Shown here one piece after another: positions 1 to 64,000 of a stretch of 64,000 bases of DNA. The DNA lies in contig CBDASK010000003.1 of NCBI GenBank assembly GCA_965199495.1, positions 3,552,001 through 3,616,000 on the forward strand, in the 5' to 3' direction. Both the position numbers and the translations under genes were made by a program. The stretch comes from Abditibacterium sp. GTDB taxonomy: Bacteria; Armatimonadota; Abditibacteriia; Abditibacteriales; Abditibacteriaceae. Under the pieces are notes generated by a model. The model was not told the DNA's origin and made no database searches. It saw only the letters and a list, made by a program, of their open reading frames with translations. Within the stretch, counting starts at the first letter, position 1; the number at the start of each line of letters is the position of its first letter.

Positions 1-2
1 CC

Positions 3-959
3 AACGAAGCGCGCGAAATTTCGCCTTTGATGAATCGTCTGCACGCTCTGGCCGATAGCGTTGACGTGCATCGCCGCGCTGGTGGCATCGCGATTTTCGC
101 CAATCCCAATTTTGGCCGCGTGATGTATCTGGCGACGCCTCTGGAAGAACGTATCGTGATTGACGATAACTTCGCCACGCGCGAAATCGTGCGCGCTTTG
201 CTGACTTCGCCGCGTTATCGCGTTTTGAGTTTGACCGAGGAATCGGCGCAACTTTACGAAGGGCGCCGCGACCGTTTGCACGCTGTCAAAAACGAACATT
301 TTCCGATGACGCGCGGCATCGAAGGCGTGCAAACCGAGTTGACCAGCACTTATGGCGTCGAAGTCAGCGAATTGCAAAAAGCCGAACAGCGCGATTTTGC
401 CGAACGTGTCAAACACGCTTTGAAGGAAGTTTCCGATCACGATCCGCTTCCGTTGGCTCTGGTTGGCGTCGAGCGCACTTTGGCTTCGTTCGATGCAGCC
501 ACGGCGGGCCAAGCCGACGAGAAATTTAATGTCATCGCGCGCATGCACGGCAATTACGAGAAAGTCGGTATCGCCGAACTCGAAAGCAAATTGTGGCCCC
601 TCGTCGAACCGGCGCTGCACGGCGCCCGCGAACGCGCCAAAGAACGTTTGGAAGAAGCTGTCGGCGTGGACAAAGCCGCTTTTGGCCTCGCCAAAGTTTG
701 GGAACACGCCAACACCGGGCGCATTGATACGCTTTTGGTCGAGCGCGATTATATGCAGAGCGCGCGCGTCATCGAAAGCGATATGCCCTTTGGCACGCTC
801 GAAACCTGCGACGATTGCGACAGCAAAGAGCCGAACGTTTTGGCCGATGCCGTGGACGAGATCGTCGAAATCGTGATGCGCAATAGCGGCGATGTCGTTT
901 TCGTGGACGCCAACGAACTGGAAGAACCCGGCCACATCGCCGCGATTTTGCGCTATTAG
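3..959 (+). CDS. baeRF3-like (bacterial archaeo-eukaryotic release factor family) protein, 5' partial
   Basis: Frame is open from the window start; RYRVLSLTEESAQLYEG segment, LVGVERT, and eRF1-like C-terminus GRIDTLLVE...GHIAAILRY. Confidence 0.7.
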   Translation, partial: NEAREISPLMNRLHALADSVDVHRRAGGIAIFANPNFGRVMYLATPLEERIVIDDNFATREIVRALLTSPRYRVLSLTEESAQLYEGRRDRLHAVKNEHFPMTRGIEGVQTELTSTYGVEVSELQKAEQRDFAERVKHALKEVSDHDPLPLALVGVERTLASFDAATAGQADEKFNVIARMHGNYEKVGIAELESKLWPLVEPALHGARERAKERLEEAVGVDKAAFGLAKVWEHANTGRIDTLLVERDYMQSARVIESDMPFGTLETCDDCDSKEPNVLADAVDEIVEIVMRNSGDVVFVDANELEEPGHIAAILRY

Positions 960-983
960 CTCACGTAACTCATGTAACAGGTT

Positions 984-1039
984 TTGCGCGGCAAGCCCCT
1001 AAATCACACAAAAATCGTAGGGGCTTGCCGCGCAAGCCT
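984..1039. repeat. GTAG-type REP pair (TAGGGGCTTGCCGCGCAA and its inverse)
   Basis: 984-1001 is the reverse complement of 1018-1035; the same unit recurs at 55284-55306. Confidence 0.75.
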
Positions 1040-1067
1040 TTCACTTCACAAAATAGGAGAGTCATCC

Positions 1068-1277
1068 ATGTCAGAACAAAACACCGAACAAACGCCACTC
1101 GAACAAAAACAGGAACAGCAGGAAAAATCCAGCCCACTCGATCAAGTCCGCGAGCGTCAGGAGGCAAACCAACAGGCGTTGCAAGCCAAAGAAACCGAGG
1201 CGCAAAATCATCGCCCGCCACCCGAACATGACCCGGCGGGCAACCGCAAGGAAAACCCGCAACGACAACTGGGTTAA
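1068..1277 (+). CDS. Small hydrophilic Q/E-rich hypothetical protein
   Basis: AGGAGA SD before ATG 1068; followed by a terminator. Confidence 0.65.
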   Translation: MSEQNTEQTPLEQKQEQQEKSSPLDQVRERQEANQQALQAKETEAQNHRPPPEHDPAGNRKENPQRQLG

Positions 1278-1283
1278 ATCCAG

Positions 1284-1323
1284 AAAAGAGCCAACGAAAT
1301 CAATCGTTGGCTCTTTTGTTTTT
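1284..1323 (+). terminator. Intrinsic (likely bidirectional) terminator
   Basis: AAAAGAGCCAACGA-loop-TCGTTGGCTCTTTT followed by a T-rich tail. Confidence 0.75.
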
Positions 1324-1353
1324 GTCGTCGCGGAAAATTACGCCAGCCATTGT

Positions 1354-1424
1354 AGCGGGGCTTGCGCACCCTTCCAAATCATTGGTCTCGCGAAGAACGA
1401 TTGGAAGGCTGCGCAAGCCCCGCT
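1354..1424. repeat. REP-like inverted pair AGCGGGGCTTGCGCA.CCTTCCAA
   Basis: 24-bp arms 1354-1377 and 1401-1424 with one mismatch; left arm begins in a GTAG context. Confidence 0.65.
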
Positions 1425-1440
1425 GTCAAACACTTTATCC

Positions 1441-4407
1441 TCATAACTCGTCGCGCACGCGCTCGAATATGCGTCGCACGTTGCTCGTATGTTGCAGCCA
1501 CGCCGCCTCGAAGCGGGTTTTGGCTTCGTCAATTGGCACGCCAGGGAACGTCGCGCGCGCCCAAATCGTGAAGTCGGGCGATTCGCGTTTGATGGCCGAG
1601 GCGCCGCCTTCGCGCGCGATTTGTAGTCGTAGTTCGGCGCGGCGCAGCCAAATATAAGCCAGTTCCAATTGCTCAAATTCTGCGGGCGAAATCAGTTCGG
1701 CCTCGCGTGCCGCTTCGAGTTGGCGCATCGTGCCCGGCGTTTGCAAACTCAAAAAACGCGCGCCCCAACGCATCGCCAGCCACTGCGCGCTCCACTCGAT
1801 GTCGCGCAACGCGCCTCGCCCCAATTTGACATCGAAACTCACGCCGCCGCGCGCGTTCAGGGGCGCGAAATCGCCGCCCAATTCGTGTTCGATGCGGCTT
1901 TTCATGTGGCGCAGATCGTCGCTCCACTGGGGATTCCATGCGTCGGGAAACGCGACGTTGCGAATGAGCGCCATCGCGCGCGCGCCGACGCGCACATCGC
2001 CCGCCACGATGCGCGCCCGCAGCAACGCCTGGCGCTCCCAAGTCGCGAAACCCGAGCGCTGCGGGTTCTCGAAATACTCGCGCATCGCATCGGGCGAACT
2101 GGCGAGCGGCCCGCTCGCGCCGTGTGGGCGCAAGCGCGCGTCCACTTCCCAGCCCGCGCCGTCCGACGTGCGCTGACCCATAAATCGCATGATGCCCTCG
2201 GCCCAGCGCGCCGCCGTGGCTGCATTGGCGCCATCGTTTTTGCCGCCGGGCGCCTGATACACAAACAGCGCGTCGCAGTCCGATGCGTAGTGCATTTCGA
2301 CGCCGCCCAGTTTGCCCATGCCCAGAACCGCGAACTCGATATTGTAGGAATCGGGCCGCAGCGTTTGTCCAATTTCGTCGGTCGCGAGTTCCAGACAAGC
2401 GCCCGCCAAAAAGGTAATTTCGTCGGTGATTTCGAGCGGCGAAATATCCAAAACTAAATCGCGAAGTCCGATGCGCAGAAACTCGCGCGCGCGCCAACGC
2501 CGCAAAGCTCCGGCGCGGTCGCGAAACGCCAGACAATACGAACGGCAATGGGCGCGCGCGCCGTCGCGACTGCGCGGGTTTTTTAAGAGTTCGCGATTGG
2601 CCGTCAAATCTAACAATTCGGGAAAGCGCACCAAGGTTTCGGCCAGAAATTGCGAGCCGCCCAAAATCGTCCAAATCGCATCGGACAAACGCGGCGTGCC
2701 GTCCAAAGCGCGCAATAGCGACAGCCGGTTGCCCGATGCCTCGCACAAATTCTCGAACGCAACCAGCGCTTTTTCGGGATTGGCCGCGCGATCCAGACCG
2801 CGCAAAGCGCCCGGCAAAACCGCGCGAATCTGACGCGACAACGGCGCCGGAAGCGGGTTGTTCGCGGTGCCGCCCGCCAATCGTTCGATGCGCGCTCTGG
2901 CGTTTTGGTCTTCCAAAACCAAGGGCGGCAAGCGCGCGTCCCAATCGGCGCTATCGGCGGAAAACGCCCAGAACAAACGTTCGCACAAGGCCCGGATTTC
3001 GGTTCGCACGCGCGTGTTTTCTTCGTCGAGCCAGCGCGCCGCACTCGCCCCGCGCCACGCGCAACCCAAGCGCCGCGCCAGCGCCGCTTTTTCGTCGGGC
3101 TTGTCGGGCAACTGGCGCACGGCCTGTTCTTTCCACAACTGCAAACGATGCTCGGCTACGCGCAGCCACAAATAACCCGCGCGCAACTGGCGCGCTTCTT
3201 CGGGCGCCAAAACGTTGATTGCGTCCAAAACTTCGATGGCGCCGAGGGTATCAGCCACGCGCGCCGGAGAATGCGTTGGGCCGACCATCATCTGCAATTG
3301 CTGCACGATCCATTCGGCGTCGCGAATGCCGCCCGGCCCGCTTTTCAAATCGCGTTCATCGCTGCCCGCGCGCGTCTTTTCGCTGCGCCGTTTCATTTCC
3401 CAGACTTCGCGCAAATGCGCGTCGTCGGCGCGGCGCGCCCACGCGACCGAACGCGTAAATTTGCGAAAACGCCGCGCTAACTTCCAATCGCCCGCAATCG
3501 CGCGCGTCTTAATCAGCGCTTGCCATTCCCACGCGGCGGCATAAGATTCATAATAGGAAAGCGCGTAACCCAACGGCGAAACCAGCGGGCCTTTGCTGCC
3601 TTCGGGCCGCAAGCGCAAATCGGCGCGCCACAATTGCCCGGACGCCGTGATTTGGCTTAGCGCACGCAACAACCGTTCGCCAATTTGCGCGGCATCTGGG
3701 CGATTTTCGCTGATGAAAATCAAGTCAATATCGCTCGAATAATTCAGTTCGCGCGCGCCGCCTTTGCCCATTAGCAGCACGCAAAATCCGGCGCAATTGT
3801 CGTCGCTCACCAAATTCAGAACGCGTTCGACGATGATTTGCGCCAAGTCGGAAATCTGGCGCACGACCAGATTAAAATCGGTTTCGTTGCGCCAAGTTTG
3901 GCGTTCCAAATCGAGCAGCCCGATGCGCAAAAACTGGCTTTTACGAAAGCGGCGCAGTTCGTCCAGATCGGCGCAATCGTTGGCCAAGGCGCGCAACTCG
4001 CCGCGACTCAACGAGTAGCCACCGGCAAAGACTTCGTCCAGATTATCGGCGCTGCCAATGACGGCATCGGCGAGGGCTTGCGACCAACTCAGCAGTTCCA
4101 TCAAGCGCGCGTGCGCCGCCGTATGCGTTTCCAAACGCGCGAAAAACGCGGCGCGCTTGGGCACGCGGTCGCACAAATTGGTGAGGTTGAGTAAGGCGCG
4201 TTCGGGATCGGCGGAGCGGCTCAAGTTTTCCAATAATTCATCGAAAATTGGCGCGAGCGCGCTTTGGTCGGCGTCGGTTTTCGCCAAGCTGCGCAACAAC
4301 CGTTCGGCGCGCGGCGCATCGGCAAAACCGAAGGCGTGGAGCGTGAAATGAAACGTGGCGGCGTCGAAATCGGTGGCGAAGAGTTGGGCGGCGAGGGACA
4401 CGGACAA
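1441..4407 (-). CDS. glnE: Bifunctional glutamine synthetase adenylyltransferase/adenylyl-removing enzyme
   Basis: Two nucleotidyltransferase modules (MGKGGARELNYSSDIDL / MGKLGGVEMHYASDCD), DLRLRPEG, LKSGPGGIRD. Confidence 0.92.
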   Translation of the reverse strand: MSVSLAAQLFATDFDAATFHFTLHAFGFADAPRAERLLRSLAKTDADQSALAPIFDELLENLSRSADPERALLNLTNLCDRVPKRAAFFARLETHTAAHARLMELLSWSQALADAVIGSADNLDEVFAGGYSLSRGELRALANDCADLDELRRFRKSQFLRIGLLDLERQTWRNETDFNLVVRQISDLAQIIVERVLNLVSDDNCAGFCVLLMGKGGARELNYSSDIDLIFISENRPDAAQIGERLLRALSQITASGQLWRADLRLRPEGSKGPLVSPLGYALSYYESYAAAWEWQALIKTRAIAGDWKLARRFRKFTRSVAWARRADDAHLREVWEMKRRSEKTRAGSDERDLKSGPGGIRDAEWIVQQLQMMVGPTHSPARVADTLGAIEVLDAINVLAPEEARQLRAGYLWLRVAEHRLQLWKEQAVRQLPDKPDEKAALARRLGCAWRGASAARWLDEENTRVRTEIRALCERLFWAFSADSADWDARLPPLVLEDQNARARIERLAGGTANNPLPAPLSRQIRAVLPGALRGLDRAANPEKALVAFENLCEASGNRLSLLRALDGTPRLSDAIWTILGGSQFLAETLVRFPELLDLTANRELLKNPRSRDGARAHCRSYCLAFRDRAGALRRWRAREFLRIGLRDLVLDISPLEITDEITFLAGACLELATDEIGQTLRPDSYNIEFAVLGMGKLGGVEMHYASDCDALFVYQAPGGKNDGANAATAARWAEGIMRFMGQRTSDGAGWEVDARLRPHGASGPLASSPDAMREYFENPQRSGFATWERQALLRARIVAGDVRVGARAMALIRNVAFPDAWNPQWSDDLRHMKSRIEHELGGDFAPLNARGGVSFDVKLGRGALRDIEWSAQWLAMRWGARFLSLQTPGTMRQLEAAREAELISPAEFEQLELAYIWLRRAELRLQIAREGGASAIKRESPDFTIWARATFPGVPIDEAKTRFEAAWLQHTSNVRRIFERVRDEL

Positions 4408-4441
4408 AGTTTAATCGCCTTCTGGCGTTTTCACGCGGCAT

Positions 4442-4894
4442 TTATTTGGGTTCGCTCGGTGGCATGAACGCGGCTTTATATTCTGGAGTTGCCAGTCCGA
4501 GCAAGGTCGCAACGCCGCCGCCGATACCCGCTGTAATCGAATAGCAGACCAGCAATCCAAACGCGAGCAAAAGTGGGCGCAGCGATTTTTTGCCGCGCGT
4601 TTTGAAGAGGTAAAACGGCACCGCTAACAGCGAAAATAAAACGAAGAAAAAAAACCAGCCCTGCGTCAGTTTAAAGCGATGCTGCGCGGCATCGAGCGTG
4701 ACCCAGCGCACGACGAAAATCGTGTTGCACAGCCCAAAGCCCAATTGATAGAGCGGATAGTAACTCGACTTGTCGGGGATCATCGCGCCAAATCAACCGG
4801 CGACGAAGAACATCGCCAGCAAAATCCATAACGTCTGGCGCTTTTCGATTTTGCGGTCGGGGGCCGTTTGAGGCGCGTGAGGTTCTTGATTCAT
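4442..4894 (-). pseudogene. Membrane protein with in-frame TGA at 4793-4795 (alternatively a shorter CDS 4442-4783)
   Basis: MNQEPHAPQ...TLWILLAMFFVAG*FGAMIPDKSS...; the stop interrupts a hydrophobic helix. Confidence 0.5.
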
Positions 4895-5005
4895 TTTTCG
4901 ATTTTCGACTTGACGTTGAAGTTTAGTTTGACACGCGCTGGCGTCCCGTCAAATTTTGCGTTGCCTGAGACGCTCGTTCTCGTCTGCAAATATCGAAATT
5001 TCCCG

Positions 5006-5230
5006 ATGCTACGCCAACTTTTGCAGGCTTTGCGCTTGTCCATTGCCGATTTTTTCGATGTGCCGTGGCCCGCCGTGGCTGCAATGCTCGCCATGATCGT
5101 TTTGCTGTGCGCCTACGCTTACCTGCGCACGAATTATTTCGCGCTTTCGTATGGCGTGCCGGGCAAATTGTTATGGTTGGGCGTTTTTATCGCGCTGGGC
5201 GTTGCGGGCAATCATCTGAGACGCCGCTAA
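5006..5230 (+). CDS. Small two-TM membrane protein
   Basis: MLRQLLQALRLS... with two hydrophobic segments; ends 6 nt before iscS. Confidence 0.55.
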   Translation: MLRQLLQALRLSIADFFDVPWPAVAAMLAMIVLLCAYAYLRTNYFALSYGVPGKLLWLGVFIALGVAGNHLRRR

Positions 5231-5236
5231 AAACTA

Positions 5237-6379
5237 ATGAATCGCACGCAAATTTATTTCGATAACGCCGCCACGACGCCGCTTTTGCCTGCGGTCAAAG
5301 CCGCGATGGAACCGTTTTGGAACGAGACTTATGGCAACGCTTCCAGCCCCTACGCCACGTCGCGCGTGGCGCGCATGGCTTTGGACGGCGCGCGAACGCA
5401 GGTCGCCAAACTCATCGGCGCGCACGCCGACGAGATCGCGTGGACGGGCGGCGGCACCGAATCCGACAACTGGGCGCTACTCGGCGTGGCCTTCGCCAAT
5501 CTGGAAAAACGCGGGCATTTCATCGTCTCGCAAATCGAACATCACGCGGTTTTAGAACCCGCACAAACGCTGCGCGAATTGGGTTTTGAAGTGGATTTCG
5601 CGCGTCCCAATTCCAACGGCGTTGTCGAACCGGACGAAATCGCGCGTCTGCTGCGCCCCGACACGCTTTTAGTCAGCGTGATGAGTTTGAACAACGAAAC
5701 CGGCGTATTGCAGCCGGTCGCGCCCATCGCCAAATTGTGCCGCGCGCGCGGCGTGTTGTTTCACACCGACGCCACGCAAAGCGCGGGCAAAGAACCGCTC
5801 GATGTGGATTTCGCGCTCGAAAACGGAATGGATGGCGGCGCGGATTTGCTGACGTTATCGGCGCACAAAATCGGCGGGCCAAAAGGCGTCGGCGCGCTCT
5901 ACATCCGGCGCGGCACACGGATGAAACCGCTACTTCGCGGCGGTGCGCAAGAACGCGGACGGCGCGCGGGAACCGAAAATGTGCCCGGCATCGCGGGACT
6001 GGGCGCAGCAGCCACGGCGGCGCGCGAAGGTTTGGTGGCGAATTCTGCGCATTTGGAAAAATTGCGCGCGCGCTTTGAAAGTGACTTGCACGAAATCGGC
6101 GCGCAAATCATCGCCGAACGCGCGCCGCGCGGGCCGCATATCAGCGCGTTTATTATCGAAAATAAGCGCGCCGAATCGCTGGCGTTGACGCTCGATTTGC
6201 GCGGGATCGCGGTGGGAACTGGCAGCGCGTGCGCATCGGGCGCGCTCGAACCGTCGCACGTTCTGGGCGCGATGGGATTTGATGCGAAATCGGCGAAATC
6301 GGCGTTGCGGGTTTCGTTCGGCGCGCAAAATACGATGGCGGAAGTGGACGAAGTGTTGAGCGTTTTGAGCGAAAAATAG
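5237..6379 (+). CDS. iscS: Cysteine desulfurase (IscS/NifS family)
   Basis: YFDNAATT, GGTESDN, SAHKIGGPKG (PLP lysine), GSACASG; adjacent to mnmA. Confidence 0.92.
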   Translation: MNRTQIYFDNAATTPLLPAVKAAMEPFWNETYGNASSPYATSRVARMALDGARTQVAKLIGAHADEIAWTGGGTESDNWALLGVAFANLEKRGHFIVSQIEHHAVLEPAQTLRELGFEVDFARPNSNGVVEPDEIARLLRPDTLLVSVMSLNNETGVLQPVAPIAKLCRARGVLFHTDATQSAGKEPLDVDFALENGMDGGADLLTLSAHKIGGPKGVGALYIRRGTRMKPLLRGGAQERGRRAGTENVPGIAGLGAAATAAREGLVANSAHLEKLRARFESDLHEIGAQIIAERAPRGPHISAFIIENKRAESLALTLDLRGIAVGTGSACASGALEPSHVLGAMGFDAKSAKSALRVSFGAQNTMAEVDEVLSVLSEK

Positions 6380-6521
6380 CCACAGAAGACACGGAGAACG
6401 CACAGAGGGGCACAGAGAAAACGAAGAAACTAAACACACGAAGGACAGTTCGAGCGAACGAGTTTTAATTTCTTCGTTTTCTCTGTGCCCCTCTGTGCGT
6501 TCTCCGTGTCTTCTGTGGCTA
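6377..6521. repeat. Long palindromic element, 9-nt-periodic family (TAGCCACAGAAGACAC...)
   Basis: 53-bp perfect arms 6377-6429 and 6469-6521; homolog at 34188-34342; its first TAG is the iscS stop. Confidence 0.85.
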
Positions 6522-6574
6522 AAAATCCCAAACTGCAACGTGTGCGATAGTTTTTCGTCTGTGTTCGGTTGAAA

Positions 6575-7648
6575 ATGAACAATCGAGTTTTAATGGCGAT
6601 GAGTGGCGGCGTCGATTCGAGCGTGGCGGCGGCGCTTTTGGTCGAGCAGGGTTATGAAGTGATCGGCGTCACCATGAAGTTGTGGGCGGGCGAAGATGAC
6701 CCGTTTGCGGCGCATCGCTTCGGCGGTTGCTGCACCGTCGGCTCGTCCGAAGATGCGCGGCGCGTGGCGCACCAACTCGATATTCCGTATTACGTTTTGA
6801 ATTTGCAGGACGAATTCAATGAGCGCGTGGTGGATAATTTCGTGAGCGAATATGCGGCGGGCCGCACGCCCAATCCGTGCGCGCGTTGCAACGAGTTCAT
6901 CAAGTTTCGCGCGTTCATCGAACGCGCCGACGAGTTGGATTGCGGGTTTATCGCCACCGGACACTACGCGCGCTTGGAACGCGACGAAGATGGCACGGCG
7001 CACCTGCGACGTGGCTTGGATGTTCGTAAAGATCAATCTTACGTTTTGGGAATGCTCACGCAAACCGAATTGCAGCGCGTTTTGTTGCCGATTGGTTCGA
7101 TGGAAAAGCCAATTGTGCGCGAGCGGGCGGGCGAATTGGGCATGGGCGTGGCGAACAAGCCCGATTCGCAGGAAATTTGTTTCGTTGAAGATGGCGATTA
7201 CGCCAAATTCGTGATTAACCGCGCGCCGCAAATGGCGGCGCCCGGCCCTATTTTGAATAGCGACGGCGAAAAGTTGGGCGAACATCGCGGGTTGGCGCAT
7301 TACACGGTCGGGCAGCGCAAAGGTCTGGGTATTGCGGCGGCCAATCCTTTGTTCGTCAATCGCATTGATGTCGAAAATAATGCGGTTATCGTCGGGCCGC
7401 GCGCATCGCTGGCGCACGAGGGTTTGAGTTGCGACAACGCGACATGGACGCAAACAGTAGCCACGGCGGGCGCGAAGTTGGAAGCGCAGACGCGCGCGCA
7501 TGGAATTTCGTATACGGGCACACTTCTAAGCGCTGACGAAAACGATTTCGCGCTCCGATTCGACGAGCCAAGCGGCGGCGTGACGCCCGGCCAATTGTGC
7601 GTTTTGTATGACGGCGACGAAGTCGTCGGCGCGGGCACGATCAGGTAG
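6575..7648 (+). CDS. mnmA: tRNA 2-thiouridine(34) synthase
   Basis: MSGGVDSSV, TPNPCARCN, ATGHY, KDQSY, DSQEICF, TPGQ. Confidence 0.96.
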   Translation: MNNRVLMAMSGGVDSSVAAALLVEQGYEVIGVTMKLWAGEDDPFAAHRFGGCCTVGSSEDARRVAHQLDIPYYVLNLQDEFNERVVDNFVSEYAAGRTPNPCARCNEFIKFRAFIERADELDCGFIATGHYARLERDEDGTAHLRRGLDVRKDQSYVLGMLTQTELQRVLLPIGSMEKPIVRERAGELGMGVANKPDSQEICFVEDGDYAKFVINRAPQMAAPGPILNSDGEKLGEHRGLAHYTVGQRKGLGIAAANPLFVNRIDVENNAVIVGPRASLAHEGLSCDNATWTQTVATAGAKLEAQTRAHGISYTGTLLSADENDFALRFDEPSGGVTPGQLCVLYDGDEVVGAGTIR

Positions 7649-7764
7649 GTGACAAGTAACAGGTAACAAGTGGCAAGGGAAGAGGTTAAAGTGAGTTCGA
7701 TAGCGCCAACTTGCCGCCACTTGTTACCTACCACTTGCTACTTGTCACCTGTTACTTGCCACCT
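7643..7764. repeat. Heptamer tandem-repeat inverted element (RGTRRCA units)
   Basis: GGTGACA AGTAACA GGTAACA AGTGGCA, then inverse units CCACTTG TTACCTA CCACTTG CTACTTG TCACCTG TTACTTG. Confidence 0.7.
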
Positions 7765-7769
7765 TTAAA

Positions 7770-8840
7770 ATGAAATCCAGACAACAAGCGATTCTTGCGG
7801 CGGTGATCGAAAAATACGTCGCGACCGCCGAGCCGGTTGGGTCGGGCGCGATTGCCTCCGATGCGGCTTTGCTCGCCCAATTTGGTGCGCTTTCGCCCGC
7901 GACGGTGCGTAGCGAACTGGCTTTTCTCGAAGGCGAAGGTTTGCTCAAGCAGCCGCACACTTCGGCGGGCCGCGTGCCAACCGACGCCGGTTATCGGTTT
8001 TATGTGAGCGAGATGATTCGTCCGCGCCGCATTTCGCGCGCCGAGCAGACGCAACTCGAAGTTGTCGCTCCGCCCGCCGCCTCGGTCGAAGACGCGATGC
8101 AAGAAGCGATGATCGTGCTGGCGAAATTGACGGGCTATCCCGCCGTGGCTTCTCTGCCGTCGGGCGTGCGCGATAACGTGCGTATGCTGCAACTCAGTCC
8201 GCTTCCGCCGCGCCGTTTGGTGCTGGTTTTGGTGACGCAGGCCGGACGATTGGAACATCGCGTCTTTGAAATTGACGACGATGTGGCGCCACAAACTTTG
8301 CACACGGTTGTTCAGTTCCTCAACGAAAACATCGGTGGACAATCTCTGGCGGGGGCGCGCAGTCTGGACTTCGAGAACGTTGCGGGCGGTCTGCACGAGG
8401 CCGCAACGATTAATCTGGCGCGGCGCGCGTGGGAAATGGTGCGCGATTCGGTGTCGGATATCGCCGACGAAAAAATCGTGGTGCAAGGTTTGATTACCTT
8501 GCTCGATGAACCCGAATTTGCCGAGATTAGTCAGGCGCGCGCCGCGATGCGCTTGCTCGATGGCGGCGCAAGTTTGGGCGAACTGTTGCGTAGCGCGCAG
8601 CAAATCGCGCCCGATTCACCCGCCGCCAATGGCGTGAAAATTGGTGCAGAAATGAGCGATTTGCCCCTCGATTATGCGGGCGCGCGCGTCTTATCGTTCG
8701 TCGGAGTTTCGTATGGCGTTGCGGGCGAAACAGTGGGCGCGTTGGGCGTTTTAGGCCCGGCTCGCATGCGATATGGCGACGTTTTGACGATTGTGCCCGC
8801 GTTGGCCGCGCGTCTGCAACTCACGCTCGAATCGTTTTGA
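7770..8840 (+). CDS. hrcA: Heat-inducible transcription repressor
   Basis: EPVGS, SPATVRSE, QPHTSAGRVPTDAGYRFYV, GVLGPARMRY. Confidence 0.95.
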   Translation: MKSRQQAILAAVIEKYVATAEPVGSGAIASDAALLAQFGALSPATVRSELAFLEGEGLLKQPHTSAGRVPTDAGYRFYVSEMIRPRRISRAEQTQLEVVAPPAASVEDAMQEAMIVLAKLTGYPAVASLPSGVRDNVRMLQLSPLPPRRLVLVLVTQAGRLEHRVFEIDDDVAPQTLHTVVQFLNENIGGQSLAGARSLDFENVAGGLHEAATINLARRAWEMVRDSVSDIADEKIVVQGLITLLDEPEFAEISQARAAMRLLDGGASLGELLRSAQQIAPDSPAANGVKIGAEMSDLPLDYAGARVLSFVGVSYGVAGETVGALGVLGPARMRYGDVLTIVPALAARLQLTLESF

Positions 8841-8933
8841 ACGTTTGCTCAGCGAATTCATGCGCTTGCCCAAACCGCAACTCCCAACATTTGCCGTTCT
8901 GACAAACTTAACTCTGACAAAAGGTGTAATCCA

Positions 8934-9467
8934 TTGAACCATTCCGAAGAAACTTTAGATCCCGAAATCGCGCCCGAAGCGCAAGTCCACGCGGGCAGCG
9001 CGGGCGAAACCGATGTGCCCGACGCGCAAACCGAAGATTTGGCGCAACAACTCGCCGATTCGCAGGAAAAATTGGCGTATTTAGCCGCCGAACTCGAAAA
9101 TTACAAGCGCCAAACCGCGCGCCGCATGGACGAAGAGCGTGACCGCACCGCGCGCCGCACCTTCGAGCAACTCTTGCCCGCGCTCGATACGTTCGGCATG
9201 GCGATGCAATACGCCGATCAGGCCAAAGATGTCGCGACGCTGAGAACTGGCCTCGATTTCGTTGATCAACAAATGGCGACAGCTTTGCAAAATGCCGGAA
9301 TCGAAGCGATTCCCGCTGTCGGCGAAACGTTCGATCCGCAAAAGCATGAGGCCATCGAAGAAGTCGAATCGGACTTGGCAAGCGGCGTCGTCGCGCAGGA
9401 AGCGCAGCGCGGTTATATGTATAAAGGCAGCGTTTTGCGTCCGGCGCGCGTGAAAGTAGCGAAATAA
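8934..9467 (+). CDS. grpE: Nucleotide exchange factor GrpE
   Basis: AELENYKR, FDPQKHEA, GYMYKGSVLRPARVKV; TTG start with AAGGTG SD. Confidence 0.95.
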   Translation: MNHSEETLDPEIAPEAQVHAGSAGETDVPDAQTEDLAQQLADSQEKLAYLAAELENYKRQTARRMDEERDRTARRTFEQLLPALDTFGMAMQYADQAKDVATLRTGLDFVDQQMATALQNAGIEAIPAVGETFDPQKHEAIEEVESDLASGVVAQEAQRGYMYKGSVLRPARVKVAK

Positions 9468-9934
9468 TGCACCCATTTCAAATAACCGCGCGCCAGATGC
9501 GTTGGGCCGCCAACAGTATCGCGCTCAATCTCGATTATATTCCCGACGACAAACTCCGTTGGAAACCAGCAGCCACGGCGCCGAGCGCTCTGGAAATCGT
9601 GGATCATTTACTTCAAGTTTTGCAGCGCATGACGCCGCTCGTTGGCGGTTTTGAAAGCTCCGAAGAATCACCGCAGCCGGTGCAAAACCGCGAGGATGCC
9701 AAGGCGCGTTTGGTTGAAGCGGGCGAAAAATATCGCGCGATGTTGCTCGAATTAACGCCACAACAATTGGACGAAACCGTCGAAATCCGCGCCGGGAATA
9801 TGCCGCGCCGTGTTGTGGCGTTGATGCCGGTGAACGACATCGTGCATCACAATGGGCAAATTGCTTATATTCAAATGCTGCTTGGCGATGAAGAAACGCA
9901 TCGTGACTTATCGGCGTTAATAGACGACAACTGA
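9467..9934 (+). CDS. DinB-family protein
   Basis: WKP...SALEIVDHL and IVHHNGQIAYI His motifs; TAATG overlap with grpE. Confidence 0.8.
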   Translation: MHPFQITARQMRWAANSIALNLDYIPDDKLRWKPAATAPSALEIVDHLLQVLQRMTPLVGGFESSEESPQPVQNREDAKARLVEAGEKYRAMLLELTPQQLDETVEIRAGNMPRRVVALMPVNDIVHHNGQIAYIQMLLGDEETHRDLSALIDDN

Positions 9935-9935
9935 A

Positions 9936-11102
9936 ATGTCAAACACAATGACCATTGATTATTACGAAACGTTGGAAGTGACGCGCACCGCGACGCCCGA
10001 CGAAATTCGCAAAGCCTATCGCCAGATGGCGAAGAAACATCACCCCGATGTCAACCCCGATAATCGCGAGGAAGCCGAAGCGAAATTTAAAGAAGTCTCG
10101 CAGGCTTACGCGGTTTTGTCCGACGAAAACAAGCGCAGCGTTTACGACCGTTATGGCGCCGATGCCGTCAACGGCATGAGCCAAAACGGCGCGGCGGGCG
10201 CCGATTTCGGCGGCGGACTGGGCGACTTATTCGACGTGTTTTTCGGCGGCGCTCAGGGTGGCGCTGGCGGCGGCACGCGGGCGCGCGAAGATTTGCAGCG
10301 TGGCTCCGATTTGCGCTACGACTTGTCGCTGACCTTGCAAGAGTGTTGGGCGGGCGTCACCAAAGATTTGCGCGTGCCGTCGTTGCTCAAATGCAAAACC
10401 TGTGCGGGCAGCGGCGCGGCGCCCGGCACCAAACCCGAAACCTGCCAGCAGTGCAGTGGCAGTGGCCGCGTGCGCGAAGTGCGCCAGACGTTTTTCGGCC
10501 AGTTCGTGCAAGAGGCGCCCTGTTCGCGCTGCAACGGGCGCGGCAAAATTATCCCGAATCCGTGCCCGACCTGTCGCGGCGATGGCCGCACGCGCGCCGA
10601 CCGTCAGGTCACGGTTTCGATTCCGCCCGGCGTGGACGAAGGTGACCGCGTGCGCGTCACCGGCGCGGGCGAAGACGGCACCAACGGCAGTCCGGCGGGC
10701 GATTTGTATTGTTTCGTTTATGTCGAAGAAGACCCACAATTTCAGCGCCGCGACAACGACGTTTTGCACTTGATGAACATCTCGTATGCGCAAGCGGCAC
10801 TGGGCGATAATATCTCGGTTCCGACGCTGGAGCGGAGCGATGGCAAACCGGTGATGGCCGAAGTGCGCGTGCCCGCCGGAACGCAAAACAACGCGATGTT
10901 TCGCGTGAGCGGCAAAGGCTTTACCACACGCGGCGGCTATCGCGGCGATCAGGTTTGCGTCGCGCGCGTCGTGGTGCCCAAAAAGCTGAGCGAACGCCAG
11001 AAAGAACTGTTGCGCGAGTTCTCCGAAATCGAAGCAGAACACCCCCACGAAGTGCCGCGCGGCTTTTTCAATAAGTTGAAAGACGTTATTGGTCTGGATT
11101 AA
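9936..11102 (+). CDS. dnaJ: Chaperone DnaJ
   Basis: J domain with HPD, G/F-rich region, four CxxCxGxG repeats. Confidence 0.96.
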   Translation: MSNTMTIDYYETLEVTRTATPDEIRKAYRQMAKKHHPDVNPDNREEAEAKFKEVSQAYAVLSDENKRSVYDRYGADAVNGMSQNGAAGADFGGGLGDLFDVFFGGAQGGAGGGTRAREDLQRGSDLRYDLSLTLQECWAGVTKDLRVPSLLKCKTCAGSGAAPGTKPETCQQCSGSGRVREVRQTFFGQFVQEAPCSRCNGRGKIIPNPCPTCRGDGRTRADRQVTVSIPPGVDEGDRVRVTGAGEDGTNGSPAGDLYCFVYVEEDPQFQRRDNDVLHLMNISYAQAALGDNISVPTLERSDGKPVMAEVRVPAGTQNNAMFRVSGKGFTTRGGYRGDQVCVARVVVPKKLSERQKELLREFSEIEAEHPHEVPRGFFNKLKDVIGLD

Positions 11103-11112
11103 TTTGATGAAC

Positions 11113-11257
11113 AAACTCAATTAGCCACAAAAACGCAAAAATCACAAAAGGCACAAAAAAGTCAAAAATAGCTGGTCGAACTTGCTTTATGGAAAAGTGT
11201 TCTTCAAGCTTTTTTGTGCCTTTTGTGATTTTTGCGTTTTTGTGGCTAATTGAGTTT
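11113..11257. repeat. Long palindromic element, A-rich 9-nt-periodic family (TAGCCACAAAAACGCAAAAATCAC...)
   Basis: Long inverted arms; arms and loop homologous to 36921-37123. Confidence 0.85.
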
Positions 11258-11306
11258 TTGGTGTCCCTTTTGCTTTGGATTTGCGCCGGAGGAAGTTTCA
11301 AATCCG

Positions 11307-11519
11307 ATGGCAGAAAAATCATTCAAAAAAGGCGATAAAGTCGAGTGGGATTACGCCGATAACAAAGTCGAAGGCGAAGTCGTGGAGAAAGTGACCAGCG
11401 ACACCAAAATTAAAGGCCACAAAGCCAAGGCCAGCAAAGACGACCCGCAATACAAAGTGAAAAGTGAGAAAACCGGCAAAACCGCGATTCACAAACCCGA
11501 CGAATTGAAGAAAAAGTAG
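11307..11519 (+). CDS. DUF2945 (Hva1 TUDOR-like) small protein
   Basis: FKKGDKVEW...KASKDDPQYKVKSEKTGKTAIHKPDEL; GGAGG upstream. Confidence 0.8.
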   Translation: MAEKSFKKGDKVEWDYADNKVEGEVVEKVTSDTKIKGHKAKASKDDPQYKVKSEKTGKTAIHKPDELKKK

Positions 11520-11549
11520 GGTTTGGTTTTCGTGGCTAATCATTTATGA

Positions 11550-11730
11550 TTCAAGTTTTGTTCTCGCCTTCATTGTCATTCTGAGCGTAGAGAGGAACGA
11601 ACGCAGTCGAAGAATCCACCGCTTGCGTATTGACTTCGCTTTCGTTGATGCCGTTACGTCATGGATTCTTCGACTGCGTTCGTTCCTCTCTACGCTCAGA
11701 ATGACAATGAAGGCGAGAACAAAACTTGAA
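11550..11730. repeat. TGTC-tagged palindromic element (TGTCATTCTGAGCG...CGCTCAGAATGACA)
   Basis: 69-bp perfect arms 11550-11618 and 11662-11730; core shared with 54345-54474. Confidence 0.9.
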
Positions 11731-11738
11731 CGCCGTGG

Positions 11739-13064
11739 CTAATTCATTTCTTCCAATTTCATCCACAGCGGCCCGCGTGGTCGCATCGTGACACTGGGTT
11801 CCAAATCTAAAACGCCCGCCGGAAACGCGCGAAACCTTTGGTTTAATGTCGCCAGACAGAGCGTCGCTTCCATCCACGCGAAGTTTTCGGCCAAGCACGC
11901 GCGCGAACCAGCGCCGAACGGAAAATAAGTCCCGCGCGCTGGCTCGAAATCGTTTTGCCAGCGCGATGGATCGAAATGGCGCGCGTTGGGCCAAAACCGT
12001 TCGTCGCGCTGAATGATGAATTGACCGATCAAAATCGTGGTGCCGCGTGGCACAACTGTCGGGCCGTCTTGCCATTCGAGCGTTACATCTTCGACGGCGC
12101 GCCGACCGACGATCCACGCGGGCGGCAACAATCGCATCGCTTCGGACAGAACGGCGCGCGTATATTCTAAATTCGGCAAATCCTCATAAGTCGCGCGGCG
12201 ATTGTTCAAAACTTCGTCAACTTCCAATTTCAGTTGCTCCCAAACTTTGGGATGGCGACCGACCAGCCAGAACGCGAAAGTTAAGGCATTGGCCGTGGTT
12301 TCGTGGCCCGCCATCAGAAGCGTCATCGCTTCATCGCGGATGTTTTCGTCGGTCAAACCGTCGCCGTTTTCGTCGCGCGCATTCAGCAAAATGCTCAAAA
12401 CATCGTCGCCGTGGCTGCTGCCTTCGATGCAGCCACGGCGACGGGTTTCGATCAGATCATAAACGATTTCGTCGAGCGCCCCGCGTGCGTTGCGGAACTT
12501 TCTATCCACCATCGGCAGGCGTTCCAGCCAATCGCCGCCGGGCATCATCGAAATGTTGAACAAACCCATCGCGTCATCTAATGAACGCGCGATTTTCTCT
12601 TCGCGCCCCGGCACGCCGACACCGAACACGCCGCGCGTCACGATGGCTAAAGCCAGCTTCGACATTTCGCCGCCGATGTCCACGGTTTGCCCACCGCGCC
12701 AACTGTCGCGCGTTTCGAGCGCGCAATCGAGAATCGTCTCGGTATAAACCGGCAAGCGCGCCACGGCAAATAACGGTTGCAACAAACGCCGCCGCCCGCG
12801 ATGAAGTTCGCCGTGCGAACCCAGCAAACCTTCGCCTAATAAGCGTTTGGTCTTTTCGACGCCGCGCGCTTTGCTCCACTTTTGCGGGTTGGCGACCAAA
12901 ATTTGCCGCACCAGATCGGGATGCGAAGCCAGCCAGACGCCGTCGCGCAATTGAATCAAATCGCCGTAACGTTTGGCACTGCGACGCAGGAAAAACGGCA
13001 GCGAATGGCGCCATAACAACGTGCGCAACAACGCGGGCGAAATCGGTAGTTTGGGCGGAATCAT
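11739..13064 (-). CDS. Cytochrome P450
   Basis: AGHETT, EAMR (ExxR), FPFGAGSRACLA heme-binding Cys. Confidence 0.93.
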   Translation of the reverse strand: MIPPKLPISPALLRTLLWRHSLPFFLRRSAKRYGDLIQLRDGVWLASHPDLVRQILVANPQKWSKARGVEKTKRLLGEGLLGSHGELHRGRRRLLQPLFAVARLPVYTETILDCALETRDSWRGGQTVDIGGEMSKLALAIVTRGVFGVGVPGREEKIARSLDDAMGLFNISMMPGGDWLERLPMVDRKFRNARGALDEIVYDLIETRRRGCIEGSSHGDDVLSILLNARDENGDGLTDENIRDEAMTLLMAGHETTANALTFAFWLVGRHPKVWEQLKLEVDEVLNNRRATYEDLPNLEYTRAVLSEAMRLLPPAWIVGRRAVEDVTLEWQDGPTVVPRGTTILIGQFIIQRDERFWPNARHFDPSRWQNDFEPARGTYFPFGAGSRACLAENFAWMEATLCLATLNQRFRAFPAGVLDLEPSVTMRPRGPLWMKLEEMN

Positions 13065-13234
13065 GTGTTTACAGGCGATTATTGGGCGCGCGATTTTCGT
13101 TGGATTTAGCAAAGCAAAATTAGGTTCGCTGCGAAAAGCGATGTTCGAAAAAGAGCCAAATCAATGCTTCAACACAGCGCTTTTACATCCTTATATACAA
13201 CTCAAACTCGAAACCTGAACCCGCACGTATTCGT

Positions 13235-13275
13235 CTTTAGTGCATAACACTCAACCTGAGTGAGAATAACTCAAG
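13235..13275 (+). promoter_or_regulatory. Two tandem HAIR (HspR-associated inverted repeat) operators upstream of clpB
   Basis: CTTTAGT-N7-ACTCAAC (13235-13255) and CCTGAGT-N7-ACTCAAG (13255-13275) versus consensus CTTGAGT-N7-ACTCAAG. Confidence 0.75.
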
Positions 13276-13290
13276 GAGAATAAACGAACA

Positions 13291-15948
13291 ATGGCATTAG
13301 ATTTCAATAAATGGACGGTCAAAGCGCAAGAAGCCTTGAACGGCGCGCGCGACGTGGCTGTTGAATACCAACAGCAAGAGATGGATGTGGAACATTTGCT
13401 TTTGGCATTGTTGCGACAAAGCGAGGGCACGACGGCGCCGTTGTTGGGCAAAATCGGCGCGTCGCCGCAAACAATGGCGCGCGAAGTCGAGGGCGAACTG
13501 AGCAAACGGCCCAAAGTCGCGGGCGTCGAACCGGCGACGATTTTGTCGGTTCGTCTGGCGGGCAACGGGCGCGATGGGCAGGGCGGCGTCTTGGGCGCGG
13601 CGAATAAGGCGATGGGCCAGCTCAAAGACGAGTTTCTGGCGACCGAGCATCTGCTTTTGGGCATCAGCGACGACAAAGGTTTCGCGGGCGGACTTCTCAA
13701 AAGTAGCGGCATTTCGCGCGAGGCGATTTTGCAGGCGTTGGCGCAGATTCGCGGCGGGCAGCGCGTGACCGACCAAAACCCGGAAGAGAAGTATCAGGCG
13801 CTGGAAAAGTTCACGCGCGATTTGACGGCGGAGGCGCGCCAAGGCAAAATGGATCCGGTCATCGGGCGCGACGAAGAGATTCGCCGCGTGGTGCAGGTTT
13901 TGAGTCGGCGCACCAAGAATAATCCGGTTTTGATCGGCGAGCCTGGCGTGGGCAAAACGGCGATTGTCGAAGGTTTGGCGCAGCGCGTGGCCAACGGCGA
14001 TGTGCCGGAAACGCTGGCCGACAAGAAAGTTCTGTCCTTAGATTTGGGTGCTTTGATCGCGGGCGCCAAATATCGCGGCGAATTTGAGGATCGGTTGAAG
14101 GCGGTTTTGAAGGAAATCGAGCGCGCCGATGGGCAAATCGTTTTGTTCATTGACGAGATGCACACGCTTGTGGGCGCGGGCGCTGCCGAGGGCGCGGTTG
14201 ACGCGGCCAACTTGCTCAAGCCGATGCTGGCGCGCGGCGAACTGCGCTGTGTCGGCGCGACGACGCTCAACGAATATCGCAAATATATCGAGAAAGACGC
14301 GGCCTTGGAACGGCGCTTTCAGCCGATTTACGTCGGCGAGCCGAGCGTCGAAGATACGATTGCGATTCTGCGCGGCTTGAAGGAACGCTACGAAGTGCAT
14401 CATCATGTGCGCATCACCGACGCGGCTCTGGTGAGCGCGGCGGTTTTGAGCAATCGCTATTTGACCGACCGCTTTTTGCCCGATAAAGCGATTGACTTAG
14501 TGGACGAAGCGGCGTCGAAACTGCGCATCGAAATCGCTTCGATGCCGACCGAAATTGACGAAATCGAGCGGCGCATTTTGCAACTGGACATCGAACGCGA
14601 GGCGTTGTCGCGCGAAACCAAAGGCGGCTTGTTTGGCAAGCAGTCCGATGCAGCCACGGCGGAGCGGTTGGCGGTAATCGAGCGGATTTTGGCCGATTTG
14701 CGCGAGGAATCTTCCACGCTCAAGGCGCAGTGGCAGAGCGAAAAAGACGCGATTGGGCGGGTTTCGGATTTGAAGGAGCAGTTGGAAACCGTGCAATTCG
14801 AGATCGAGCGCGCCACGCAAAGCGCCGATTTGGGTAAGGCGGCGGAGTTGCGTTATGGGACTTTGCCGCAGTTGCAGCGCGATTTGGAAGAGCATCTGCG
14901 CCATTTGCAGGAGCGGCAGGGCGCCGGGCAGATGCTCAAAGAGGAAGTCGATGCCGAGGATATCGCCGAAGTCGTCGCCAAATGGACGGGCGTGCCGGTC
15001 GCCCGATTGGTCGAAAGCGAGATGCAGAAACTGCTGCAAATGGAAGACAATTTGCGCGGGCGCGTCGTCGGCCAGGAAGACGCTCTGGTCGCCGTGGGGG
15101 ATGCCGTGCGCCGCAGTCGCGCCGGGTTGTCCGACCCGAATCGGCCCATCGGTTCGTTCCTGTTTCTGGGGCCGACCGGCGTGGGCAAAACCGAACTGGC
15201 GCGCGCTCTGGCCGAGTTTCTGTTCGACGACGAGCGCGCCCTGGTGCGCCTCGACATGAGCGAATACGGCGAAAAACACACCGTCGCCCGCTTGATCGGC
15301 GCGCCTCCGGGCTACGTCGGCTACGAGGAAGGCGGGCAGTTGACCGAGGCCATTCGGCGCCGTCCGTATGCCGTGATTCTGCTGGACGAAATCGAGAAAG
15401 CGCATCCCGACGTGTTCAACGTGCTGCTGCAACTCCTGGATGATGGCCGCCTCACCGACGGTCAGGGCCGCGTGGTGAGCTTCAAAAACTGCGTGGTGAT
15501 CATGACGAGCAACCTCGCCTCGCACCTCATCGCCGACGCCGACCCCAGCGATTTCACGCTCAAAGACCGCGTTTTCGAGTCGCTGCGCGCGCATTTCCGC
15601 CCGGAGTTTTTGAATCGCATCGACGAAGTGATCGTGTTCAACTCGCTGCAACGCGAACAGTTGAGTTCTATCGTCGAGATTCAACTCGAAGGCCTACGCA
15701 AACGCTTGGCCGAGCGCGGCATCAACATCACGTTAAGCGAAGCGGCGCGTCAGGTGATCGGCGAAGAGGGTTACGACCCGCAGTTCGGCGCGCGCCCGCT
15801 CAAGCGCGCGATTCAGCGCTTGGTTCAAGACCCGCTCGCGCGCCGCGTGCTAAGCGGCGAAGTCCGCGACGGCGACACGGTCGAAATCGACGCGGGCCAC
15901 GAAGGTCAGTTGGTGTTCCACGCGGTGGATGAGAAAGCCGAAGTTTAG
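13291..15948 (+). CDS. clpB: ATP-dependent disaggregase ClpB
   Basis: Two AAA+ modules ([16 protein letters not shown]) and a long coiled-coil M domain with KAAELRYG. Confidence 0.96.
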
Positions 15949-15956
15949 GTTTGGGG

Positions 15957-15986
15957 CCGCGCTCGCGTTGGTGAGCGCGGTTTTTT
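15957..15986 (+). terminator. Intrinsic terminator after clpB
   Basis: CCGCGCTC-N8-GAGCGCGG-TTTTTT. Confidence 0.75.
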
Positions 15987-16039
15987 GTTAGCTTGCGCAC
16001 AGTCTATTCATGTGAGATAATTTCTGGAAAGAAAACGAT

Positions 16040-16345
16040 ATGAAAATACAAGTTGAACCACAACTCGGCAGATTGAGCCAAGACAATCAAGTGATTGCAC
16101 AAAATTTGTTGGTATGGGTCACTGAGCCGGGCGATCTCCCTGAAGATCAAGGGTTTAGTCTTAAGGGGCTTATCCAGTTGCCAAGTAATCCTATCAGCAT
16201 GGGGAAATATTCGTTAGAGCTATTTAATCCCGATGCAAACCGTTATGATAGGGCAGAAGGAATAATTATTGACGGAATTGACGAAAAGATGGTGAAAGGA
16301 AATTCTCATCTCGTAGGAGCATTTATTTTGTCGGATGAACTATAA
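16040..16345 (+). CDS. Hypothetical protein (low-GC)
   Basis: 101-aa ORF in an AT-richer segment with atypical codons. Confidence 0.6.
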   Translation: MKIQVEPQLGRLSQDNQVIAQNLLVWVTEPGDLPEDQGFSLKGLIQLPSNPISMGKYSLELFNPDANRYDRAEGIIIDGIDEKMVKGNSHLVGAFILSDEL

Positions 16346-16383
16346 AATATCTTACATTATTAAAAATCTACTGTGGAGGGATC

Positions 16384-17622
16384 ATGCTCAATATATTCGC
16401 AAAACGTAAATTAGAAAAAGAACGACAAAAGTTGCAGGAAGAGCTGACGCGTTTAGTACCCACGAAAGGTGTTGGATGGTTTGACAATTATGAATTGGTG
16501 CTGATAAACCTGCGGGAAAAATTTCCTAACCAAATTACCGATGTCAGAGCGCTCTGCTGCGTGGTGGCCTATGGTATTTCCGATTTGATGTCGTTGCCTG
16601 AAAATATCATCGACGAATCGAAAACAATTGATTTGGTGCATTACATAAAGCAACATTCATTACCTGAAGAAACGGCGCAGTGGGCTATCATCTGTTGGGC
16701 TGATGTGCTGTCGCAATTGCCTCGCTCCAAACGCTATGAGATGGCACCCGAAATAAAAAAACGGGAAGAAGCGCAACGTCAGGCTAAGGCCGAGAGAGAA
16801 GTGCGTGAACGACAAGCTGAGGCTGAGAGAGAAGAGATCCGACGCCAAAATGCCATTGAAGCAAAGGAGCGTCCTCATCTTGTTGCATGTTGGAGGGCTG
16901 CTTTTGCCAGCGAAACTGCTGCTATTGAAAGGGCTGCTACGGTCGTCCAACAAGAAGCGATAAAGGTGGCAACAATCGCTGGACGTGCTGAGGCGGACCA
17001 GTTAATCGCCAGTAATTACTCTTGGGGATGGCAGGAGAGACATACGTTCACGGTATATGAGAAGGGTGGGTTTAGCGACTCAGAATCCATGAAACTATCA
17101 AAGGCCAGAGATGAAAAAGAGAAACGGGAAAAGGCTGGTGAGCGAAAAGCAGCTATCGAGCGCTTGGTAGAAAACAAAATTAGACAAGACAAAAACGCAG
17201 GTGATATACGACCTGTCGTAGATGATGAAATTTGGCGCCGAATTAAAGCGACGCCTGACCGAGCGGCACTTCACACCAAGTTGGAACAAGCTTGGCAGGA
17301 CAAACTTCAGCAAGACAAAATCGATGCTGAACAAAAGCGTGTTGAGGATGAGAAAAAGCGTGTCGAGGACGGACGTAAACGGGTATTGCAGCAGGAGCAA
17401 CAAAAAATCAAAGATCAAGAAGTTGCTCGCCAGCGTGTAATAGACGCCGAATATAACCGTAAGAAGATGGAGAGAGAAGCGGCAGAAAAGAAACTCGCCA
17501 AAATCCGGGATTACCGCAAGCAGTTCCCGTTGCGCTGTGCTGGAGTCAGCGATGATGAAGTCTGGAAACAGATTAATGCATCGTTAGCGGATGAATCCGA
17601 TGGCTATTCTGCGTTTGAATAG
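16384..17622 (+). CDS. Hypothetical charged coiled-coil protein (low-GC)
   Basis: GGAGG SD; 412 aa with long E/K/R/Q-rich helical stretches. Confidence 0.7.
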   Translation: MLNIFAKRKLEKERQKLQEELTRLVPTKGVGWFDNYELVLINLREKFPNQITDVRALCCVVAYGISDLMSLPENIIDESKTIDLVHYIKQHSLPEETAQWAIICWADVLSQLPRSKRYEMAPEIKKREEAQRQAKAEREVRERQAEAEREEIRRQNAIEAKERPHLVACWRAAFASETAAIERAATVVQQEAIKVATIAGRAEADQLIASNYSWGWQERHTFTVYEKGGFSDSESMKLSKARDEKEKREKAGERKAAIERLVENKIRQDKNAGDIRPVVDDEIWRRIKATPDRAALHTKLEQAWQDKLQQDKIDAEQKRVEDEKKRVEDGRKRVLQQEQQKIKDQEVARQRVIDAEYNRKKMEREAAEKKLAKIRDYRKQFPLRCAGVSDDEVWKQINASLADESDGYSAFE

Positions 17623-17728
17623 CGCATCGCGTCGGCGTGGCTGCTTGAGTGTGGTGGGCGAAAGTGGGGCGCGGGCGAGAGATGGGGCGCCGTGAAATGT
17701 CGCGTCGGCCCGCTTCCGCGCGGGCGGA

Positions 17729-18030
17729 CAATCGAAGCCGCAATCGCGCGATTGGCGCGCCGAGTTATCGCTTTGGTTCGAGGCGTTGTGACAGTAGCCA
17801 CGCCGAACGGTTGGAGAATGGCGAGAACCGCGATTGAAACGCTCGGATGGTGAAATCGAGGGCGAGTGCGTTCAGGCCATCGAAGCCGCAAGCGCGCGAT
17901 TAGCGCGTTACGGAAGGAGCAAGTTGTCGCGCGGGTTCGAGGCGTTGTGTTGCCAAATGGGGCATGAGCCAATAGAACGCGATGTTAAAGTGGGGCGGTT
18001 TGATGAATAAATCGAGCGGGGTAAAGCGCG
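17729..18030 (+). pseudogene. Decayed copies of the 18545 antitoxin gene plus a hicB fragment
   Basis: 17830-18030 aligns by eye with 18512-18710; 17729-17790 is a second partial copy; 17802-17824 matches hicB 18217-18239. Confidence 0.7.
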
Positions 18031-18075
18031 ATGGGCGGCGGGGCGAGTCGCGGTTAATCGGGTATAATTTAGCTT

Positions 18076-18282
18076 ATGAATTTGCACATCGAAACCGAAC
18101 TTGAAGACGACGGGCGTTGGATTGCCGAAGTGCCGGAATTGCCCGGCGTTTTGGCTTACGGCGCAGACCGCGCGCGCGCCGTGGCTGCTGTTGAGGCGTT
18201 GGCTTTGCGCGTTATCGCCGAACGGTTGGAGAATGGCGAAGAGATGCCGGAGTTGGCGAATTTGTTCTTGGTGGCGGCTTAA
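18076..18282 (+). CDS. hicB: HicB-family antitoxin
   Basis: EDDGRWIAEVPELPGVLAYG; overlaps the hicA start; TATAAT 7 nt before ATG. Confidence 0.88.
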   Translation: MNLHIETELEDDGRWIAEVPELPGVLAYGADRARAVAAVEALALRVIAERLENGEEMPELANLFLVAA

Positions 18283-18491
18283 TGCAGTGGAAATCGGCCA
18301 AAGCGCGTCGCGTTTTGGCGGCGCTCATTCGCATCGGCTGGAGCGTTAAGAGGCAGAGCGGTTCGCACAAAACGTTGGAGCGCGCTGGTTGGGCGAACTA
18401 TACGTTTTCATTTCACGACAACGATGAGATTGGGCCGGTGATGTTGGGGCGTATTGCCAAACAAACGGGATTGACGCCCGATGATTTGTAA
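18282..18491 (+). CDS. hicA: HicA-family toxin
   Basis: GWSVKRQSGSHK...FHDNDEIGPVMLGRIAKQTGL. Confidence 0.9.
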   Translation: MQWKSAKARRVLAALIRIGWSVKRQSGSHKTLERAGWANYTFSFHDNDEIGPVMLGRIAKQTGLTPDDL

Positions 18492-18544
18492 TTTGCCGCG
18501 TTTGAAATTAGCGATTGAAACGTTTGGATGGTAAAATAGAAGCC

Positions 18545-18742
18545 ATGAGCGTTAAAGAAATCGAAGCGGCCATTGCGCAGTTGCCGCGTCACGAAATTAG
18601 CGAGTTATCGCGTTGGTTCGAGGAGTTCCAAAACCAAATGTGGGATGAGCAAATCGAACGCGACGTCAAGGCGGGGCGGTTCGACCAACTCATTGAGCAA
18701 GCCAAGGCCCAATATGCGGCGGGGCAGTGCAAGCCGTTATGA
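18545..18742 (+). CDS. Putative antitoxin
   Basis: MSVKEIEAAIAQL...WDEQIERDVKAGRFD; ATGA overlap with the downstream toxin. Confidence 0.75.
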   Translation: MSVKEIEAAIAQLPRHEISELSRWFEEFQNQMWDEQIERDVKAGRFDQLIEQAKAQYAAGQCKPL

Positions 18743-18993
18743 AGCATCGTGCCACGCCTGAATTACAGCAAATGTAGGCGAAGTTGCCGGTGAACATTCA
18801 GCAACTCGCCGATAGGAATTTCCAACTGCTCAAGGCTGACCCGCGACATCCGTCGTTGCATTTTAAGAAAATAGGTGGAATGTGGTCGGCGCGTGTCGGC
18901 GCCCATTATCGAGTGTTGGGCTTCGATGTTGATGACGGCGTTTTATGGTTTTGGATCGGTTCGCACGCAGAATACGATAAGATGATGCCGTGA
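18739..18993 (+). pseudogene. ParE/RelE-like toxin with nonsense codon at 18775-18777
   Basis: MKHRATPELQQM*AKLP...DPRHPSLHFKK...WSARVG...WFWIGSHAEYD. Confidence 0.75.
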
Positions 18994-19119
18994 TTCGGAA
19001 CAGCCAGCGAATTATTTCGCTGGCTGTTTCTCGTTCTATAGGTAGCCACGCCGACGAGTAATTGTAAACATGACTTGACTTTTGGGTGAATATGGGTGTA
19101 AATATGGGTGTTGCCCGTT

Positions 19120-20169
19120 ATGATTCGCACCGATACCATTTGTATTACGCCCGAAATTTTGGCGCTCGTTGCAGAAATTGATGAGTTCAAAGGCGCCTGG
19201 CGTGCCTTGGGATTGCTGGCGCCCGACCGTTTGCTGGCGTTGCGGCGCACGGCGACTATCGAGAGCATCGGTTCTTCGACGCGCATCGAAGGCAGTCGGC
19301 TTTCCGATAGCGAAGTCGAGCGATTGTTGACGGATTTGGATGTTCAAACGTTCGCTTCGCGCGACGAGCAGGAAGTCGCGGGTTATGCAGCGGCGATGGA
19401 GACGATTTTCGAGGCGTGGGACGAAATGATGGTGACGGAAAATCATATCAAGGGTTTGCATCAACAGCTTTTGTTGCATAGCGAAAAAGACGAGTGGCAT
19501 TGTGGCAACTACAAAAAGTTTCCCAATAGCGTGGCGGCGTTTGACGAAAATGGGCGGCAAATCGGCATCGTCTTCGAGACAGCCATGCCGTTCGAGACGC
19601 CGCGACGCATGGAAGAATTGGTGAGTTGGCTCAACCAAGCGCGCGAGGAAAAGCGGCTTCATCCGCTACTCCTTATCGCGGTATTTGCCGTCGTATTTCT
19701 GGAGATTCATCCGTTTCAAGACGGCAATGGCCGCTTGAGCCGAGTTTTGACGACGCTTTTGCTGCTGCAAGCGGGCTACGCTTATGTGCCGTATAGTTCG
19801 CTCGAAAGCGTGATCGAAAACTCGAAAGAAGGTTATTATCTGGCATTACGTCAAACGCAGGGCACGATTCGCACGGATTCTCCGAATTGGCAGCCGTGGC
19901 TCGGATTTTTCCTGCGCGCATTGCAAGGGCAAAAGCGGCGATTGTCCGCCAAAGTCGAACGCGAAAAGCTGGTTTTGGCGCCATTGCCGGAATTGTCGGC
20001 GCGCATTCTCGAAGAGGTCGGCGAGCAGGGACGCGTCACGATGGGCGAGATGATTCGGCTGACGGGCGCCAGTCGCAATACGCTCAAAGAACATTTTCGG
20101 CGTTTACTGGCGGCGGGGCAACTCGTTCAACACGGTTCCGGCAAAGCAACGTGGTATGGTTTGGCTTGA
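19120..20169 (+). CDS. Fic-domain protein with C-terminal HTH
   Basis: HPFQDGNGR catalytic motif; N-terminal STRIEG inhibitory motif (class II-like). Confidence 0.92.
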   Translation: MIRTDTICITPEILALVAEIDEFKGAWRALGLLAPDRLLALRRTATIESIGSSTRIEGSRLSDSEVERLLTDLDVQTFASRDEQEVAGYAAAMETIFEAWDEMMVTENHIKGLHQQLLLHSEKDEWHCGNYKKFPNSVAAFDENGRQIGIVFETAMPFETPRRMEELVSWLNQAREEKRLHPLLLIAVFAVVFLEIHPFQDGNGRLSRVLTTLLLLQAGYAYVPYSSLESVIENSKEGYYLALRQTQGTIRTDSPNWQPWLGFFLRALQGQKRRLSAKVEREKLVLAPLPELSARILEEVGEQGRVTMGEMIRLTGASRNTLKEHFRRLLAAGQLVQHGSGKATWYGLA

Positions 20170-20185
20170 TATTTTCATTTAATCG

Positions 20186-20330
20186 CCGAAGCCGCAAGCG
20201 CGCGATTGGCGCGTCACCAAAGGAGTGAGTCGTCGCGCCAGTTCGAGGCGTGGTGTCACCAAATGGGCATGAGCCAATCGAACGCGACGCCAAAGTAGCG
20301 GGTTCGATGGATCGAGCGGACTAAAACGCA
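20186..20330 (+). pseudogene. Third decayed copy of the antitoxin gene
   Basis: CGAAGCCGCAAGCGCGCGATT...CCAAATGGGCATGAGCCAATCGAACGCGACG matches 17881-17985 and 18562-18670. Confidence 0.65.
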
Positions 20331-20339
20331 GGACGCAGC

Positions 20340-21980
20340 TTAACTGTCTGGCGGCGCGTTCATCGTGGCGGTTTGCACGCCGCGACGGTCGTTTTCGACG
20401 GCGAACGAGGCCAGCGTATAAATCGGTGCGTCGGGTTGCGCGACGGTCGTCACCATGCGCAAATCGGATAGCCATTTTTGATGATCGACGGTGCAGCGAA
20501 TGTAGCCACGGCGGTCGCCATCGAAAAATTTGATGTGCGGATTAAACGGCACAGCCGGGCCGTAATGCGCGCCGTAATCGTTGTGCGGGCCGCCGCTCGT
20601 CACCGAAGTGCAGAGAAACTCCGACGCGACCGTGGGCGATTTTGGATCGGAGAAATCCAGGTTCAAATCGTTGACGAACGTCGAATGCCAGTCGCCGGTA
20701 ATCACGATGGGATTGCGGATTTTACGGCTGTGCAGATGGCTCAAAATGCGGTTGCGCGCCGCCGGATAACCGTCCCACGCGTCTTGCCAGAACTTGGTTT
20801 CGTGGCCGCCGCTCAAGTCGAATTGCGCCATCAAAACCTGCTGCGCGATGACGTTCCAGCGCGCCTTCGATTGGTCTAAACCGGCCAACAACCAACGCTC
20901 TTGCTGCGGCCCAGCCATGGTGACGCGCGGATCGAGAGAGGCCGCGCAACGCGCGACTTCGCCGTGTCCGCACGGCGGCTGGCTGCGATATTGACGATTA
21001 TCCAAAACGCTCATTTCGGCCAAATCGCCCCAACTCAAACGCCGATACATCTGCGCATACGGCCCGCGCGGCAGCGAAGTCTTGCGCAACGGCAAATGCT
21101 CGTAAAACGCCTGATACGCCGCCGCGCGCCGCGCGAACAATCGCTCGGCTTCATACGCTTGCGAATTTGGATCGGTGTAGGGCGGGCCGCCCGCGTAATC
21201 GTCGGTGACATCGTGGTCGTCCCATGTCATAATCCACGGAAAACGCGCGTGCGCCGCCTGCAAATCGGGGTCGAGTTTGTAAAGCGCGTGCTGCAAACGA
21301 TATCGATCCAATGTCACCGTCGGCTCGCGAAATTCGGAAGGCAATTCGACGCCACGCACGCCGCCTTTGGCGTCAATGCCATATTCGTAGGTGTAATCGC
21401 CCAGAAAAACCACGAAATCCAAATCTTCGCGCGCCATGTTGCGGTAAGCCGAATAAAACCCGTCGCGCCAATCCTGACACGAAGCCATCGCGAAAACCAA
21501 TTTATCAACCGGCGCGCCCGGCGCCGGAGCGGTGCGCGTGCGGCCAATCGGGCTGGCGTATTTGCCCAAAATGAAGCGATAAAAATAGGTGCGCGCGGGC
21601 TGCAAATTTTCGACTTCGACGTGAACCGAATGCGCCAACTGTGCGCTGGCCAAAGCCGTCCCGCGTTGCACGACGTGGCCAAACGTTTCGTCGTCGGCGA
21701 TTTCCCATTGAACCGGCACTTCTTGGTTGGGCGCCATGCCGCCGTTTGGCTCAAACGGTTTGGGCGCGAGGCGCGTCCACAAAACCACGCCTGTCGGCAA
21801 CGGATCGCCCGATGCGACGCCGAGCGTAAACGGATTTTCATTCGGCAAATCGGCAGCGCGCGCATTTTCGCCGCCGACGTGGCTCCATGCGGCCAGCGCC
21901 AGCATCGAGCCGGAAAGTTGCAAAAAATGGCGGCGATTCAAGTGCGCCGTGGCTGCGGTTTCGAGGGACGATTTGCTCAT
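20340..21980 (-). CDS. phoD: PhoD-family alkaline phosphatase, Tat-exported
   Basis: NRRHFL Tat signal, GVASGDP, LGDYTYE, WDDHD, DAWDGY, TGDWH. Confidence 0.92.
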   Translation of the reverse strand: MSKSSLETAATAHLNRRHFLQLSGSMLALAAWSHVGGENARAADLPNENPFTLGVASGDPLPTGVVLWTRLAPKPFEPNGGMAPNQEVPVQWEIADDETFGHVVQRGTALASAQLAHSVHVEVENLQPARTYFYRFILGKYASPIGRTRTAPAPGAPVDKLVFAMASCQDWRDGFYSAYRNMAREDLDFVVFLGDYTYEYGIDAKGGVRGVELPSEFREPTVTLDRYRLQHALYKLDPDLQAAHARFPWIMTWDDHDVTDDYAGGPPYTDPNSQAYEAERLFARRAAAYQAFYEHLPLRKTSLPRGPYAQMYRRLSWGDLAEMSVLDNRQYRSQPPCGHGEVARCAASLDPRVTMAGPQQERWLLAGLDQSKARWNVIAQQVLMAQFDLSGGHETKFWQDAWDGYPAARNRILSHLHSRKIRNPIVITGDWHSTFVNDLNLDFSDPKSPTVASEFLCTSVTSGGPHNDYGAHYGPAVPFNPHIKFFDGDRRGYIRCTVDHQKWLSDLRMVTTVAQPDAPIYTLASFAVENDRRGVQTATMNAPPDS

Positions 21981-22011
21981 GTTAATGAAGTGTTTGGCAA
22001 AAATTCCGAGT

Positions 22012-23025
22012 TCAGCGCGCCGCTTTTTCGCGCGGTTTGACCAACAGATACGCCGCCAGCGCCAAAGCCGTCAGCGCGGCGAATGCCATTTTAAAATTGG
22101 GCGAAATATCGGCGGGCGTGATAAAACCCTCGATGAGTCCGGCGATGACCAGCAAAGCTGCCACGCCCGCCATGAGTTGCGCGGCTTCGCCTCCGGCGAG
22201 TTTGAGCGCGTCGCGGCGCGGCAAATCGCCGGGCGCGAAAATCGCGCGCGCGATGACGAATCCCGCGCCGCCCGCGATGGCAATCGCCGAAAGTTCGATG
22301 ATGCCATGCGGCAAAATCACGCTCCAAAACAGGTAATCCACGTTATTATTGGAAGCGACCGCTGCCAAGCTGCCGACCATCAGGCCGTTTTGAATCAATA
22401 CCAAACCGGTTCCCAAGCCCGCCGTGACGCCCAGCGCGACGGCTAACATCGAAACGCGAATGTTGTTGGTCATGATGAACCCCGAAATCGCGGGCGATTC
22501 GACGACGCCTTTATAGGAAGTGTTGCCGCCCCAACCGGTCGTTAATTTCTTTTGCGCGCGCTCTTCGACGGTTTTGACGACCTCGTCGGGCAAAAACAAT
22601 CGCGTATCGGCGGCGTTGCTCCACACGGCGATGTAAGCAGCCACGGCGGGGGCATACATCAAAATCGCGGCGAACATAATGGTGCGCCAGTGACGGCGAA
22701 ACGCGGCGGGAAATCCGAAAAACAGCCAATCAAAAGCGGCTCTGGGCGCCGAATTCGCGGCGGGCGCGGCATAAATCTGGGCGTGCGCGCGCCGCACCAG
22801 AGCGTTGAGTGTGCGCACCAATTCCTGTCCGGCCAAAGTCGAATTGTAGCGCGTCTGGGCGCGCGCCAAATCCGCCGAGGTGCGGCGATAGAGCGTGCCC
22901 ATTTCGTGCAGCTCGTCGTTGGAGAGCGCGTTTTGGCGCGCGCTCTGGGCGCGATCTACCAAATCTTCGAGGCGCTCCCACGCGTCGCGGCGAGAGCGCA
23001 CAAATTGTTCAGGCGTGCGGGGCAT
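22012..23025 (-). CDS. SpoIIM/DUF95 family membrane protein
   Basis: LYRRTSADLA, IMTNNIRV, ILPHGIIEL, AGLIEGFITP. Confidence 0.88.
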   Translation of the reverse strand: MPRTPEQFVRSRRDAWERLEDLVDRAQSARQNALSNDELHEMGTLYRRTSADLARAQTRYNSTLAGQELVRTLNALVRRAHAQIYAAPAANSAPRAAFDWLFFGFPAAFRRHWRTIMFAAILMYAPAVAAYIAVWSNAADTRLFLPDEVVKTVEERAQKKLTTGWGGNTSYKGVVESPAISGFIMTNNIRVSMLAVALGVTAGLGTGLVLIQNGLMVGSLAAVASNNNVDYLFWSVILPHGIIELSAIAIAGGAGFVIARAIFAPGDLPRRDALKLAGGEAAQLMAGVAALLVIAGLIEGFITPADISPNFKMAFAALTALALAAYLLVKPREKAAR

Positions 23026-23165
23026 TGGGAAAATTGTAGGCGAAAAAGGTTAAGATTGCGCCCGTTTTTTTTGCTCTCAGGCAGTTCTTAATTGACGGAT
23101 GGCGCAATTGAGATTAGCCTTTATGCGTCCTCGCCAAGTTTACCTTTGAACGGTGGGCGCGTTTT

Positions 23166-23831
23166 ATGGAATTTTTTCACGATTTGCACAGCCCCGACGG
23201 TTTGCAAAAACTCATTGCGGCGGGCGGCCCGTTGCTGCTGTGCGCCATTATCTTCGCCGAAACCGGTTTGCTCGTCGGTTTCTTTTTGCCGGGTGATTCG
23301 CTTTTGTTCATCGCCGGATTTTACGTCGCCAGCACGGGCACGATCTCTATGCCGCTATTAATGGTTATGCTGAGCGCCGCCGCCGTTATCGGCGATACGG
23401 TCGGCTATTTTATCGGGCGCAAAGCCGGGCCAGCGATCTTTTCGCGGCCCGATAGCCGGTTTTTCAAGCGTAAACATCTGGACAGCGCGCACGAATTTTA
23501 CGAAAAACACGGCCCCAAAACCATCGTTTTGGCGCGTTTCGTTCCCATCGTGCGCACCTTTGCGCCCACCGTGGCTGGTGCGGCTGGCATGAATTATCGC
23601 CAGTTCATCGTCTATAATATCATGGGCGGCATCGGCTGGATTTGCTCGATGCTGTTGCTCGGATACTTTCTGGGCGGCATTCCGATTATCCAGAAAAATC
23701 TGGAGAAAGCCGTGATTGGCATTGTGATCCTCTCGATTTTACCGATGATTTTGCACGCGATTAAAGAACGCAAAAGCAAGCCCACAACAGTTGCAACGGA
23801 ACGCGAGTCGAAAGTGACGTTGGGAAAATAG
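23166..23831 (+). CDS. DedA/VTT family membrane protein
   Basis: FAETGLLVGFFLPGDSLLF, ARFVPIVRTFAP. Confidence 0.92.
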   Translation: MEFFHDLHSPDGLQKLIAAGGPLLLCAIIFAETGLLVGFFLPGDSLLFIAGFYVASTGTISMPLLMVMLSAAAVIGDTVGYFIGRKAGPAIFSRPDSRFFKRKHLDSAHEFYEKHGPKTIVLARFVPIVRTFAPTVAGAAGMNYRQFIVYNIMGGIGWICSMLLLGYFLGGIPIIQKNLEKAVIGIVILSILPMILHAIKERKSKPTTVATERESKVTLGK

Positions 23832-23832
23832 C

Positions 23833-23861
23833 TTGACGTGGCGTGCGGTTTGTTTTATAAT
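23833..23861 (+). promoter_or_regulatory. Near-consensus sigma70 promoter
   Basis: TTGACG-N17-TATAAT. Confidence 0.8.
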
Positions 23862-23940
23862 TACTTGGCCCGGACGGAGACAGATTTCAATTTAACCCAT
23901 CGATGACAATTCAAGCGACAACTAAAAAAGGAGCCTCAAT

Positions 23941-24039
23941 TTGAGTTCAGACAAGAAAAAGCACAAGCGCAAAGTGAAAACTCACTGGATGAAAAAGCGC
24001 CGTCGCGCTCAGCGAGCTTTGCGCCGTCGTGGCCGCTAA
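23941..24039 (+). CDS. 32-aa basic peptide, putative 30S ribosomal protein bS22 (AURKAIP1/COX24-like)
   Basis: MSSDKKKHKRKVKTHWMKKRRRAQRALRRRGR; AAGGAG SD, TTG start, own promoter and terminator. Confidence 0.7.
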   Translation: MSSDKKKHKRKVKTHWMKKRRRAQRALRRRGR

Positions 24040-24133
24040 GCCTTTTTAGCACCAAACTCGCGTAAACCACTTTTTAGGCGCGAGTCGAGATTTCATCCGG
24101 GGCCACAGCTTGCAAATCAACAATCATCGGTAA

Positions 24134-24170
24134 AAAAGCGGCGCATCCATTTTCGGGATGCGCCGCTTTT
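24134..24170 (+). terminator. Intrinsic terminator
   Basis: AAAAGCGGCGCATCC-N7-GGATGCGCCGCTTTT. Confidence 0.8.
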
Positions 24171-24188
24171 GCTTGACGGCTTTGTTTC

Positions 24189-24267
24189 TCCAACAGAACC
24201 CGGAGCGGAAGCGACGCGGCTTGAATGCTGAATCAGCCGCGTCGCTTCCGCTCCGGGTTCTGTTGGA
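24189..24267. repeat. Palindromic REP-like element
   Basis: 33-bp perfect arms TCCAACAGAACCCGGAGCGGAAGCGACGCGGCT. Confidence 0.75.
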
Positions 24268-24299
24268 AATTTTACGTCTTTACTTCCCCATCGGTTATT

Positions 24300-25028
24300 A
24301 TGTCAACCGCATTAACTTCCGGCACTTTATGGGTTTGCGCCACGCCCATCGGCCATCTCGATGACGTTTCGCCGCGCCTGTTGCAAACGCTGCGCGAAGT
24401 CGCGTGTATTTGCGCCGAAGATACGCGTCACACCGGCAAACTGTTGGCGCGCTTCGAGATCAAGACGCCGCAAACTTCGGTTCACGAGCATACTTCGCCC
24501 GCCAAAATCGCGGTTTTGGTAGAGCGTTTGCAAAACGGCGAAAGCATGGCTTTGGTCACCGATGCGGGCACGCCGGGCGTTTCCGATCCGGGGCCAGTTT
24601 TGGTGCAAGCGGCAGCCACGGCGGGCGTTGTGGTTTCGCCAATTCCAGGCCCGTGCGCGCTCGTGGCGGCTTTGTCGGTATCGGGATTCGACGCGCAACG
24701 CTTCAGTTTTCTGGGTTTCTTACCGCGCAAACCGGGCAAAATTCGCAAAGCGTTCGTCGCGGCATTCGAGCGCGACGAGACGTTTATCTTCTACGAATCG
24801 CCGTTTCGCATCGCCAAAACGTTAGAGTTTTTGGGCGAAGTCGCGCCTGATGTGCGCGTGTGCGCGTGCCGCGAAATCACCAAGCATTTCGAGGAAACTC
24901 TGCGCGGAACGCCGCTTAAAATCGCCGCAAATTTGCGCGCGCGCAAAGAGGTCAAGGGCGAATTCGCTGTTGTTGTGCAAGCGAGTGAAAGCGTCGCGGT
25001 AAATGACGAAAACGCCGACGATGAATAA
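24300..25028 (+). CDS. rsmI: 16S rRNA (cytidine1402-2'-O)-methyltransferase
   Basis: ATPIGHLDD, AEDTRHT, DAGTPGVSDPG, FYESPFR, REITK. Confidence 0.93.
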   Translation: MSTALTSGTLWVCATPIGHLDDVSPRLLQTLREVACICAEDTRHTGKLLARFEIKTPQTSVHEHTSPAKIAVLVERLQNGESMALVTDAGTPGVSDPGPVLVQAAATAGVVVSPIPGPCALVAALSVSGFDAQRFSFLGFLPRKPGKIRKAFVAAFERDETFIFYESPFRIAKTLEFLGEVAPDVRVCACREITKHFEETLRGTPLKIAANLRARKEVKGEFAVVVQASESVAVNDENADDE

Positions 25029-25060
25029 AGATCGTCGGCGTTTGCATTTCCAGTTCACGC

Positions 25061-25609
25061 TCACACTTTGCCTTTGACGCCCTGCCATTTTGCATACGCT
25101 TCTTGCATCGTCGAAACCAATTGTGGCGCATCCATGTAACCGGTTGTCGAAGCGACTGGTTTGCCGTTGCTCTGCGCGAACAACAGCGTCGGATAACCAG
25201 TGATGCCATACGCCTGCATCACGTCAGGACGTTTTTCGCCATTGACTTTCACCGTTATCCAGTTTTGACTCTGCTCGATGACGTTGCTATCGGGATAAGT
25301 GCGCGCTTCCATGTCTTTGCAGGGGCCGCACCAATCGGCGTAAAAATCGATCAAAATCGGCTTGCCTTCGGTGCGCGCGCGCTGCATCGCGCCCTCGAAC
25401 GTGTCTTGCCATTGGATTTCTTTGGGCACAACTACCGCTTGGGTTCCCACGGACGCCGTGCCCGTGGCTGATGCGTCCGCGTGCGAGGCAGGAGCGTGAC
25501 CGGTCAAATCAACCAGTTGAGGCGCTTCGCCCGACCAAGAAGCGATGGCGACGGCGCCAACCAAAACCCACACAAATATCGAACCGACAATCCAGGGACG
25601 TTTTTTCAT
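25061..25609 (-). CDS. Membrane-anchored thioredoxin-family protein
   Basis: N-terminal TM, FYADWCGPCK, GYPT. Confidence 0.85.
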   Translation of the reverse strand: MKKRPWIVGSIFVWVLVGAVAIASWSGEAPQLVDLTGHAPASHADASATGTASVGTQAVVVPKEIQWQDTFEGAMQRARTEGKPILIDFYADWCGPCKDMEARTYPDSNVIEQSQNWITVKVNGEKRPDVMQAYGITGYPTLLFAQSNGKPVASTTGYMDAPQLVSTMQEAYAKWQGVKGKV

Positions 25610-25669
25610 GATGCTTTTCCAACGAAGAAACCCCCGTTTTGTTCCGGCAGTTCCCGCGTCATTGTTCAA

Positions 25670-26155
25670 TTAACGATTCTGCGCCCACTCTTCAACCCAC
25701 GTCAAAACTTCGTCGGCGTGTTCCGAAGGCACGACCTTATCCCACAATTGCACGACTTTGCCACCCTCGACAAACATCGTGATGCGCGAAACTTTGGTGA
25801 CGGGCTTGCCATACATTTTGGAATCGTAAATCAAGCCCCAACTATTAAGCGTGGAATGTCTTTCGTCGGCGATGAGCGAGTAGGGCAATTCCGACTTCTT
25901 GATGAACTTCTCGTGCGACTTGATGCTGTCGCGCGACAATCCATAAATTTCGACGCCCAGATCGCGCAGTTCGATGAAGATTTCGCGGAAACCTTCGGCT
26001 TCCATCGTGCAGCCCGGCGTTTGATCTTTGGGATAGACGAACAGAATATAAGGCCGGTCGGCGAGTTTGTCGTTGTTGAGTTGCGTGTGGACGCCGCGAT
26101 AATTGACGGCGGGCAAATCGAATGGCGGCAACGGTTGGTCAATTTTAATTTTCAT
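25670..26155 (-). CDS. bcp: Peroxiredoxin (BCP type)
   Basis: YPKDQTPGCTME, GLSRDS. Confidence 0.85.
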   Translation of the reverse strand: MKIKIDQPLPPFDLPAVNYRGVHTQLNNDKLADRPYILFVYPKDQTPGCTMEAEGFREIFIELRDLGVEIYGLSRDSIKSHEKFIKKSELPYSLIADERHSTLNSWGLIYDSKMYGKPVTKVSRITMFVEGGKVVQLWDKVVPSEHADEVLTWVEEWAQNR

Positions 26156-26179
26156 GAACTCAGAGTTTGGCAAAGAACG

Positions 26180-27532
26180 CTATAAGTGCGCCGCCAACGA
26201 CAGGCCAAAAAACAAAAGCAAGCTCCCGAAAAAAATTAGGGCGAGCCACAATTTCTCTTTCAATTTCTCGTGTCCCGAAAAATGCGTGTGACTGGTGAGC
26301 GCCAAAGCCAAAATCCATAATATCAAACCGCCGACGATGAACGGTTTCCAGCCCGCTTTGGCTGGCCCCAAAAAAGCGCGCAGCAACGCCAACCAACCAT
26401 ACCCCAGCAACACGCACAGCGGCAATAGTATTCCGCATCCCATGTGTTCGACGCGGCAAGCCTCGAACGCGCGAAACAGACTTTGCAGCGCGCGATTCAG
26501 CGCGCCGCCGCGCGGAACCGAGGGCCACGCGCGATACCACAAATTCGCCGCTTGCCCGCGCAATAACATCGGCCAATCGTCCAAATTCAGCGCCGCCGCC
26601 AAATCGCGCGTTGAGGGCGCGAAAGGCTTTAATTCCTCGTGGTGACTTTGCCACCAATTCAGATAGGCTTCGATGGCGACCGGATCGTCCAAGCGCGCGC
26701 AATCCGACAAAAACGTTTGCAACGCGCGCCCCGGCGCGAGCTTAATCAGGCAATTCAGCAACAACAAACGGCCCGCCGATATCTCGTTTTGCGTGGTAAT
26801 CGCTTCTTCAATTAACGGCAAAACTGTGTCGTCGTCGCGTTGCATTAATCTGCTCAACAAAATTCCGGTCGCGTTTCGGTCGCGGCCCCACGGCAACGAT
26901 ATAAGATAGTTCCGCGTCAACTCGCGCGATTCGTCGTCGGTGCGCTGTGCGAGGGCACCAACTGCGACGCCCAAATCTCTGTCGTCGGGACTCCACTGAA
27001 AATGGAACGTCGAAATTGTTTTCTGATGCGTGCTCAATTTCCGCCCGCTTTTTTTCTCCGCCGAAGTCCGTTCGTCTATCCAACTATGCAGCCACGCCGT
27101 CATAGCGGCATCGGGTGAGGCGACGATGCGCTCGAATAATTGCGGCGAACCGTTGAAATATGGGAATCCGAAAGCCTCGGCCAATTGCCGAATTTGCGCG
27201 TCGCTCAGTTCGTCGGAGAGTTCATTGAGACCTTTGAGAATCTCGAACTTGGAAAGCGTTTTTTGAAAGGAAAGTCGCAGAAATTGCTCGAACGGCAAAC
27301 TCCGCAATAAGAACCGCACGATTTGCGCTTGTTGCTCGAACTCCCAGGCGTGCCACCACGGATAATTTGAATAAAAATACTGTTTGTCCGCCTCGCTCAA
27401 CAGTTCGCACAAGCGCTCGGCCTCATTGGTGTGCCACGCCTCTATGATCGCCGCGTGCAAGCGGTCGCCTTCTTCGGCTTCGGCCAGCGAAATACCGTAT
27501 TTCAAGCCAACGCGTTTGCCAAAAAGCTGCAT
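26180..27532 (-). CDS. Hypothetical helical protein with C-terminal TM segments
   Basis: 450-aa ORF with three C-terminal hydrophobic helices. Confidence 0.65.
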   Translation of the reverse strand: MQLFGKRVGLKYGISLAEAEEGDRLHAAIIEAWHTNEAERLCELLSEADKQYFYSNYPWWHAWEFEQQAQIVRFLLRSLPFEQFLRLSFQKTLSKFEILKGLNELSDELSDAQIRQLAEAFGFPYFNGSPQLFERIVASPDAAMTAWLHSWIDERTSAEKKSGRKLSTHQKTISTFHFQWSPDDRDLGVAVGALAQRTDDESRELTRNYLISLPWGRDRNATGILLSRLMQRDDDTVLPLIEEAITTQNEISAGRLLLLNCLIKLAPGRALQTFLSDCARLDDPVAIEAYLNWWQSHHEELKPFAPSTRDLAAALNLDDWPMLLRGQAANLWYRAWPSVPRGGALNRALQSLFRAFEACRVEHMGCGILLPLCVLLGYGWLALLRAFLGPAKAGWKPFIVGGLILWILALALTSHTHFSGHEKLKEKLWLALIFFGSLLLFFGLSLAAHL

Positions 27533-27635
27533 AAGATTCTTCCGTTAGTTTCGGCGAAAAGTCCCAAAGTTGCCGCGAAATTCGGTAAAATCTAATGTGG
27601 CCCCCGCGTTTTCGCGGCGCGCTAAACTCCCTTTT

Positions 27636-30600
27636 ATGTCCAAGTGTCTCTGCGGTTTCTGCCATCTCCACGTTCATTCCGAGTATTCTTTGCTCGACGG
27701 CGCCAATCGAATCAAAGACATGGCCAAGCGCGCCGCCGCGATGGATATGCCCGCGCTCGCCATCACCGATCACGGCGTGATGTATGGCGCGATTGACCAT
27801 TACGAAGCGTGCGTGAAAGAGGGCATTAAACCGATAATCGGGTGCGAAATGTATGTTGCCCCGCGCTCACATAAGAGCAAAGATTCGCAGTTGGACGGGC
27901 AAAAGCAGACGCGCCACTTGACGTTGTGGGCGAAGAACAAGCAGGGCTACGAAAACCTCGTCAAGCTGACGACACGCGCGCATCTGGACGGATTTTACTA
28001 CAAGCCGCGCGTTGACCACGAACTGCTGGCCAAGTATTCCGAGGGCATTATTTGCGGCTCGGCGTGTCTGGGCGGCGAGGTGCCGCAACTGATCATGGCT
28101 AAGAAGTTCGACGAGGCCGTCGAGCGCGCCGAGATGTATCAGGACATTTTCGGCAAGGGCAACTATTTTCTCGAATTGATGGATCACGACCTGACGGGCC
28201 AAGCTGAGGTCAACGACCGCGTGATTGATATTCATCACAAAACCGGCATTCCGTTGATTTGCACCAACGACGCGCATTATCTGGAAAAGAAAGACGAGGA
28301 AATGCACAAAATTTTGGTGGCGATTGGCACCAACTCGCAAATCGATTCGATGGCGCTGCACTATGGGCCAAACTTCTATCTCAAAGATAAAGAAGAGATG
28401 TGGTCGAAATTTAAACATGTTCCCGAAGCCCTCGAAAACACCCTTCGTATCGCCGATATGGTGGACTTGGAGTTGGATTTAAAAACAACACATTTTCCCA
28501 ATTTTGACGTGCCCGATGGACACGATAAAGTTTCTTATTTAAAACAACTGTGCAAAGAACGTTTCGACAAACGTTATCCGGTCGGTCATGCCTATCGCGC
28601 CGAAGCGATTCCGCGCATGGAATACGAGCTGAAAGTTATTATTGACAAAGGTTATCCGGGCTACTTTTTGGTGGTTCAAGACTTTATCAACTGGTCGAAA
28701 GAACGCGGTATTTTGGTCGGCTGTCGCGGAAGTGCGGCGGGTTGTTTGGTTTCTTATGTTTTGGGTATTACGAACCTCGATCCGTTGCCTTACGGATTAT
28801 TGTTTGAGCGATTTTTAAATCCTGAACGCGTCTCAATGCCCGATATTGATGTGGACTTTCCCGATAAACGTCGTGAAGAAGTTATGACGTATGTCACGGA
28901 TAAATACGGCAAAGATAAAGTCGCGCAAATCATCACTTTCGGAACGCTGGCCGCGCGCGCTGCCGTGAAAGATACGGCGCGCGCGACGGGTTTAGATTTG
29001 AAGTTGGCCGATCAGGTTTCCAAGCTGATTCCGGCGATTCCCAGTCAACCGATTACGATTTCCAGAGCCATCGAAGAAGTCAAAGAGTTGGGCGACCTTT
29101 ACGCTAACGATTCGACCGTCAAGCGTTTGCTCGACCGCGCGATGGCCATCGAAGGCATGACGCGCCATTCGTCGCGCCACGCCTGCGGCGTGGTTATTGG
29201 CAACGAACCATTGGATACGCTCGTGCCGCTCGAAGAAAAAGATGGTTTGGTCGTCACGCAGTATCACGCCAAAGCGGTCGAAAAAATCGGTCTGGTCAAG
29301 ATGGACTTTTTGGGCCTGACCAACAACTCGGTGATTGACGATACGCTGGGACTTATCAAGGAGCGTTATAACGAGGACATTGATTTAGAAAACCTCGATT
29401 TGACCGATAAAAAGGTTTACGACATGATGGGGCGCGGCGACGGCATCGCGGTGTTTCAGATGGAAGGCGCCGGAATGCGCAATTTGCTGCGCGAAATGAA
29501 ACCGGAAAACTTGGAACATATCATCGCGCAAATTTCGTTGTATCGGCCCGGCCCGATGGAAGAAATTCCGCGTTACATCAACGGTCGCCACGGCGGGAAA
29601 GTGACGTATCCGCACCCGCGTTTGGAGCCGATTCTCAAGAACACTTACGGGATGTTGTTGTATCAGGAACAGGTGATGCAAGCGGCGCAGGAATTGGCGG
29701 GATTTACCGGCGGCCAAGCCGACGAATTGCGCGGAGCAATGGCTAAAAAGAAGGCCGACATGATGGCTAAATTAAAGCCAATGTTTATTGATGGCTGCGT
29801 GAAAAATAGAATAGATAGAGCTTCGGCCACTGATATTTTTCAGCGCATGGAGGATTTTGCGAAATATGCTTTTAATAAATGTATTTTTGGCAATGTATAT
29901 ATTACTAAAAGTGACGGAAGTAAAATTCGGCTTTCGCGCGCTTACAAAGAACAGCCCGCCGAAATCATTGCGATGTGGCCCGATGGCGAGATTCGCCCGC
30001 ACAAAGTCGCGCGCATCGTGCGAAGCGGCAAAAAAGATTTGCTGGAAATTCGCACCAAAGCCGGGCGCGTCATTCAAGTGACGCCTGAACATCGTTTGCT
30101 CACGACGTTAGGTTACATGGAAGCCGAACGCATGGAAGTCGGGCAGGAGTTGATTACACAACCGATTATTTCGGAGAAGCAGCGTGCGGCTCGGCGCGAG
30201 AATATGCGGCTCGTCAATGCGCATCCCGACCGCCAAAAGTGGGCCGATGAAGCAGCCACGCGCATGACGGCTTATCAGGCGGCGCGTCCGATGGAAGAGA
30301 AAGTCGCGCACATGAAGCGGATGCACGACGAACATCCCGATTTAACCCGCGCGGGCGTGGCTGCGATGCACGAGCGTTTGAAATGGCTGATTGCCAACGA
30401 CGCGGAGTGGAAGCGCAACTGGCTGGAAAAATCGCTGGCCAACGTGCGCGACTGCTACGATTCCGGGCCGGGTTTCGGGCGTTGCTCGATTGCCTCCAAC
30501 GGAATGTGGTGCACATCTAATTGCGAACGCGAAATGTGCGAATGGCTCATCGCGCAAGGTATCGAGTTCGAGATGCACAAAGTGTTGGCGAATGGTCGCA

Positions 30601-32528
30601 TTTGTGATTTCTATTTCGATGGCGTTTATTGGGAAATGGACGGCATGGATCGTGTTGCGCAATACTTTGAAAGTAAATACGGTGAACTGCCATTTGTAGT
30701 TGTTACGCCCGAAGATTATAAGTTTGTGGTCGAGCATCATTTGCAATTGGCGCACGCCCAAAACGGCGATCCAATTGTCTCGATTGAACCTTGGGGATCG
30801 GCGATGACTTACGATGTCGAAATGGCACCCGATGGGCCGCTGAACTTTATCGCTAACGGCATTGTATCGCATAACTCCCACGCGGCTTACTATGGTTTAG
30901 TTTCGTATTGGACGGGTTACTTAAAAACCAATTATACATCCGAATTTCTCGCGTCAACGATGACTTCGCGCTTGGATGCGAAGCCGAAATTGTTGGCGGT
31001 TATCGAGGACGCACGCAAACATGACATCGAAGTTTTGCCGCCCGATGTCAACGAATCGCGACAGGATTTTACCGTCGTCGGCAGAGAGAAAAATTCGCCG
31101 ATTCGGTTCGGGTTGCTGGCGATTAAAGGTATCGGCGAAGGGCCGGTGAACGCGATTTTAGACGCGCGCGCCGAGGGCGGCAAGTTCATTTCGCTGCACG
31201 ACTTCTGTGAGCGCGTGCCGATTCGTGGCTGCAATAAATCGTGCATTGAAACCTTAATTCGCTGCGGCGCGTTCGACGAAATTCATCCGAATCGTTGCGC
31301 TTTATTAGAAGGTTTGGAAGGCGCGATTGCGGCGGGCGCGCGCGCTCAGATGGATGCGCTGACGGGTCAGCAATCCATGTTCGGCGAATCGGAGCCAACC
31401 GAAAGCGGGCGACCCAAAACAATGGGCGAATTGCCCGACTGCGATGACGTTTCGCGCGAACAACGTTTGGCGTGGGAAAAAGAATATATTGGACTCTATG
31501 TTTCCGATCATCCGCTCAATACTTTGAGGGAATACTTGGAAGCCAATACGATTCCGATTTCGCTGCTAACCGAGCCGGGCGGCGGTTTGCAGGACAACTC
31601 GATTGGCACGCTGGGCGGATTGGTGACGGCGATTCAACGGCGACTGGACAAAAACGGGCGTCCGTGGGCGATTATCACGCTCGAAGATTTGAGCGGCTCG
31701 ACCGAAATTCTGTGCTTTGCCAAAGTGTGGGGCAAAGTCAGCGAGAGCGTTCAGGAAGACGGCAAATTTCTGATTACCGGACGCCTGACCGTGGATTCGC
31801 GCGGCGGCGGACGACCAAACGGCGGCGACGAAGAAGGCGCCGCCGACGAAACGAGGTTTAAAATGATGGCCGATAGCATCGAACCGATTAAAACCGACGA
31901 AGCCGAAGCGCAATCCGCCGACATCGCCGCGCGCAACGAAATGGCGGCGGGCGCCGACAATGGCGACGTGGCTGCTGATGCGGTCGAAGTCGAAAATACC
32001 GCCGTCAACAGTTCGGGCATCAAGCGGCATATTCTGCTCGACCAATTGGAATCCAAAGCGCGCGCGTCGAACGGCGGCAATGGCGCGGGTGGCAACGGTT
32101 CTAACGGAAATGGCGCGGGCAACGGGATGTCAATCAATCGTTCGCACGCGCCGAGCGTCCATTTGCCGCCCGCTTCGGCGCCCGCAGCCACGGCGCCGCA
32201 ATCGGCGCCCGCTTATGGCAACGGGCACGACGATGACGATTACATCCCGCGCGTTCATCACGGTTTCGAGCCGCCCGCCGAAGCCGTTGACGCCGTGCAT
32301 TTGCACGTCGCGTCGGATTTGGCGACGCAGGATATTTTGCATCGCATCTATAATATGTGCCAGCAACATTCGGGCGCGACCGAAGTTTGGTTGCACTTGG
32401 ACAACGGAACCGAGATGGTGCAAATGAAGGTTTCGGCCTCGTTCTGGGTCAACGCCGACGCGCAATTTGTCGAAGATGTCGCCGAATTACTGGGCGCCGA
32501 TAACGTGATGGCGCCGATGTTAGGTTAA
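27636..32528 (+). CDS. dnaE: DNA polymerase III alpha subunit, intein-containing
   Basis: PHP domain HLHVHSEYSLLDG, RGSAAG, PDIDVDF, KMDFLGL, FNK/SH split by an intein, C-terminal OB fold. Confidence 0.97.
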   Translation: MSKCLCGFCHLHVHSEYSLLDGANRIKDMAKRAAAMDMPALAITDHGVMYGAIDHYEACVKEGIKPIIGCEMYVAPRSHKSKDSQLDGQKQTRHLTLWAKNKQGYENLVKLTTRAHLDGFYYKPRVDHELLAKYSEGIICGSACLGGEVPQLIMAKKFDEAVERAEMYQDIFGKGNYFLELMDHDLTGQAEVNDRVIDIHHKTGIPLICTNDAHYLEKKDEEMHKILVAIGTNSQIDSMALHYGPNFYLKDKEEMWSKFKHVPEALENTLRIADMVDLELDLKTTHFPNFDVPDGHDKVSYLKQLCKERFDKRYPVGHAYRAEAIPRMEYELKVIIDKGYPGYFLVVQDFINWSKERGILVGCRGSAAGCLVSYVLGITNLDPLPYGLLFERFLNPERVSMPDIDVDFPDKRREEVMTYVTDKYGKDKVAQIITFGTLAARAAVKDTARATGLDLKLADQVSKLIPAIPSQPITISRAIEEVKELGDLYANDSTVKRLLDRAMAIEGMTRHSSRHACGVVIGNEPLDTLVPLEEKDGLVVTQYHAKAVEKIGLVKMDFLGLTNNSVIDDTLGLIKERYNEDIDLENLDLTDKKVYDMMGRGDGIAVFQMEGAGMRNLLREMKPENLEHIIAQISLYRPGPMEEIPRYINGRHGGKVTYPHPRLEPILKNTYGMLLYQEQVMQAAQELAGFTGGQADELRGAMAKKKADMMAKLKPMFIDGCVKNRIDRASATDIFQRMEDFAKYAFNKCIFGNVYITKSDGSKIRLSRAYKEQPAEIIAMWPDGEIRPHKVARIVRSGKKDLLEIRTKAGRVIQVTPEHRLLTTLGYMEAERMEVGQELITQPIISEKQRAARRENMRLVNAHPDRQKWADEAATRMTAYQAARPMEEKVAHMKRMHDEHPDLTRAGVAAMHERLKWLIANDAEWKRNWLEKSLANVRDCYDSGPGFGRCSIASNGMWCTSNCEREMCEWLIAQGIEFEMHKVLANGRICDFYFDGVYWEMDGMDRVAQYFESKYGELPFVVVTPEDYKFVVEHHLQLAHAQNGDPIVSIEPWGSAMTYDVEMAPDGPLNFIANGIVSHNSHAAYYGLVSYWTGYLKTNYTSEFLASTMTSRLDAKPKLLAVIEDARKHDIEVLPPDVNESRQDFTVVGREKNSPIRFGLLAIKGIGEGPVNAILDARAEGGKFISLHDFCERVPIRGCNKSCIETLIRCGAFDEIHPNRCALLEGLEGAIAAGARAQMDALTGQQSMFGESEPTESGRPKTMGELPDCDDVSREQRLAWEKEYIGLYVSDHPLNTLREYLEANTIPISLLTEPGGGLQDNSIGTLGGLVTAIQRRLDKNGRPWAIITLEDLSGSTEILCFAKVWGKVSESVQEDGKFLITGRLTVDSRGGGRPNGGDEEGAADETRFKMMADSIEPIKTDEAEAQSADIAARNEMAAGADNGDVAADAVEVENTAVNSSGIKRHILLDQLESKARASNGGNGAGGNGSNGNGAGNGMSINRSHAPSVHLPPASAPAATAPQSAPAYGNGHDDDDYIPRVHHGFEPPAEAVDAVHLHVASDLATQDILHRIYNMCQQHSGATEVWLHLDNGTEMVQMKVSASFWVNADAQFVEDVAELLGADNVMAPMLG
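29880..30875 (+). mobile_element. 332-aa intein with an internal Vsr/DUF559-like endonuclease
   Basis: Cys1 after YAFNK, block B TPEH, block F TYDVEM...NFIANG, terminal SHN, +1 Ser restoring FNKSHAA. Confidence 0.93.
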
Positions 32529-32530
32529 AT

Positions 32531-32565
32531 AAAAGGGCTTGGCGAAAATCGCCAAGCCCTTTTTT
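32531..32565 (+). terminator. Intrinsic terminator after dnaE
   Basis: AAAAGGGCTTGGCGA-AAA-TCGCCAAGCCCTTTTTT. Confidence 0.85.
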
Positions 32566-32588
32566 GGCAAGATTCGAGGAATACATAA

Positions 32589-33152
32589 ATGATGCTCGTT
32601 GGGATTCTTGCACTTTTATTTGTCACTTTTCTTTTTGGCAGTCTCGGCATTTGCATCGCGAAAGAGGTGAAAGGCCAACAAAAAGGATGGGCGTTGCTGT
32701 TCGTGTTCGTAGGTTGGGCCGCCATTGTCGCTTATGCAACCAATCTCTCAGGTTTGTGGGGTAAAACATTCGATCCGTCTACTCCTTTTCCCGATTGGCT
32801 TGGAATTTCTTTGAGTGTGTTGATATTGACTTTTCCGTTCGCCTTTCCTTTAATCGTGGGCATCAAAGAAATTTGGCGCGGCGGCGGGAAAAACACTGGT
32901 TTCGCACTGCCGTTTTTCGATGAAAAAACCGGCATTGGTATTTTGTATGTCGTCTCGTTGGGATTGAGCTTTTACTTGACTGATCATTTCGGCATTCATT
33001 ATGGCTGGAGTTTTCCAATTTCGCTACCCGTACTGCTGGTTCTCTTCTTCGTGGCAACTGGTGTTGCGTGGGCGATTTGTTGGCTGACAACGCAAATGGC
33101 GCAACGGTTTTCGCCCGCTTCCAGACGATCACGAAGAATTGAAAACAAATGA
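32589..33152 (+). CDS. Hypothetical multi-pass membrane protein
   Basis: GAGGA SD; about five hydrophobic segments. Confidence 0.65.
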   Translation: MMLVGILALLFVTFLFGSLGICIAKEVKGQQKGWALLFVFVGWAAIVAYATNLSGLWGKTFDPSTPFPDWLGISLSVLILTFPFAFPLIVGIKEIWRGGGKNTGFALPFFDEKTGIGILYVVSLGLSFYLTDHFGIHYGWSFPISLPVLLVLFFVATGVAWAICWLTTQMAQRFSPASRRSRRIENK

Positions 33153-33163
33153 TTCAGCCAAAA

Positions 33164-34177
33164 CTACTCCATATCCGCGCGATATTCACCTTTACGCGCC
33201 GCGCTGTTCAACTTCAGTCGCTTGCCAAACGCCGTTTGCGCCGCCTCCATGTTCGCCGATTTGCCACCCCAAATTTCCATCGCGTCGTTTTGCAACGCGC
33301 GCGCGAACGAGAAACTGACTTGCCACGGTAAACATTCGCCGGTCGAATTCATCGCGTTGAGCCGCGCCGTGGCTGCTTGCGGCGACTGGCCGCCCGATAA
33401 AAACACGATACCCGGCACGGCGGCGGGCACGCTGCGCCGCAAAGTTTGCAGCGTGTGCGTGGCGACTTCGGCAGCATCGGGTTTTTCGTCGCTGCTTAAA
33501 CTCGGCAAAACCATGTTCGGTTTCAGCAACATTGCTTCGAGCAACACGCGCTGCATGGACAATTGCGAAAACGTCGCCCGCAAAGCCCGTTCGGTGACTT
33601 GCTGGCAACGCTCGATTGTGTGGTCGCCTTCCATGATGACTTCCGGCTCGATAATTGGCACGATGTCTTGTTCCTGGCACAGCGCGGCATAACGCGCGAG
33701 AGCTTCGGCATTGGCCGCTAAACACGCGTGCGTCGGGATGCCGTCGCCGATGGTAATTACCGCGCGCCATTTGGCGAAACGCGCGCCGAGTTCGCGATAT
33801 TCGATCAAACGTTCGCGCAAGCCGTCCAAACCGTCGGTGACTTTCTCGCCGGGAAATAGCGCCATATCGTGCGCGCCGCCGTCCACTTTAATACCGGGAA
33901 TAATGCCTTGGCTTTCGAGCAGTTTAGGAAATGACGTGCCGTTGGAATCGGTCGCGCGAATGGTTTCGTCGAACAAAATGATTCCGCTCAGAACATCAGC
34001 CACGCCGGGCGCGGAAAAGAGCATTTCGCGATAATCGCGGCGCGATTCGGGCGTGGATTCGATGTTCAAGGCTTCAAAGCGTTTGCCGATGGTGCCCAGA
34101 CTTTCGTCGGCGGCGAGCAAACCTTTGCCGGGTGCGACCAACGATTGCGCGGTTGATATTAAGGTGTGTTGATTCAT
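33164..34177 (-). CDS. Class I fructose-bisphosphate aldolase
   Basis: GKGLLAADES, GIKVD, FAKWRAV, VPIIEPEV, LLKPNMV, FLSGGQ. Confidence 0.95.
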   Translation of the reverse strand: MNQHTLISTAQSLVAPGKGLLAADESLGTIGKRFEALNIESTPESRRDYREMLFSAPGVADVLSGIILFDETIRATDSNGTSFPKLLESQGIIPGIKVDGGAHDMALFPGEKVTDGLDGLRERLIEYRELGARFAKWRAVITIGDGIPTHACLAANAEALARYAALCQEQDIVPIIEPEVIMEGDHTIERCQQVTERALRATFSQLSMQRVLLEAMLLKPNMVLPSLSSDEKPDAAEVATHTLQTLRRSVPAAVPGIVFLSGGQSPQAATARLNAMNSTGECLPWQVSFSFARALQNDAMEIWGGKSANMEAAQTAFGKRLKLNSAARKGEYRADME

Positions 34178-34187
34178 GATTTTTGGA

Positions 34188-34342
34188 TTAGCCACAGAAG
34201 ACTCAGAGAACGCACAGAAGGGCACAGAGGAGAACGAATAAGCATTGCCGAAGAACGCTGAAAAATCATCACTCTTTTCCATTCTATTTTCTTCGTTTTT
34301 CTTTGTGTCCCTCTGTGCGTTCTCTGATTCTTCTGTGGCTAA
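34188..34342. repeat. Long palindromic element, same family as 6377-6521
   Basis: TTAGCCACAGAAGACTCAGAGAACGCACAGA...TCTGTGCGTTCTCTGATTCTTCTGTGGCTAA. Confidence 0.85.
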
Positions 34343-34349
34343 AAATTGT

Positions 34350-34991
34350 TCAAGTGCCCGGCAGTTCGCGCAAATGCTTGTCCAAATGTTCGCGGTTGGC
34401 CAGCGTTTGCATGAGCGGCCCGTGTTGCCCAAATTCGATGACCGAAACTGAGCCGACCGGACAGCCCATGCGGAAACGATAGCGCCCGACATCAATGCCC
34501 AAAAGCGCGCACAAAACGATGCGAATCGTCGCTTTGTGCGAGACGATGAGAACATTGCCATCGTCGTATTTTTCGCGAATCTCCTCGACGACTTGCAAGC
34601 CACGGCGGGCGATGACAATCGCGGTTTCGCCGCCCGTCGGCGCGTTCCACGCCGGGTCTGCCGTCCATTTGATATGGTCGTCGTGAAACTGCGCGTCCAC
34701 TTGCGCGGCGGTTTTGCCTTCCCACGCGCCATACGCGATTTCCTTCAGATCGTCGCGCTTTTGAACTTCCAAACCTGTTTTTTCGGAGATGGGCGCCGCC
34801 GTTTGCTGCGCGCGTTTTAAGGAACTGGCGTAAATCGCCTGCCATTTTGCGGCGCTGTAAAAATCGGCGAACTGCTGCGCCATCTGCGCGCCTTCGGGCG
34901 TCAAATCGGGGTTGAGACCCGATCCGCAAAACACGTTGTCGCGGCTCGAACTTGTTTGGCCGTGACGCAGAAAATATAGCTTTAAACTCAT
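34350..34991 (-). CDS. Histidine phosphatase (phosphoglycerate mutase-like)
   Basis: LRHGQT, SSLKRAQQTA, VSHKATIR. Confidence 0.9.
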   Translation of the reverse strand: MSLKLYFLRHGQTSSSRDNVFCGSGLNPDLTPEGAQMAQQFADFYSAAKWQAIYASSLKRAQQTAAPISEKTGLEVQKRDDLKEIAYGAWEGKTAAQVDAQFHDDHIKWTADPAWNAPTGGETAIVIARRGLQVVEEIREKYDDGNVLIVSHKATIRIVLCALLGIDVGRYRFRMGCPVGSVSVIEFGQHGPLMQTLANREHLDKHLRELPGT

Positions 34992-35069
34992 TACGCGCGT
35001 TTCCGTGATATTTGCGTGCCGAAAACTTGAGGTTGCGCGCGCGCCGAATCGTTCATACTTGACGCGATA

Positions 35070-35855
35070 ATGTTGCTCAATATCCGCTCGCGCGCTTCCT
35101 ATCAATTGCCCAACGAAACCTTCGTTTTGTTGATGGTCGAACCCGCCATTGACGGCGCTCGGCATCACGTCCAAAACGCTTCGCTTTCGACATCGAACAC
35201 GCTGCAAACGCAATTGTGGCAAGACATTTACGGCAATCCCGTGCGCCGCATGACGGCGCCGCAAGGCGAGTTTTCGTTTGAATATCAGGCGCAAATCGAG
35301 GCGCAGACTAACACGGTATTGCCGCCCGATGCGCCCGAACTCGACCCGCGTAACATTCCCGCCGAATGCTTGATTTACACCGTGCCGTCGCGTTATTGCC
35401 AGAGCGACAAGTTACAGCGCTTGGCGCTCTCGGAGTTTGGCGCGATGACGCCCGGTGGCTCGCGCGTGGGCACGATTGCCAAATGGATTCGCGAGCGCGT
35501 CGAATACAAATATGGCACGACCGACGCGATGACCGATGCCTTCGACACAGCCACGAGCAGAGTTGGCGTGTGCCGCGATTTCGCGCATTTGATGATTTCG
35601 TTTTGCCGCGCGCTGGGCGTTCCGGCGCGCTACGTTTCGGGCTATTGTCTGGATTTGGAGCCGCCCGATTTTCATGCGTGGGTGCAGGTTTATGTTGGCG
35701 ACGCGTGGTATAACATGGACGCAACGTTCGATGGCGTGCGCGAGGCTCTGGTGCCGATTGCCTTTGGCCGCGACGCCGCCGACGTGCCGATGACAACGCT
35801 ATTTGGCAACAGCACTTTGAACAGTCAAACTGTCGAAGTCTCGCGCGTCCAGTGA
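35070..35855 (+). CDS. Transglutaminase-like protein
   Basis: SRYCQSD, GVCRDFAH, DFHAW, DAT, GRDAADV. Confidence 0.9.
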   Translation: MLLNIRSRASYQLPNETFVLLMVEPAIDGARHHVQNASLSTSNTLQTQLWQDIYGNPVRRMTAPQGEFSFEYQAQIEAQTNTVLPPDAPELDPRNIPAECLIYTVPSRYCQSDKLQRLALSEFGAMTPGGSRVGTIAKWIRERVEYKYGTTDAMTDAFDTATSRVGVCRDFAHLMISFCRALGVPARYVSGYCLDLEPPDFHAWVQVYVGDAWYNMDATFDGVREALVPIAFGRDAADVPMTTLFGNSTLNSQTVEVSRVQ

Positions 35856-35876
35856 ATTGCGCGAGCGCAAACGATT

Positions 35877-36875
35877 ATGGAAAAAATCAAAATGGCCATT
35901 CTTGGCTGTGGCGGCATGAGCGGGCAGCACGCCAAACGCTACAAAAATCATCCCGATGTCGAAATCGTCGCGCTCTGCGATGTCAACGAAGAAATCGTCG
36001 AAAAATACATCGAGCGCAACCTGTCGGACGTGGACAGTAAACCCGCGATTTTCACCGACGCGGCGCAAATGTATGCCGAAGGCAAACCCGACGCCGTCAC
36101 TATTGTGACGCCGCACACGATGCACTTCGAGCATGGAATGCAGGCGCTTGAAGCCGGTTTGCACGTCTTCATGGAAAAGCCGATGGTGACCGAATCGGGG
36201 CAGGCGCACGATCTGAAAAAGGCCGTCGAAAATTCGGGCAAGGTCTTGGTCGTCGGCTATAATTCGTCTTCGACGCCCGCCGTCCAATGGGTGCGCGAGG
36301 CGATTCGTAGCGGCAAATTCGGCAAGCTCGAAACCGTGACTGGTTGGCTGGCGCAAAGCTGGGCCAAGGGCACCAAAGGTTCGTGGCGCCAAAACCCCGC
36401 GCTGAGCGGCGGCGGCCAGATGTATGATAGCGGTGCTCACATTTTCAATTCGTTGGTGTGGACGATTGAGTCGCCCGTCGCCAGCGTGTTCGCCTTTACC
36501 GACAATTTGGATACGCCGGTTGACATCAACAGCGTCGTGGCGATTAAATTCCAAAATGGCGTTTTGGCGACGATGACGATCAACGGCAACAGCAGATCGG
36601 GCGGCGCGGGCATGGTCTACAACTTCGAGGACGCGCGCGTCGAGTTCGACGGCTGGAACGGTCAATGGGTCAAGGCTTTTGGCCCCGGCGGCGCGGAAAT
36701 CGAAATCGAGCTTCAAGGCGAAGCGCAAAATCCCGACGACAACTTTATTGACGCGATTCTGGGCCGCGCCCAACCGGCGACTTCGGCAACGAATGGCGTC
36801 AACCAATCGGAACTGATGGACGCCATTTACAAAAGCGCCGAAACCGGCCAAGCCGCGCAACCCGTCGCGCGCTAA
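35877..36875 (+). CDS. Gfo/Idh/MocA oxidoreductase
   Basis: GCGGMS, EKP, GGGQMYDSGAH. Confidence 0.9.
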   Translation: MEKIKMAILGCGGMSGQHAKRYKNHPDVEIVALCDVNEEIVEKYIERNLSDVDSKPAIFTDAAQMYAEGKPDAVTIVTPHTMHFEHGMQALEAGLHVFMEKPMVTESGQAHDLKKAVENSGKVLVVGYNSSSTPAVQWVREAIRSGKFGKLETVTGWLAQSWAKGTKGSWRQNPALSGGGQMYDSGAHIFNSLVWTIESPVASVFAFTDNLDTPVDINSVVAIKFQNGVLATMTINGNSRSGGAGMVYNFEDARVEFDGWNGQWVKAFGPGGAEIEIELQGEAQNPDDNFIDAILGRAQPATSATNGVNQSELMDAIYKSAETGQAAQPVAR

Positions 36876-36920
36876 ATATCGAGCTGCTATCAATCAACGT
36901 TAGGGTTTGAACTAAACGAC

Positions 36921-37123
36921 TTAACCACAAAAACGCAAAAATCACAAAGGGCACAAAAAAACTCAAAAGGTTTGGAAGAACAATCTTTCAATGAAGAAAG
37001 TTCGACCAGCTATTTTTGAGTTTTTGAGTTTTTGAGTTTTTGAGTTTTTGAGTTTTTGAGTTTTTGAGTTTTTGAGTTTTTGAGTTTTTGAGTTTTTTGT
37101 GATTTTTGCGTTTTTGTGGTTAA
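36921..37123. repeat. Palindromic element (11113 family, opposite orientation) with internal (TTTTTGAG)10 microsatellite
   Basis: Arms TTAACCACAAAAACGCAAAAATCACAAA; ten 8-mer units at 37013-37092. Confidence 0.9.
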
Positions 37124-37139
37124 AAACAATTAAGCCGAG

Positions 37140-38939
37140 CTACTCCGTTTGATACCGATAATTAAAGCGACGGGCGGGCGCGCAATCGCCGCTCAGGAAC
37201 CAATCGTTGATGTCGTCGGGGTCGGCGTTGTCCACCCATTTGAAATCAAATGCCAACGGCGTGGCTGCATCGCGCGCGAACAAACTGCGCGGCAACGAGA
37301 GTTCGAGTTCGTTGCCCGCGTAAGCCAACTGCGCGCTCGCCACTTTTTTCCACGCTCCGTTGATCCAACGCTCGACCGATGGCGAACTAAGCGGCTCGTT
37401 CGTTGCGCCCACGCGCAAATCGTAGCCGTGCCAGCCGGTTTTCGCGTTTTGGTCGGCGTCAATAAACAGCATCATCCAACGCGCGTCGGTGCGCGGCGAA
37501 AGCGGCGCGTTGGTGCGGGCGTAAAACGTGACATTATCCGCGTCGCGCGCGACTTTGGCGGCGATAATATCGTTGCGCCCCGTCGTGTTGGTATAGTGAT
37601 ACTCGCCCCAGCCCTCGAAATCGCGGTGCATCGTGTCGCCAATCGAATCGCGAAATTCCGGCCACACATCGCGCCACGGCGCAAAATCGCCGTTAATCGG
37701 AATCGTTTGTTCCTTACCAGCCACGGGCACGGGGCGCGCGCCTTTGAACTTGCGGATGTTGGCGACCATTTGATAATAATAATCGTCGGTGTAGCCGCCT
37801 TTCATCGGGTCAACGTCGCGCGAGAATTCGGCGTTATATAAATCCACGAAGAACGGATCGCCGACTTTCTGCATCGGATGCCCGGCCATATTCACGACGC
37901 CTTTTTGCCCTTCGATTTGGCCCTCACTCGCGCCCTGACGCTGCGCGACCCATTCGTTCCAACCGGTGATAAAAACCATCGGCGGATCAATTTTCAGGGC
38001 TTGATCCCACTGCTCCTGAAACTGGATGCCCTGATCGTAGGTCGTCGTCATGTCAGTTTTATCGAGCTTGACGCGCGTTTTATTGGCATACGAACGCCCG
38101 ATATTTTCGCCGATGGGATGAGAGGCCACGCCGACCGCGACTTCCTCGACTTTGCCGTTGGGACTCAATCCCGGCTTTTGCGGCGTGCGGTCGCGCCACG
38201 GCCATTTGCCTTTGCCGTCGCCAAACCAGCCTTTGGGATCGGTCTCGAACCACGATTTGCGCCACGTAAAGAAGTTTTGAATTTCGGTGGGAATCGCTGC
38301 GCCGTCTTTGGTTTTCTCGTTTGGGTCGGCCAAAATCAGAGGCTTGCCGTTCCAGCGAAACCAGAGTTCCTGATACTTGCCGTCTTTATAATAGGCGTCC
38401 CACAGTTTTTGAACCGTCCCCACCATATTCGAGTTGAGCAAAAACGCGATTTGCGGCGTCGAGTTGCCCTGCGCCCGCATCTGGCGCGCGGTCTCGAACA
38501 ACACTTTCATTTCGTCGGGATAAGTAAAAGCGTTGGTCACGTCCACGAACAGACAATCCACGCCCGCAGCGCCCAGCAAGCGCAAATTGCGCCGCGCGAC
38601 CCACGGATCGGTCGCCTGATAATAACCAATTTCGGGTTCGCCCCACCAGTGAAACGCGCCCTGCGGCCCCCACTGCGGATCGTCGGGATTGGCGGCCTTA
38701 ATTTTCGTCATGTCGTAGACATCTTTGTGGCCGTGATAGCCCTGCCAGACGAAATAAAAAATGCCGACGAACTTATCGTCCTGCGGTGGCCGCACTTCGC
38801 CACCCATCGGCAGAGTGCGCCCCAAGGCATCGGTCGCCGCCCAGGTGTCGGCGTAAAGGTCGCGGTGTTCGTCGGCTTTGGCGTTGGACATGAAAAGTAG
38901 GGCGCCTCCCAACGCCGCAAGAAGTAGCGGAGTTTTCAT
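37140..38939 (-). CDS. Secreted putative glycoside hydrolase (GH99/GH71-like barrel)
   Basis: Signal peptide; HWWGEPEIGYY, AGVD, ITGWNEW motifs; family assignment tentative. Confidence 0.55.
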   Translation of the reverse strand: MKTPLLLAALGGALLFMSNAKADEHRDLYADTWAATDALGRTLPMGGEVRPPQDDKFVGIFYFVWQGYHGHKDVYDMTKIKAANPDDPQWGPQGAFHWWGEPEIGYYQATDPWVARRNLRLLGAAGVDCLFVDVTNAFTYPDEMKVLFETARQMRAQGNSTPQIAFLLNSNMVGTVQKLWDAYYKDGKYQELWFRWNGKPLILADPNEKTKDGAAIPTEIQNFFTWRKSWFETDPKGWFGDGKGKWPWRDRTPQKPGLSPNGKVEEVAVGVASHPIGENIGRSYANKTRVKLDKTDMTTTYDQGIQFQEQWDQALKIDPPMVFITGWNEWVAQRQGASEGQIEGQKGVVNMAGHPMQKVGDPFFVDLYNAEFSRDVDPMKGGYTDDYYYQMVANIRKFKGARPVPVAGKEQTIPINGDFAPWRDVWPEFRDSIGDTMHRDFEGWGEYHYTNTTGRNDIIAAKVARDADNVTFYARTNAPLSPRTDARWMMLFIDADQNAKTGWHGYDLRVGATNEPLSSPSVERWINGAWKKVASAQLAYAGNELELSLPRSLFARDAATPLAFDFKWVDNADPDDINDWFLSGDCAPARRFNYRYQTE

Positions 38940-39111
38940 GAGTTGATAGCTTTATAGCAGTTTGTTGGTTCAGAGTCTATCAAGCCGGAAAGGTCGCGCT
39001 TTCCATGATCAATCCGTCGCGGGAAAGCGGGCATGGCGAAATTTACCACACATTTCAACGGAACATCGTGTTCCAATTAGGATCATCTTTATTTTTTGAA
39101 AGAGCGTTTTT

Positions 39112-40311
39112 TCAGTGCCCGTTTTCTACCGGTTCAGTCACGATCAAAATATCAACTGTGCGTAATTCGCGCGTTAATTTGCTCAGAATGTCGCCGCGCA
39201 GCAGGTTTTGCCAGCGACTGCGGCTCGAATGACCCATCACAATTTGCGTGATTTCGTTTTCGCGCGCATAACGAATGAGTTCGTCGGCGATGTCGCCTTG
39301 CAACGTCGTGACGGGGATGTTCAACTGCCCTGCGAGCGCGAAATCACTTTCTAAAATTGTTTTCTCACGTTGATTTACCACGCGGTCAGCGACGTAAGCC
39401 GCGACGATTTCGCGGTCGGAGCGCTGGCTCATGCGCCAGCCACGGCGTAGCAGTCGCAGGCTCGAACTGGTTGGCGACAGGCAAACCAGAATGCGTTCGC
39501 CGGTTTGCCAGTGCGTCGCGATTTGTTTCTGTCTCCGGTAGTTGGTAACGTTTTGGTCTACGCCGTGCGCCGTTTCGCGGAGCGCAATTTCGCGCAAAGC
39601 CGACAAATTGCCTTCGCGAAAAAAATTGCCCAGCGCCGCCTCAACTTTATCGGGATGATAAATATCGCCGCGTTTGAGCCGGTTCATCAGCGCGCGCGGC
39701 GTGATGTCAATGATGGTGACTTCGTCGGCCTCGCGCACAACGCGGTCGGGAATCGTTTCGCGCACGCGCACGCCGGTGATATCGAAAACCGAATCGTTGA
39801 GGCTTTCCAAATGTTGAACATTGACCGCGCTCAAGACGCTAATGCCCGCTTCCAGCAAAACCTCGACATCCTGCCAACGTTTGGTATTTCGCGAACCGGG
39901 CATGTTGGTGTGCGCCAGCTCGTCCACCAGACAAATTTGCGGATGGCGCGCCAAAATCGCCCCAACGTTCATTTCCTGAAACGTGGCGCCGCGATATTCG
40001 ATGGTTTGTAAAGGCACGCTTTCGAGTTCGCCCAGTTGCGCAACCGTGCCCGCGCGTTTATGAGTTTCGACGAAGCCGATGACGACATCTTGTCCGCGCG
40101 CGCGGCGGCGATTGGCCTCTTCGAGCATGCGGTAAGTCTTGCCGACGCCCGCCGCGAAACCTAAATAGATTTTCAGGCGCCCACGCCCGTTAACCGGCCC
40201 GACGCGCGGCGCGTCTTCATCGAGCGCATCGGCGACGTGGCTGCTATCGAGCGCGACGATTCCGGCCTCGCGGTTGGCGAGTTGCAGCCATTCTTCGGGC
40301 GTTTTAGTCAT
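39112..40311 (-). CDS. kdpD: Stand-alone KdpD N-terminal (KdpD + USP domains) protein without TM or kinase domains
   Basis: GRLKIYLGFAAGVGKTY, LVDELAHTN, KRWQDV, NVQHLESLND, NFFREGNLSALRE; ends after the USP domain. Confidence 0.9.
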   Translation of the reverse strand: MTKTPEEWLQLANREAGIVALDSSHVADALDEDAPRVGPVNGRGRLKIYLGFAAGVGKTYRMLEEANRRRARGQDVVIGFVETHKRAGTVAQLGELESVPLQTIEYRGATFQEMNVGAILARHPQICLVDELAHTNMPGSRNTKRWQDVEVLLEAGISVLSAVNVQHLESLNDSVFDITGVRVRETIPDRVVREADEVTIIDITPRALMNRLKRGDIYHPDKVEAALGNFFREGNLSALREIALRETAHGVDQNVTNYRRQKQIATHWQTGERILVCLSPTSSSLRLLRRGWRMSQRSDREIVAAYVADRVVNQREKTILESDFALAGQLNIPVTTLQGDIADELIRYARENEITQIVMGHSSRSRWQNLLRGDILSKLTRELRTVDILIVTEPVENGH

Positions 40312-40338
40312 GGCGAAACAAAAGTAATGTCCGTCTGC

Positions 40339-40451
40339 AGAGCGAGAAATTATTAACCACAAAGAACACAAAAAACACAAATAGATTTCTGCAATTGCAC
40401 GCCGTTCTTCCATCCCTTCCATCTTTTTTGTGGTTAATAATTTCTCGCTCT
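40339..40451. repeat. Degenerate palindromic element of the TAACCACA family
   Basis: AGAGCGAGAAATTATTAACCACAAA...TTTGTGGTTAATAATTTCTCGCTCT. Confidence 0.75.
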
Positions 40452-40460
40452 AAAATAAAT

Positions 40461-41201
40461 TCAGCGTGTTAAAACCGCGTCCATCCAGCGGCGCAGATTC
40501 GATGGCAATTCTTCCATGCGCAGTTCGCCATTGGGCGGCGGCGTGGCGTTTTGCCACAGATAATTGGCCAGCGCCTCTTCGCCCAACCAGAGCCAGAAAC
40601 GGTCGCTTTCTTCTAACGTCTCGCGGTCGGCGTGAGCGTAAACCAACTCCATGAAGAACGCCGGAAAACTCACGCGACACGCGACGCCCTCGCCCGCCGC
40701 CTGACGAATGATAAAGCGATGAATCAATGCGCCATCATCGGCGCCGTGGTCAGGCGTCTCGCTTGCCGCTTCGATGCGAAATCCGTTGACCGCCACGCCT
40801 GCGGGCGCCGCGAAATCGTCGTGCGAAACCGATGGCGCATCCTCGCTCAAAGCCGTAGCCACGGCGGCGCGTAGCACATCGGTGGTGAACGGTTTGCGCA
40901 AAAAATTAACGGCTCCAGCGCGTTGGGCTTCGAGCGCCAAATCAACCGTGCCGAACGCCGTCACCATAATCACGCGCGCATCGGGGCGGCGCGATTTCAT
41001 GGCGCGTAGCACCTCGATACCTTCCATCTGCGGCATCCGATGATCGAGCAAAGTTAAATCGAAAGCGGTGCCGTCGCCCCACTGTTCGAGCGCGTCGGGG
41101 CCATCGGCGGCAGTGGCGATGATGTGCCCGTCTTTTTGCAGCGCGATCCGCAGCATGAGGCGGATGTTGCTTTCGTCGTCAACGATGAGTATGTTGGCCA
41201 T
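40461..41201 (-). CDS. Response regulator: receiver plus unrecognised C-terminal domain
   Basis: ILIVDD, LLDHRMP, TAFG, KPF; no recognisable wHTH. Confidence 0.88.
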   Translation of the reverse strand: MANILIVDDESNIRLMLRIALQKDGHIIATAADGPDALEQWGDGTAFDLTLLDHRMPQMEGIEVLRAMKSRRPDARVIMVTAFGTVDLALEAQRAGAVNFLRKPFTTDVLRAAVATALSEDAPSVSHDDFAAPAGVAVNGFRIEAASETPDHGADDGALIHRFIIRQAAGEGVACRVSFPAFFMELVYAHADRETLEESDRFWLWLGEEALANYLWQNATPPPNGELRMEELPSNLRRWMDAVLTR

Positions 41202-41242
41202 GAGGGGTTAAACGTATCGCTCGCTGTAAGGTGCGGCGCTTT

Positions 41243-42073
41243 CTACGACGACACTCCCAAACTCCGAAAGAACTCGCTCCACGATGAGATGCCCAGTCGC
41301 CTCACTTTCACCGTTTGCGGCACTTCATAAACCGCCAGAGTATTCGGTGGTTGGCGCGCGTTCACGGCGAGATAGTTAATCAAAGTTTGACCGCACAGTT
41401 CGTCCCAAAACGCGTCGTCAGGGCCGATTGCATATCCAACTTCGGCTTCGATTTGCGCCTGAATGTGCGGCGTCACGCCCACGAAGCAACCGATATAATC
41501 GCCATTGGGCACGCGCAGTTGATACATGCGGCCCGACCCGAATTCTGCCGGATGTTGGTGCGCGATGTTCGGGTCTTTTTGCGACTGCTCGGCGGGCCAG
41601 AAGGTAAAACCGTTCATGCTCCACGAACGCGCGGGCAACTTATAACCTTCTTGTCCCGGTTTCGCCAACATCTGCGCCGGGTCGGCGTGGCTGGTGCCGT
41701 CGCCCACGCGCAATTTCTCCAGCGCGACTTTGACGACATCGCGCAAAGTATCGGTTGTGAACGGCTTGCGCAGGAAATCGAGCGCGCCGATTTGCATGAC
41801 CCGCGAGGCGAGTTCGGGCGTGGCGAACGCCGTCATCATCACGATGCGTGCGGTGGGATCAATGGCGTGGGCGCGGGCGACAAATTCGTCGCCGGTCAGT
41901 TCGGGCATCTGCTGGTCAACGAGCGTTAAATCCCACGCGGAGCCATCATCGAATTTTTCGAGGCCCAGCGCGCCATTTTCGGCTTGCGTAATTTCATGGC
42001 CCTGCGCTTTAAGCGTCAGTTCGACCATTTTGCGAATGTTTTTGGTGTCGTCCACCACTAAAATTTGTGCCAT
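41243..42073 (-). CDS. Response regulator paralogous to 40461-41201
   Basis: ILVVDD, LVDQQMP, TAFA, KPF; similar C-terminal domain. Confidence 0.88.
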   Translation of the reverse strand: MAQILVVDDTKNIRKMVELTLKAQGHEITQAENGALGLEKFDDGSAWDLTLVDQQMPELTGDEFVARAHAIDPTARIVMMTAFATPELASRVMQIGALDFLRKPFTTDTLRDVVKVALEKLRVGDGTSHADPAQMLAKPGQEGYKLPARSWSMNGFTFWPAEQSQKDPNIAHQHPAEFGSGRMYQLRVPNGDYIGCFVGVTPHIQAQIEAEVGYAIGPDDAFWDELCGQTLINYLAVNARQPPNTLAVYEVPQTVKVRRLGISSWSEFFRSLGVSS

Positions 42074-42085
42074 TATTTATCTCCC

Positions 42086-43906
42086 TTAACTTTGCGCCTC
42101 CAACTCAAACCAGAATTCGCTGCCCTGACCCGCCTCGCTCTTAACTTGAATTTCGCCGCCGTGCGCGCCGACAATCGTCCGCGAAATCGGCAAACCTAAC
42201 CCCGCGCCGCCGCCCGTGGCGCCTGGCACTTGCACGAAACGCTCGAATATTCGATCCAAGAACTCGGCGGGAATGCCCCCGCCTTCGTCTTTGACGCGGA
42301 ATACGACTTTGCCCGCCTCAACGTCCTGTGCCTCGACGATAACGGTTCCTTCGTTGGGCGAATGGCGCACGGCATTATTAAGTAAATTCAGCAAAACGCG
42401 CCCGATTTGCACGCGGTCGGCGCGCACGAGCGGTAAATCGGCGCGTGAAAACGTTTGGATTTGCACGCCCTTGCCGCGAGCAGCCACGGCGACATCGTGA
42501 GCGGCGTTATCAATTAATTCGCGCGGCGCGATCCACTCGAAACGCGGCGGATTGGCGCCCGCTTCCATGCGCGTCAAATCCAATAAATCGCGCAATAGAG
42601 CGTCGAGGCGCAGCAAGTCTTCGCGTTGCGCCCGCACAACTTCCATTTGATCGGCTGTGAGTTCTCCAACCGCGCCTTCTTCCAATAATTGCGCGCTCAG
42701 CAAGAGCGAAGTCACCGGCGTGCGCAGTTCGTGCGAGGCGACGCCGATGAATTCGGTTTTCATGCGGTCGAGCGACTGCAAATGTGTCACGTCTTCCAGC
42801 ACAGCGGTGGCGCCCAAAACTGTTTCATCGTCAATCATTGGCGTGGCGCGCAGACGATAAATGCGTTGCGTATCGCCGCTCTCGATTGTCACCAATCCTG
42901 CGGCGCCTTCTTCGGCGGAGGTTTCGCGTGAGACGATGGCGCGCTCGATAGCGCCCACGATTTTCGGTTGGTCTACTGCTTTAGCGAGCGGCATTCCGGC
43001 CAATTTCGACTCCGGCCCGAATAAGCCCTGCGCGGCTTTGTTCAAATGAACGAGGGTGCGCGTCGCATCGGTGACTAAGACGGGATCGAAGAGATTTTCG
43101 AGCGCGGCGTCGGACATTTTCTGCGCGCGATGCAGACGCAAATCCTGATCGCGTTTGGCTTCGCGCAGTTTGGCGACCATATCGTTGAAGGTACGCGCCA
43201 ATAGTCCGATTTCGTCGTCGCGCCGCAGTTCGATAGTGCGATTGAGATGTCCCGCGCCGACCTGTTCGGCTTCCATCGCGAGCGCCATCAGTGGCGTCAA
43301 AGCCAGATTGACGGCGCGGCGCGCGAACCAGATCGCCAAGCCGAGCGCCACGAGCGTGAACAGCGCGCCCAGCCACGCCGCCTGACGCGCATCGCGTTTG
43401 GCGCGCGCGTCGGCGCGCAGAATCGCGTTTTGGTTCAAGTCCAAAATCCGCTGGGCGCGCGCTTTGTTGGCGCGAAACAATGGCTCCAGTTCGGCGAAGT
43501 AGAACGCGCTGCCATTTTTCTTGTCGCCACGAAGCAGCGCCTCCGTTTGATTGCGATAACGTTCGTAACCGCGCGCCAGTTCGTCGGCGGTTTCGCGTTC
43601 GTCGGCCTCGGTAATATTGGCGCGCTCAGCCTTGAGCGCGCCCTGAAAAATCGGCGTATTGCGCTCGAACTGCGCGCGCGCCTTTTCTCTTTGCCCGGCC
43701 AGATAAAACGTGGCGGCGCTATCCTGCCGTTCGAGCGCTTCTTTCATGGTTTGGGCGACAACGACGCTCTGGTAGTTGTCGCGAAAGATGCGATCAATGC
43801 TGTTGCCCAGCCGCAGGAAATTGACGACCGCGCCCGCCATCATCAGCGCCATCAGCGCGACGAGCGCGAGGTGCGAGCCGAATAATTGGGTGCGCAGAGA
43901 TTTCAT
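42086..43906 (-). CDS. Sensor histidine kinase (TM, helical sensor, TM, HAMP, PAS, HisKA, HATPase)
   Basis: ASHELRTP, NLLNNA, DEGGGI, GAGLGL. Confidence 0.92.
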   Translation of the reverse strand: MKSLRTQLFGSHLALVALMALMMAGAVVNFLRLGNSIDRIFRDNYQSVVVAQTMKEALERQDSAATFYLAGQREKARAQFERNTPIFQGALKAERANITEADERETADELARGYERYRNQTEALLRGDKKNGSAFYFAELEPLFRANKARAQRILDLNQNAILRADARAKRDARQAAWLGALFTLVALGLAIWFARRAVNLALTPLMALAMEAEQVGAGHLNRTIELRRDDEIGLLARTFNDMVAKLREAKRDQDLRLHRAQKMSDAALENLFDPVLVTDATRTLVHLNKAAQGLFGPESKLAGMPLAKAVDQPKIVGAIERAIVSRETSAEEGAAGLVTIESGDTQRIYRLRATPMIDDETVLGATAVLEDVTHLQSLDRMKTEFIGVASHELRTPVTSLLLSAQLLEEGAVGELTADQMEVVRAQREDLLRLDALLRDLLDLTRMEAGANPPRFEWIAPRELIDNAAHDVAVAARGKGVQIQTFSRADLPLVRADRVQIGRVLLNLLNNAVRHSPNEGTVIVEAQDVEAGKVVFRVKDEGGGIPAEFLDRIFERFVQVPGATGGGAGLGLPISRTIVGAHGGEIQVKSEAGQGSEFWFELEAQS

Positions 43907-43954
43907 TCTGGTGTGGAGTTTGGTTGTTGTCGCTTGACGCGTTTTGCGTGCCCC

Positions 43955-44074
43955 GTAGAGACACCGACCGGGTGCCCTCTGGGCGGATATCTAAACGTTC
44001 GATTTGCCTCTTCGTTGAAGCAATTTAGACATTTTTAGACATCCGCCCAGAGGGCACCCGGTCGGTGTCTCTAC
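43955..44074. repeat. GTAG-tagged REP doublet
   Basis: 34-bp perfect arms GTAGAGACACCGACCGGGTGCCCTCTGGGCGGAT. Confidence 0.85.
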
Positions 44075-44114
44075 AGGGCGTTCGGAAATTATTACCAATG
44101 GCGCCCAATAAATA

Positions 44115-44711
44115 TTATTTTGCGCCGTCCAAAGCCAGATTCAATTCCAGCACATTTACGCCCGCTTCGCCCAAAACGCCCAATCCGCGCGCTTGCGTAT
44201 TCGCCGCGATTAACGCGCGCACTTTGCTTTCGTCCAAACCGCGCGCCTTAGCCACGCGTGGCGCTTGAAGCGCGGCGTTTGCGGGCGAAATCTGCGGGTC
44301 TAAACCCGACGCGCTACGCGTAACGGCATCAACCGGCACGTTGGCGTTGGCGACCAAACTATTTTCGCGGCGATACTTTGCCGCCAACTGTTTCACGCCG
44401 TCGAATGAGCCATCTTTGGCGCCATTGATGAGCTTGTCGGAAGTCGGGCCGAGGTTGGTGCCGCCCGACGTGGCTGCATCGTAGCCCTCGCCCGCCGCGC
44501 TGGGGCGCGGGTGGAAATATTGCGGCGCGCTAAAGTTTTGACCGATCAAGCGCGAGCCGACAATTTTGCCGTCGCGCTGAATCAGCGAGCCGTCGGCCTG
44601 ATTGGGCATGGCGACTTGCGCGATGGCAGTGACGATGGCCGGAAATACGAGGCCAAAAAGTAAGGTGAACGCCAGCACGGAAACGAGGGCGGGACGGAGA
44701 AGTTTGAGCAT
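44115..44711 (-). CDS. kdpC: K+-transporting ATPase subunit C
   Basis: GSRLIGQ, YFHPRPSAAG, SASGLDPQIS, VNVLELNLALD. Confidence 0.95.
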   Translation of the reverse strand: MLKLLRPALVSVLAFTLLFGLVFPAIVTAIAQVAMPNQADGSLIQRDGKIVGSRLIGQNFSAPQYFHPRPSAAGEGYDAATSGGTNLGPTSDKLINGAKDGSFDGVKQLAAKYRRENSLVANANVPVDAVTRSASGLDPQISPANAALQAPRVAKARGLDESKVRALIAANTQARGLGVLGEAGVNVLELNLALDGAK

Positions 44712-44740
44712 GGGAGTTTGTGAATTGAGATTTGCAATCC

Positions 44741-44836
44741 AATGTAGGGACATGGCCTGCCATGTCCGAAACGTAACGGTCGCGCTTTGTGGGAGCGATT
44801 ATCACGCGTGGACATGGCAGGCCATGTCCCTACATT
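44741..44836. repeat. GTAG-tagged REP doublet
   Basis: 27-bp perfect arms AATGTAGGGACATGGCCTGCCATGTCC. Confidence 0.85.
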
Positions 44837-44842
44837 TTGGGA

Positions 44843-46897
44843 TTACGCCAAATGGAACAACACCAACATCTTATCGAGTAACAAAATGCACGGAAACGGC
44901 ACCAGCAAACCGCCCAATCCGTAGATCAGCAAGTTGCGTTGCAGCGTTTTAGCGGCGCTCATCGGCTTGTAGGGCACGCCTTTGAGCGCGAGGGGAATTA
45001 GCGCGACGATAATTAGCGCATTAAAAATAACCGCCGCCAAAATCGCACTGCGCGCGTTGGTCAGGCCGATGAAGTTGAGCGCCTGAAGTTGCGGGAATGT
45101 CGCCACGAACATCGCCGGGATGATGGCGAAATATTTCGCCACATCGTTGGCAATCGAAAAAGTCGTCAAGGCGCCGCGCGTCATCAGCAAGCCTTTGCCG
45201 ATGCCGACGACTTCGATGAGTTTGGTCGGATCGCTGTCCAAATCCACCATGTTGCCAGCTTCTTTGGCGGCCTGCGTGCCCGTGTTCATCGCGACGCCAA
45301 CGTCGGCTTGCGCGAGGGCGGGCGCGTCGTTGGTTCCGTCGCCGGTCATGGCGACCAGTTTGCCGTCGGCCTGTTCTTTTTTGATCAGCTCCATCTTGTC
45401 TTCCGGCGTGGCTTGCGCCAGAAAATCGTCAACGCCCGCCTCGGCGGCGATAGATTTCGCCGTCAACGGGTTGTCGCCCGTAATCATCACGGTGCGGATG
45501 CCCATCGCGCGCATCTCATCGAAGCGCTCGCGCATTCCAGTTTTTACCACGTCTTTCAGATAAATCACGCCCAAAACGCGGTTGCCGCTCGCCACGCCCA
45601 ACGGCGTGCCGCCGACCTGCGAAATGCGCGTGACCTGCGCGTCAAATTCGGGCGGCACGCTGCCCCCATTGTTTTCGACCCATGCTTTCACCGAATCGCC
45701 CGCGCCCTTGCGCACGCTCGTTCCGCCATAATCCACGCCGCTCATGCGCGTTTGCGCGGTGAACTCGATCCACTCGGCGCCGGGAATCGAACTCTGCTCA
45801 CGGTCGCCCAAGCCGTATTTCTCGCGCGCCAAAACCAGAATCGAACGGCCTTCGGGCGTCTCGTCGGCCAGACTCGACAGTTGCGCGGCATCGGCGATTT
45901 CGCGTTCGGAGACGCCGGGCATCGCAGCGAACTCCGCCGCCTGCCGGTTGCCGTAGGTAATCGTGCCGGTTTTATCGAGCAAAAGCGTGTTGACATCGCC
46001 CGCCGCTTCGACGGCTTTGCCCGACATCGCCAAAACATTATGCTGCATCACGCGATCCATGCCCGCGATGCCGATGGCGCTCAAAAGTCCGCCAATCGTC
46101 GTCGGAATCAAGCAAACCAAAAGCGCCACCAAGACCGCAATCGTCGGAGCGACGCCTTGGCCCGCCGCGCGAACCGAATAGTTAGCGAACGGCAAGAGTG
46201 TGACGACGGCCAACAGAAACACGATAGTCAAACCCGACAGCAGAATCGAAAGCGCGATTTCGTTGGGCGTCTTCTGACGTTGCGCGCCCTCGACGAGCGA
46301 AATCATGCGATCCAGAAACGACTCGCCGGGGTTCTGCGTGATGCGAACCACGATGCGGTCACTGAGAACTTTGGTGCCGCCGGTCACGGCGCTGCGGTCG
46401 CCGCCCGATTCGCGGATGACGGGCGCTGATTCGCCGGTGATGGCCGACTCGTCCACAGCAGCCACGCCCTCAATAACCTCGCCATCGCCGGGAACGCCAT
46501 CGCCCACCTCGCAGACGACGATGTCGCCTTTGCGCAGTTCGGCGGCGGCCACGATTTCTTCTTTGCCGTCGGTCAAACGGCGCGCGTTCGATTGCGTTTT
46601 GGCTTTGCGCAGCGTATCAGCCTGCGCTTTTCCGCGCCCTTCGGCGATAGCTTCGGCGAAGTTGGCGAAGGTCACAGTGAACCACAGCCACAAAGCGATC
46701 TGACCAGTAAAGAGCGCGTCGCCGTGGCTGCTTAAATCGGCCACCCACAGGTAAGTCGTGACGACGGAGCCGACGTAAACCACGAACATCACGGGATTTT
46801 TGGCGACGGCGCGCGGGTCGAGTTTGCGAATCGCATCGCCCGCCGCGCGTTTAAGAATGGCGCCGTCGAGGAGCGAAGCGGAAGTTTTGTTGTTCAT
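44843..46897 (-). CDS. kdpB: K+-transporting P-type ATPase subunit B
   Basis: TGES, IPTTIG, DKTGT, TGDN, GDGTND. Confidence 0.97.
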
Positions 46898-46920
46898 TTG
46901 CGTATTATGAGTTGCAGTTG

Positions 46921-47024
46921 CCCCGTAGAGACGATGATTTATCACGTCTAAAACGTCAGGTTCTCTTTAAACGTAACGGCAACCCTTATGTTTTAGGCAC
47001 GATAAATCATCGTCTCTACAGGGG
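46921..47024. repeat. GTAG-tagged REP doublet
   Basis: GTAGAGACGATGATTTATC...GATAAATCATCGTCTCTAC. Confidence 0.85.
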
Positions 47025-47028
47025 TAAA

Positions 47029-48771
47029 TTAAAATGTTTTGCCTGCGCCCATCAGGAAGTGTTCGACGATTGGCCCCAGCGCCAAAACGGGAAAGTAAGT
47101 CAGCGCGCCGACGATGATTATCACGCCGCACAAGACCGCTACGAAAGTTCCGGTATCGGTCGGAAAAGTGCCGAGAGTCACCGGCGAAAACCTCTTGCGC
47201 GCCAGACTTCCGGCGATGGCCAACAGCGGGATAATCATCAGAAAGCGCCCGATGAGCATGGCGATTCCCATCGTCACGTTGTAAAACGGCGTGTTGGCGC
47301 TAAAGCCCGCGAAGGCCGAGCCATTGTTACCCGTTGCGCTGGTGAAAGCGTAGAGGATTTCGCTCAGGCCGTGTGGCCCGGTGTTGTTGACGTTGTTGAA
47401 AGTCGCGCCGTAAGCGCCGTTCAGCCCGCCGACCGGCAAGTTCAAGTTGGCGCCCAGCGCCGAAAAGCCCAGAATCGAAGCGGCTAGCACTAAAACGGCG
47501 AGCATCGCCATCTTGACTTCTTTGGCCTCGATCTTCTTGCCGATATATTCGGGCGTGCGCCCGACCATCAAGCCCGCGATGAAGACGGCGAGAATCGCGA
47601 ACATCAACATTCCGTAGAGTCCCGCGCCAACACCGCCGAAAATCACTTCGCCCGACAGCATATTGAGCAGCGGCACCAATCCGCCAATCGGTGTGAACGA
47701 ATCGTGCATCGCGTTGACGGCGCCGCAACTCGCGCCCGTCGTAATCGTGGCGAACAAAGCGGAATCGGCGATGCCGAATCGAGTTTCTTTGCCTTCCATG
47801 TTGCCGCCCGGCACGTTCAAACTGTGCATCAGCGGATTGCCAACGGCTTCGGCGTGGTAGCAGACGAAGGCACCGATTGTAAACAGCGCGAACATCGCGC
47901 CTAAAAGTGCCCAGCCTTGTTTGGTGTTGCCGACCATTACACCAAAGGTGTAAGTCAGCGCGGCGGGAATCAGGAAAATCGACAGCATCTGCACCATGTT
48001 GGAAAGCGGCGTCGGGTTTTCGTAGGGATGCGCGGAGTTGGCGTTGAAAAAGCCGCCGCCATTCGTGCCCAGCATTTTGATCGCTTCCTGCGAAGCGACT
48101 GGCCCTTGCGCGATGGTCTGTTTGGCGCCTTCTAAAGTTGTAACGTTGGTGTAGGCATTGAAGTTCTGCGGCACGCCCTGCGCGACCAAAACCAGCGCGT
48201 AGACCAGACAAATCGGCGCCAAAATATAAAGCAACGAGCGCGTGCAATCCACCCAGAACGAGCCGATGCCCGAACTTTCGCGGCGCGCGATGCCGCGCAC
48301 CAGACCGATACCCACCGCCATACCCGCCGCCGCGCTCATCCAATTGTGGATGGAAAGCGCGACCATTTGCGAGAAATAACTCATCGTCGTCTCGCCGCCG
48401 TAGGCTTGCCAGTTGGTGTTGGTGGTGAACGAAGCCGCCGTGTTGAACGCCAGATCGGGCGTCATTTGGGTGGCGCCGAAATGCTGCGGGTTGAAGGGCA
48501 AAAATCCCTGCAATCGCAGCAAAGAATAGGACAATAGCAGGCCCGCGACGCTAAAGGCGAGCAGTGAAAACGCGTATTGCTGCCACGTTTGGTCGTCGGC
48601 GTGGCTGATGCCGAAGGCGCGATAAAGGCCGTTTTCGAGCGGCGACAGAACCGGCGATAAAAAGGTGCGCTCACCCTGATAAACGCGGGCCATGTAGGCG
48701 CCCAGCGGTTTGACGGTGAGCAAAAGTAAGCCGCAAAACAGTAGGATTTGGAAAATTCCGTTGGTTGTCAT
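47029..48771 (-). CDS. kdpA: K+-transporting ATPase subunit A
   Basis: [24 protein letters not shown] selectivity-filter motifs. Confidence 0.97.
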
Positions 48772-48777
48772 GGCGGT

Positions 48778-48864
48778 TTAGAAGTTCTCCGGTTTAAGCA
48801 GGGCATAGAGCAGGTAGCCAAGCAGGGCGAACGAAAGGATCGCCATTAAAATGAGGTTGAACAT
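48778..48864 (-). CDS. kdpF: K+-transporting ATPase subunit F (28 aa)
   Basis: MFNLILMAILSFALLGYLLYALLKPENF, carrying the YL.YAL..PE.F signature, directly upstream of kdpA. Confidence 0.9.
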   Translation of the reverse strand: MFNLILMAILSFALLGYLLYALLKPENF

Positions 48865-48877
48865 GAGAATTTTCGAT

Positions 48878-48968
48878 GCCCCGTAGAGACACCGACTTGT
48901 CGTGTCTAAACGTTAATTTGTAGTCAATCTAACGTTTTAGACACGACAAGCCGGTGTCTCTACGGGGC
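48878..48968. repeat. GTAG-tagged REP doublet
   Basis: GCCCCGTAGAGACACCGACTTGTCGTGTCTAAA...TTTAGACACGACAAGCCGGTGTCTCTACGGGGC. Confidence 0.85.
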
Positions 48969-48973
48969 GTAAT

Positions 48974-49057
48974 TTAGGCACCATCGCAGAAGCGAACGTA
49001 GAGCGCCATCGCGCCAAAACAAAGCAACGCGAGCGCGGTGTAAAGCAGATCGAGCAT
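48974..49057 (-). CDS. 27-aa hydrophobic peptide upstream of kdpF
   Basis: MLDLLYTALALLCFGAMALYVRFCDGA; GAGGAG SD, TGATG coupling to the upstream ORF. Confidence 0.7.
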   Translation of the reverse strand: MLDLLYTALALLCFGAMALYVRFCDGA

Positions 49058-49194
49058 CAGTTCCAATTCTCCTCGCCCTCGGCGTGGCTGGTGCGCGCGG
49101 CATACTCGCGTTGCGCTTTCGTCGGGTGCGTGTAGAGCCAAAACAGGCTCCCAAATGAAGCGGCGACAATCGCCACATCGTGCAAAATATCCAT
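49057..49194 (-). CDS. 45-aa single-TM peptide, first ORF of the kdp transcript
   Basis: MDILHDVAIVAASFGSLFWLY...EENWN; GGAGA SD. Confidence 0.55.
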   Translation of the reverse strand: MDILHDVAIVAASFGSLFWLYTHPTKAQREYAARTSHAEGEENWN

Positions 49195-49238
49195 AGTTGT
49201 CTCCGCGAACAACGCGATTTTCCAAAAACTCGCCGGGC

Positions 49239-49469
49239 AAACAAAAAGGGAGGCCGAAAAGCGCGTGTTCCTGAACAGAAAATTAAAATCTGTCGGTGGA
49301 AACGCTGCTTTTCGGCCTCCCTTTTGACGGGCCACGAATTGTCAAATGATCTCAATTCGTGGCCCTTCCAAACGGCAACCGTTAAAGTTGAAGCTTCGTG
49401 TTATTCAGTTGGCGCGCCGCTTTGGGCGCGACTTCATTTAGCATAGACCAAATTGGATTTGGCGCGCAA
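49239..49469 (-). promoter_or_regulatory. kdp promoter and structured leader with terminator-like hairpin (putative attenuator)
   Basis: Minus-strand TTGCGC-N18-TATGCT; 13-bp hairpin 49329-49365; 19-bp stem 49244-49325 ending in UUUUUGUUU. Confidence 0.6.
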
Positions 49470-49477
49470 GTGGGCGA

Positions 49478-49855
49478 TTACTTCTTATTGGCGAATTGCT
49501 TCTCCAAGTTTTTCTCAAGCGCATAAACTTCGATTTGTTCGGCGGCTTCGACGTTCAAATCGCAATACGAGCGCGCGACGATACAGCCGCACAAATCGCC
49601 GATGACAGTTTCGATTTCGTCGTGATTAATCGAGCGCAGTTCTTGGCGCGCGCTCTTGATGAGCTTGCGCCCTTCGTCGGACGCCGACAAATGCGCTTCG
49701 ATGGGCGTGAAAATCTGCGAGCAACGCACGAGAATCATATCGCCGACCAAAAAGGCGCGCACCTCGCCGGGGCCGCGCCCCTGTTGCTCGCGATGAAATC
49801 GCGTGATGGCAGCAGCCACGTCGGCTTCGAGCGCGCCTTTGCTGGGGAAACTCAT
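49478..49855 (-). CDS. DUF2294 (MpsC-like) protein
   Basis: GRGP..VRAFLVGDMILVR..IFTPIE..L...EGRKLIK..R pattern. Confidence 0.85.
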   Translation of the reverse strand: MSFPSKGALEADVAAAITRFHREQQGRGPGEVRAFLVGDMILVRCSQIFTPIEAHLSASDEGRKLIKSARQELRSINHDEIETVIGDLCGCIVARSYCDLNVEAAEQIEVYALEKNLEKQFANKK

Positions 49856-49898
49856 CCGCCTAAGTTAAGCGTAAACCGTTCGTGCGCTCTCACCAGAT

Positions 49899-50495
49899 TT
49901 ACGAAGATTTGGGCAATGCAATATCGCACGCGTCGGCGGGCATCCAATGTTTCTCTTTGCCGTCCCATTTCACGTTGCAACCGATGGGATTAGTGAGCGG
50001 CGTTTCGACTTCGCGGTTTTCCAACAACGCATCAACGGCATCGCGCAATTCGTGCGTGGTTTCGCTGCCGGGATTGCGCGGATTGTCATCCATGCGACCG
50101 GTGTAGCGCAGTTTGCGATCGGCGTCGAAAACATAAAAATGTGGCGTGCGCAACGCGCCATAAGCGCGAGCCACGTCCTGCGATTCGTCGCGCAGATAGG
50201 GAAATTGAAAGCCGCGTTCCTGAACGCGCGCTTTCATGTGTTCAAAACTGTCGTCGGCGTAGGTGTTTTGCGAATTCGAGTTAATCGCGACGTAAGCCAC
50301 GCCTTTGTCGTGATAATCGCGAGTGAAATCTAACACGCGTTGCTCGGAATTAATCACATACGGACAATGATTGCAGGTAAAGGCGATGACGAGAATGGGC
50401 GCGTCACGGAAATTTTCGAGCGAGTAGGTTTGGCCGTTGGTGGCGGGCAGGGAAAAATTGGGGGCGGAGTCGCCGATTTGTAGGGTAAATGCCAT
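49899..50495 (-). CDS. Thioredoxin-like redoxin (AhpC/TSA-like)
   Basis: [33 protein letters not shown]. Confidence 0.88.
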
Positions 50496-50572
50496 TGGTA
50501 AAATCCTGTTGGTGCTTTGCCGGGAAAGCGGTAGATTGAATGAGGGCGCCAAATGCGCGCCAAACTTATTCG

Positions 50573-51457
50573 ATGAAAATTTTAGTCACAGGTGCCGCCG
50601 GAAGAGTCGGTTCTTTTGTCGCGCGCGATCTGCTCGAAGCCGGGCACAGCGTGCGCATTTTCGATCAAACCGCGCCCGCCGCCGATTTGCGCGAAAAGTG
50701 CGAAGTCGTTTATGGCGACATCACCGACCGTTTGGCGTTGCTGCGCGCGTGCGAGGGCATCGAAGCCATCGCGCATCTGGCGGCGATTCCCGATCCGATG
50801 GGCCGCAACGCAATTGAACTGTTCGCGCCCAACGTTCTGGGCACACAACTGGTTTTGGACGCCGCGCAGGCCCACGACATCAAGCGCGTGGCTTTGGCGT
50901 CGAGTATCTCGATTTATGGTTTCGCCTTTCAAAAAAGTGGCGATTTGCAACCCGATTATCTGCCGATTGATGTCGCGCATCCGCTTCCGATTGAAGATGT
51001 TTACGCGCTTTCCAAACAATGCAACGAGCTGACGGCGCAGATGTATTCGCGGCGCGACGGCATGGCGACGACTTGTTTGCGTCTGGCGTGGGTCGTTGAT
51101 TTGGAAAAACCCAATCGTTGGATGCGGCGGCGCATCGAAAATGCCGCCGATTTCAAAGATAACGGATTTTGGAGTTACATTGACGTGCGCGATGCGGCGC
51201 GCGCGTTTCGGTTGGCGCTGGAACGGGTCGAAACTGGCCATCACGTTTTGCTGCTGACGGCGCGCGATCTGTTGGCCGAAACGCAGCCACGCGCACTGAT
51301 AGAGCGGCACTTTCCCGCGCTGTTGCCTTCGATGGATGGCGATTTCGACTTCGCGCGCTACGGGTTTTGGGATACGCGCCGCGCCACCGAATTGTTGGGC
51401 TGGGAATCGAAGTTTCACTGGCGCGAAGCGTTGGACGCCCAAAGCGAGCAAACTTAA
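50573..51457 (+). CDS. NAD-dependent epimerase/dehydratase
   Basis: [13 protein letters not shown]. Confidence 0.88.
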
Positions 51458-51461
51458 GTTT

Positions 51462-52193
51462 ATGCTGCTGAATTTCTTCGCCTCCGATTGGCATACCAAC
51501 TACGATTTGCTGCGCGTCAAAGACGCCTTTATCGAAACCATTGACCCCAAACGCGAAGTCGAAATCGTGATAATGCACGGCTGGCACTCGCTTTACACGC
51601 CGATGATCGGGTTGGAAAACGCTCTGCGCGAACGCATTCCCAACGCGCGTTTGTGGCGCACGACCTACGATTCGCACTGGAAAACGTTCGGCCAGAGCGC
51701 GCGCCAGATTCGCGATTTGTTGCGCGAACAAAACGTCAAAGAGCGGGACACGTTGCTCATCGGATACAGCATGGGCGGCGTGGTTTGTCGTTCGATGATT
51801 CAAAACGGTTTCGAGGCGCGCGGCGTTTTGAGCTTGTGTTCGCCGCATCTGGGCGCGGCACCGTGGATGCCTGCGGGCGATGTCGGCAGCTTTTCCATCG
51901 CACCGTGGAGCCGCAAATTGGCGCGTCTTAACAACAGCAAGCGCGACATCGAGCGGCGCAACGATTATTTTTTTCAGGCGATTACCTTTACCGACGCTTC
52001 GGGTTATTGCCGTCACGACCGCATCGTGGCGCAGCGTAGCGCGTTGGCTTACGGTCTGGAGGGCGATTTCCAAACGCACACGACCAAGTTGAATTACGAA
52101 GGTATCGCGCCCGATTGCCAGCCGCACATTCAGGGTATGAACCCGGCGCGGTTGGACGTGGCGCTGGAATGGGCGCAAGAAAAATTGGCTTGA
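51462..52193 (+). CDS. Alpha/beta hydrolase (lipase/esterase-like)
   Basis: MHGW, GYSMGG nucleophile elbow, SPHLG, HDRIV. Confidence 0.8.
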   Translation: MLLNFFASDWHTNYDLLRVKDAFIETIDPKREVEIVIMHGWHSLYTPMIGLENALRERIPNARLWRTTYDSHWKTFGQSARQIRDLLREQNVKERDTLLIGYSMGGVVCRSMIQNGFEARGVLSLCSPHLGAAPWMPAGDVGSFSIAPWSRKLARLNNSKRDIERRNDYFFQAITFTDASGYCRHDRIVAQRSALAYGLEGDFQTHTTKLNYEGIAPDCQPHIQGMNPARLDVALEWAQEKLA

Positions 52194-52228
52194 AAGCAAT
52201 CGCTTAGTGAATTTTGTGGTTGAAAAAA

Positions 52229-53848
52229 TTATTCCGCCGCGTAAACCACGGTGCGATTGTCGCCTTGACCGGCGCTAAATAGCGGTTTGAGTCCCAGCTT
52301 CGGCGAAAGTGAACGGCCCCCGACGGCGCGTTGGAATGCGCGTTCGTAGGGGCCTTCCAAAACCCAGCGAATCTGGTTGCCCGCGAATAATTGGCGCGCT
52401 TCGTCGAGCGACATTTGGCCGCTAAAATAGCGTTGGGTTGCTGGCAATTTCACCTTTTCCATGTGGAGCGATTCGGCCCAGTGCCCGGCGTAGGTGTATT
52501 TGCCCGTCACGCGCGGCAGATAGCCGCCGACGAACGGCAAACACAAAACCGCGCCCTGCTGCGGTTGGCTTTCGATGAAGCGCAGCGCCGCGACATCGCT
52601 GTTGTGCAGGTAAACCGTCGGCATGAAATATGGGTCGCGCGCGGCGTTGTTGGTGGCGGCGTTGTCCAAAATCCAGCCGGTCGTCACCAACGGCGAAATC
52701 GCCAACACCGCGACGGTGGCCATCATCGCCAATGGGCGTTTGAGAGCGGCCAGACCAGCGCCGCCCAAAACCAGCAACGGCAACTGCCAACCTTCGATCA
52801 TCTTGCGTCCGAACGAAATGTAAACCAGCGGTTGATAAACTATCGCGATGACAATCAACGCCCACAAAACTAATAAATTGCGCGCGCGACGATAATCTTT
52901 GAGCGCGAACCAACCCATGATGGCCAGAATCAATAACGGCGCGTAGGAAACTAAGGTGTGTCCAATCGGCAACGCTGGCGTGGCTGATAGGGCTTTGATG
53001 CGGAACTCTTCCGAGTTGGCGAAGACGAACAGTTGATAAAGCACCGGCAACGCCGCGCCCGCCGTGGCTGCCAGGGCGCGACCCGCGCTGGCGCGATCTG
53101 TTTTATTGTTAGCAATCGCCCAAATAATCGCGATGACCATGAGCGGCAACGCGTCGTAGGTGTGAATGTTAGAAAGCGCCAGCGCGCCCAGCGCGGCGGG
53201 CCACCATTGGCCCCGCAGGATATGGCGCATCACCAGCAGCAATAATCCCAGCGAAACGATGTTGAGCGGGTAAATCAGTGCCGACAGAGTGAAGAACGCT
53301 TCGGGCATGAGCGGCCACGTCGGGTTGTCGGCGCGATCAATCCAGATGAGCGGCCCCAAAAGTTGCGGGGAAATCGAGGCGACGAAACCCGCGCCCGTGG
53401 TAAAAGCCGCCAGCGCCAACGCGCCCAGACGCGCGTTTTCGCGGTCGGGTGCGCCATCCGTCACTTCCCAACCCAGCAAATGCAACTGCCACAGCGCCCA
53501 CGCCGCGCCAGCCACGCGCACGCTTTGATACCAAAACACCACTTCCAATCCGCTCAATCGCGACAGCCAACCGATAATGAGCATTAAACCGTTGACAAAT
53601 AGCGGTTTGGTGCCATTGACCAAACCTTCGGTCGTGAACAGGTCGCGCATGAAAAACTCGCCGTCGCGCGCTTGGCGCGCCCACATCAGATGCACATTTT
53701 GGTCATCGGTCGAAAATAACAGCCCGCCCCAGGTAAAACCCGGCGGCGTGATCGCGAAGGCCCAGACGTAGGGCAAAATGATACAAAAAAGAAACGCGAG
53801 GAGAATAATCCATCCCCAGCGTTTTTCGCGGTCGGAAAGCGGAAGCAC
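52229..53848 (-). CDS. Polytopic membrane protein (possibly GT-C glycosyltransferase-like)
   Basis: Many TM helices, acidic DD after TM1, soluble C-terminal domain; function tentative. Confidence 0.6.
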   Translation of the reverse strand: MLPLSDREKRWGWIILLAFLFCIILPYVWAFAITPPGFTWGGLLFSTDDQNVHLMWARQARDGEFFMRDLFTTEGLVNGTKPLFVNGLMLIIGWLSRLSGLEVVFWYQSVRVAGAAWALWQLHLLGWEVTDGAPDRENARLGALALAAFTTGAGFVASISPQLLGPLIWIDRADNPTWPLMPEAFFTLSALIYPLNIVSLGLLLLVMRHILRGQWWPAALGALALSNIHTYDALPLMVIAIIWAIANNKTDRASAGRALAATAGAALPVLYQLFVFANSEEFRIKALSATPALPIGHTLVSYAPLLILAIMGWFALKDYRRARNLLVLWALIVIAIVYQPLVYISFGRKMIEGWQLPLLVLGGAGLAALKRPLAMMATVAVLAISPLVTTGWILDNAATNNAARDPYFMPTVYLHNSDVAALRFIESQPQQGAVLCLPFVGGYLPRVTGKYTYAGHWAESLHMEKVKLPATQRYFSGQMSLDEARQLFAGNQIRWVLEGPYERAFQRAVGGRSLSPKLGLKPLFSAGQGDNRTVVYAAE

Positions 53849-53901
53849 TTTTATAGTTTAGTTCTTGTGCCGCGCGCCTCGCGCCGCCAAACTGTGCGTC
53901 C

Positions 53902-54303
53902 ATGCCCCGCAAAAATCCCGGCGATTTGCCCGAAGGTTCGCCCGAACCGTCCGACTCCAACGACGAAGACGATCTGCCTCAACCCTTCAACGCGCGGTTG
54001 GTGCGCGTCGTGCGCACCCCATCGAGCGAGAGCTTTATCATCTGGCAGGACGATACGCGTCTGGGTCAAGTTGATATTCACTACGGCTGGGATATTATTC
54101 ACGCCACGCTGATTTTGGAAACCGATTTGAGTGAAGACGATCAGGCGGGCCTCGTCGAATTGATTGACGAGGACGCCGTGGCTTCCCATCTGCCGCGCTT
54201 TTCGCGCGAAGATTTTTTGGTCACCGTCTTTCGCGCCGAAGAGTTGGAACCGTTCTCCGACGGCCCCGACCCCGAAGAATTGGAAGAAGACGAAGATTTT
54301 TAG
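53902..54303 (+). CDS. Acidic hypothetical protein
   Basis: 133-aa ORF with host-like codon usage. Confidence 0.65.
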   Translation: MPRKNPGDLPEGSPEPSDSNDEDDLPQPFNARLVRVVRTPSSESFIIWQDDTRLGQVDIHYGWDIIHATLILETDLSEDDQAGLVELIDEDAVASHLPRFSREDFLVTVFRAEELEPFSDGPDPEELEEDEDF

Positions 54304-54327
54304 AAGATTTTATCCGTAGATTCTACG

Positions 54328-54491
54328 TTTAAATTTCTCGTTTTTGTCATTCTGAGCGAAGAGAGGAACGAACGAAGTCGAAGAATCCATTAGTCGCGAG
54401 TTGACTTCGCTTTGGTCTCGTCCAGAGTTATGGATTCTTCGACTGCGTTCGTGCCTCTCTTCGCACCCATGACAAAAACGAGAAATTTAAA
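54328..54491. repeat. TGTC-tagged palindromic element (11550 family)
   Basis: TGTCATTCTGAGCGAAGAGAGGAACGAACGAAGTCGAAGAATCCAT and an imperfect inverse. Confidence 0.88.
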
Positions 54492-54581
54492 GTGTGCGCC
54501 CTGTTTATGCCCGACATTGCCACTTCGCGCCACTTGGAAGTAAAATTTTACCGTAAGAAAAAACGAGACGAGTTGTAATTT

Positions 54582-55271
54582 ATGGAAAATTTGCCTTCCC
54601 CGGAAACTTTAGTCAACGAACTGCTGGCGCGCGGCGCCACGATGGAAGAAGTCGCTCGCCTCAAAGACCCGTCGGCCAATACGCCCGATGAGGCGCTCGA
54701 CGCGCTGCGAGATGGCAACCAACGCTTTTATGTCGGCACGCCAGAACGTGTTTTTACCGATGTCAATTTGCGCCGTTCGCAGATTATGTCGCAGACGCCG
54801 TTCGCGGTGATTCTGGGGTGCGCCGATTCGCGCGTGCCCATCGAAATCGTTTTCGATCAGGGGCCGGGCGATATTTTTTCGATTCGCGTGGCCGGTAACG
54901 TCGTTGACGGCTCCAGTCTGGGCAGCGTGCAATATGCCGTGCGTCATCTCAAAGTTCACCTGATTGTGGTGCTGGGCCACGAGGGTTGTGGCGCGGTTTC
55001 GGCGGCGCTACTTAGCGAAGATCAGCGCAATCAGGAGCCAGAAGCCGTGCAAGGTCTGCTCGATTTGATCACGCCCGCGCTCAACGATTTGCCGCCGATT
55101 CGCGACAACAAAGCGCGCATGAGAGAAGCCGTTGTGCTCAACGTCCGGCTGCAAAAAGCTGCGTTAGAACGCGACTCCCTCATCGCCGAGGCCGTTGCAT
55201 CAGGGCAGGTCAAAGTCGTCGGCGCCTTTTACGAAATCGGTAGCGGCGCAGTGGATTTCTTGGACGATTGA
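54582..55271 (+). CDS. Beta-class carbonic anhydrase
   Basis: GCADSRV, RVAGN, GHEGCGAV. Confidence 0.93.
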   Translation: MENLPSPETLVNELLARGATMEEVARLKDPSANTPDEALDALRDGNQRFYVGTPERVFTDVNLRRSQIMSQTPFAVILGCADSRVPIEIVFDQGPGDIFSIRVAGNVVDGSSLGSVQYAVRHLKVHLIVVLGHEGCGAVSAALLSEDQRNQEPEAVQGLLDLITPALNDLPPIRDNKARMREAVVLNVRLQKAALERDSLIAEAVASGQVKVVGAFYEIGSGAVDFLDD

Positions 55272-55283
55272 GAAGTTGAATTT

Positions 55284-55306
55284 GTAGGGGCTTGCCGCGC
55301 AAGCCC
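55284..55306 (+). repeat. Single GTAG REP
   Basis: GTAGGGGCTTGCCGCGCAAGCCC, same unit as 1017-1038. Confidence 0.75.
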
Positions 55307-55343
55307 TTCTCTTGAGAATTTCAAGAGGATTCAAGAACATTTA

Positions 55344-55610
55344 TCAGCGCCGCACTTTGACAGCTTTGTTTGGGTCTTGCTTGCCAATCCACGCGAGAAA
55401 CTTTTCCATGCGCGGTTCGGCTCGCAGTTTGTCGGCGCTGTCGAAATGCGCGGCCAGTTCGTCGTTGGTAAACAGCGCGTGAATCTGGCGATGACAGGCG
55501 CTACAAATCCAAATCGTCGGCGTGCGCTCGCCTTTTTTGAGCTTGGAACGCGGCTTGAGATGATGTTCGGTCAGCTTCTCGACATCGCGCCGACAGAGCT
55601 TGCAAGTCAT
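55344..55610 (-). CDS. Small HNH endonuclease-family protein
   Basis: CKLC...TEHHLKP...CSACHRQIH. Confidence 0.85.
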   Translation of the reverse strand: MTCKLCRRDVEKLTEHHLKPRSKLKKGERTPTIWICSACHRQIHALFTNDELAAHFDSADKLRAEPRMEKFLAWIGKQDPNKAVKVRR

Positions 55611-55686
55611 AATCGGCGGATTTGCAAAATGGGCGCCTTGTCAAACAACGAAACATTCTGCATTACGGAGTTTCTCTTTGATTAAT

Positions 55687-55802
55687 TTGTCATTTCGAGC
55701 TTGGCGAGAAATCTTACGCCATCGCGGCAGCGAAAATTGAAATGACTTTTGACTTCCACTGGCGCGGGGCCGTAAGATTTCTCGCCAAGCTCGAAATGAC
55801 AA
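55687..55802. repeat. 116-bp TGTC-tagged palindrome left of the GIY-YIG gene
   Basis: 32-bp perfect arms TTGTCATTTCGAGCTTGGCGAGAAATCTTACG. Confidence 0.92.
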
Positions 55803-55827
55803 TAGCCCGCGAGGAAGATAGTAAATT

Positions 55828-56115
55828 TCAAAAATCGGCGCTTAAATCGCGCCTCTCTACATTCATTCCGTCAATCAAACTTTCTTTTTTAACGCGCGAC
55901 CATTTTTTGATTTGCTTCTCGCGTTCGATAGCGTCACGCACATCGCCGTATATTTCGTAATACATCAGACGATCAACGTTGTATTTTTCGGTAAATCCCT
56001 GAGTGCATTTATTTTTGTGCTGATCTATCCTACGAACTAAATTACTGGTAACGCCAACATACAGCGTGCCAGTAAAGCTACTGAGAATATAAACATAATA
56101 AGTGCGTTCTCGCAC
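55828..56115 (-). CDS. Small GIY-YIG nuclease (COG2827-like)
   Basis: YVYIL...TLYVGVTSNLVRRIDQHK...GFTEKYNV...AIEREKQIKKWSR; GTG start inferred. Confidence 0.9.
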   Translation of the reverse strand: MRERTYYVYILSSFTGTLYVGVTSNLVRRIDQHKNKCTQGFTEKYNVDRLMYYEIYGDVRDAIEREKQIKKWSRVKKESLIDGMNVERRDLSADF

Positions 56116-56158
56116 GGTGTTACTAATTTGCTTTAATTGCTTAATTATTACGGCATCG

Positions 56159-56322
56159 GCGTTATCACGCAAGGCGCCCACATTGTCATTTCGAGCTTGG
56201 CGAGAAATCTTACGGCCCCGCGCCAGCGGAAGTCAAAAGTCATTTCAATTTTCGCTGCCGCGATGGCGTAAGATTTCTCGCCAAGCTCGAAATGACAATG
56301 TGGGCGCCTTGCGTGATAACGC
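56159..56322. repeat. Right-hand copy of the 116-bp palindrome (56183-56298) with extended arms
   Basis: 56-bp perfect arms; loop is the reverse complement of the left copy's loop with one mismatch. Confidence 0.92.
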
Positions 56323-56340
56323 GGGCACCTTCATCCTTTC

Positions 56341-57675
56341 CTAAAGCCGCGCCGCAATGCGAAATATTGCGTTGGCGAGCTTGCCGGGATGATGGCGCAC
56401 GACGTTGGAAACATCCAAAAACGGGCCGTGAATCGGGCGCACGCCCAGCAATTCCAATTCGCTTTCGTCAATGGCAACCGGTTGGGCGCCAGTACCTTTG
56501 TAGCGTTCCAACATCGCGGGTGGAATCGGGGTTGAGTTGAGCAAAACGTGCGTAATCACGCCCTGACCGATGTGGCGTGTGATGGCGCGCACATGATCGG
56601 CGGCGCTCATGCCCAGCGTTTCGTTGGGCTGCGTCATCACGTTGCACACGTAAATTTTGGGCGCGCGGCTCGCTTTGAGCGCCTCGGCGATTTCGGGCAC
56701 CAACAAATTCGGGATAATCGAAGTAAAGAGCGAACCCGGCCCGATGATAATGATTTCGGCCTCGCGAATCGCCTCGACGGCGCCGGGCAGGGCGGGCGGA
56801 TCGGCGGGCGAAATCGAGACGCACAAAATATCGTGCGCCTTGTTGACGTTGGCCTGACCCTGAATGGTTTCGCCGCTTTTGGTTTCGGCGCTCAGACGAA
56901 TATCTTCGATAGTCGAGGGCAAAACGCGCCCGCGAATCGCCAGAACTTTGGAAACTTCGCGCACGGCGGCGTCGAAATCGCCGGTCTTTTCATACATCGC
57001 CGCCACGAACAGATTGCCCAGCGAATGGCCTTTGAGTTCGCCCAGACCGGTAAAACGATGTTGAAACAGATCGGTCATCAACGGCTCGGCTTCGGCGAGG
57101 GCGGCGATGCAGTTGCGCAAGTCGCCCGGCGGTAGCATTCCATGTTTGCGCAGTTCGCCCGACGAGCCGCCATCGTCGGCCATTGTCACAATCGCGGTGA
57201 TGTTACTGCTGTAAACCTTGAGGCCGCGCAGCATCGTCGAAAGTCCGGTTCCCCCGCCCAGCGCCACGATGCGCTCGCCGCTATCGAGGCGGCGACGTTT
57301 CATGGCGACATCGAGAAAGTTCGAGTGCGTTTCGTTGGAGTAGACCCGCGAAATCGAGCGATAAATCCCGCTGACACCTACAGCCACGCCTGCCGCGCCC
57401 AGCACCAAACAGGCCACGCCCAGCCTGACCGAATCGATCAAATGTCCGGTTAAGCCGTCAATGGCTGTGACAACATCCAGGGAAAAATCAACCGCGCGAT
57501 AGGCAAACGCCAGCGCCGCACCAAAAATCGAGACGACCAGTCCCGTCAGCGCCATCAACGCCCAGCGCTTGACGCCCAGCCCGATGGTGAGCCATTGCTG
57601 CAAGCGATGCCCCAACCCCGGCGGCGGCGCGGGCGCCGGGAGTTCTTTGAGTTCGTCCGGCGCCTGCGCGATCAT
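56341..57675 (-). CDS. yvcK: Gluconeogenesis factor YvcK family protein with N-terminal TMs
   Basis: GGGTGL, DDGGSSG, PPGDLRNC, GHSLGN, GPGSLFTS. Confidence 0.92.
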   Translation of the reverse strand: MIAQAPDELKELPAPAPPPGLGHRLQQWLTIGLGVKRWALMALTGLVVSIFGAALAFAYRAVDFSLDVVTAIDGLTGHLIDSVRLGVACLVLGAAGVAVGVSGIYRSISRVYSNETHSNFLDVAMKRRRLDSGERIVALGGGTGLSTMLRGLKVYSSNITAIVTMADDGGSSGELRKHGMLPPGDLRNCIAALAEAEPLMTDLFQHRFTGLGELKGHSLGNLFVAAMYEKTGDFDAAVREVSKVLAIRGRVLPSTIEDIRLSAETKSGETIQGQANVNKAHDILCVSISPADPPALPGAVEAIREAEIIIIGPGSLFTSIIPNLLVPEIAEALKASRAPKIYVCNVMTQPNETLGMSAADHVRAITRHIGQGVITHVLLNSTPIPPAMLERYKGTGAQPVAIDESELELLGVRPIHGPFLDVSNVVRHHPGKLANAIFRIAARL

Positions 57676-58661
57676 TGGGCGTCACCGCGGGCGCTTTCAT
57701 TAAGCGCGGGCGCCACCTCGAACGTCTGCGATTGCGGCCCGGCTTGTCCGTTGCTCTCATTCGTCGAACGCCCATTTTTTGGCTCCGGTTCGCCCGTATT
57801 GAGCGGCGCGTGCGCCGCCAAGTCGCGGTGCGAAGCGGCCACGCGGTGGCCCTTGGCTTCCAACTGCGCGGCCAGCCAATTGGTCAGCGCCACGCTGCGA
57901 TGGCGCCCGCCAGTGCAGCCGACGGCAATCGTCAAATAGGCTTTGCCCTCGGCCTCGAATTGGGGAATCAGAAATTCGAGAAAATCTTCCCAGCGCCGCA
58001 AAAACTCCTGCGTGATTTCCGGCGCCATCACGTAATCAACGATCGGCTGACAGAAACCATCCAAATGCCCGATGTCGCGGTCATAATTGGGATTGGGCAA
58101 AAATCGCACGTCGAAAACCAGATCGGCTCCGGCGTGTGGCCCGTGCTTGAACCCGAAACTCTCGACCTGAATCAACATGCCCGGCGCGTCGTTTTCGTCC
58201 ACAAAAGTGCGTTGCAATTCGTCGCGCAGTTCGCGCGGCGTGACGCGCGAAGTGTTAATCACTTTATCGGCGCGCTGGCGCAGTGGCACCAAAAGTTCGC
58301 GCTCGCGTTCGATGGCGGCGGCCAAACCTTCGCTGTCGCTATCAAGCGGATGCTTGCGCCGCGTTTCTTTAAATCGCTTGATGAGAGCGTCGTCGTCGCA
58401 GTCGAGGAACAGAATTTTCAGGTCAAGCGAAGTCTGTTGCAGCGCGTCAATGGCGCCCATCAATTCGGAAAAGAACTCGCCGCCGCGCACGTCCACGATA
58501 AGTGCGGCCTTGCCGATTTTGCCGCGCTCCAAAAGTTCGGCGAACGAATGAATCAACATCGGCGGCAGGTTGTCCACGCAGAAGTAGCCGAAATCCTCGA
58601 AGTGCCGCGTGGCCAAACCTTTGCCCGCGCCCGATAAACCGGTGATGACGATGAGTTGCAT
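57672..58661 (-). CDS. rapZ: RNase adapter RapZ/YvcJ
   Basis: TGLSGAGK, VDNLPP, ETRRKHP, SFGFKHG, DVRFLPNP, GCTGGRHRSV. Confidence 0.94.
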   Translation of the reverse strand: MQLIVITGLSGAGKGLATRHFEDFGYFCVDNLPPMLIHSFAELLERGKIGKAALIVDVRGGEFFSELMGAIDALQQTSLDLKILFLDCDDDALIKRFKETRRKHPLDSDSEGLAAAIERERELLVPLRQRADKVINTSRVTPRELRDELQRTFVDENDAPGMLIQVESFGFKHGPHAGADLVFDVRFLPNPNYDRDIGHLDGFCQPIVDYVMAPEITQEFLRRWEDFLEFLIPQFEAEGKAYLTIAVGCTGGRHRSVALTNWLAAQLEAKGHRVAASHRDLAAHAPLNTGEPEPKNGRSTNESNGQAGPQSQTFEVAPALNESARGDAQ

Positions 58662-58671
58662 AATTTAAAAT

Positions 58672-59070
58672 TTAGCGGCGAATTCGGTTGTCGTCCTTAC
58701 CGTTGCCGCCGACCAACGCCGTGGCTAACGCATTCACTACCGAAAGAACCAACGCGCCAACCAGCGCCGCGCCAAAATTAGAAACGTTGAAGCCCTTGAC
58801 CGCAGCAGCCACGGCGTAGAACATCAGGCCGTTGATGAGCCATGACAGAATCAGGCTCCACAAACCTAACGTCAGACACGAAAGCGGGAGCGTCAAGGCT
58901 TGCGCGATAAATTCCAAAATCGGCTTAATAACCGCGTTGACCAATCCCAAAATCAGCGCCGCGATGAGAGCGTCGCCGATGCCGTTGACCGAAATCGCGC
59001 CGCCCGACAAATTGGCGATGCCGATGAGCGCGAGCGCGCTGATAACCAGCCGAATCAAAAACGAAAACAT
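58672..59070 (-). CDS. YvlD/DUF360 four-TM membrane protein (annotated phage-holin family)
   Basis: ALILGLVNAVIKP, TLPL..LTLGL, FG.AL.GALVLSVVN. Confidence 0.85.
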   Translation of the reverse strand: MFSFLIRLVISALALIGIANLSGGAISVNGIGDALIAALILGLVNAVIKPILEFIAQALTLPLSCLTLGLWSLILSWLINGLMFYAVAAAVKGFNVSNFGAALVGALVLSVVNALATALVGGNGKDDNRIRR

Positions 59071-59191
59071 GAGACAACGACGCGCAGGGCATTTAAGCGT
59101 GAGCGTCAAGCGCAAAGTATAGCGGGCGATTGGAGGCTTCATCTCAGCGAAGCGCGACAAGGGGAAAGGACGCGATAAACTTCCGCGCTGG

Positions 59192-62100
59192 ATGCAAACT
59201 GTTCTCGCCGCTTATCTCATCGAACTCGCGCTCAAACGCGCCAACCCGCTTTCGACCGACGAACTTTCGCTGCGCGATGCGCTTTCCGACTTGCTCAACC
59301 AATCGGCGAAAGAGTTGGGCAAATCGGTTCAGTTCGTCGGCGAGGCCAAAGTTATCGCGCAGGGCACGCGGCCCGATTACATCATCGCGCGCGGCGATTT
59401 GCCCATCGGCTACATCGAAGCCGAAAAATATGGCGCCGACCTCGCCAACCTCAAAGGCCACGCCAAGAAACAGAACGACGCCTTTATCGCCGACCTCGAT
59501 AACTTTCTGCTCACCAATCATCTCGACAATCGCCTTTAGAATAAAGGCGATTGTGTCGCATCTGTTACTTTTCCCGCCGATCCGAAACTTCTGACCGACG
59601 CTCATGCGGCGGCGTGGCTGGCGTTGTGCGAACGGATGCTCGCGGGCGAAATCCAGACGATTGCCACGCCCAAAGATTTGGCGATTCTGCTGTCGCGGCG
59701 CGCGCGTTTGCTGGCGGGCGCGGCGCTGGCCGATTTGGGCGTTGACGACGAAAGCCCGGTTGACTTCGCCTACGCCCAGTTCAAGGCCGAGCTTTTGACC
59801 GACATTGATAAGGCCGAATTCGCCGACGTTTATGCCGAAACTTTGACCTACGGTTTGTTCGCCGCGCGCTGTCTGAGCGACGACAAATTCACCGTCGCCA
59901 GCGCCGACCGCGCCTTGCGCGAGATTCCCCTGTTGTCGTCGCTGTTCCACGATTACGAATTCCGCATAGACGACAACCTGCGCTGGATTCTGGACGAAAT
60001 CGTCGCGCTGCTCGATGCCGCGCCGATTGCGGGCATCACCGATTACTTCGCCAACCGCAGCGGGCGCGCCGACCCGATGCTCGACTTTTACGAGCCGTTT
60101 TTGGCCGCCTTCGACCCGCGCAAACGCGAGGCGCGCGGCGTCTATTACACGCCCGAACCCGTCGTCGGCTACATGGTGCGCAGCGTCGCCGCGCTATTGG
60201 AACGCGATTTTAATCGCAAAATTACCGATAAAGAAGTCCGGGTTCTCGACCCAGCCACGGGCACCGGCTCGTTCTTGTTCGCCGTGGCTGATGAGATCCA
60301 TCGCCAGATCGTTGACTTCGACGCGGCTTCGTGGAACGCCCAAACGGTCGAGAATACGCTCGCGCGTTTGTTCGGGTTGGAACTGATGGTCGCGCCTTAT
60401 ACCATCGCGCATCTCAAGTTGCGCCTGCAATTCGGCGCCTGGGGCACGCCGCCCCGCAGTCGCGTCGGGATTTATTTGTCCAACACGCTCGACGACCCGC
60501 GCGGCAATTATGGCGGCACGGTCGAAATGGTGAAAGAGCTTAAAACCGCCGATCAAATCAAAAGCGAAACCGAGATATTAGTCGTTATCGGCAATCCACC
60601 TTACGCTGGTCATAGCGCCAACGTCACCAAACGCGAGGTCACCGAGAACACGAGCGGTGCCATCTTGCGCAAAGGCAAAGCGGCTTCTTATTCTGAGAGT
60701 CGTGTTGTCACCAAACACAACGAAGTTGGCGCTCGCGTCGAGAGTTATAAATTTGTTGACGGCGTGAAATTGAGCGAACGCAATCTGAAGTGGTTACAAA
60801 ATGATTACGTGAAGTTTTTAGCATTCGCGCAAAACCGTATCGCGCGCACTGGAGAGGGCATCGTGGCTTACATCACAGATCGCGGCTATCTCGACAACTC
60901 GACTTTTCGCGGTCTACGCGCCAATTTGATGGATGAGTTCGACGCTTTGTATGTCCTCGATTTGCATGGTAGTGCCAAGAAAAAAGAGAAGTCGCCTGAT
61001 GGGAGCGCCGACCAAAACGTCTTTGCGATTCAGCAGGGAGTCGCAATTTTATTAGCTGTCAAAACCAAAGGTTCGAGCGGTGCGCGCGCCTCGGTTTATC
61101 ACGCCGACTTGTGGGGACGCAAAAAAGAAAAGGAAGACGCTCTTGGTGCTAACGATGTCTTGACGACGGCTTGGCAAACTCTAACGCCCAAAGCCCCGCA
61201 TTATCTGTTTTTGCCGCGCGACGAAACCCATCTGGAAGAATACAAACAAGGCTGGAAAATCACCGATGTTTTCAACCAAAATGGCGAACCTGCACCTGGC
61301 TTTGTTACGACGCAAGATCAATTTGCCATTTCATTTTCCGCCGATGAAGCCAAAACCAAAGTTAAATCATTATTGGCATCCAAAGACGAAACCGACGCCC
61401 GCAAGCTCTTTCGCTTATGTTCGCAAGATCAATGGAATTACGCTAACGCTAAACGTGATCTGGCCGTTCAAAACTGGGAATCAGAAGTCATCCCCGTTCT
61501 CTACCGCCCTTTCGATACTCGCTGGACAATTTGGAATTCCCACGTCGCCGTCCATCGCCGCGAGCGAGTTAATAAACACATGATTCGCACAAACAACATC
61601 GCGCTTTGCACGGTTCGCGGCTTGGAAACACCAGATTTTGAACACGTTTTTGTTTCCGATATCGCAATGCAACATCACACAGTTTCAATCAAAGAAGTCA
61701 ACTATATTTTCCCACTTTATCTCTACGTAGAACCCAAATCTCCGACGAAAGAACAAACCGGAACTCTCGCTGAACTTGATTTGGAATCGGTCGGTCTGGA
61801 AAAGCGCGCCAATCTCAACCCGAAGTTCGTCGCGGCCATCACGTCCATCGTCGGCGTGGCTGCTTCGCCGGAAGCGATTTTCGATTACATCTATGCCACG
61901 CTGCATCGGCCCGACTATCGCGCGAAATATGCGGCGTTTCTCAAAACCGATTTTCCGCGCATCCCGCTCCCGCGCGATGGCGAGCAGTTCGAGGCGTTGC
62001 GTTCGTTGGGCGCGCGGCTCGTCGCGCTGCATTTGCTCGATGAGAAGCGCGCGCCCGCGCTCGCGCAGTCGCCGTTCAAGCCGGTCGGCGAGGGTGATAA

Positions 62101-62356
62101 CATCGTCTCCGGCGCGCGCTATGACGAGGCCGAGCAGACGATTGGTTTCAACGCGACGCGCGGCTTCGCGCCGGTTTCGCGCGCGGTGTGGGAGTTCAAA
62201 ATCGGCGGTTATCAAGTCGCCAAGAAATGGCTCGACGACCGCAAAGGCCGAGCGCTCGAATTCGAGGAGTTGCAGCATTACGCGCAAGTTTTGGCCGCGC
62301 TGCAAGGCACGATTGAGGCGATGGCGGCGTTGCAATCGTTGGCGCGTGAGGGATAA
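59192..62356 (+). pseudogene. Single-polypeptide restriction-modification enzyme (Type IIG/ISP-like) interrupted by one in-frame TAG at 59537-59539
   Basis: N-terminal RPDY...GYIEA nuclease in frame with the MTase (GVYYTP, DPATGTGSF, GNPPY) and a C-terminal specificity region (YRPFD, DFPRIP, IGGYQVAKKWL). Confidence 0.85.
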
Positions 62357-62500
62357 ACCCCCGCACCTGCCGATTCTCAAGCAATCTTCGCCTAAATTGA
62401 ACGTGAAACCGCGCGAATGTTCATCAGTCCGCGACGACTGTTTATCCGCTTTATAATTAACCGAAAATGTTCGCGTCTCAAACTTAAACGCGAACAAGGC

Positions 62501-62540
62501 AAAAGGGCACCAAGAGATTGATTTCTCTTGGTGCCCTTTT
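62501..62540. terminator. Bidirectional terminator between convergent genes
   Basis: AAAAGGGCACCAAGAGA-N6-TCTCTTGGTGCCCTTTT. Confidence 0.8.
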
Positions 62541-62557
62541 ACTTGCGAGGCCAAAAT

Positions 62558-64000
62558 CTAATTCGCGCCGAGTTTCCGTTTGGGAATCGCGGCTTTAATC
62601 GGCTTTTCGATGGATTTGACCGGCGCGATTTTCGATTGCACTTTTTTGGGCGTCGGCGCGGGCGTTAATTCCGGTTTATCCGACGCGGGTTTCGGCGCGA
62701 CAACCGGCGAGGCGGTCGGCGTGGCTGCTGTTGCGGGCGTTGTTGTGTCGGCGTCTGTTGCGGTTGGCGTCTCGAAGGGCAGGGCGCTGACGCGGTTGGC
62801 GTCGATGTCGCGGCGGCGCAGGGTTTTCAAGTCGGCCAGCACGTTGGTGAACTGGCCTACAATCGCATCGAGTTTGTCGTCGCCGGTCTGGGCTTCGTAG
62901 ACCTCGATTTCGCCCAGCGAAACCGCGCGGTCGGAGTTGACGTTGGGATCGGCGTTGGGCAAAACGATGCCGGGGCCATTGGCCTGAAACACGAAACGCG
63001 CGTATTTGGCTTCGACCGGCGTGAACTTGAAATCCTGATTGACCGGCTCGTTTTTCAGGTTGAACACGCCCGCCGTTTTCCACGGGCCGGTCGAATAGCT
63101 GCCGTTGGTGACCTGCAATTCGACGCGGCGCGCCCAGCGCAAATCGCTCTGGTTGGAAGTCGGATTGAGCGTGACTTTACCCAACAAATGCGTGCGGTCG
63201 TTAGCGAAACCGACGGTGACGAACTCTTTGCCCGGCTCGAAACCCTGCGACGCCCAGCCGTTGGAACCCTTGTTTTCCAACGGGCGAAAGTTATCGCCGT
63301 CAATCAGTAGGTTGGGGCCATATTTCGGGTCGTTGTCATAAGTCGAGGACGAGGCCATGATCTGGCCGCCGTTTTTGGCCGCCGCGATGTTGACGTTCGC
63401 GCCCGCTTTCGTTGTGGCGTTGGCGCTCACAGTTTGAAAAGCCGCGCCGCCTTCGGCCTGCAATTTCTTGTAGGCGTTGAGTTGGGTGACGGCGTTCTCG
63501 AAACGATTAATCACGCCGCCCATTGGATCGGCATTGCCGATGGCTTCATAAATCTCGACCTCGCCCAGAGCCACGGCGCGGTCACTGCCATAATTCGAGC
63601 GAAACATCAACTTCACGAAACGCGCGTCAGTCGGCAGAATGTCGAAGCTCTGCGGCTCGCCTTTCTGCTGCAATGTCAGTTGGGCGACCGGCAGATACGG
63701 GCCTTCGGCGCTGTCGGTCGAGACCTGCACTTCGACATCTTTGACCCAGCGTTCGGGCGGCAAGTCGTTGGTCGGGTTAATCACGATGCGGCCCAACTTC
63801 ACGATGCGATTGCCCGCGAAACCCAGCGTGACCGAATCCATCGCAATCGGATCGTAGCTGTTGGAAGCCCAACCGCGCGAACTTTTGGGGCGCGCCGAGT
63901 TATAGACCTGTCCGTCAATCAAGTTGGACGCCGCGTAAAGCGGATCGTTATTGAAGGTGGAAGTGGAGGCCAGCACGCGCCCGCCGTTGGCGGCGGCGGC
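62558..64000 (-). CDS. Tandem discoidin/F5-8 type C-like domain protein with P/T/K-rich tail, 5' partial
   Basis: Two repeats of NGG...SST...NLLIDG...GWAS...ARF...LGEIEVYEA; frame open to the window end. Confidence 0.7.
   Translation of the reverse strand, partial: AAAANGGRVLASTSTFNNDPLYAASNLIDGQVYNSARPKSSRGWASNSYDPIAMDSVTLGFAGNRIVKLGRIVINPTNDLPPERWVKDVEVQVSTDSAEGPYLPVAQLTLQQKGEPQSFDILPTDARFVKLMFRSNYGSDRAVALGEVEIYEAIGNADPMGGVINRFENAVTQLNAYKKLQAEGGAAFQTVSANATTKAGANVNIAAAKNGGQIMASSSTYDNDPKYGPNLLIDGDNFRPLENKGSNGWASQGFEPGKEFVTVGFANDRTHLLGKVTLNPTSNQSDLRWARRVELQVTNGSYSTGPWKTAGVFNLKNEPVNQDFKFTPVEAKYARFVFQANGPGIVLPNADPNVNSDRAVSLGEIEVYEAQTGDDKLDAIVGQFTNVLADLKTLRRRDIDANRVSALPFETPTATDADTTTPATAATPTASPVVAPKPASDKPELTPAPTPKKVQSKIAPVKSIEKPIKAAIPKRKLGAN

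Follow-up and report, generated by a model that had tools for sequence, protein, structure and literature searches.

A direction-sensitive, high-copy DNA word in register with an 11-bp A/T wave in one Abditibacteriaceae clade: a candidate uptake signal

Two proteobacterial families are documented to have uptake sequences (PMC2817400; bioRxiv 10.1101/2025.10.24.684340), which reach 0.80 per kb for the USS of Pasteurellaceae and 0.89 per kb for the DUS of Neisseriaceae (PMC2817400). The USS (core AAGTGCGGT) is non-palindromic, equally frequent on both strands and mostly genic, alters proteins and is absent from recent DNA (PMC2817400), and the DUS forms dialects that follow phylogeny around a fixed essential core (PMC3630211) and occurs in close inverted pairs. 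Another hyper-abundant word, cyanobacterial HIP1 (GCGATCGC), lies in genes and is under selection, with chromosome architecture (PMC5861425) and transformation (PMC13756078) as competing views of its role. The word described here, AGCCACG[CGT]CG, shares each of the listed features of the USS at a similar density, and resembles the DUS in its dialects and inverted pairs, the latter prominent in one genome (G004). It is a member of neither family, since its sequence is different and its host, from another phylum than that of the USS, lies outside Neisseriaceae and Pasteurellaceae; moreover, 91% of its sites are in genes, compared with 34.5% of the DUS. With HIP1 it shares abundance, selection and genic location, but HIP1 is a palindrome, tied to a methylase, found phylum-wide and periodic at tens of kb, whereas this word is asymmetric, occurs in three species and is phased at 11 bp. 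No published description of it was found by searches in which exact 12-mers were used only jointly with other terms, subscription-only text and supplements being outside their scope.

The window, by which we mean the whole 64-kb stretch analysed here, contains 51 copies of the word (23 on the plus and 28 on the minus strand; 0.8 per kb), 45 of them within called genes, and 73 copies of its 7-bp core (Table 1). A preliminary description had listed 18 perfect 12-mers, every one with the right coordinate and strand (shuffles gave a mean of 0.04 and a maximum of 1), and the numerous near-matches that it reported are also real, with 62 sites at two mismatches or fewer against 15.3 expected. It correctly placed the copies mostly in coding sequences, with the frame labels AATA, SSHG, RRGC and AVAA and the ClpB site QSDAATAE, and noted the absence of the core from 16040-17622, where none of the 73 copies lies. 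The consensus that it gave is that of a real word, but its N position is actually B (G/C/T 690/357/276, A 27) and its Y before AGCC is mostly C (GC precedes 1,323 of 2,799 sites, GT 105), and its density of about one per kb compares with 0.8 in the window and only 0.59 genome-wide.

Table 1. Coordinates of the features in the window.
Feature	Position	Strand	Details
Plus series, 23 copies	497..63578	+	Starts 497, 1496, 6010, 7459, 9571, 12431, 14652, 17796, 19044, 20504, 22639, 24614, 27090, 32186, 33998, 34598, 39438, 40857, 42482, 43371, 49814, 58807, 63569
Minus series, 28 copies	2212..62726	-	Left ends 2212, 5071, 7007, 8141, 11731, 12407, 13350, 17633, 18177, 21875, 21945, 31964, 33365, 37257, 40233, 41683, 44466, 45404, 46720, 48597, 49080, 53060, 54174, 58717, 59610, 60280, 61852, 62717
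Inverted pair, minus then plus, within cytochrome P450 gene	12407..12440	.	
Second clpB copy (R-D-V-A)	13350..13359	-	Common to G004; none in aligned non-carriers
Extended anatomy drawn on the clpB copy	14632..14762	+	Average of 2,799 sites; invisible in one copy alone
clpB copy encoding D-A-A-T-A-E	14650..14661	+	Ortholog alignment
Low-GC stretch, unannotated 412-aa ORF, no core copy	16040..17622	.	Resembles motif-free islands elsewhere

In the 4.72-Mb chromosome (G000) the word occurs 2,799 times (1,407 plus, 1,392 minus; 0.59 per kb), some 22 times as often as in a codon shuffle that preserves the proteins, and belongs with the non-palindromic words of 9-12 bp that are present in hundreds to thousands of copies. 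Coding sequences hold 2,556 copies against 118 in a synonymous shuffle and 304 in a dicodon null, the codon nulls overall predicting 65-304, and all six reading frames are enriched. Codon, codon-order and dicodon usage therefore fall far short of the counts, and enrichment in a single frame, which the preliminary description had also named as a check, is refuted; the high-copy word is real. Replichore polarity, a further check, is absent (713/696 and 694/696), though KOPS in the same genome is polar (138/33 and 49/160), so that the word shares orientation-dependent behaviour with KOPS/AIMS but is not polarised from origin to terminus. The essential core is AGCCAC, with graded flanks extending from about -16 to +21 in the average over 2,799 sites, a layout that parallels the DUS core (PMC3630211). 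Only 230 of the 2,799 sites are intergenic, at 0.30 per kb compared with 0.65 per kb in genes; the intergenic GC of 48% qualifies this shortfall, but the lack of intergenic enrichment differs from USS and DUS and speaks against an uptake role. No enrichment was seen between convergent gene pairs. Inverted pairs within 45 bp number 71 genome-wide, 21 of them fully intergenic, and a search of viral sequences for such pairs yielded 11 single matches.

The carriers are three of 401 genomes of the phylum (G000, G004 and G011), related uncultured bacteria known as genome assemblies alone, which form one clade within one Abditibacteriaceae genus. A ClpB scan of named genomes revealed no close kin (80 loci carrying 16 word copies in 1.43 Mb), and k-mer scans for other dialects in 20-200 kb from each of seven non-carriers gave only CRISPR-like or local repeats. 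Islands, for which the preliminary description had proposed this check, and small contigs contain the word at background level; islands tolerate word-free stretches of 14-24 kb, and a ribosomal-protein operon one of 10 kb. Since coding copies align gap-free to near-matches in orthologues, they arise by substitution, and the alignments also contain the forced amino-acid changes that had been suggested: AAT[APS] occurs 37 times in carriers against 9 in aligned non-carrier orthologues, and the last motif codon of the clpB site at 14650 specifies Ala in all three carriers and Lys (10), Arg (4), Thr (1) or Gln (1) in 16 aligned non-carriers. These data show that the word overwrites conserved protein residues and that long-resident DNA maintains it as a nucleotide sequence, whatever the strand or frame. 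Turnover differs between the carriers. G011 retains 80 of 129 orthologous sites, with silent core positions identical in 228 of 262 cases against a background of 0.735. G004 retains 25 of 142 and is building up a new dialect, whose copies often lie in close inverted pairs (54 against 5.8 expected; intergenic by eye); this shows that the preferred flanks shifted around a fixed core in this species, the one shift among the three genomes.

Copies in the same orientation mutually avoid each other up to ~800 bp, whereas copies in opposite orientation do not. Below 600 bp, same-orientation pairs occur at 0.08-0.35 of expectation and opposite pairs near 1, and shuffling the orientation labels gave 262 +/- 12 against the 105 of 549 observed; spacing is more even than random. 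In the window, the plus series has a minimum gap of 600 bp and the minus series a single gap below 480 bp (70 bp). Slippage between direct repeats was rejected as the cause, because non-identical and one-mismatch same-strand pairs are also depleted and generic 10-mers cluster. Such independent spacing of the two orientations makes a simple binding site that ignores orientation unlikely, and the alternative in the preliminary description, an uptake signal or a nucleoid-protein site, is partly supported with that restriction. For comparison we used metagenome contigs as the USS control, a sample of 351 Pseudomonadota genomes having no USS carrier. Unpaired USS pairs at 50-400 bp numbered 13 in the same orientation against 31.8 expected and 39 in opposite orientation against 33.1 (label shuffle 3/500), an asymmetry of the same kind but weaker than that of the word, that was gone when one mismatch was allowed (74/500) and that reaches ~300 bp rather than the ~800 bp seen here; in the DUS control it was weak (42/500). 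Published uptake is orientation-independent (PMC1939737, PMC7811141), which argues against an uptake reading. The avoidance in the USS control points to a directional step as a general influence on uptake sequences.

The word is also phase-locked to an A/T wave of 11.1 bp (period 11.0-11.2), with peaks near +26, +37, +48 and +59 and near -20, -31 and -42 relative to the word. The amplitude is 0.068 downstream and 0.038 upstream, whereas W/S-matched words reach 0.007-0.009 and AAAAA 0.02, and the phase does not change with reading frame, gene strand or replichore, nor in intergenic DNA. Protein-helix periodicity was rejected as the source, the phase being the same in all frames and the wave strongest at third positions and in non-coding DNA. 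Genome-wide, the wave is 2-3 times stronger in carriers than in non-carriers (0.0017 in G000 and 0.0017-0.0018 in G004 and G011; six non-carriers give 0.0002-0.0010, and the intervals do not overlap), and the downstream amplitude of 0.072 at 171 sites of G000 compares with 0.015 +/- 0.008 in the orthologues of non-carriers. It is equally strong 600-1,200 bp away and beside the site. The USS control has phased A/T tracts on the 3' side, but a phased wave over more than 100 bp on both sides is absent from it, and the DUS control has no phase lock; the long phase lock therefore counts against uptake and, unseen in the preliminary description, keeps an intracellular role possible beside it. In G004, weak same-orientation exclusion (p=0.08) and a weak phase lock also speak against uptake.

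On balance, we consider it somewhat probable that the word is an independently evolved DNA-uptake signal for natural transformation, spread by molecular drive, in one Abditibacteriaceae clade. Uptake is proven for the USS and predicted for the present word. Its density of 0.59 per kb, strand symmetry and absence from recent DNA match USS and DUS and are counted for this reading, as is the report that HIP1 raises transformation (PMC13756078). A competence component, either the tip of a type IV pilus or a later step, would read the asymmetric AGCCAC with its graded flanks, would favour sites at a single helical phase of curved DNA, with the preference strongest on the 3' side, and would bend or wrap the duplex to begin import. 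Fragments with a better site would be taken up and recombined more, so that sites would spread until neighbouring copies become redundant. If the site is read in one direction or on one strand, a new copy would be made redundant only by another in its own orientation, and two independent series would result.

A search for competence genes had been proposed as a check; the carrier has ComEA, ComEC, DprA, a type IV pilus locus with PilB/T/C/D, and secretins, a set that counts for uptake, and the nearest named ComEA homologues are from Abditibacterium. They also occur in non-carriers, with PilD and DprA each in 25 of the 27 genomes of the family, and being family-wide they do not mark carriers, which argues against uptake. 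Sequence-specific surface receptors of uptake systems are ComP and, as a prediction, ComN; unlike the DUS system with its ComP, no small basic ComP-like pilin was found among 44 pilin-type ORFs. The only lead to a reader is a duplicated giant pilin-like protein, whose copy B, encoded where the pilus operon ends (G000:C3:876977-880963), forms its own clade with eight other pilins besides those of the carriers, is found in all three carriers and could, speculatively, be the clade-specific reader. The two genomes that share a dialect have copies B with 88% identity (copy A 59%), and identity to copy B of the dialect-shifted genome is 60%, but its variable region (51-57% across the clade, compared with 48-53% for copy A) has no extra conservation, which speaks against this role. 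A predicted model gives an N-terminal pilin fold (Z 6.7, rmsd 3.9, 102 aligned); the ComZ match is weak (E 0.087) and does not establish a likeness. The single-sequence model has a pLDDT of 32 and the alignment-based model 84, the latter with no clear structural match (best Z 7.6) and no sequence relative in the PDB, and Atlas leads are PilX_N (31% of one cluster) and DUF4900.

A polar intracellular site is the strongest competitor, which we regard as possible but doubtful. A cytoplasmic loader, translocase or DNA-wrapping protein, acting in nucleoid folding, repair or replication restart, would recognise the word in supercoiled DNA, always at the same helical phase, wrap ~100 bp on its 3' side and act one-way, and selection would maintain a series on each strand at intervals of roughly 3 kb. 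The same-orientation depletion with its label shuffle, the wave locked in the same phase in every context, and its greater strength in carriers, both genome-wide and at the sites, all fit such a protein, as do periods above 10.5 bp, commonly linked to plectonemic supercoiled DNA (PMC4132750), a link that is disputed (PMC7537859). Against it stand the lack of replichore bias and of enrichment between convergent genes, the tolerated gaps, and a wave undiminished at 600-1,200 bp; moreover, the motif and the stronger wave share a single origin, so that their co-occurrence is one event. No carrier-specific candidate was found via Terminase_6N (13 genomes) or among FtsK, SMC_N and HU (five genomes each), a histone fold was found in 0 of 13 genomes, GyrA looks ordinary, and Y1 transposases, ComEC and local motif clusters gave nothing carrier-specific. 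In its fullest form, likewise tentative and rather unlikely, the word would be a new chromosome code, a direction-specific anchor tiled per strand that sets the register of the 11-bp bending wave and is read by a cytoplasmic machine that wraps or loads on supercoiled DNA and that would have arisen in this clade along with the 2-3-fold stronger wave; if so, no sequence-specific marker of phase would have preceded it for the 11-bp periodicity of bacteria.

It is improbable that the word is HIP1-like and served by a lone-strand DNA methyltransferase, whose one-strand mark, for self-marking or repair strand discrimination, would give two series. The essential core of 6 bp with a penultimate A would match the arrangement of MmeI-type and BREX targets, and the window encodes a Type ISP-like methyltransferase 95% identical to a G011 fragment. 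The core alone is insufficient, however, as 10-13 bp matter (94 sites with the following G mismatched against 44 in the null, and 1,929 perfect sites), and the methyltransferase is not carrier-wide, its best G004 match being 41% and non-syntenic and two non-carriers having matches of 45-46%. Very unlikely is a Chi-like hotspot read by a resecting helicase-nuclease, with two-ended breaks dominating and hence no replichore bias: the strict polarity of spacing recalls the orientation-dependent behaviour of Chi, but there is no leading-strand skew, divergence around sites shows no one-sided change, and in G000 no RecBCD/AddAB or AddA/RecB-type protein was found, only one UvrD-family helicase (719 aa) and two PD-(D/E)XK matches, an island gene and a nuclease-SF1 helicase fusion. 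An origin as a REP/RAYT-type mobile repeat or a codon or slippage by-product has equally little probability and is largely refuted for G000 and G011, since, although intergenic doublets in G004 are GTAG-first on one arm, presumably a family likeness to REP doublets, and 12 of the 13 genomes of the genus have Y1 transposases, the word is 91% genic and of substitution origin, not an extragenic palindrome spread by insertion like REP/REPIN, the GTAG repeat family of G000 is a different sequence, and both the codon nulls and the depletion of inexact same-strand pairs oppose a by-product.

Should the word be an uptake signal, it would represent a third, independent origin of uptake sequences, in a distant phylum. 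With one carrier clade, close non-carrier relatives and a dialect change underway, it would show the start of such a system and its founding gene. The function of the 11-bp periodicity of bacterial genomes has been called unclear, and a binding partner is probably needed (PMC7537859); the phase lock ties a specific word to this periodicity and thereby gives the sought partner an address.

The preliminary description had placed 18 perfect copies of the 12-mer GCAGCCACGGCG in the window (G000:C3:3552001-3616000, G000 being the source genome), and all were found at those positions, against a mean of 0.04 in shuffled sequence. Across the source assembly (3 contigs, 4.81 Mb) GCAGCCACGGCG is the most frequent 12-mer, with 690 copies (346/344 on the two strands) against 7 expected under an order-4 Markov model. 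Single-base variants gave the form (W)(G)(C)AGCCACG[CGT]CG: one-mismatch variants inside AGCCAC were at the null level or below (e.g. 34 against 74 and 21 against 52), and those at flanking positions were 2- to 15-fold above it, so these 6 bp form an essential core and the flanks are graded. The asymmetric AGCCACG[CGT]CG, hereafter the word, occurs 2,799 times on the chromosome (1,407 forward, 1,392 reverse; 0.59 per kb) and 51 times in the window, is absent from a 25-kb contig and is found twice on a 65-kb contig.

The word is a DNA-level signal. Genes were called with the genome's own hexamer model (3,771 genes, 83.6% coding, some low-GC genes being missed), and the 2,556 in-gene copies compare with 118 in a synonymous shuffle that keeps the proteins, 65 in a codon-order shuffle and 304 in a dicodon model (10 replicates each). 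The word is enriched in 6 of 6 reading frames (e.g. 834 against 21, 1,201 against 26 and 40 against 1.5), in line with the earlier remark that copies lie in different frames. Replichores were set at 2.05 and 4.30 Mb, roughly where a KOPS pattern switches; KOPS counts are 138/33 and 49/160 in the two replichores and those of the word 713/696 and 694/696, so that the strand symmetry described for the window extends, with no polarity, to the chromosome. The depletion anticipated in islands was also seen, since most of the 34 longest word-free gaps are islands, judged from sequence to be integrative elements, a prophage-like region, CRISPR-cas and polysaccharide genes; a ribosomal-protein operon is among these gaps as well.

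Judged from named ComEA homologues, the source genome probably belongs to Abditibacteriaceae. In the 27 genomes of this family, CAGCCACG[CGT]CG occurs 2,113 times in the source genome, 1,776 and 720 times in two relatives, G011 and G004, and 12-94 times in the remaining 24. The 8-bp core gave 3 outliers among 401 phylum genomes (3,091, 2,676 and 3,503 copies), the others lying, as judged by eye, at about 0.14 per kb or below. The three carriers form one clade in a ClpB tree of 20 rows, one partial row being excluded (support 100/100), and k-mer scans of 20-200 kb from each of 7 non-carriers revealed no substitute word. That the motif might force amino-acid changes was borne out in ClpB, where the word encodes Ala at a position held by Lys, Arg, Thr or Gln in 16 non-carriers. 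Among 87,500 aligned residues the source genome has AAT[APS] 37 times and [AGD]VAA 43 times, compared with 9 and 16 times, respectively, in the orthologues of non-carriers. In 400-kb samples, 80 of 129 orthologous sites were retained in G011, where 228 of 262 silent core positions are identical against a background of 0.735. G004 retains 25 of 142 and is a dialect shift about an unchanged core: new sites have arisen by substitution, toward (GA)CA[CG]CAGCCACGT[CT][CT], and many rebuilt sites are arranged as inverted pairs at short distance (54 observed, 5.8 expected). The ClpB-Fic-antitoxin stretch (see table) suggests a recent exchange between carriers.

Two further features concern the arrangement of the word and its surroundings. 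Relative to local re-placement, same-orientation pairs are depleted, with 3 observed against 39.7 expected at 1-50 bp, 16 against 78.7 at 100-200 bp, 57 against 163 at 400-600 bp and 100 against 161 at 600-800 bp, and return to the expected level at roughly 1.3 kb; pairs of opposite orientation are near expectation except for close inverted pairs, and five control words showed no depletion. Between 50 and 600 bp, 105 of 549 pairs share orientation, against 262 ± 12 after shuffling strand labels. Slippage was rejected as the cause because non-identical variants and one-mismatch sites are likewise excluded, to either side, and frequent 10-mers in general cluster rather than avoid one another. 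The avoidance was repeated in G011 (7/500 label shuffles) and is weak in G004 (191/500; p=0.08 on 303 single sites, 700 kb). As a positive control we used metagenome loci centred on inverted pairs of the Pasteurellaceae uptake sequence USS (L194-L265; 42 of 72 kept, 659 kb, after removal of short, sparse or overlapping loci), their Pasteurellaceae origin being presumed from USS density. For unpaired USS at 50-400 bp, 13 pairs share orientation where 31.8 are expected and 39 are opposed where 33.1 are expected (3/500 shuffles), and the avoidance reaches about 300 bp; the effect was not significant with one mismatch allowed (74/500), and the Neisseriaceae DUS gave weak avoidance (42/500; prophage loci, 32 of 54 kept). 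PMC1939737 and PMC7811141 report uptake as orientation-independent, and no statement of USS same-orientation avoidance was found in the literature searched. Since USS shares the asymmetry, spacing polarity does not set the word apart from a true uptake sequence.

The A/T content around the word follows a wave of period 11.0-11.2 bp after codon-position correction (on ~11-bp periodicity, see PMC4132750 and PMC7537859). Its amplitude is 0.068 at +20..+64, 0.039 at +64..+114, 0.038 at -60..-16 and still 0.009 at 200 bp, against 0.007-0.009 (near segments) for words of the same W/S pattern, 0.02 for AAAAA and 0.003 for random sites. Phase and size are equal at sense, antisense and intergenic sites, in both replichores and in every frame that has sufficient sites; the wave is carried mostly by third codon positions and non-coding DNA. 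The phase lock was reproduced in G011 and is no better than AAAAA in G004; USS and DUS showed no phasing past their own short flanks, and their host genomes have a weaker wave. Genome-wide, the wave reaches 0.0017-0.0018 in carriers, where it is not limited to word sites, against 0.0002-0.0010 in six non-carriers. Downstream of 171 sites of the source genome the amplitude is 0.072, with 0.015 ± 0.008 in non-carrier orthologues, so the wave was built in the carrier lineage. The word and the stronger wave have a common origin, which makes them one event and not a correlation. The main rival to an uptake signal is a polar site for loading or wrapping inside the cell. It is favoured by the period of 11.1 bp, by a wave that is stronger across carrier genomes and by the fact that the word is not enriched in intergenic DNA; tolerated gaps of 14-24 kb and the absence of replichore bias speak against it, and we regard it as rather unlikely; that the word is a new kind of chromosome code seems similarly doubtful. 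A methylase-linked word fits poorly and is improbable, and the poor fit of a Chi-like site, or of a repeat or artefact, makes each very improbable.

Of the competence genes suggested for follow-up, ComEC and ComEA (43% to a named homologue from A. utsteinense) are present, as are DprA, several secretins and a pilus locus in which pilB-pilT-pilC-pilD are joined by four pilins and by two genes for giant pilin-like proteins (copies A and B). PilD and DprA each occur in 25 of 27 family genomes; AddA/RecB was not found in the source genome, and no ComP was seen among its 44 pilin-type ORFs. Terminase, FtsK, SMC, HU, histone, GyrA, Y1 transposases, ComEC and the window methyltransferase yielded no carrier-specific candidate for a reader of the word. 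One GyrA-family gene, without ParC, occurs in each of 13/13 genus genomes. Among the candidates searched, copy B is the sole remaining, speculative lead. This 1,328-aa protein belongs to a 12-sequence clade (FastTree) and accompanies copy A in 3/3 carriers, and the 10 copies at 9 loci of non-carriers all lie outside its clade; it is 88% identical between the source genome and G011, with silent identity at the genome average (0.73), against 59% for copy A. Identity to G004 is 60%, under the 82% median. Counting against it, the middle region of clade B is overall as variable as that of A, the non-carrier G022 likewise has two copies, of other clades, and the predicted model of copy B (pLDDT 84) has an N-terminal pilin fold (Z 6.7) but resembles ComZ, the DNA receptor of Thermus, only marginally (E 0.087). 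The minor pilins and copy A look as if alleles had been exchanged from a diverse pool.

Coordinates and properties of further features of the window and genome
Location	Strand	Feature	Observation
G000:C3:868655-876728		Minor pilins and copy A	Outpace genome divergence: 49-80% to G011; copy A silent identity 0.51
G000:C3:876977-880963		Copy B
G000:C3		Pilin-type N-methyl motifs	47, mostly in ~250-aa DUF1559-like proteins
L497-L501		ComEC lactamase-like domain	HxDxDH and HHGS metal-binding motifs degenerate in three carriers and G012, intact in G006; G012 comEC in two parts ~28 kb apart
Window 13291-20169; G004:C3:473471-486970		ClpB, Fic protein, 68-aa antitoxin-like ORF	97%, 94% and 94% between G000 and G004, far above the pair's 82% median and above G011's ClpB
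Window 16384-17622	+	412-aa ORF	Low-GC, charged, coiled-coil-like; no match in NCBIfam or Pfam
Window 27570-32528	+	DNA polymerase III alpha subunit	1,652 aa, intein inside
Window 59192-62356	+	Restriction-methylation gene (N6 methylase, Type ISP specificity domain)	Split by in-frame stop into 115-aa N-terminal nuclease-like ORF and 906-aa methylase; frame apparently open in G011; possibly orphan methylase or assembly error
G000:C3, e.g. 83229, 161577, 175653		Extragenic GTAG-tagged repeat family, GTAGAGAC...	Distinct from the word; 8-mer n=294
G000:C3		CRISPR repeat	131 copies

The word lacks what defines Chi, KOPS or REP, and it likewise lacks what defines HIP1, the hyper-abundant cyanobacterial palindrome; a 6-bp core with a penultimate A would have the arrangement of MmeI-type and BREX targets. 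It behaves like DUS and USS in genomic pattern yet belongs to neither family, being of unrelated sequence, in a different phylum and with ComP not seen. Earlier work treats uptake sequences (PMC2817400; bioRxiv 10.1101/2025.10.24.684340), DUS core and dialects (PMC3630211) and HIP1 and chromosome architecture (PMC5861425; see also PMC6561018); the literature searched, which holds few subscription papers, yielded no published description of the word, nor any of uptake sequences from its lineage. The word is real, strong and lineage-restricted, and apparently undescribed so far. Because its genomic syndrome fits USS/DUS point by point, because the USS control is likewise asymmetric in spacing and has phased A/T on its 3' side, and because HIP1, another hyper-abundant word, is reported in PMC13756078 to help transformation, we lean, with modest confidence, towards a self-DNA signal for natural transformation, which would have spread by molecular drive and may be read directionally, at a favoured phase of DNA whose curvature we infer.
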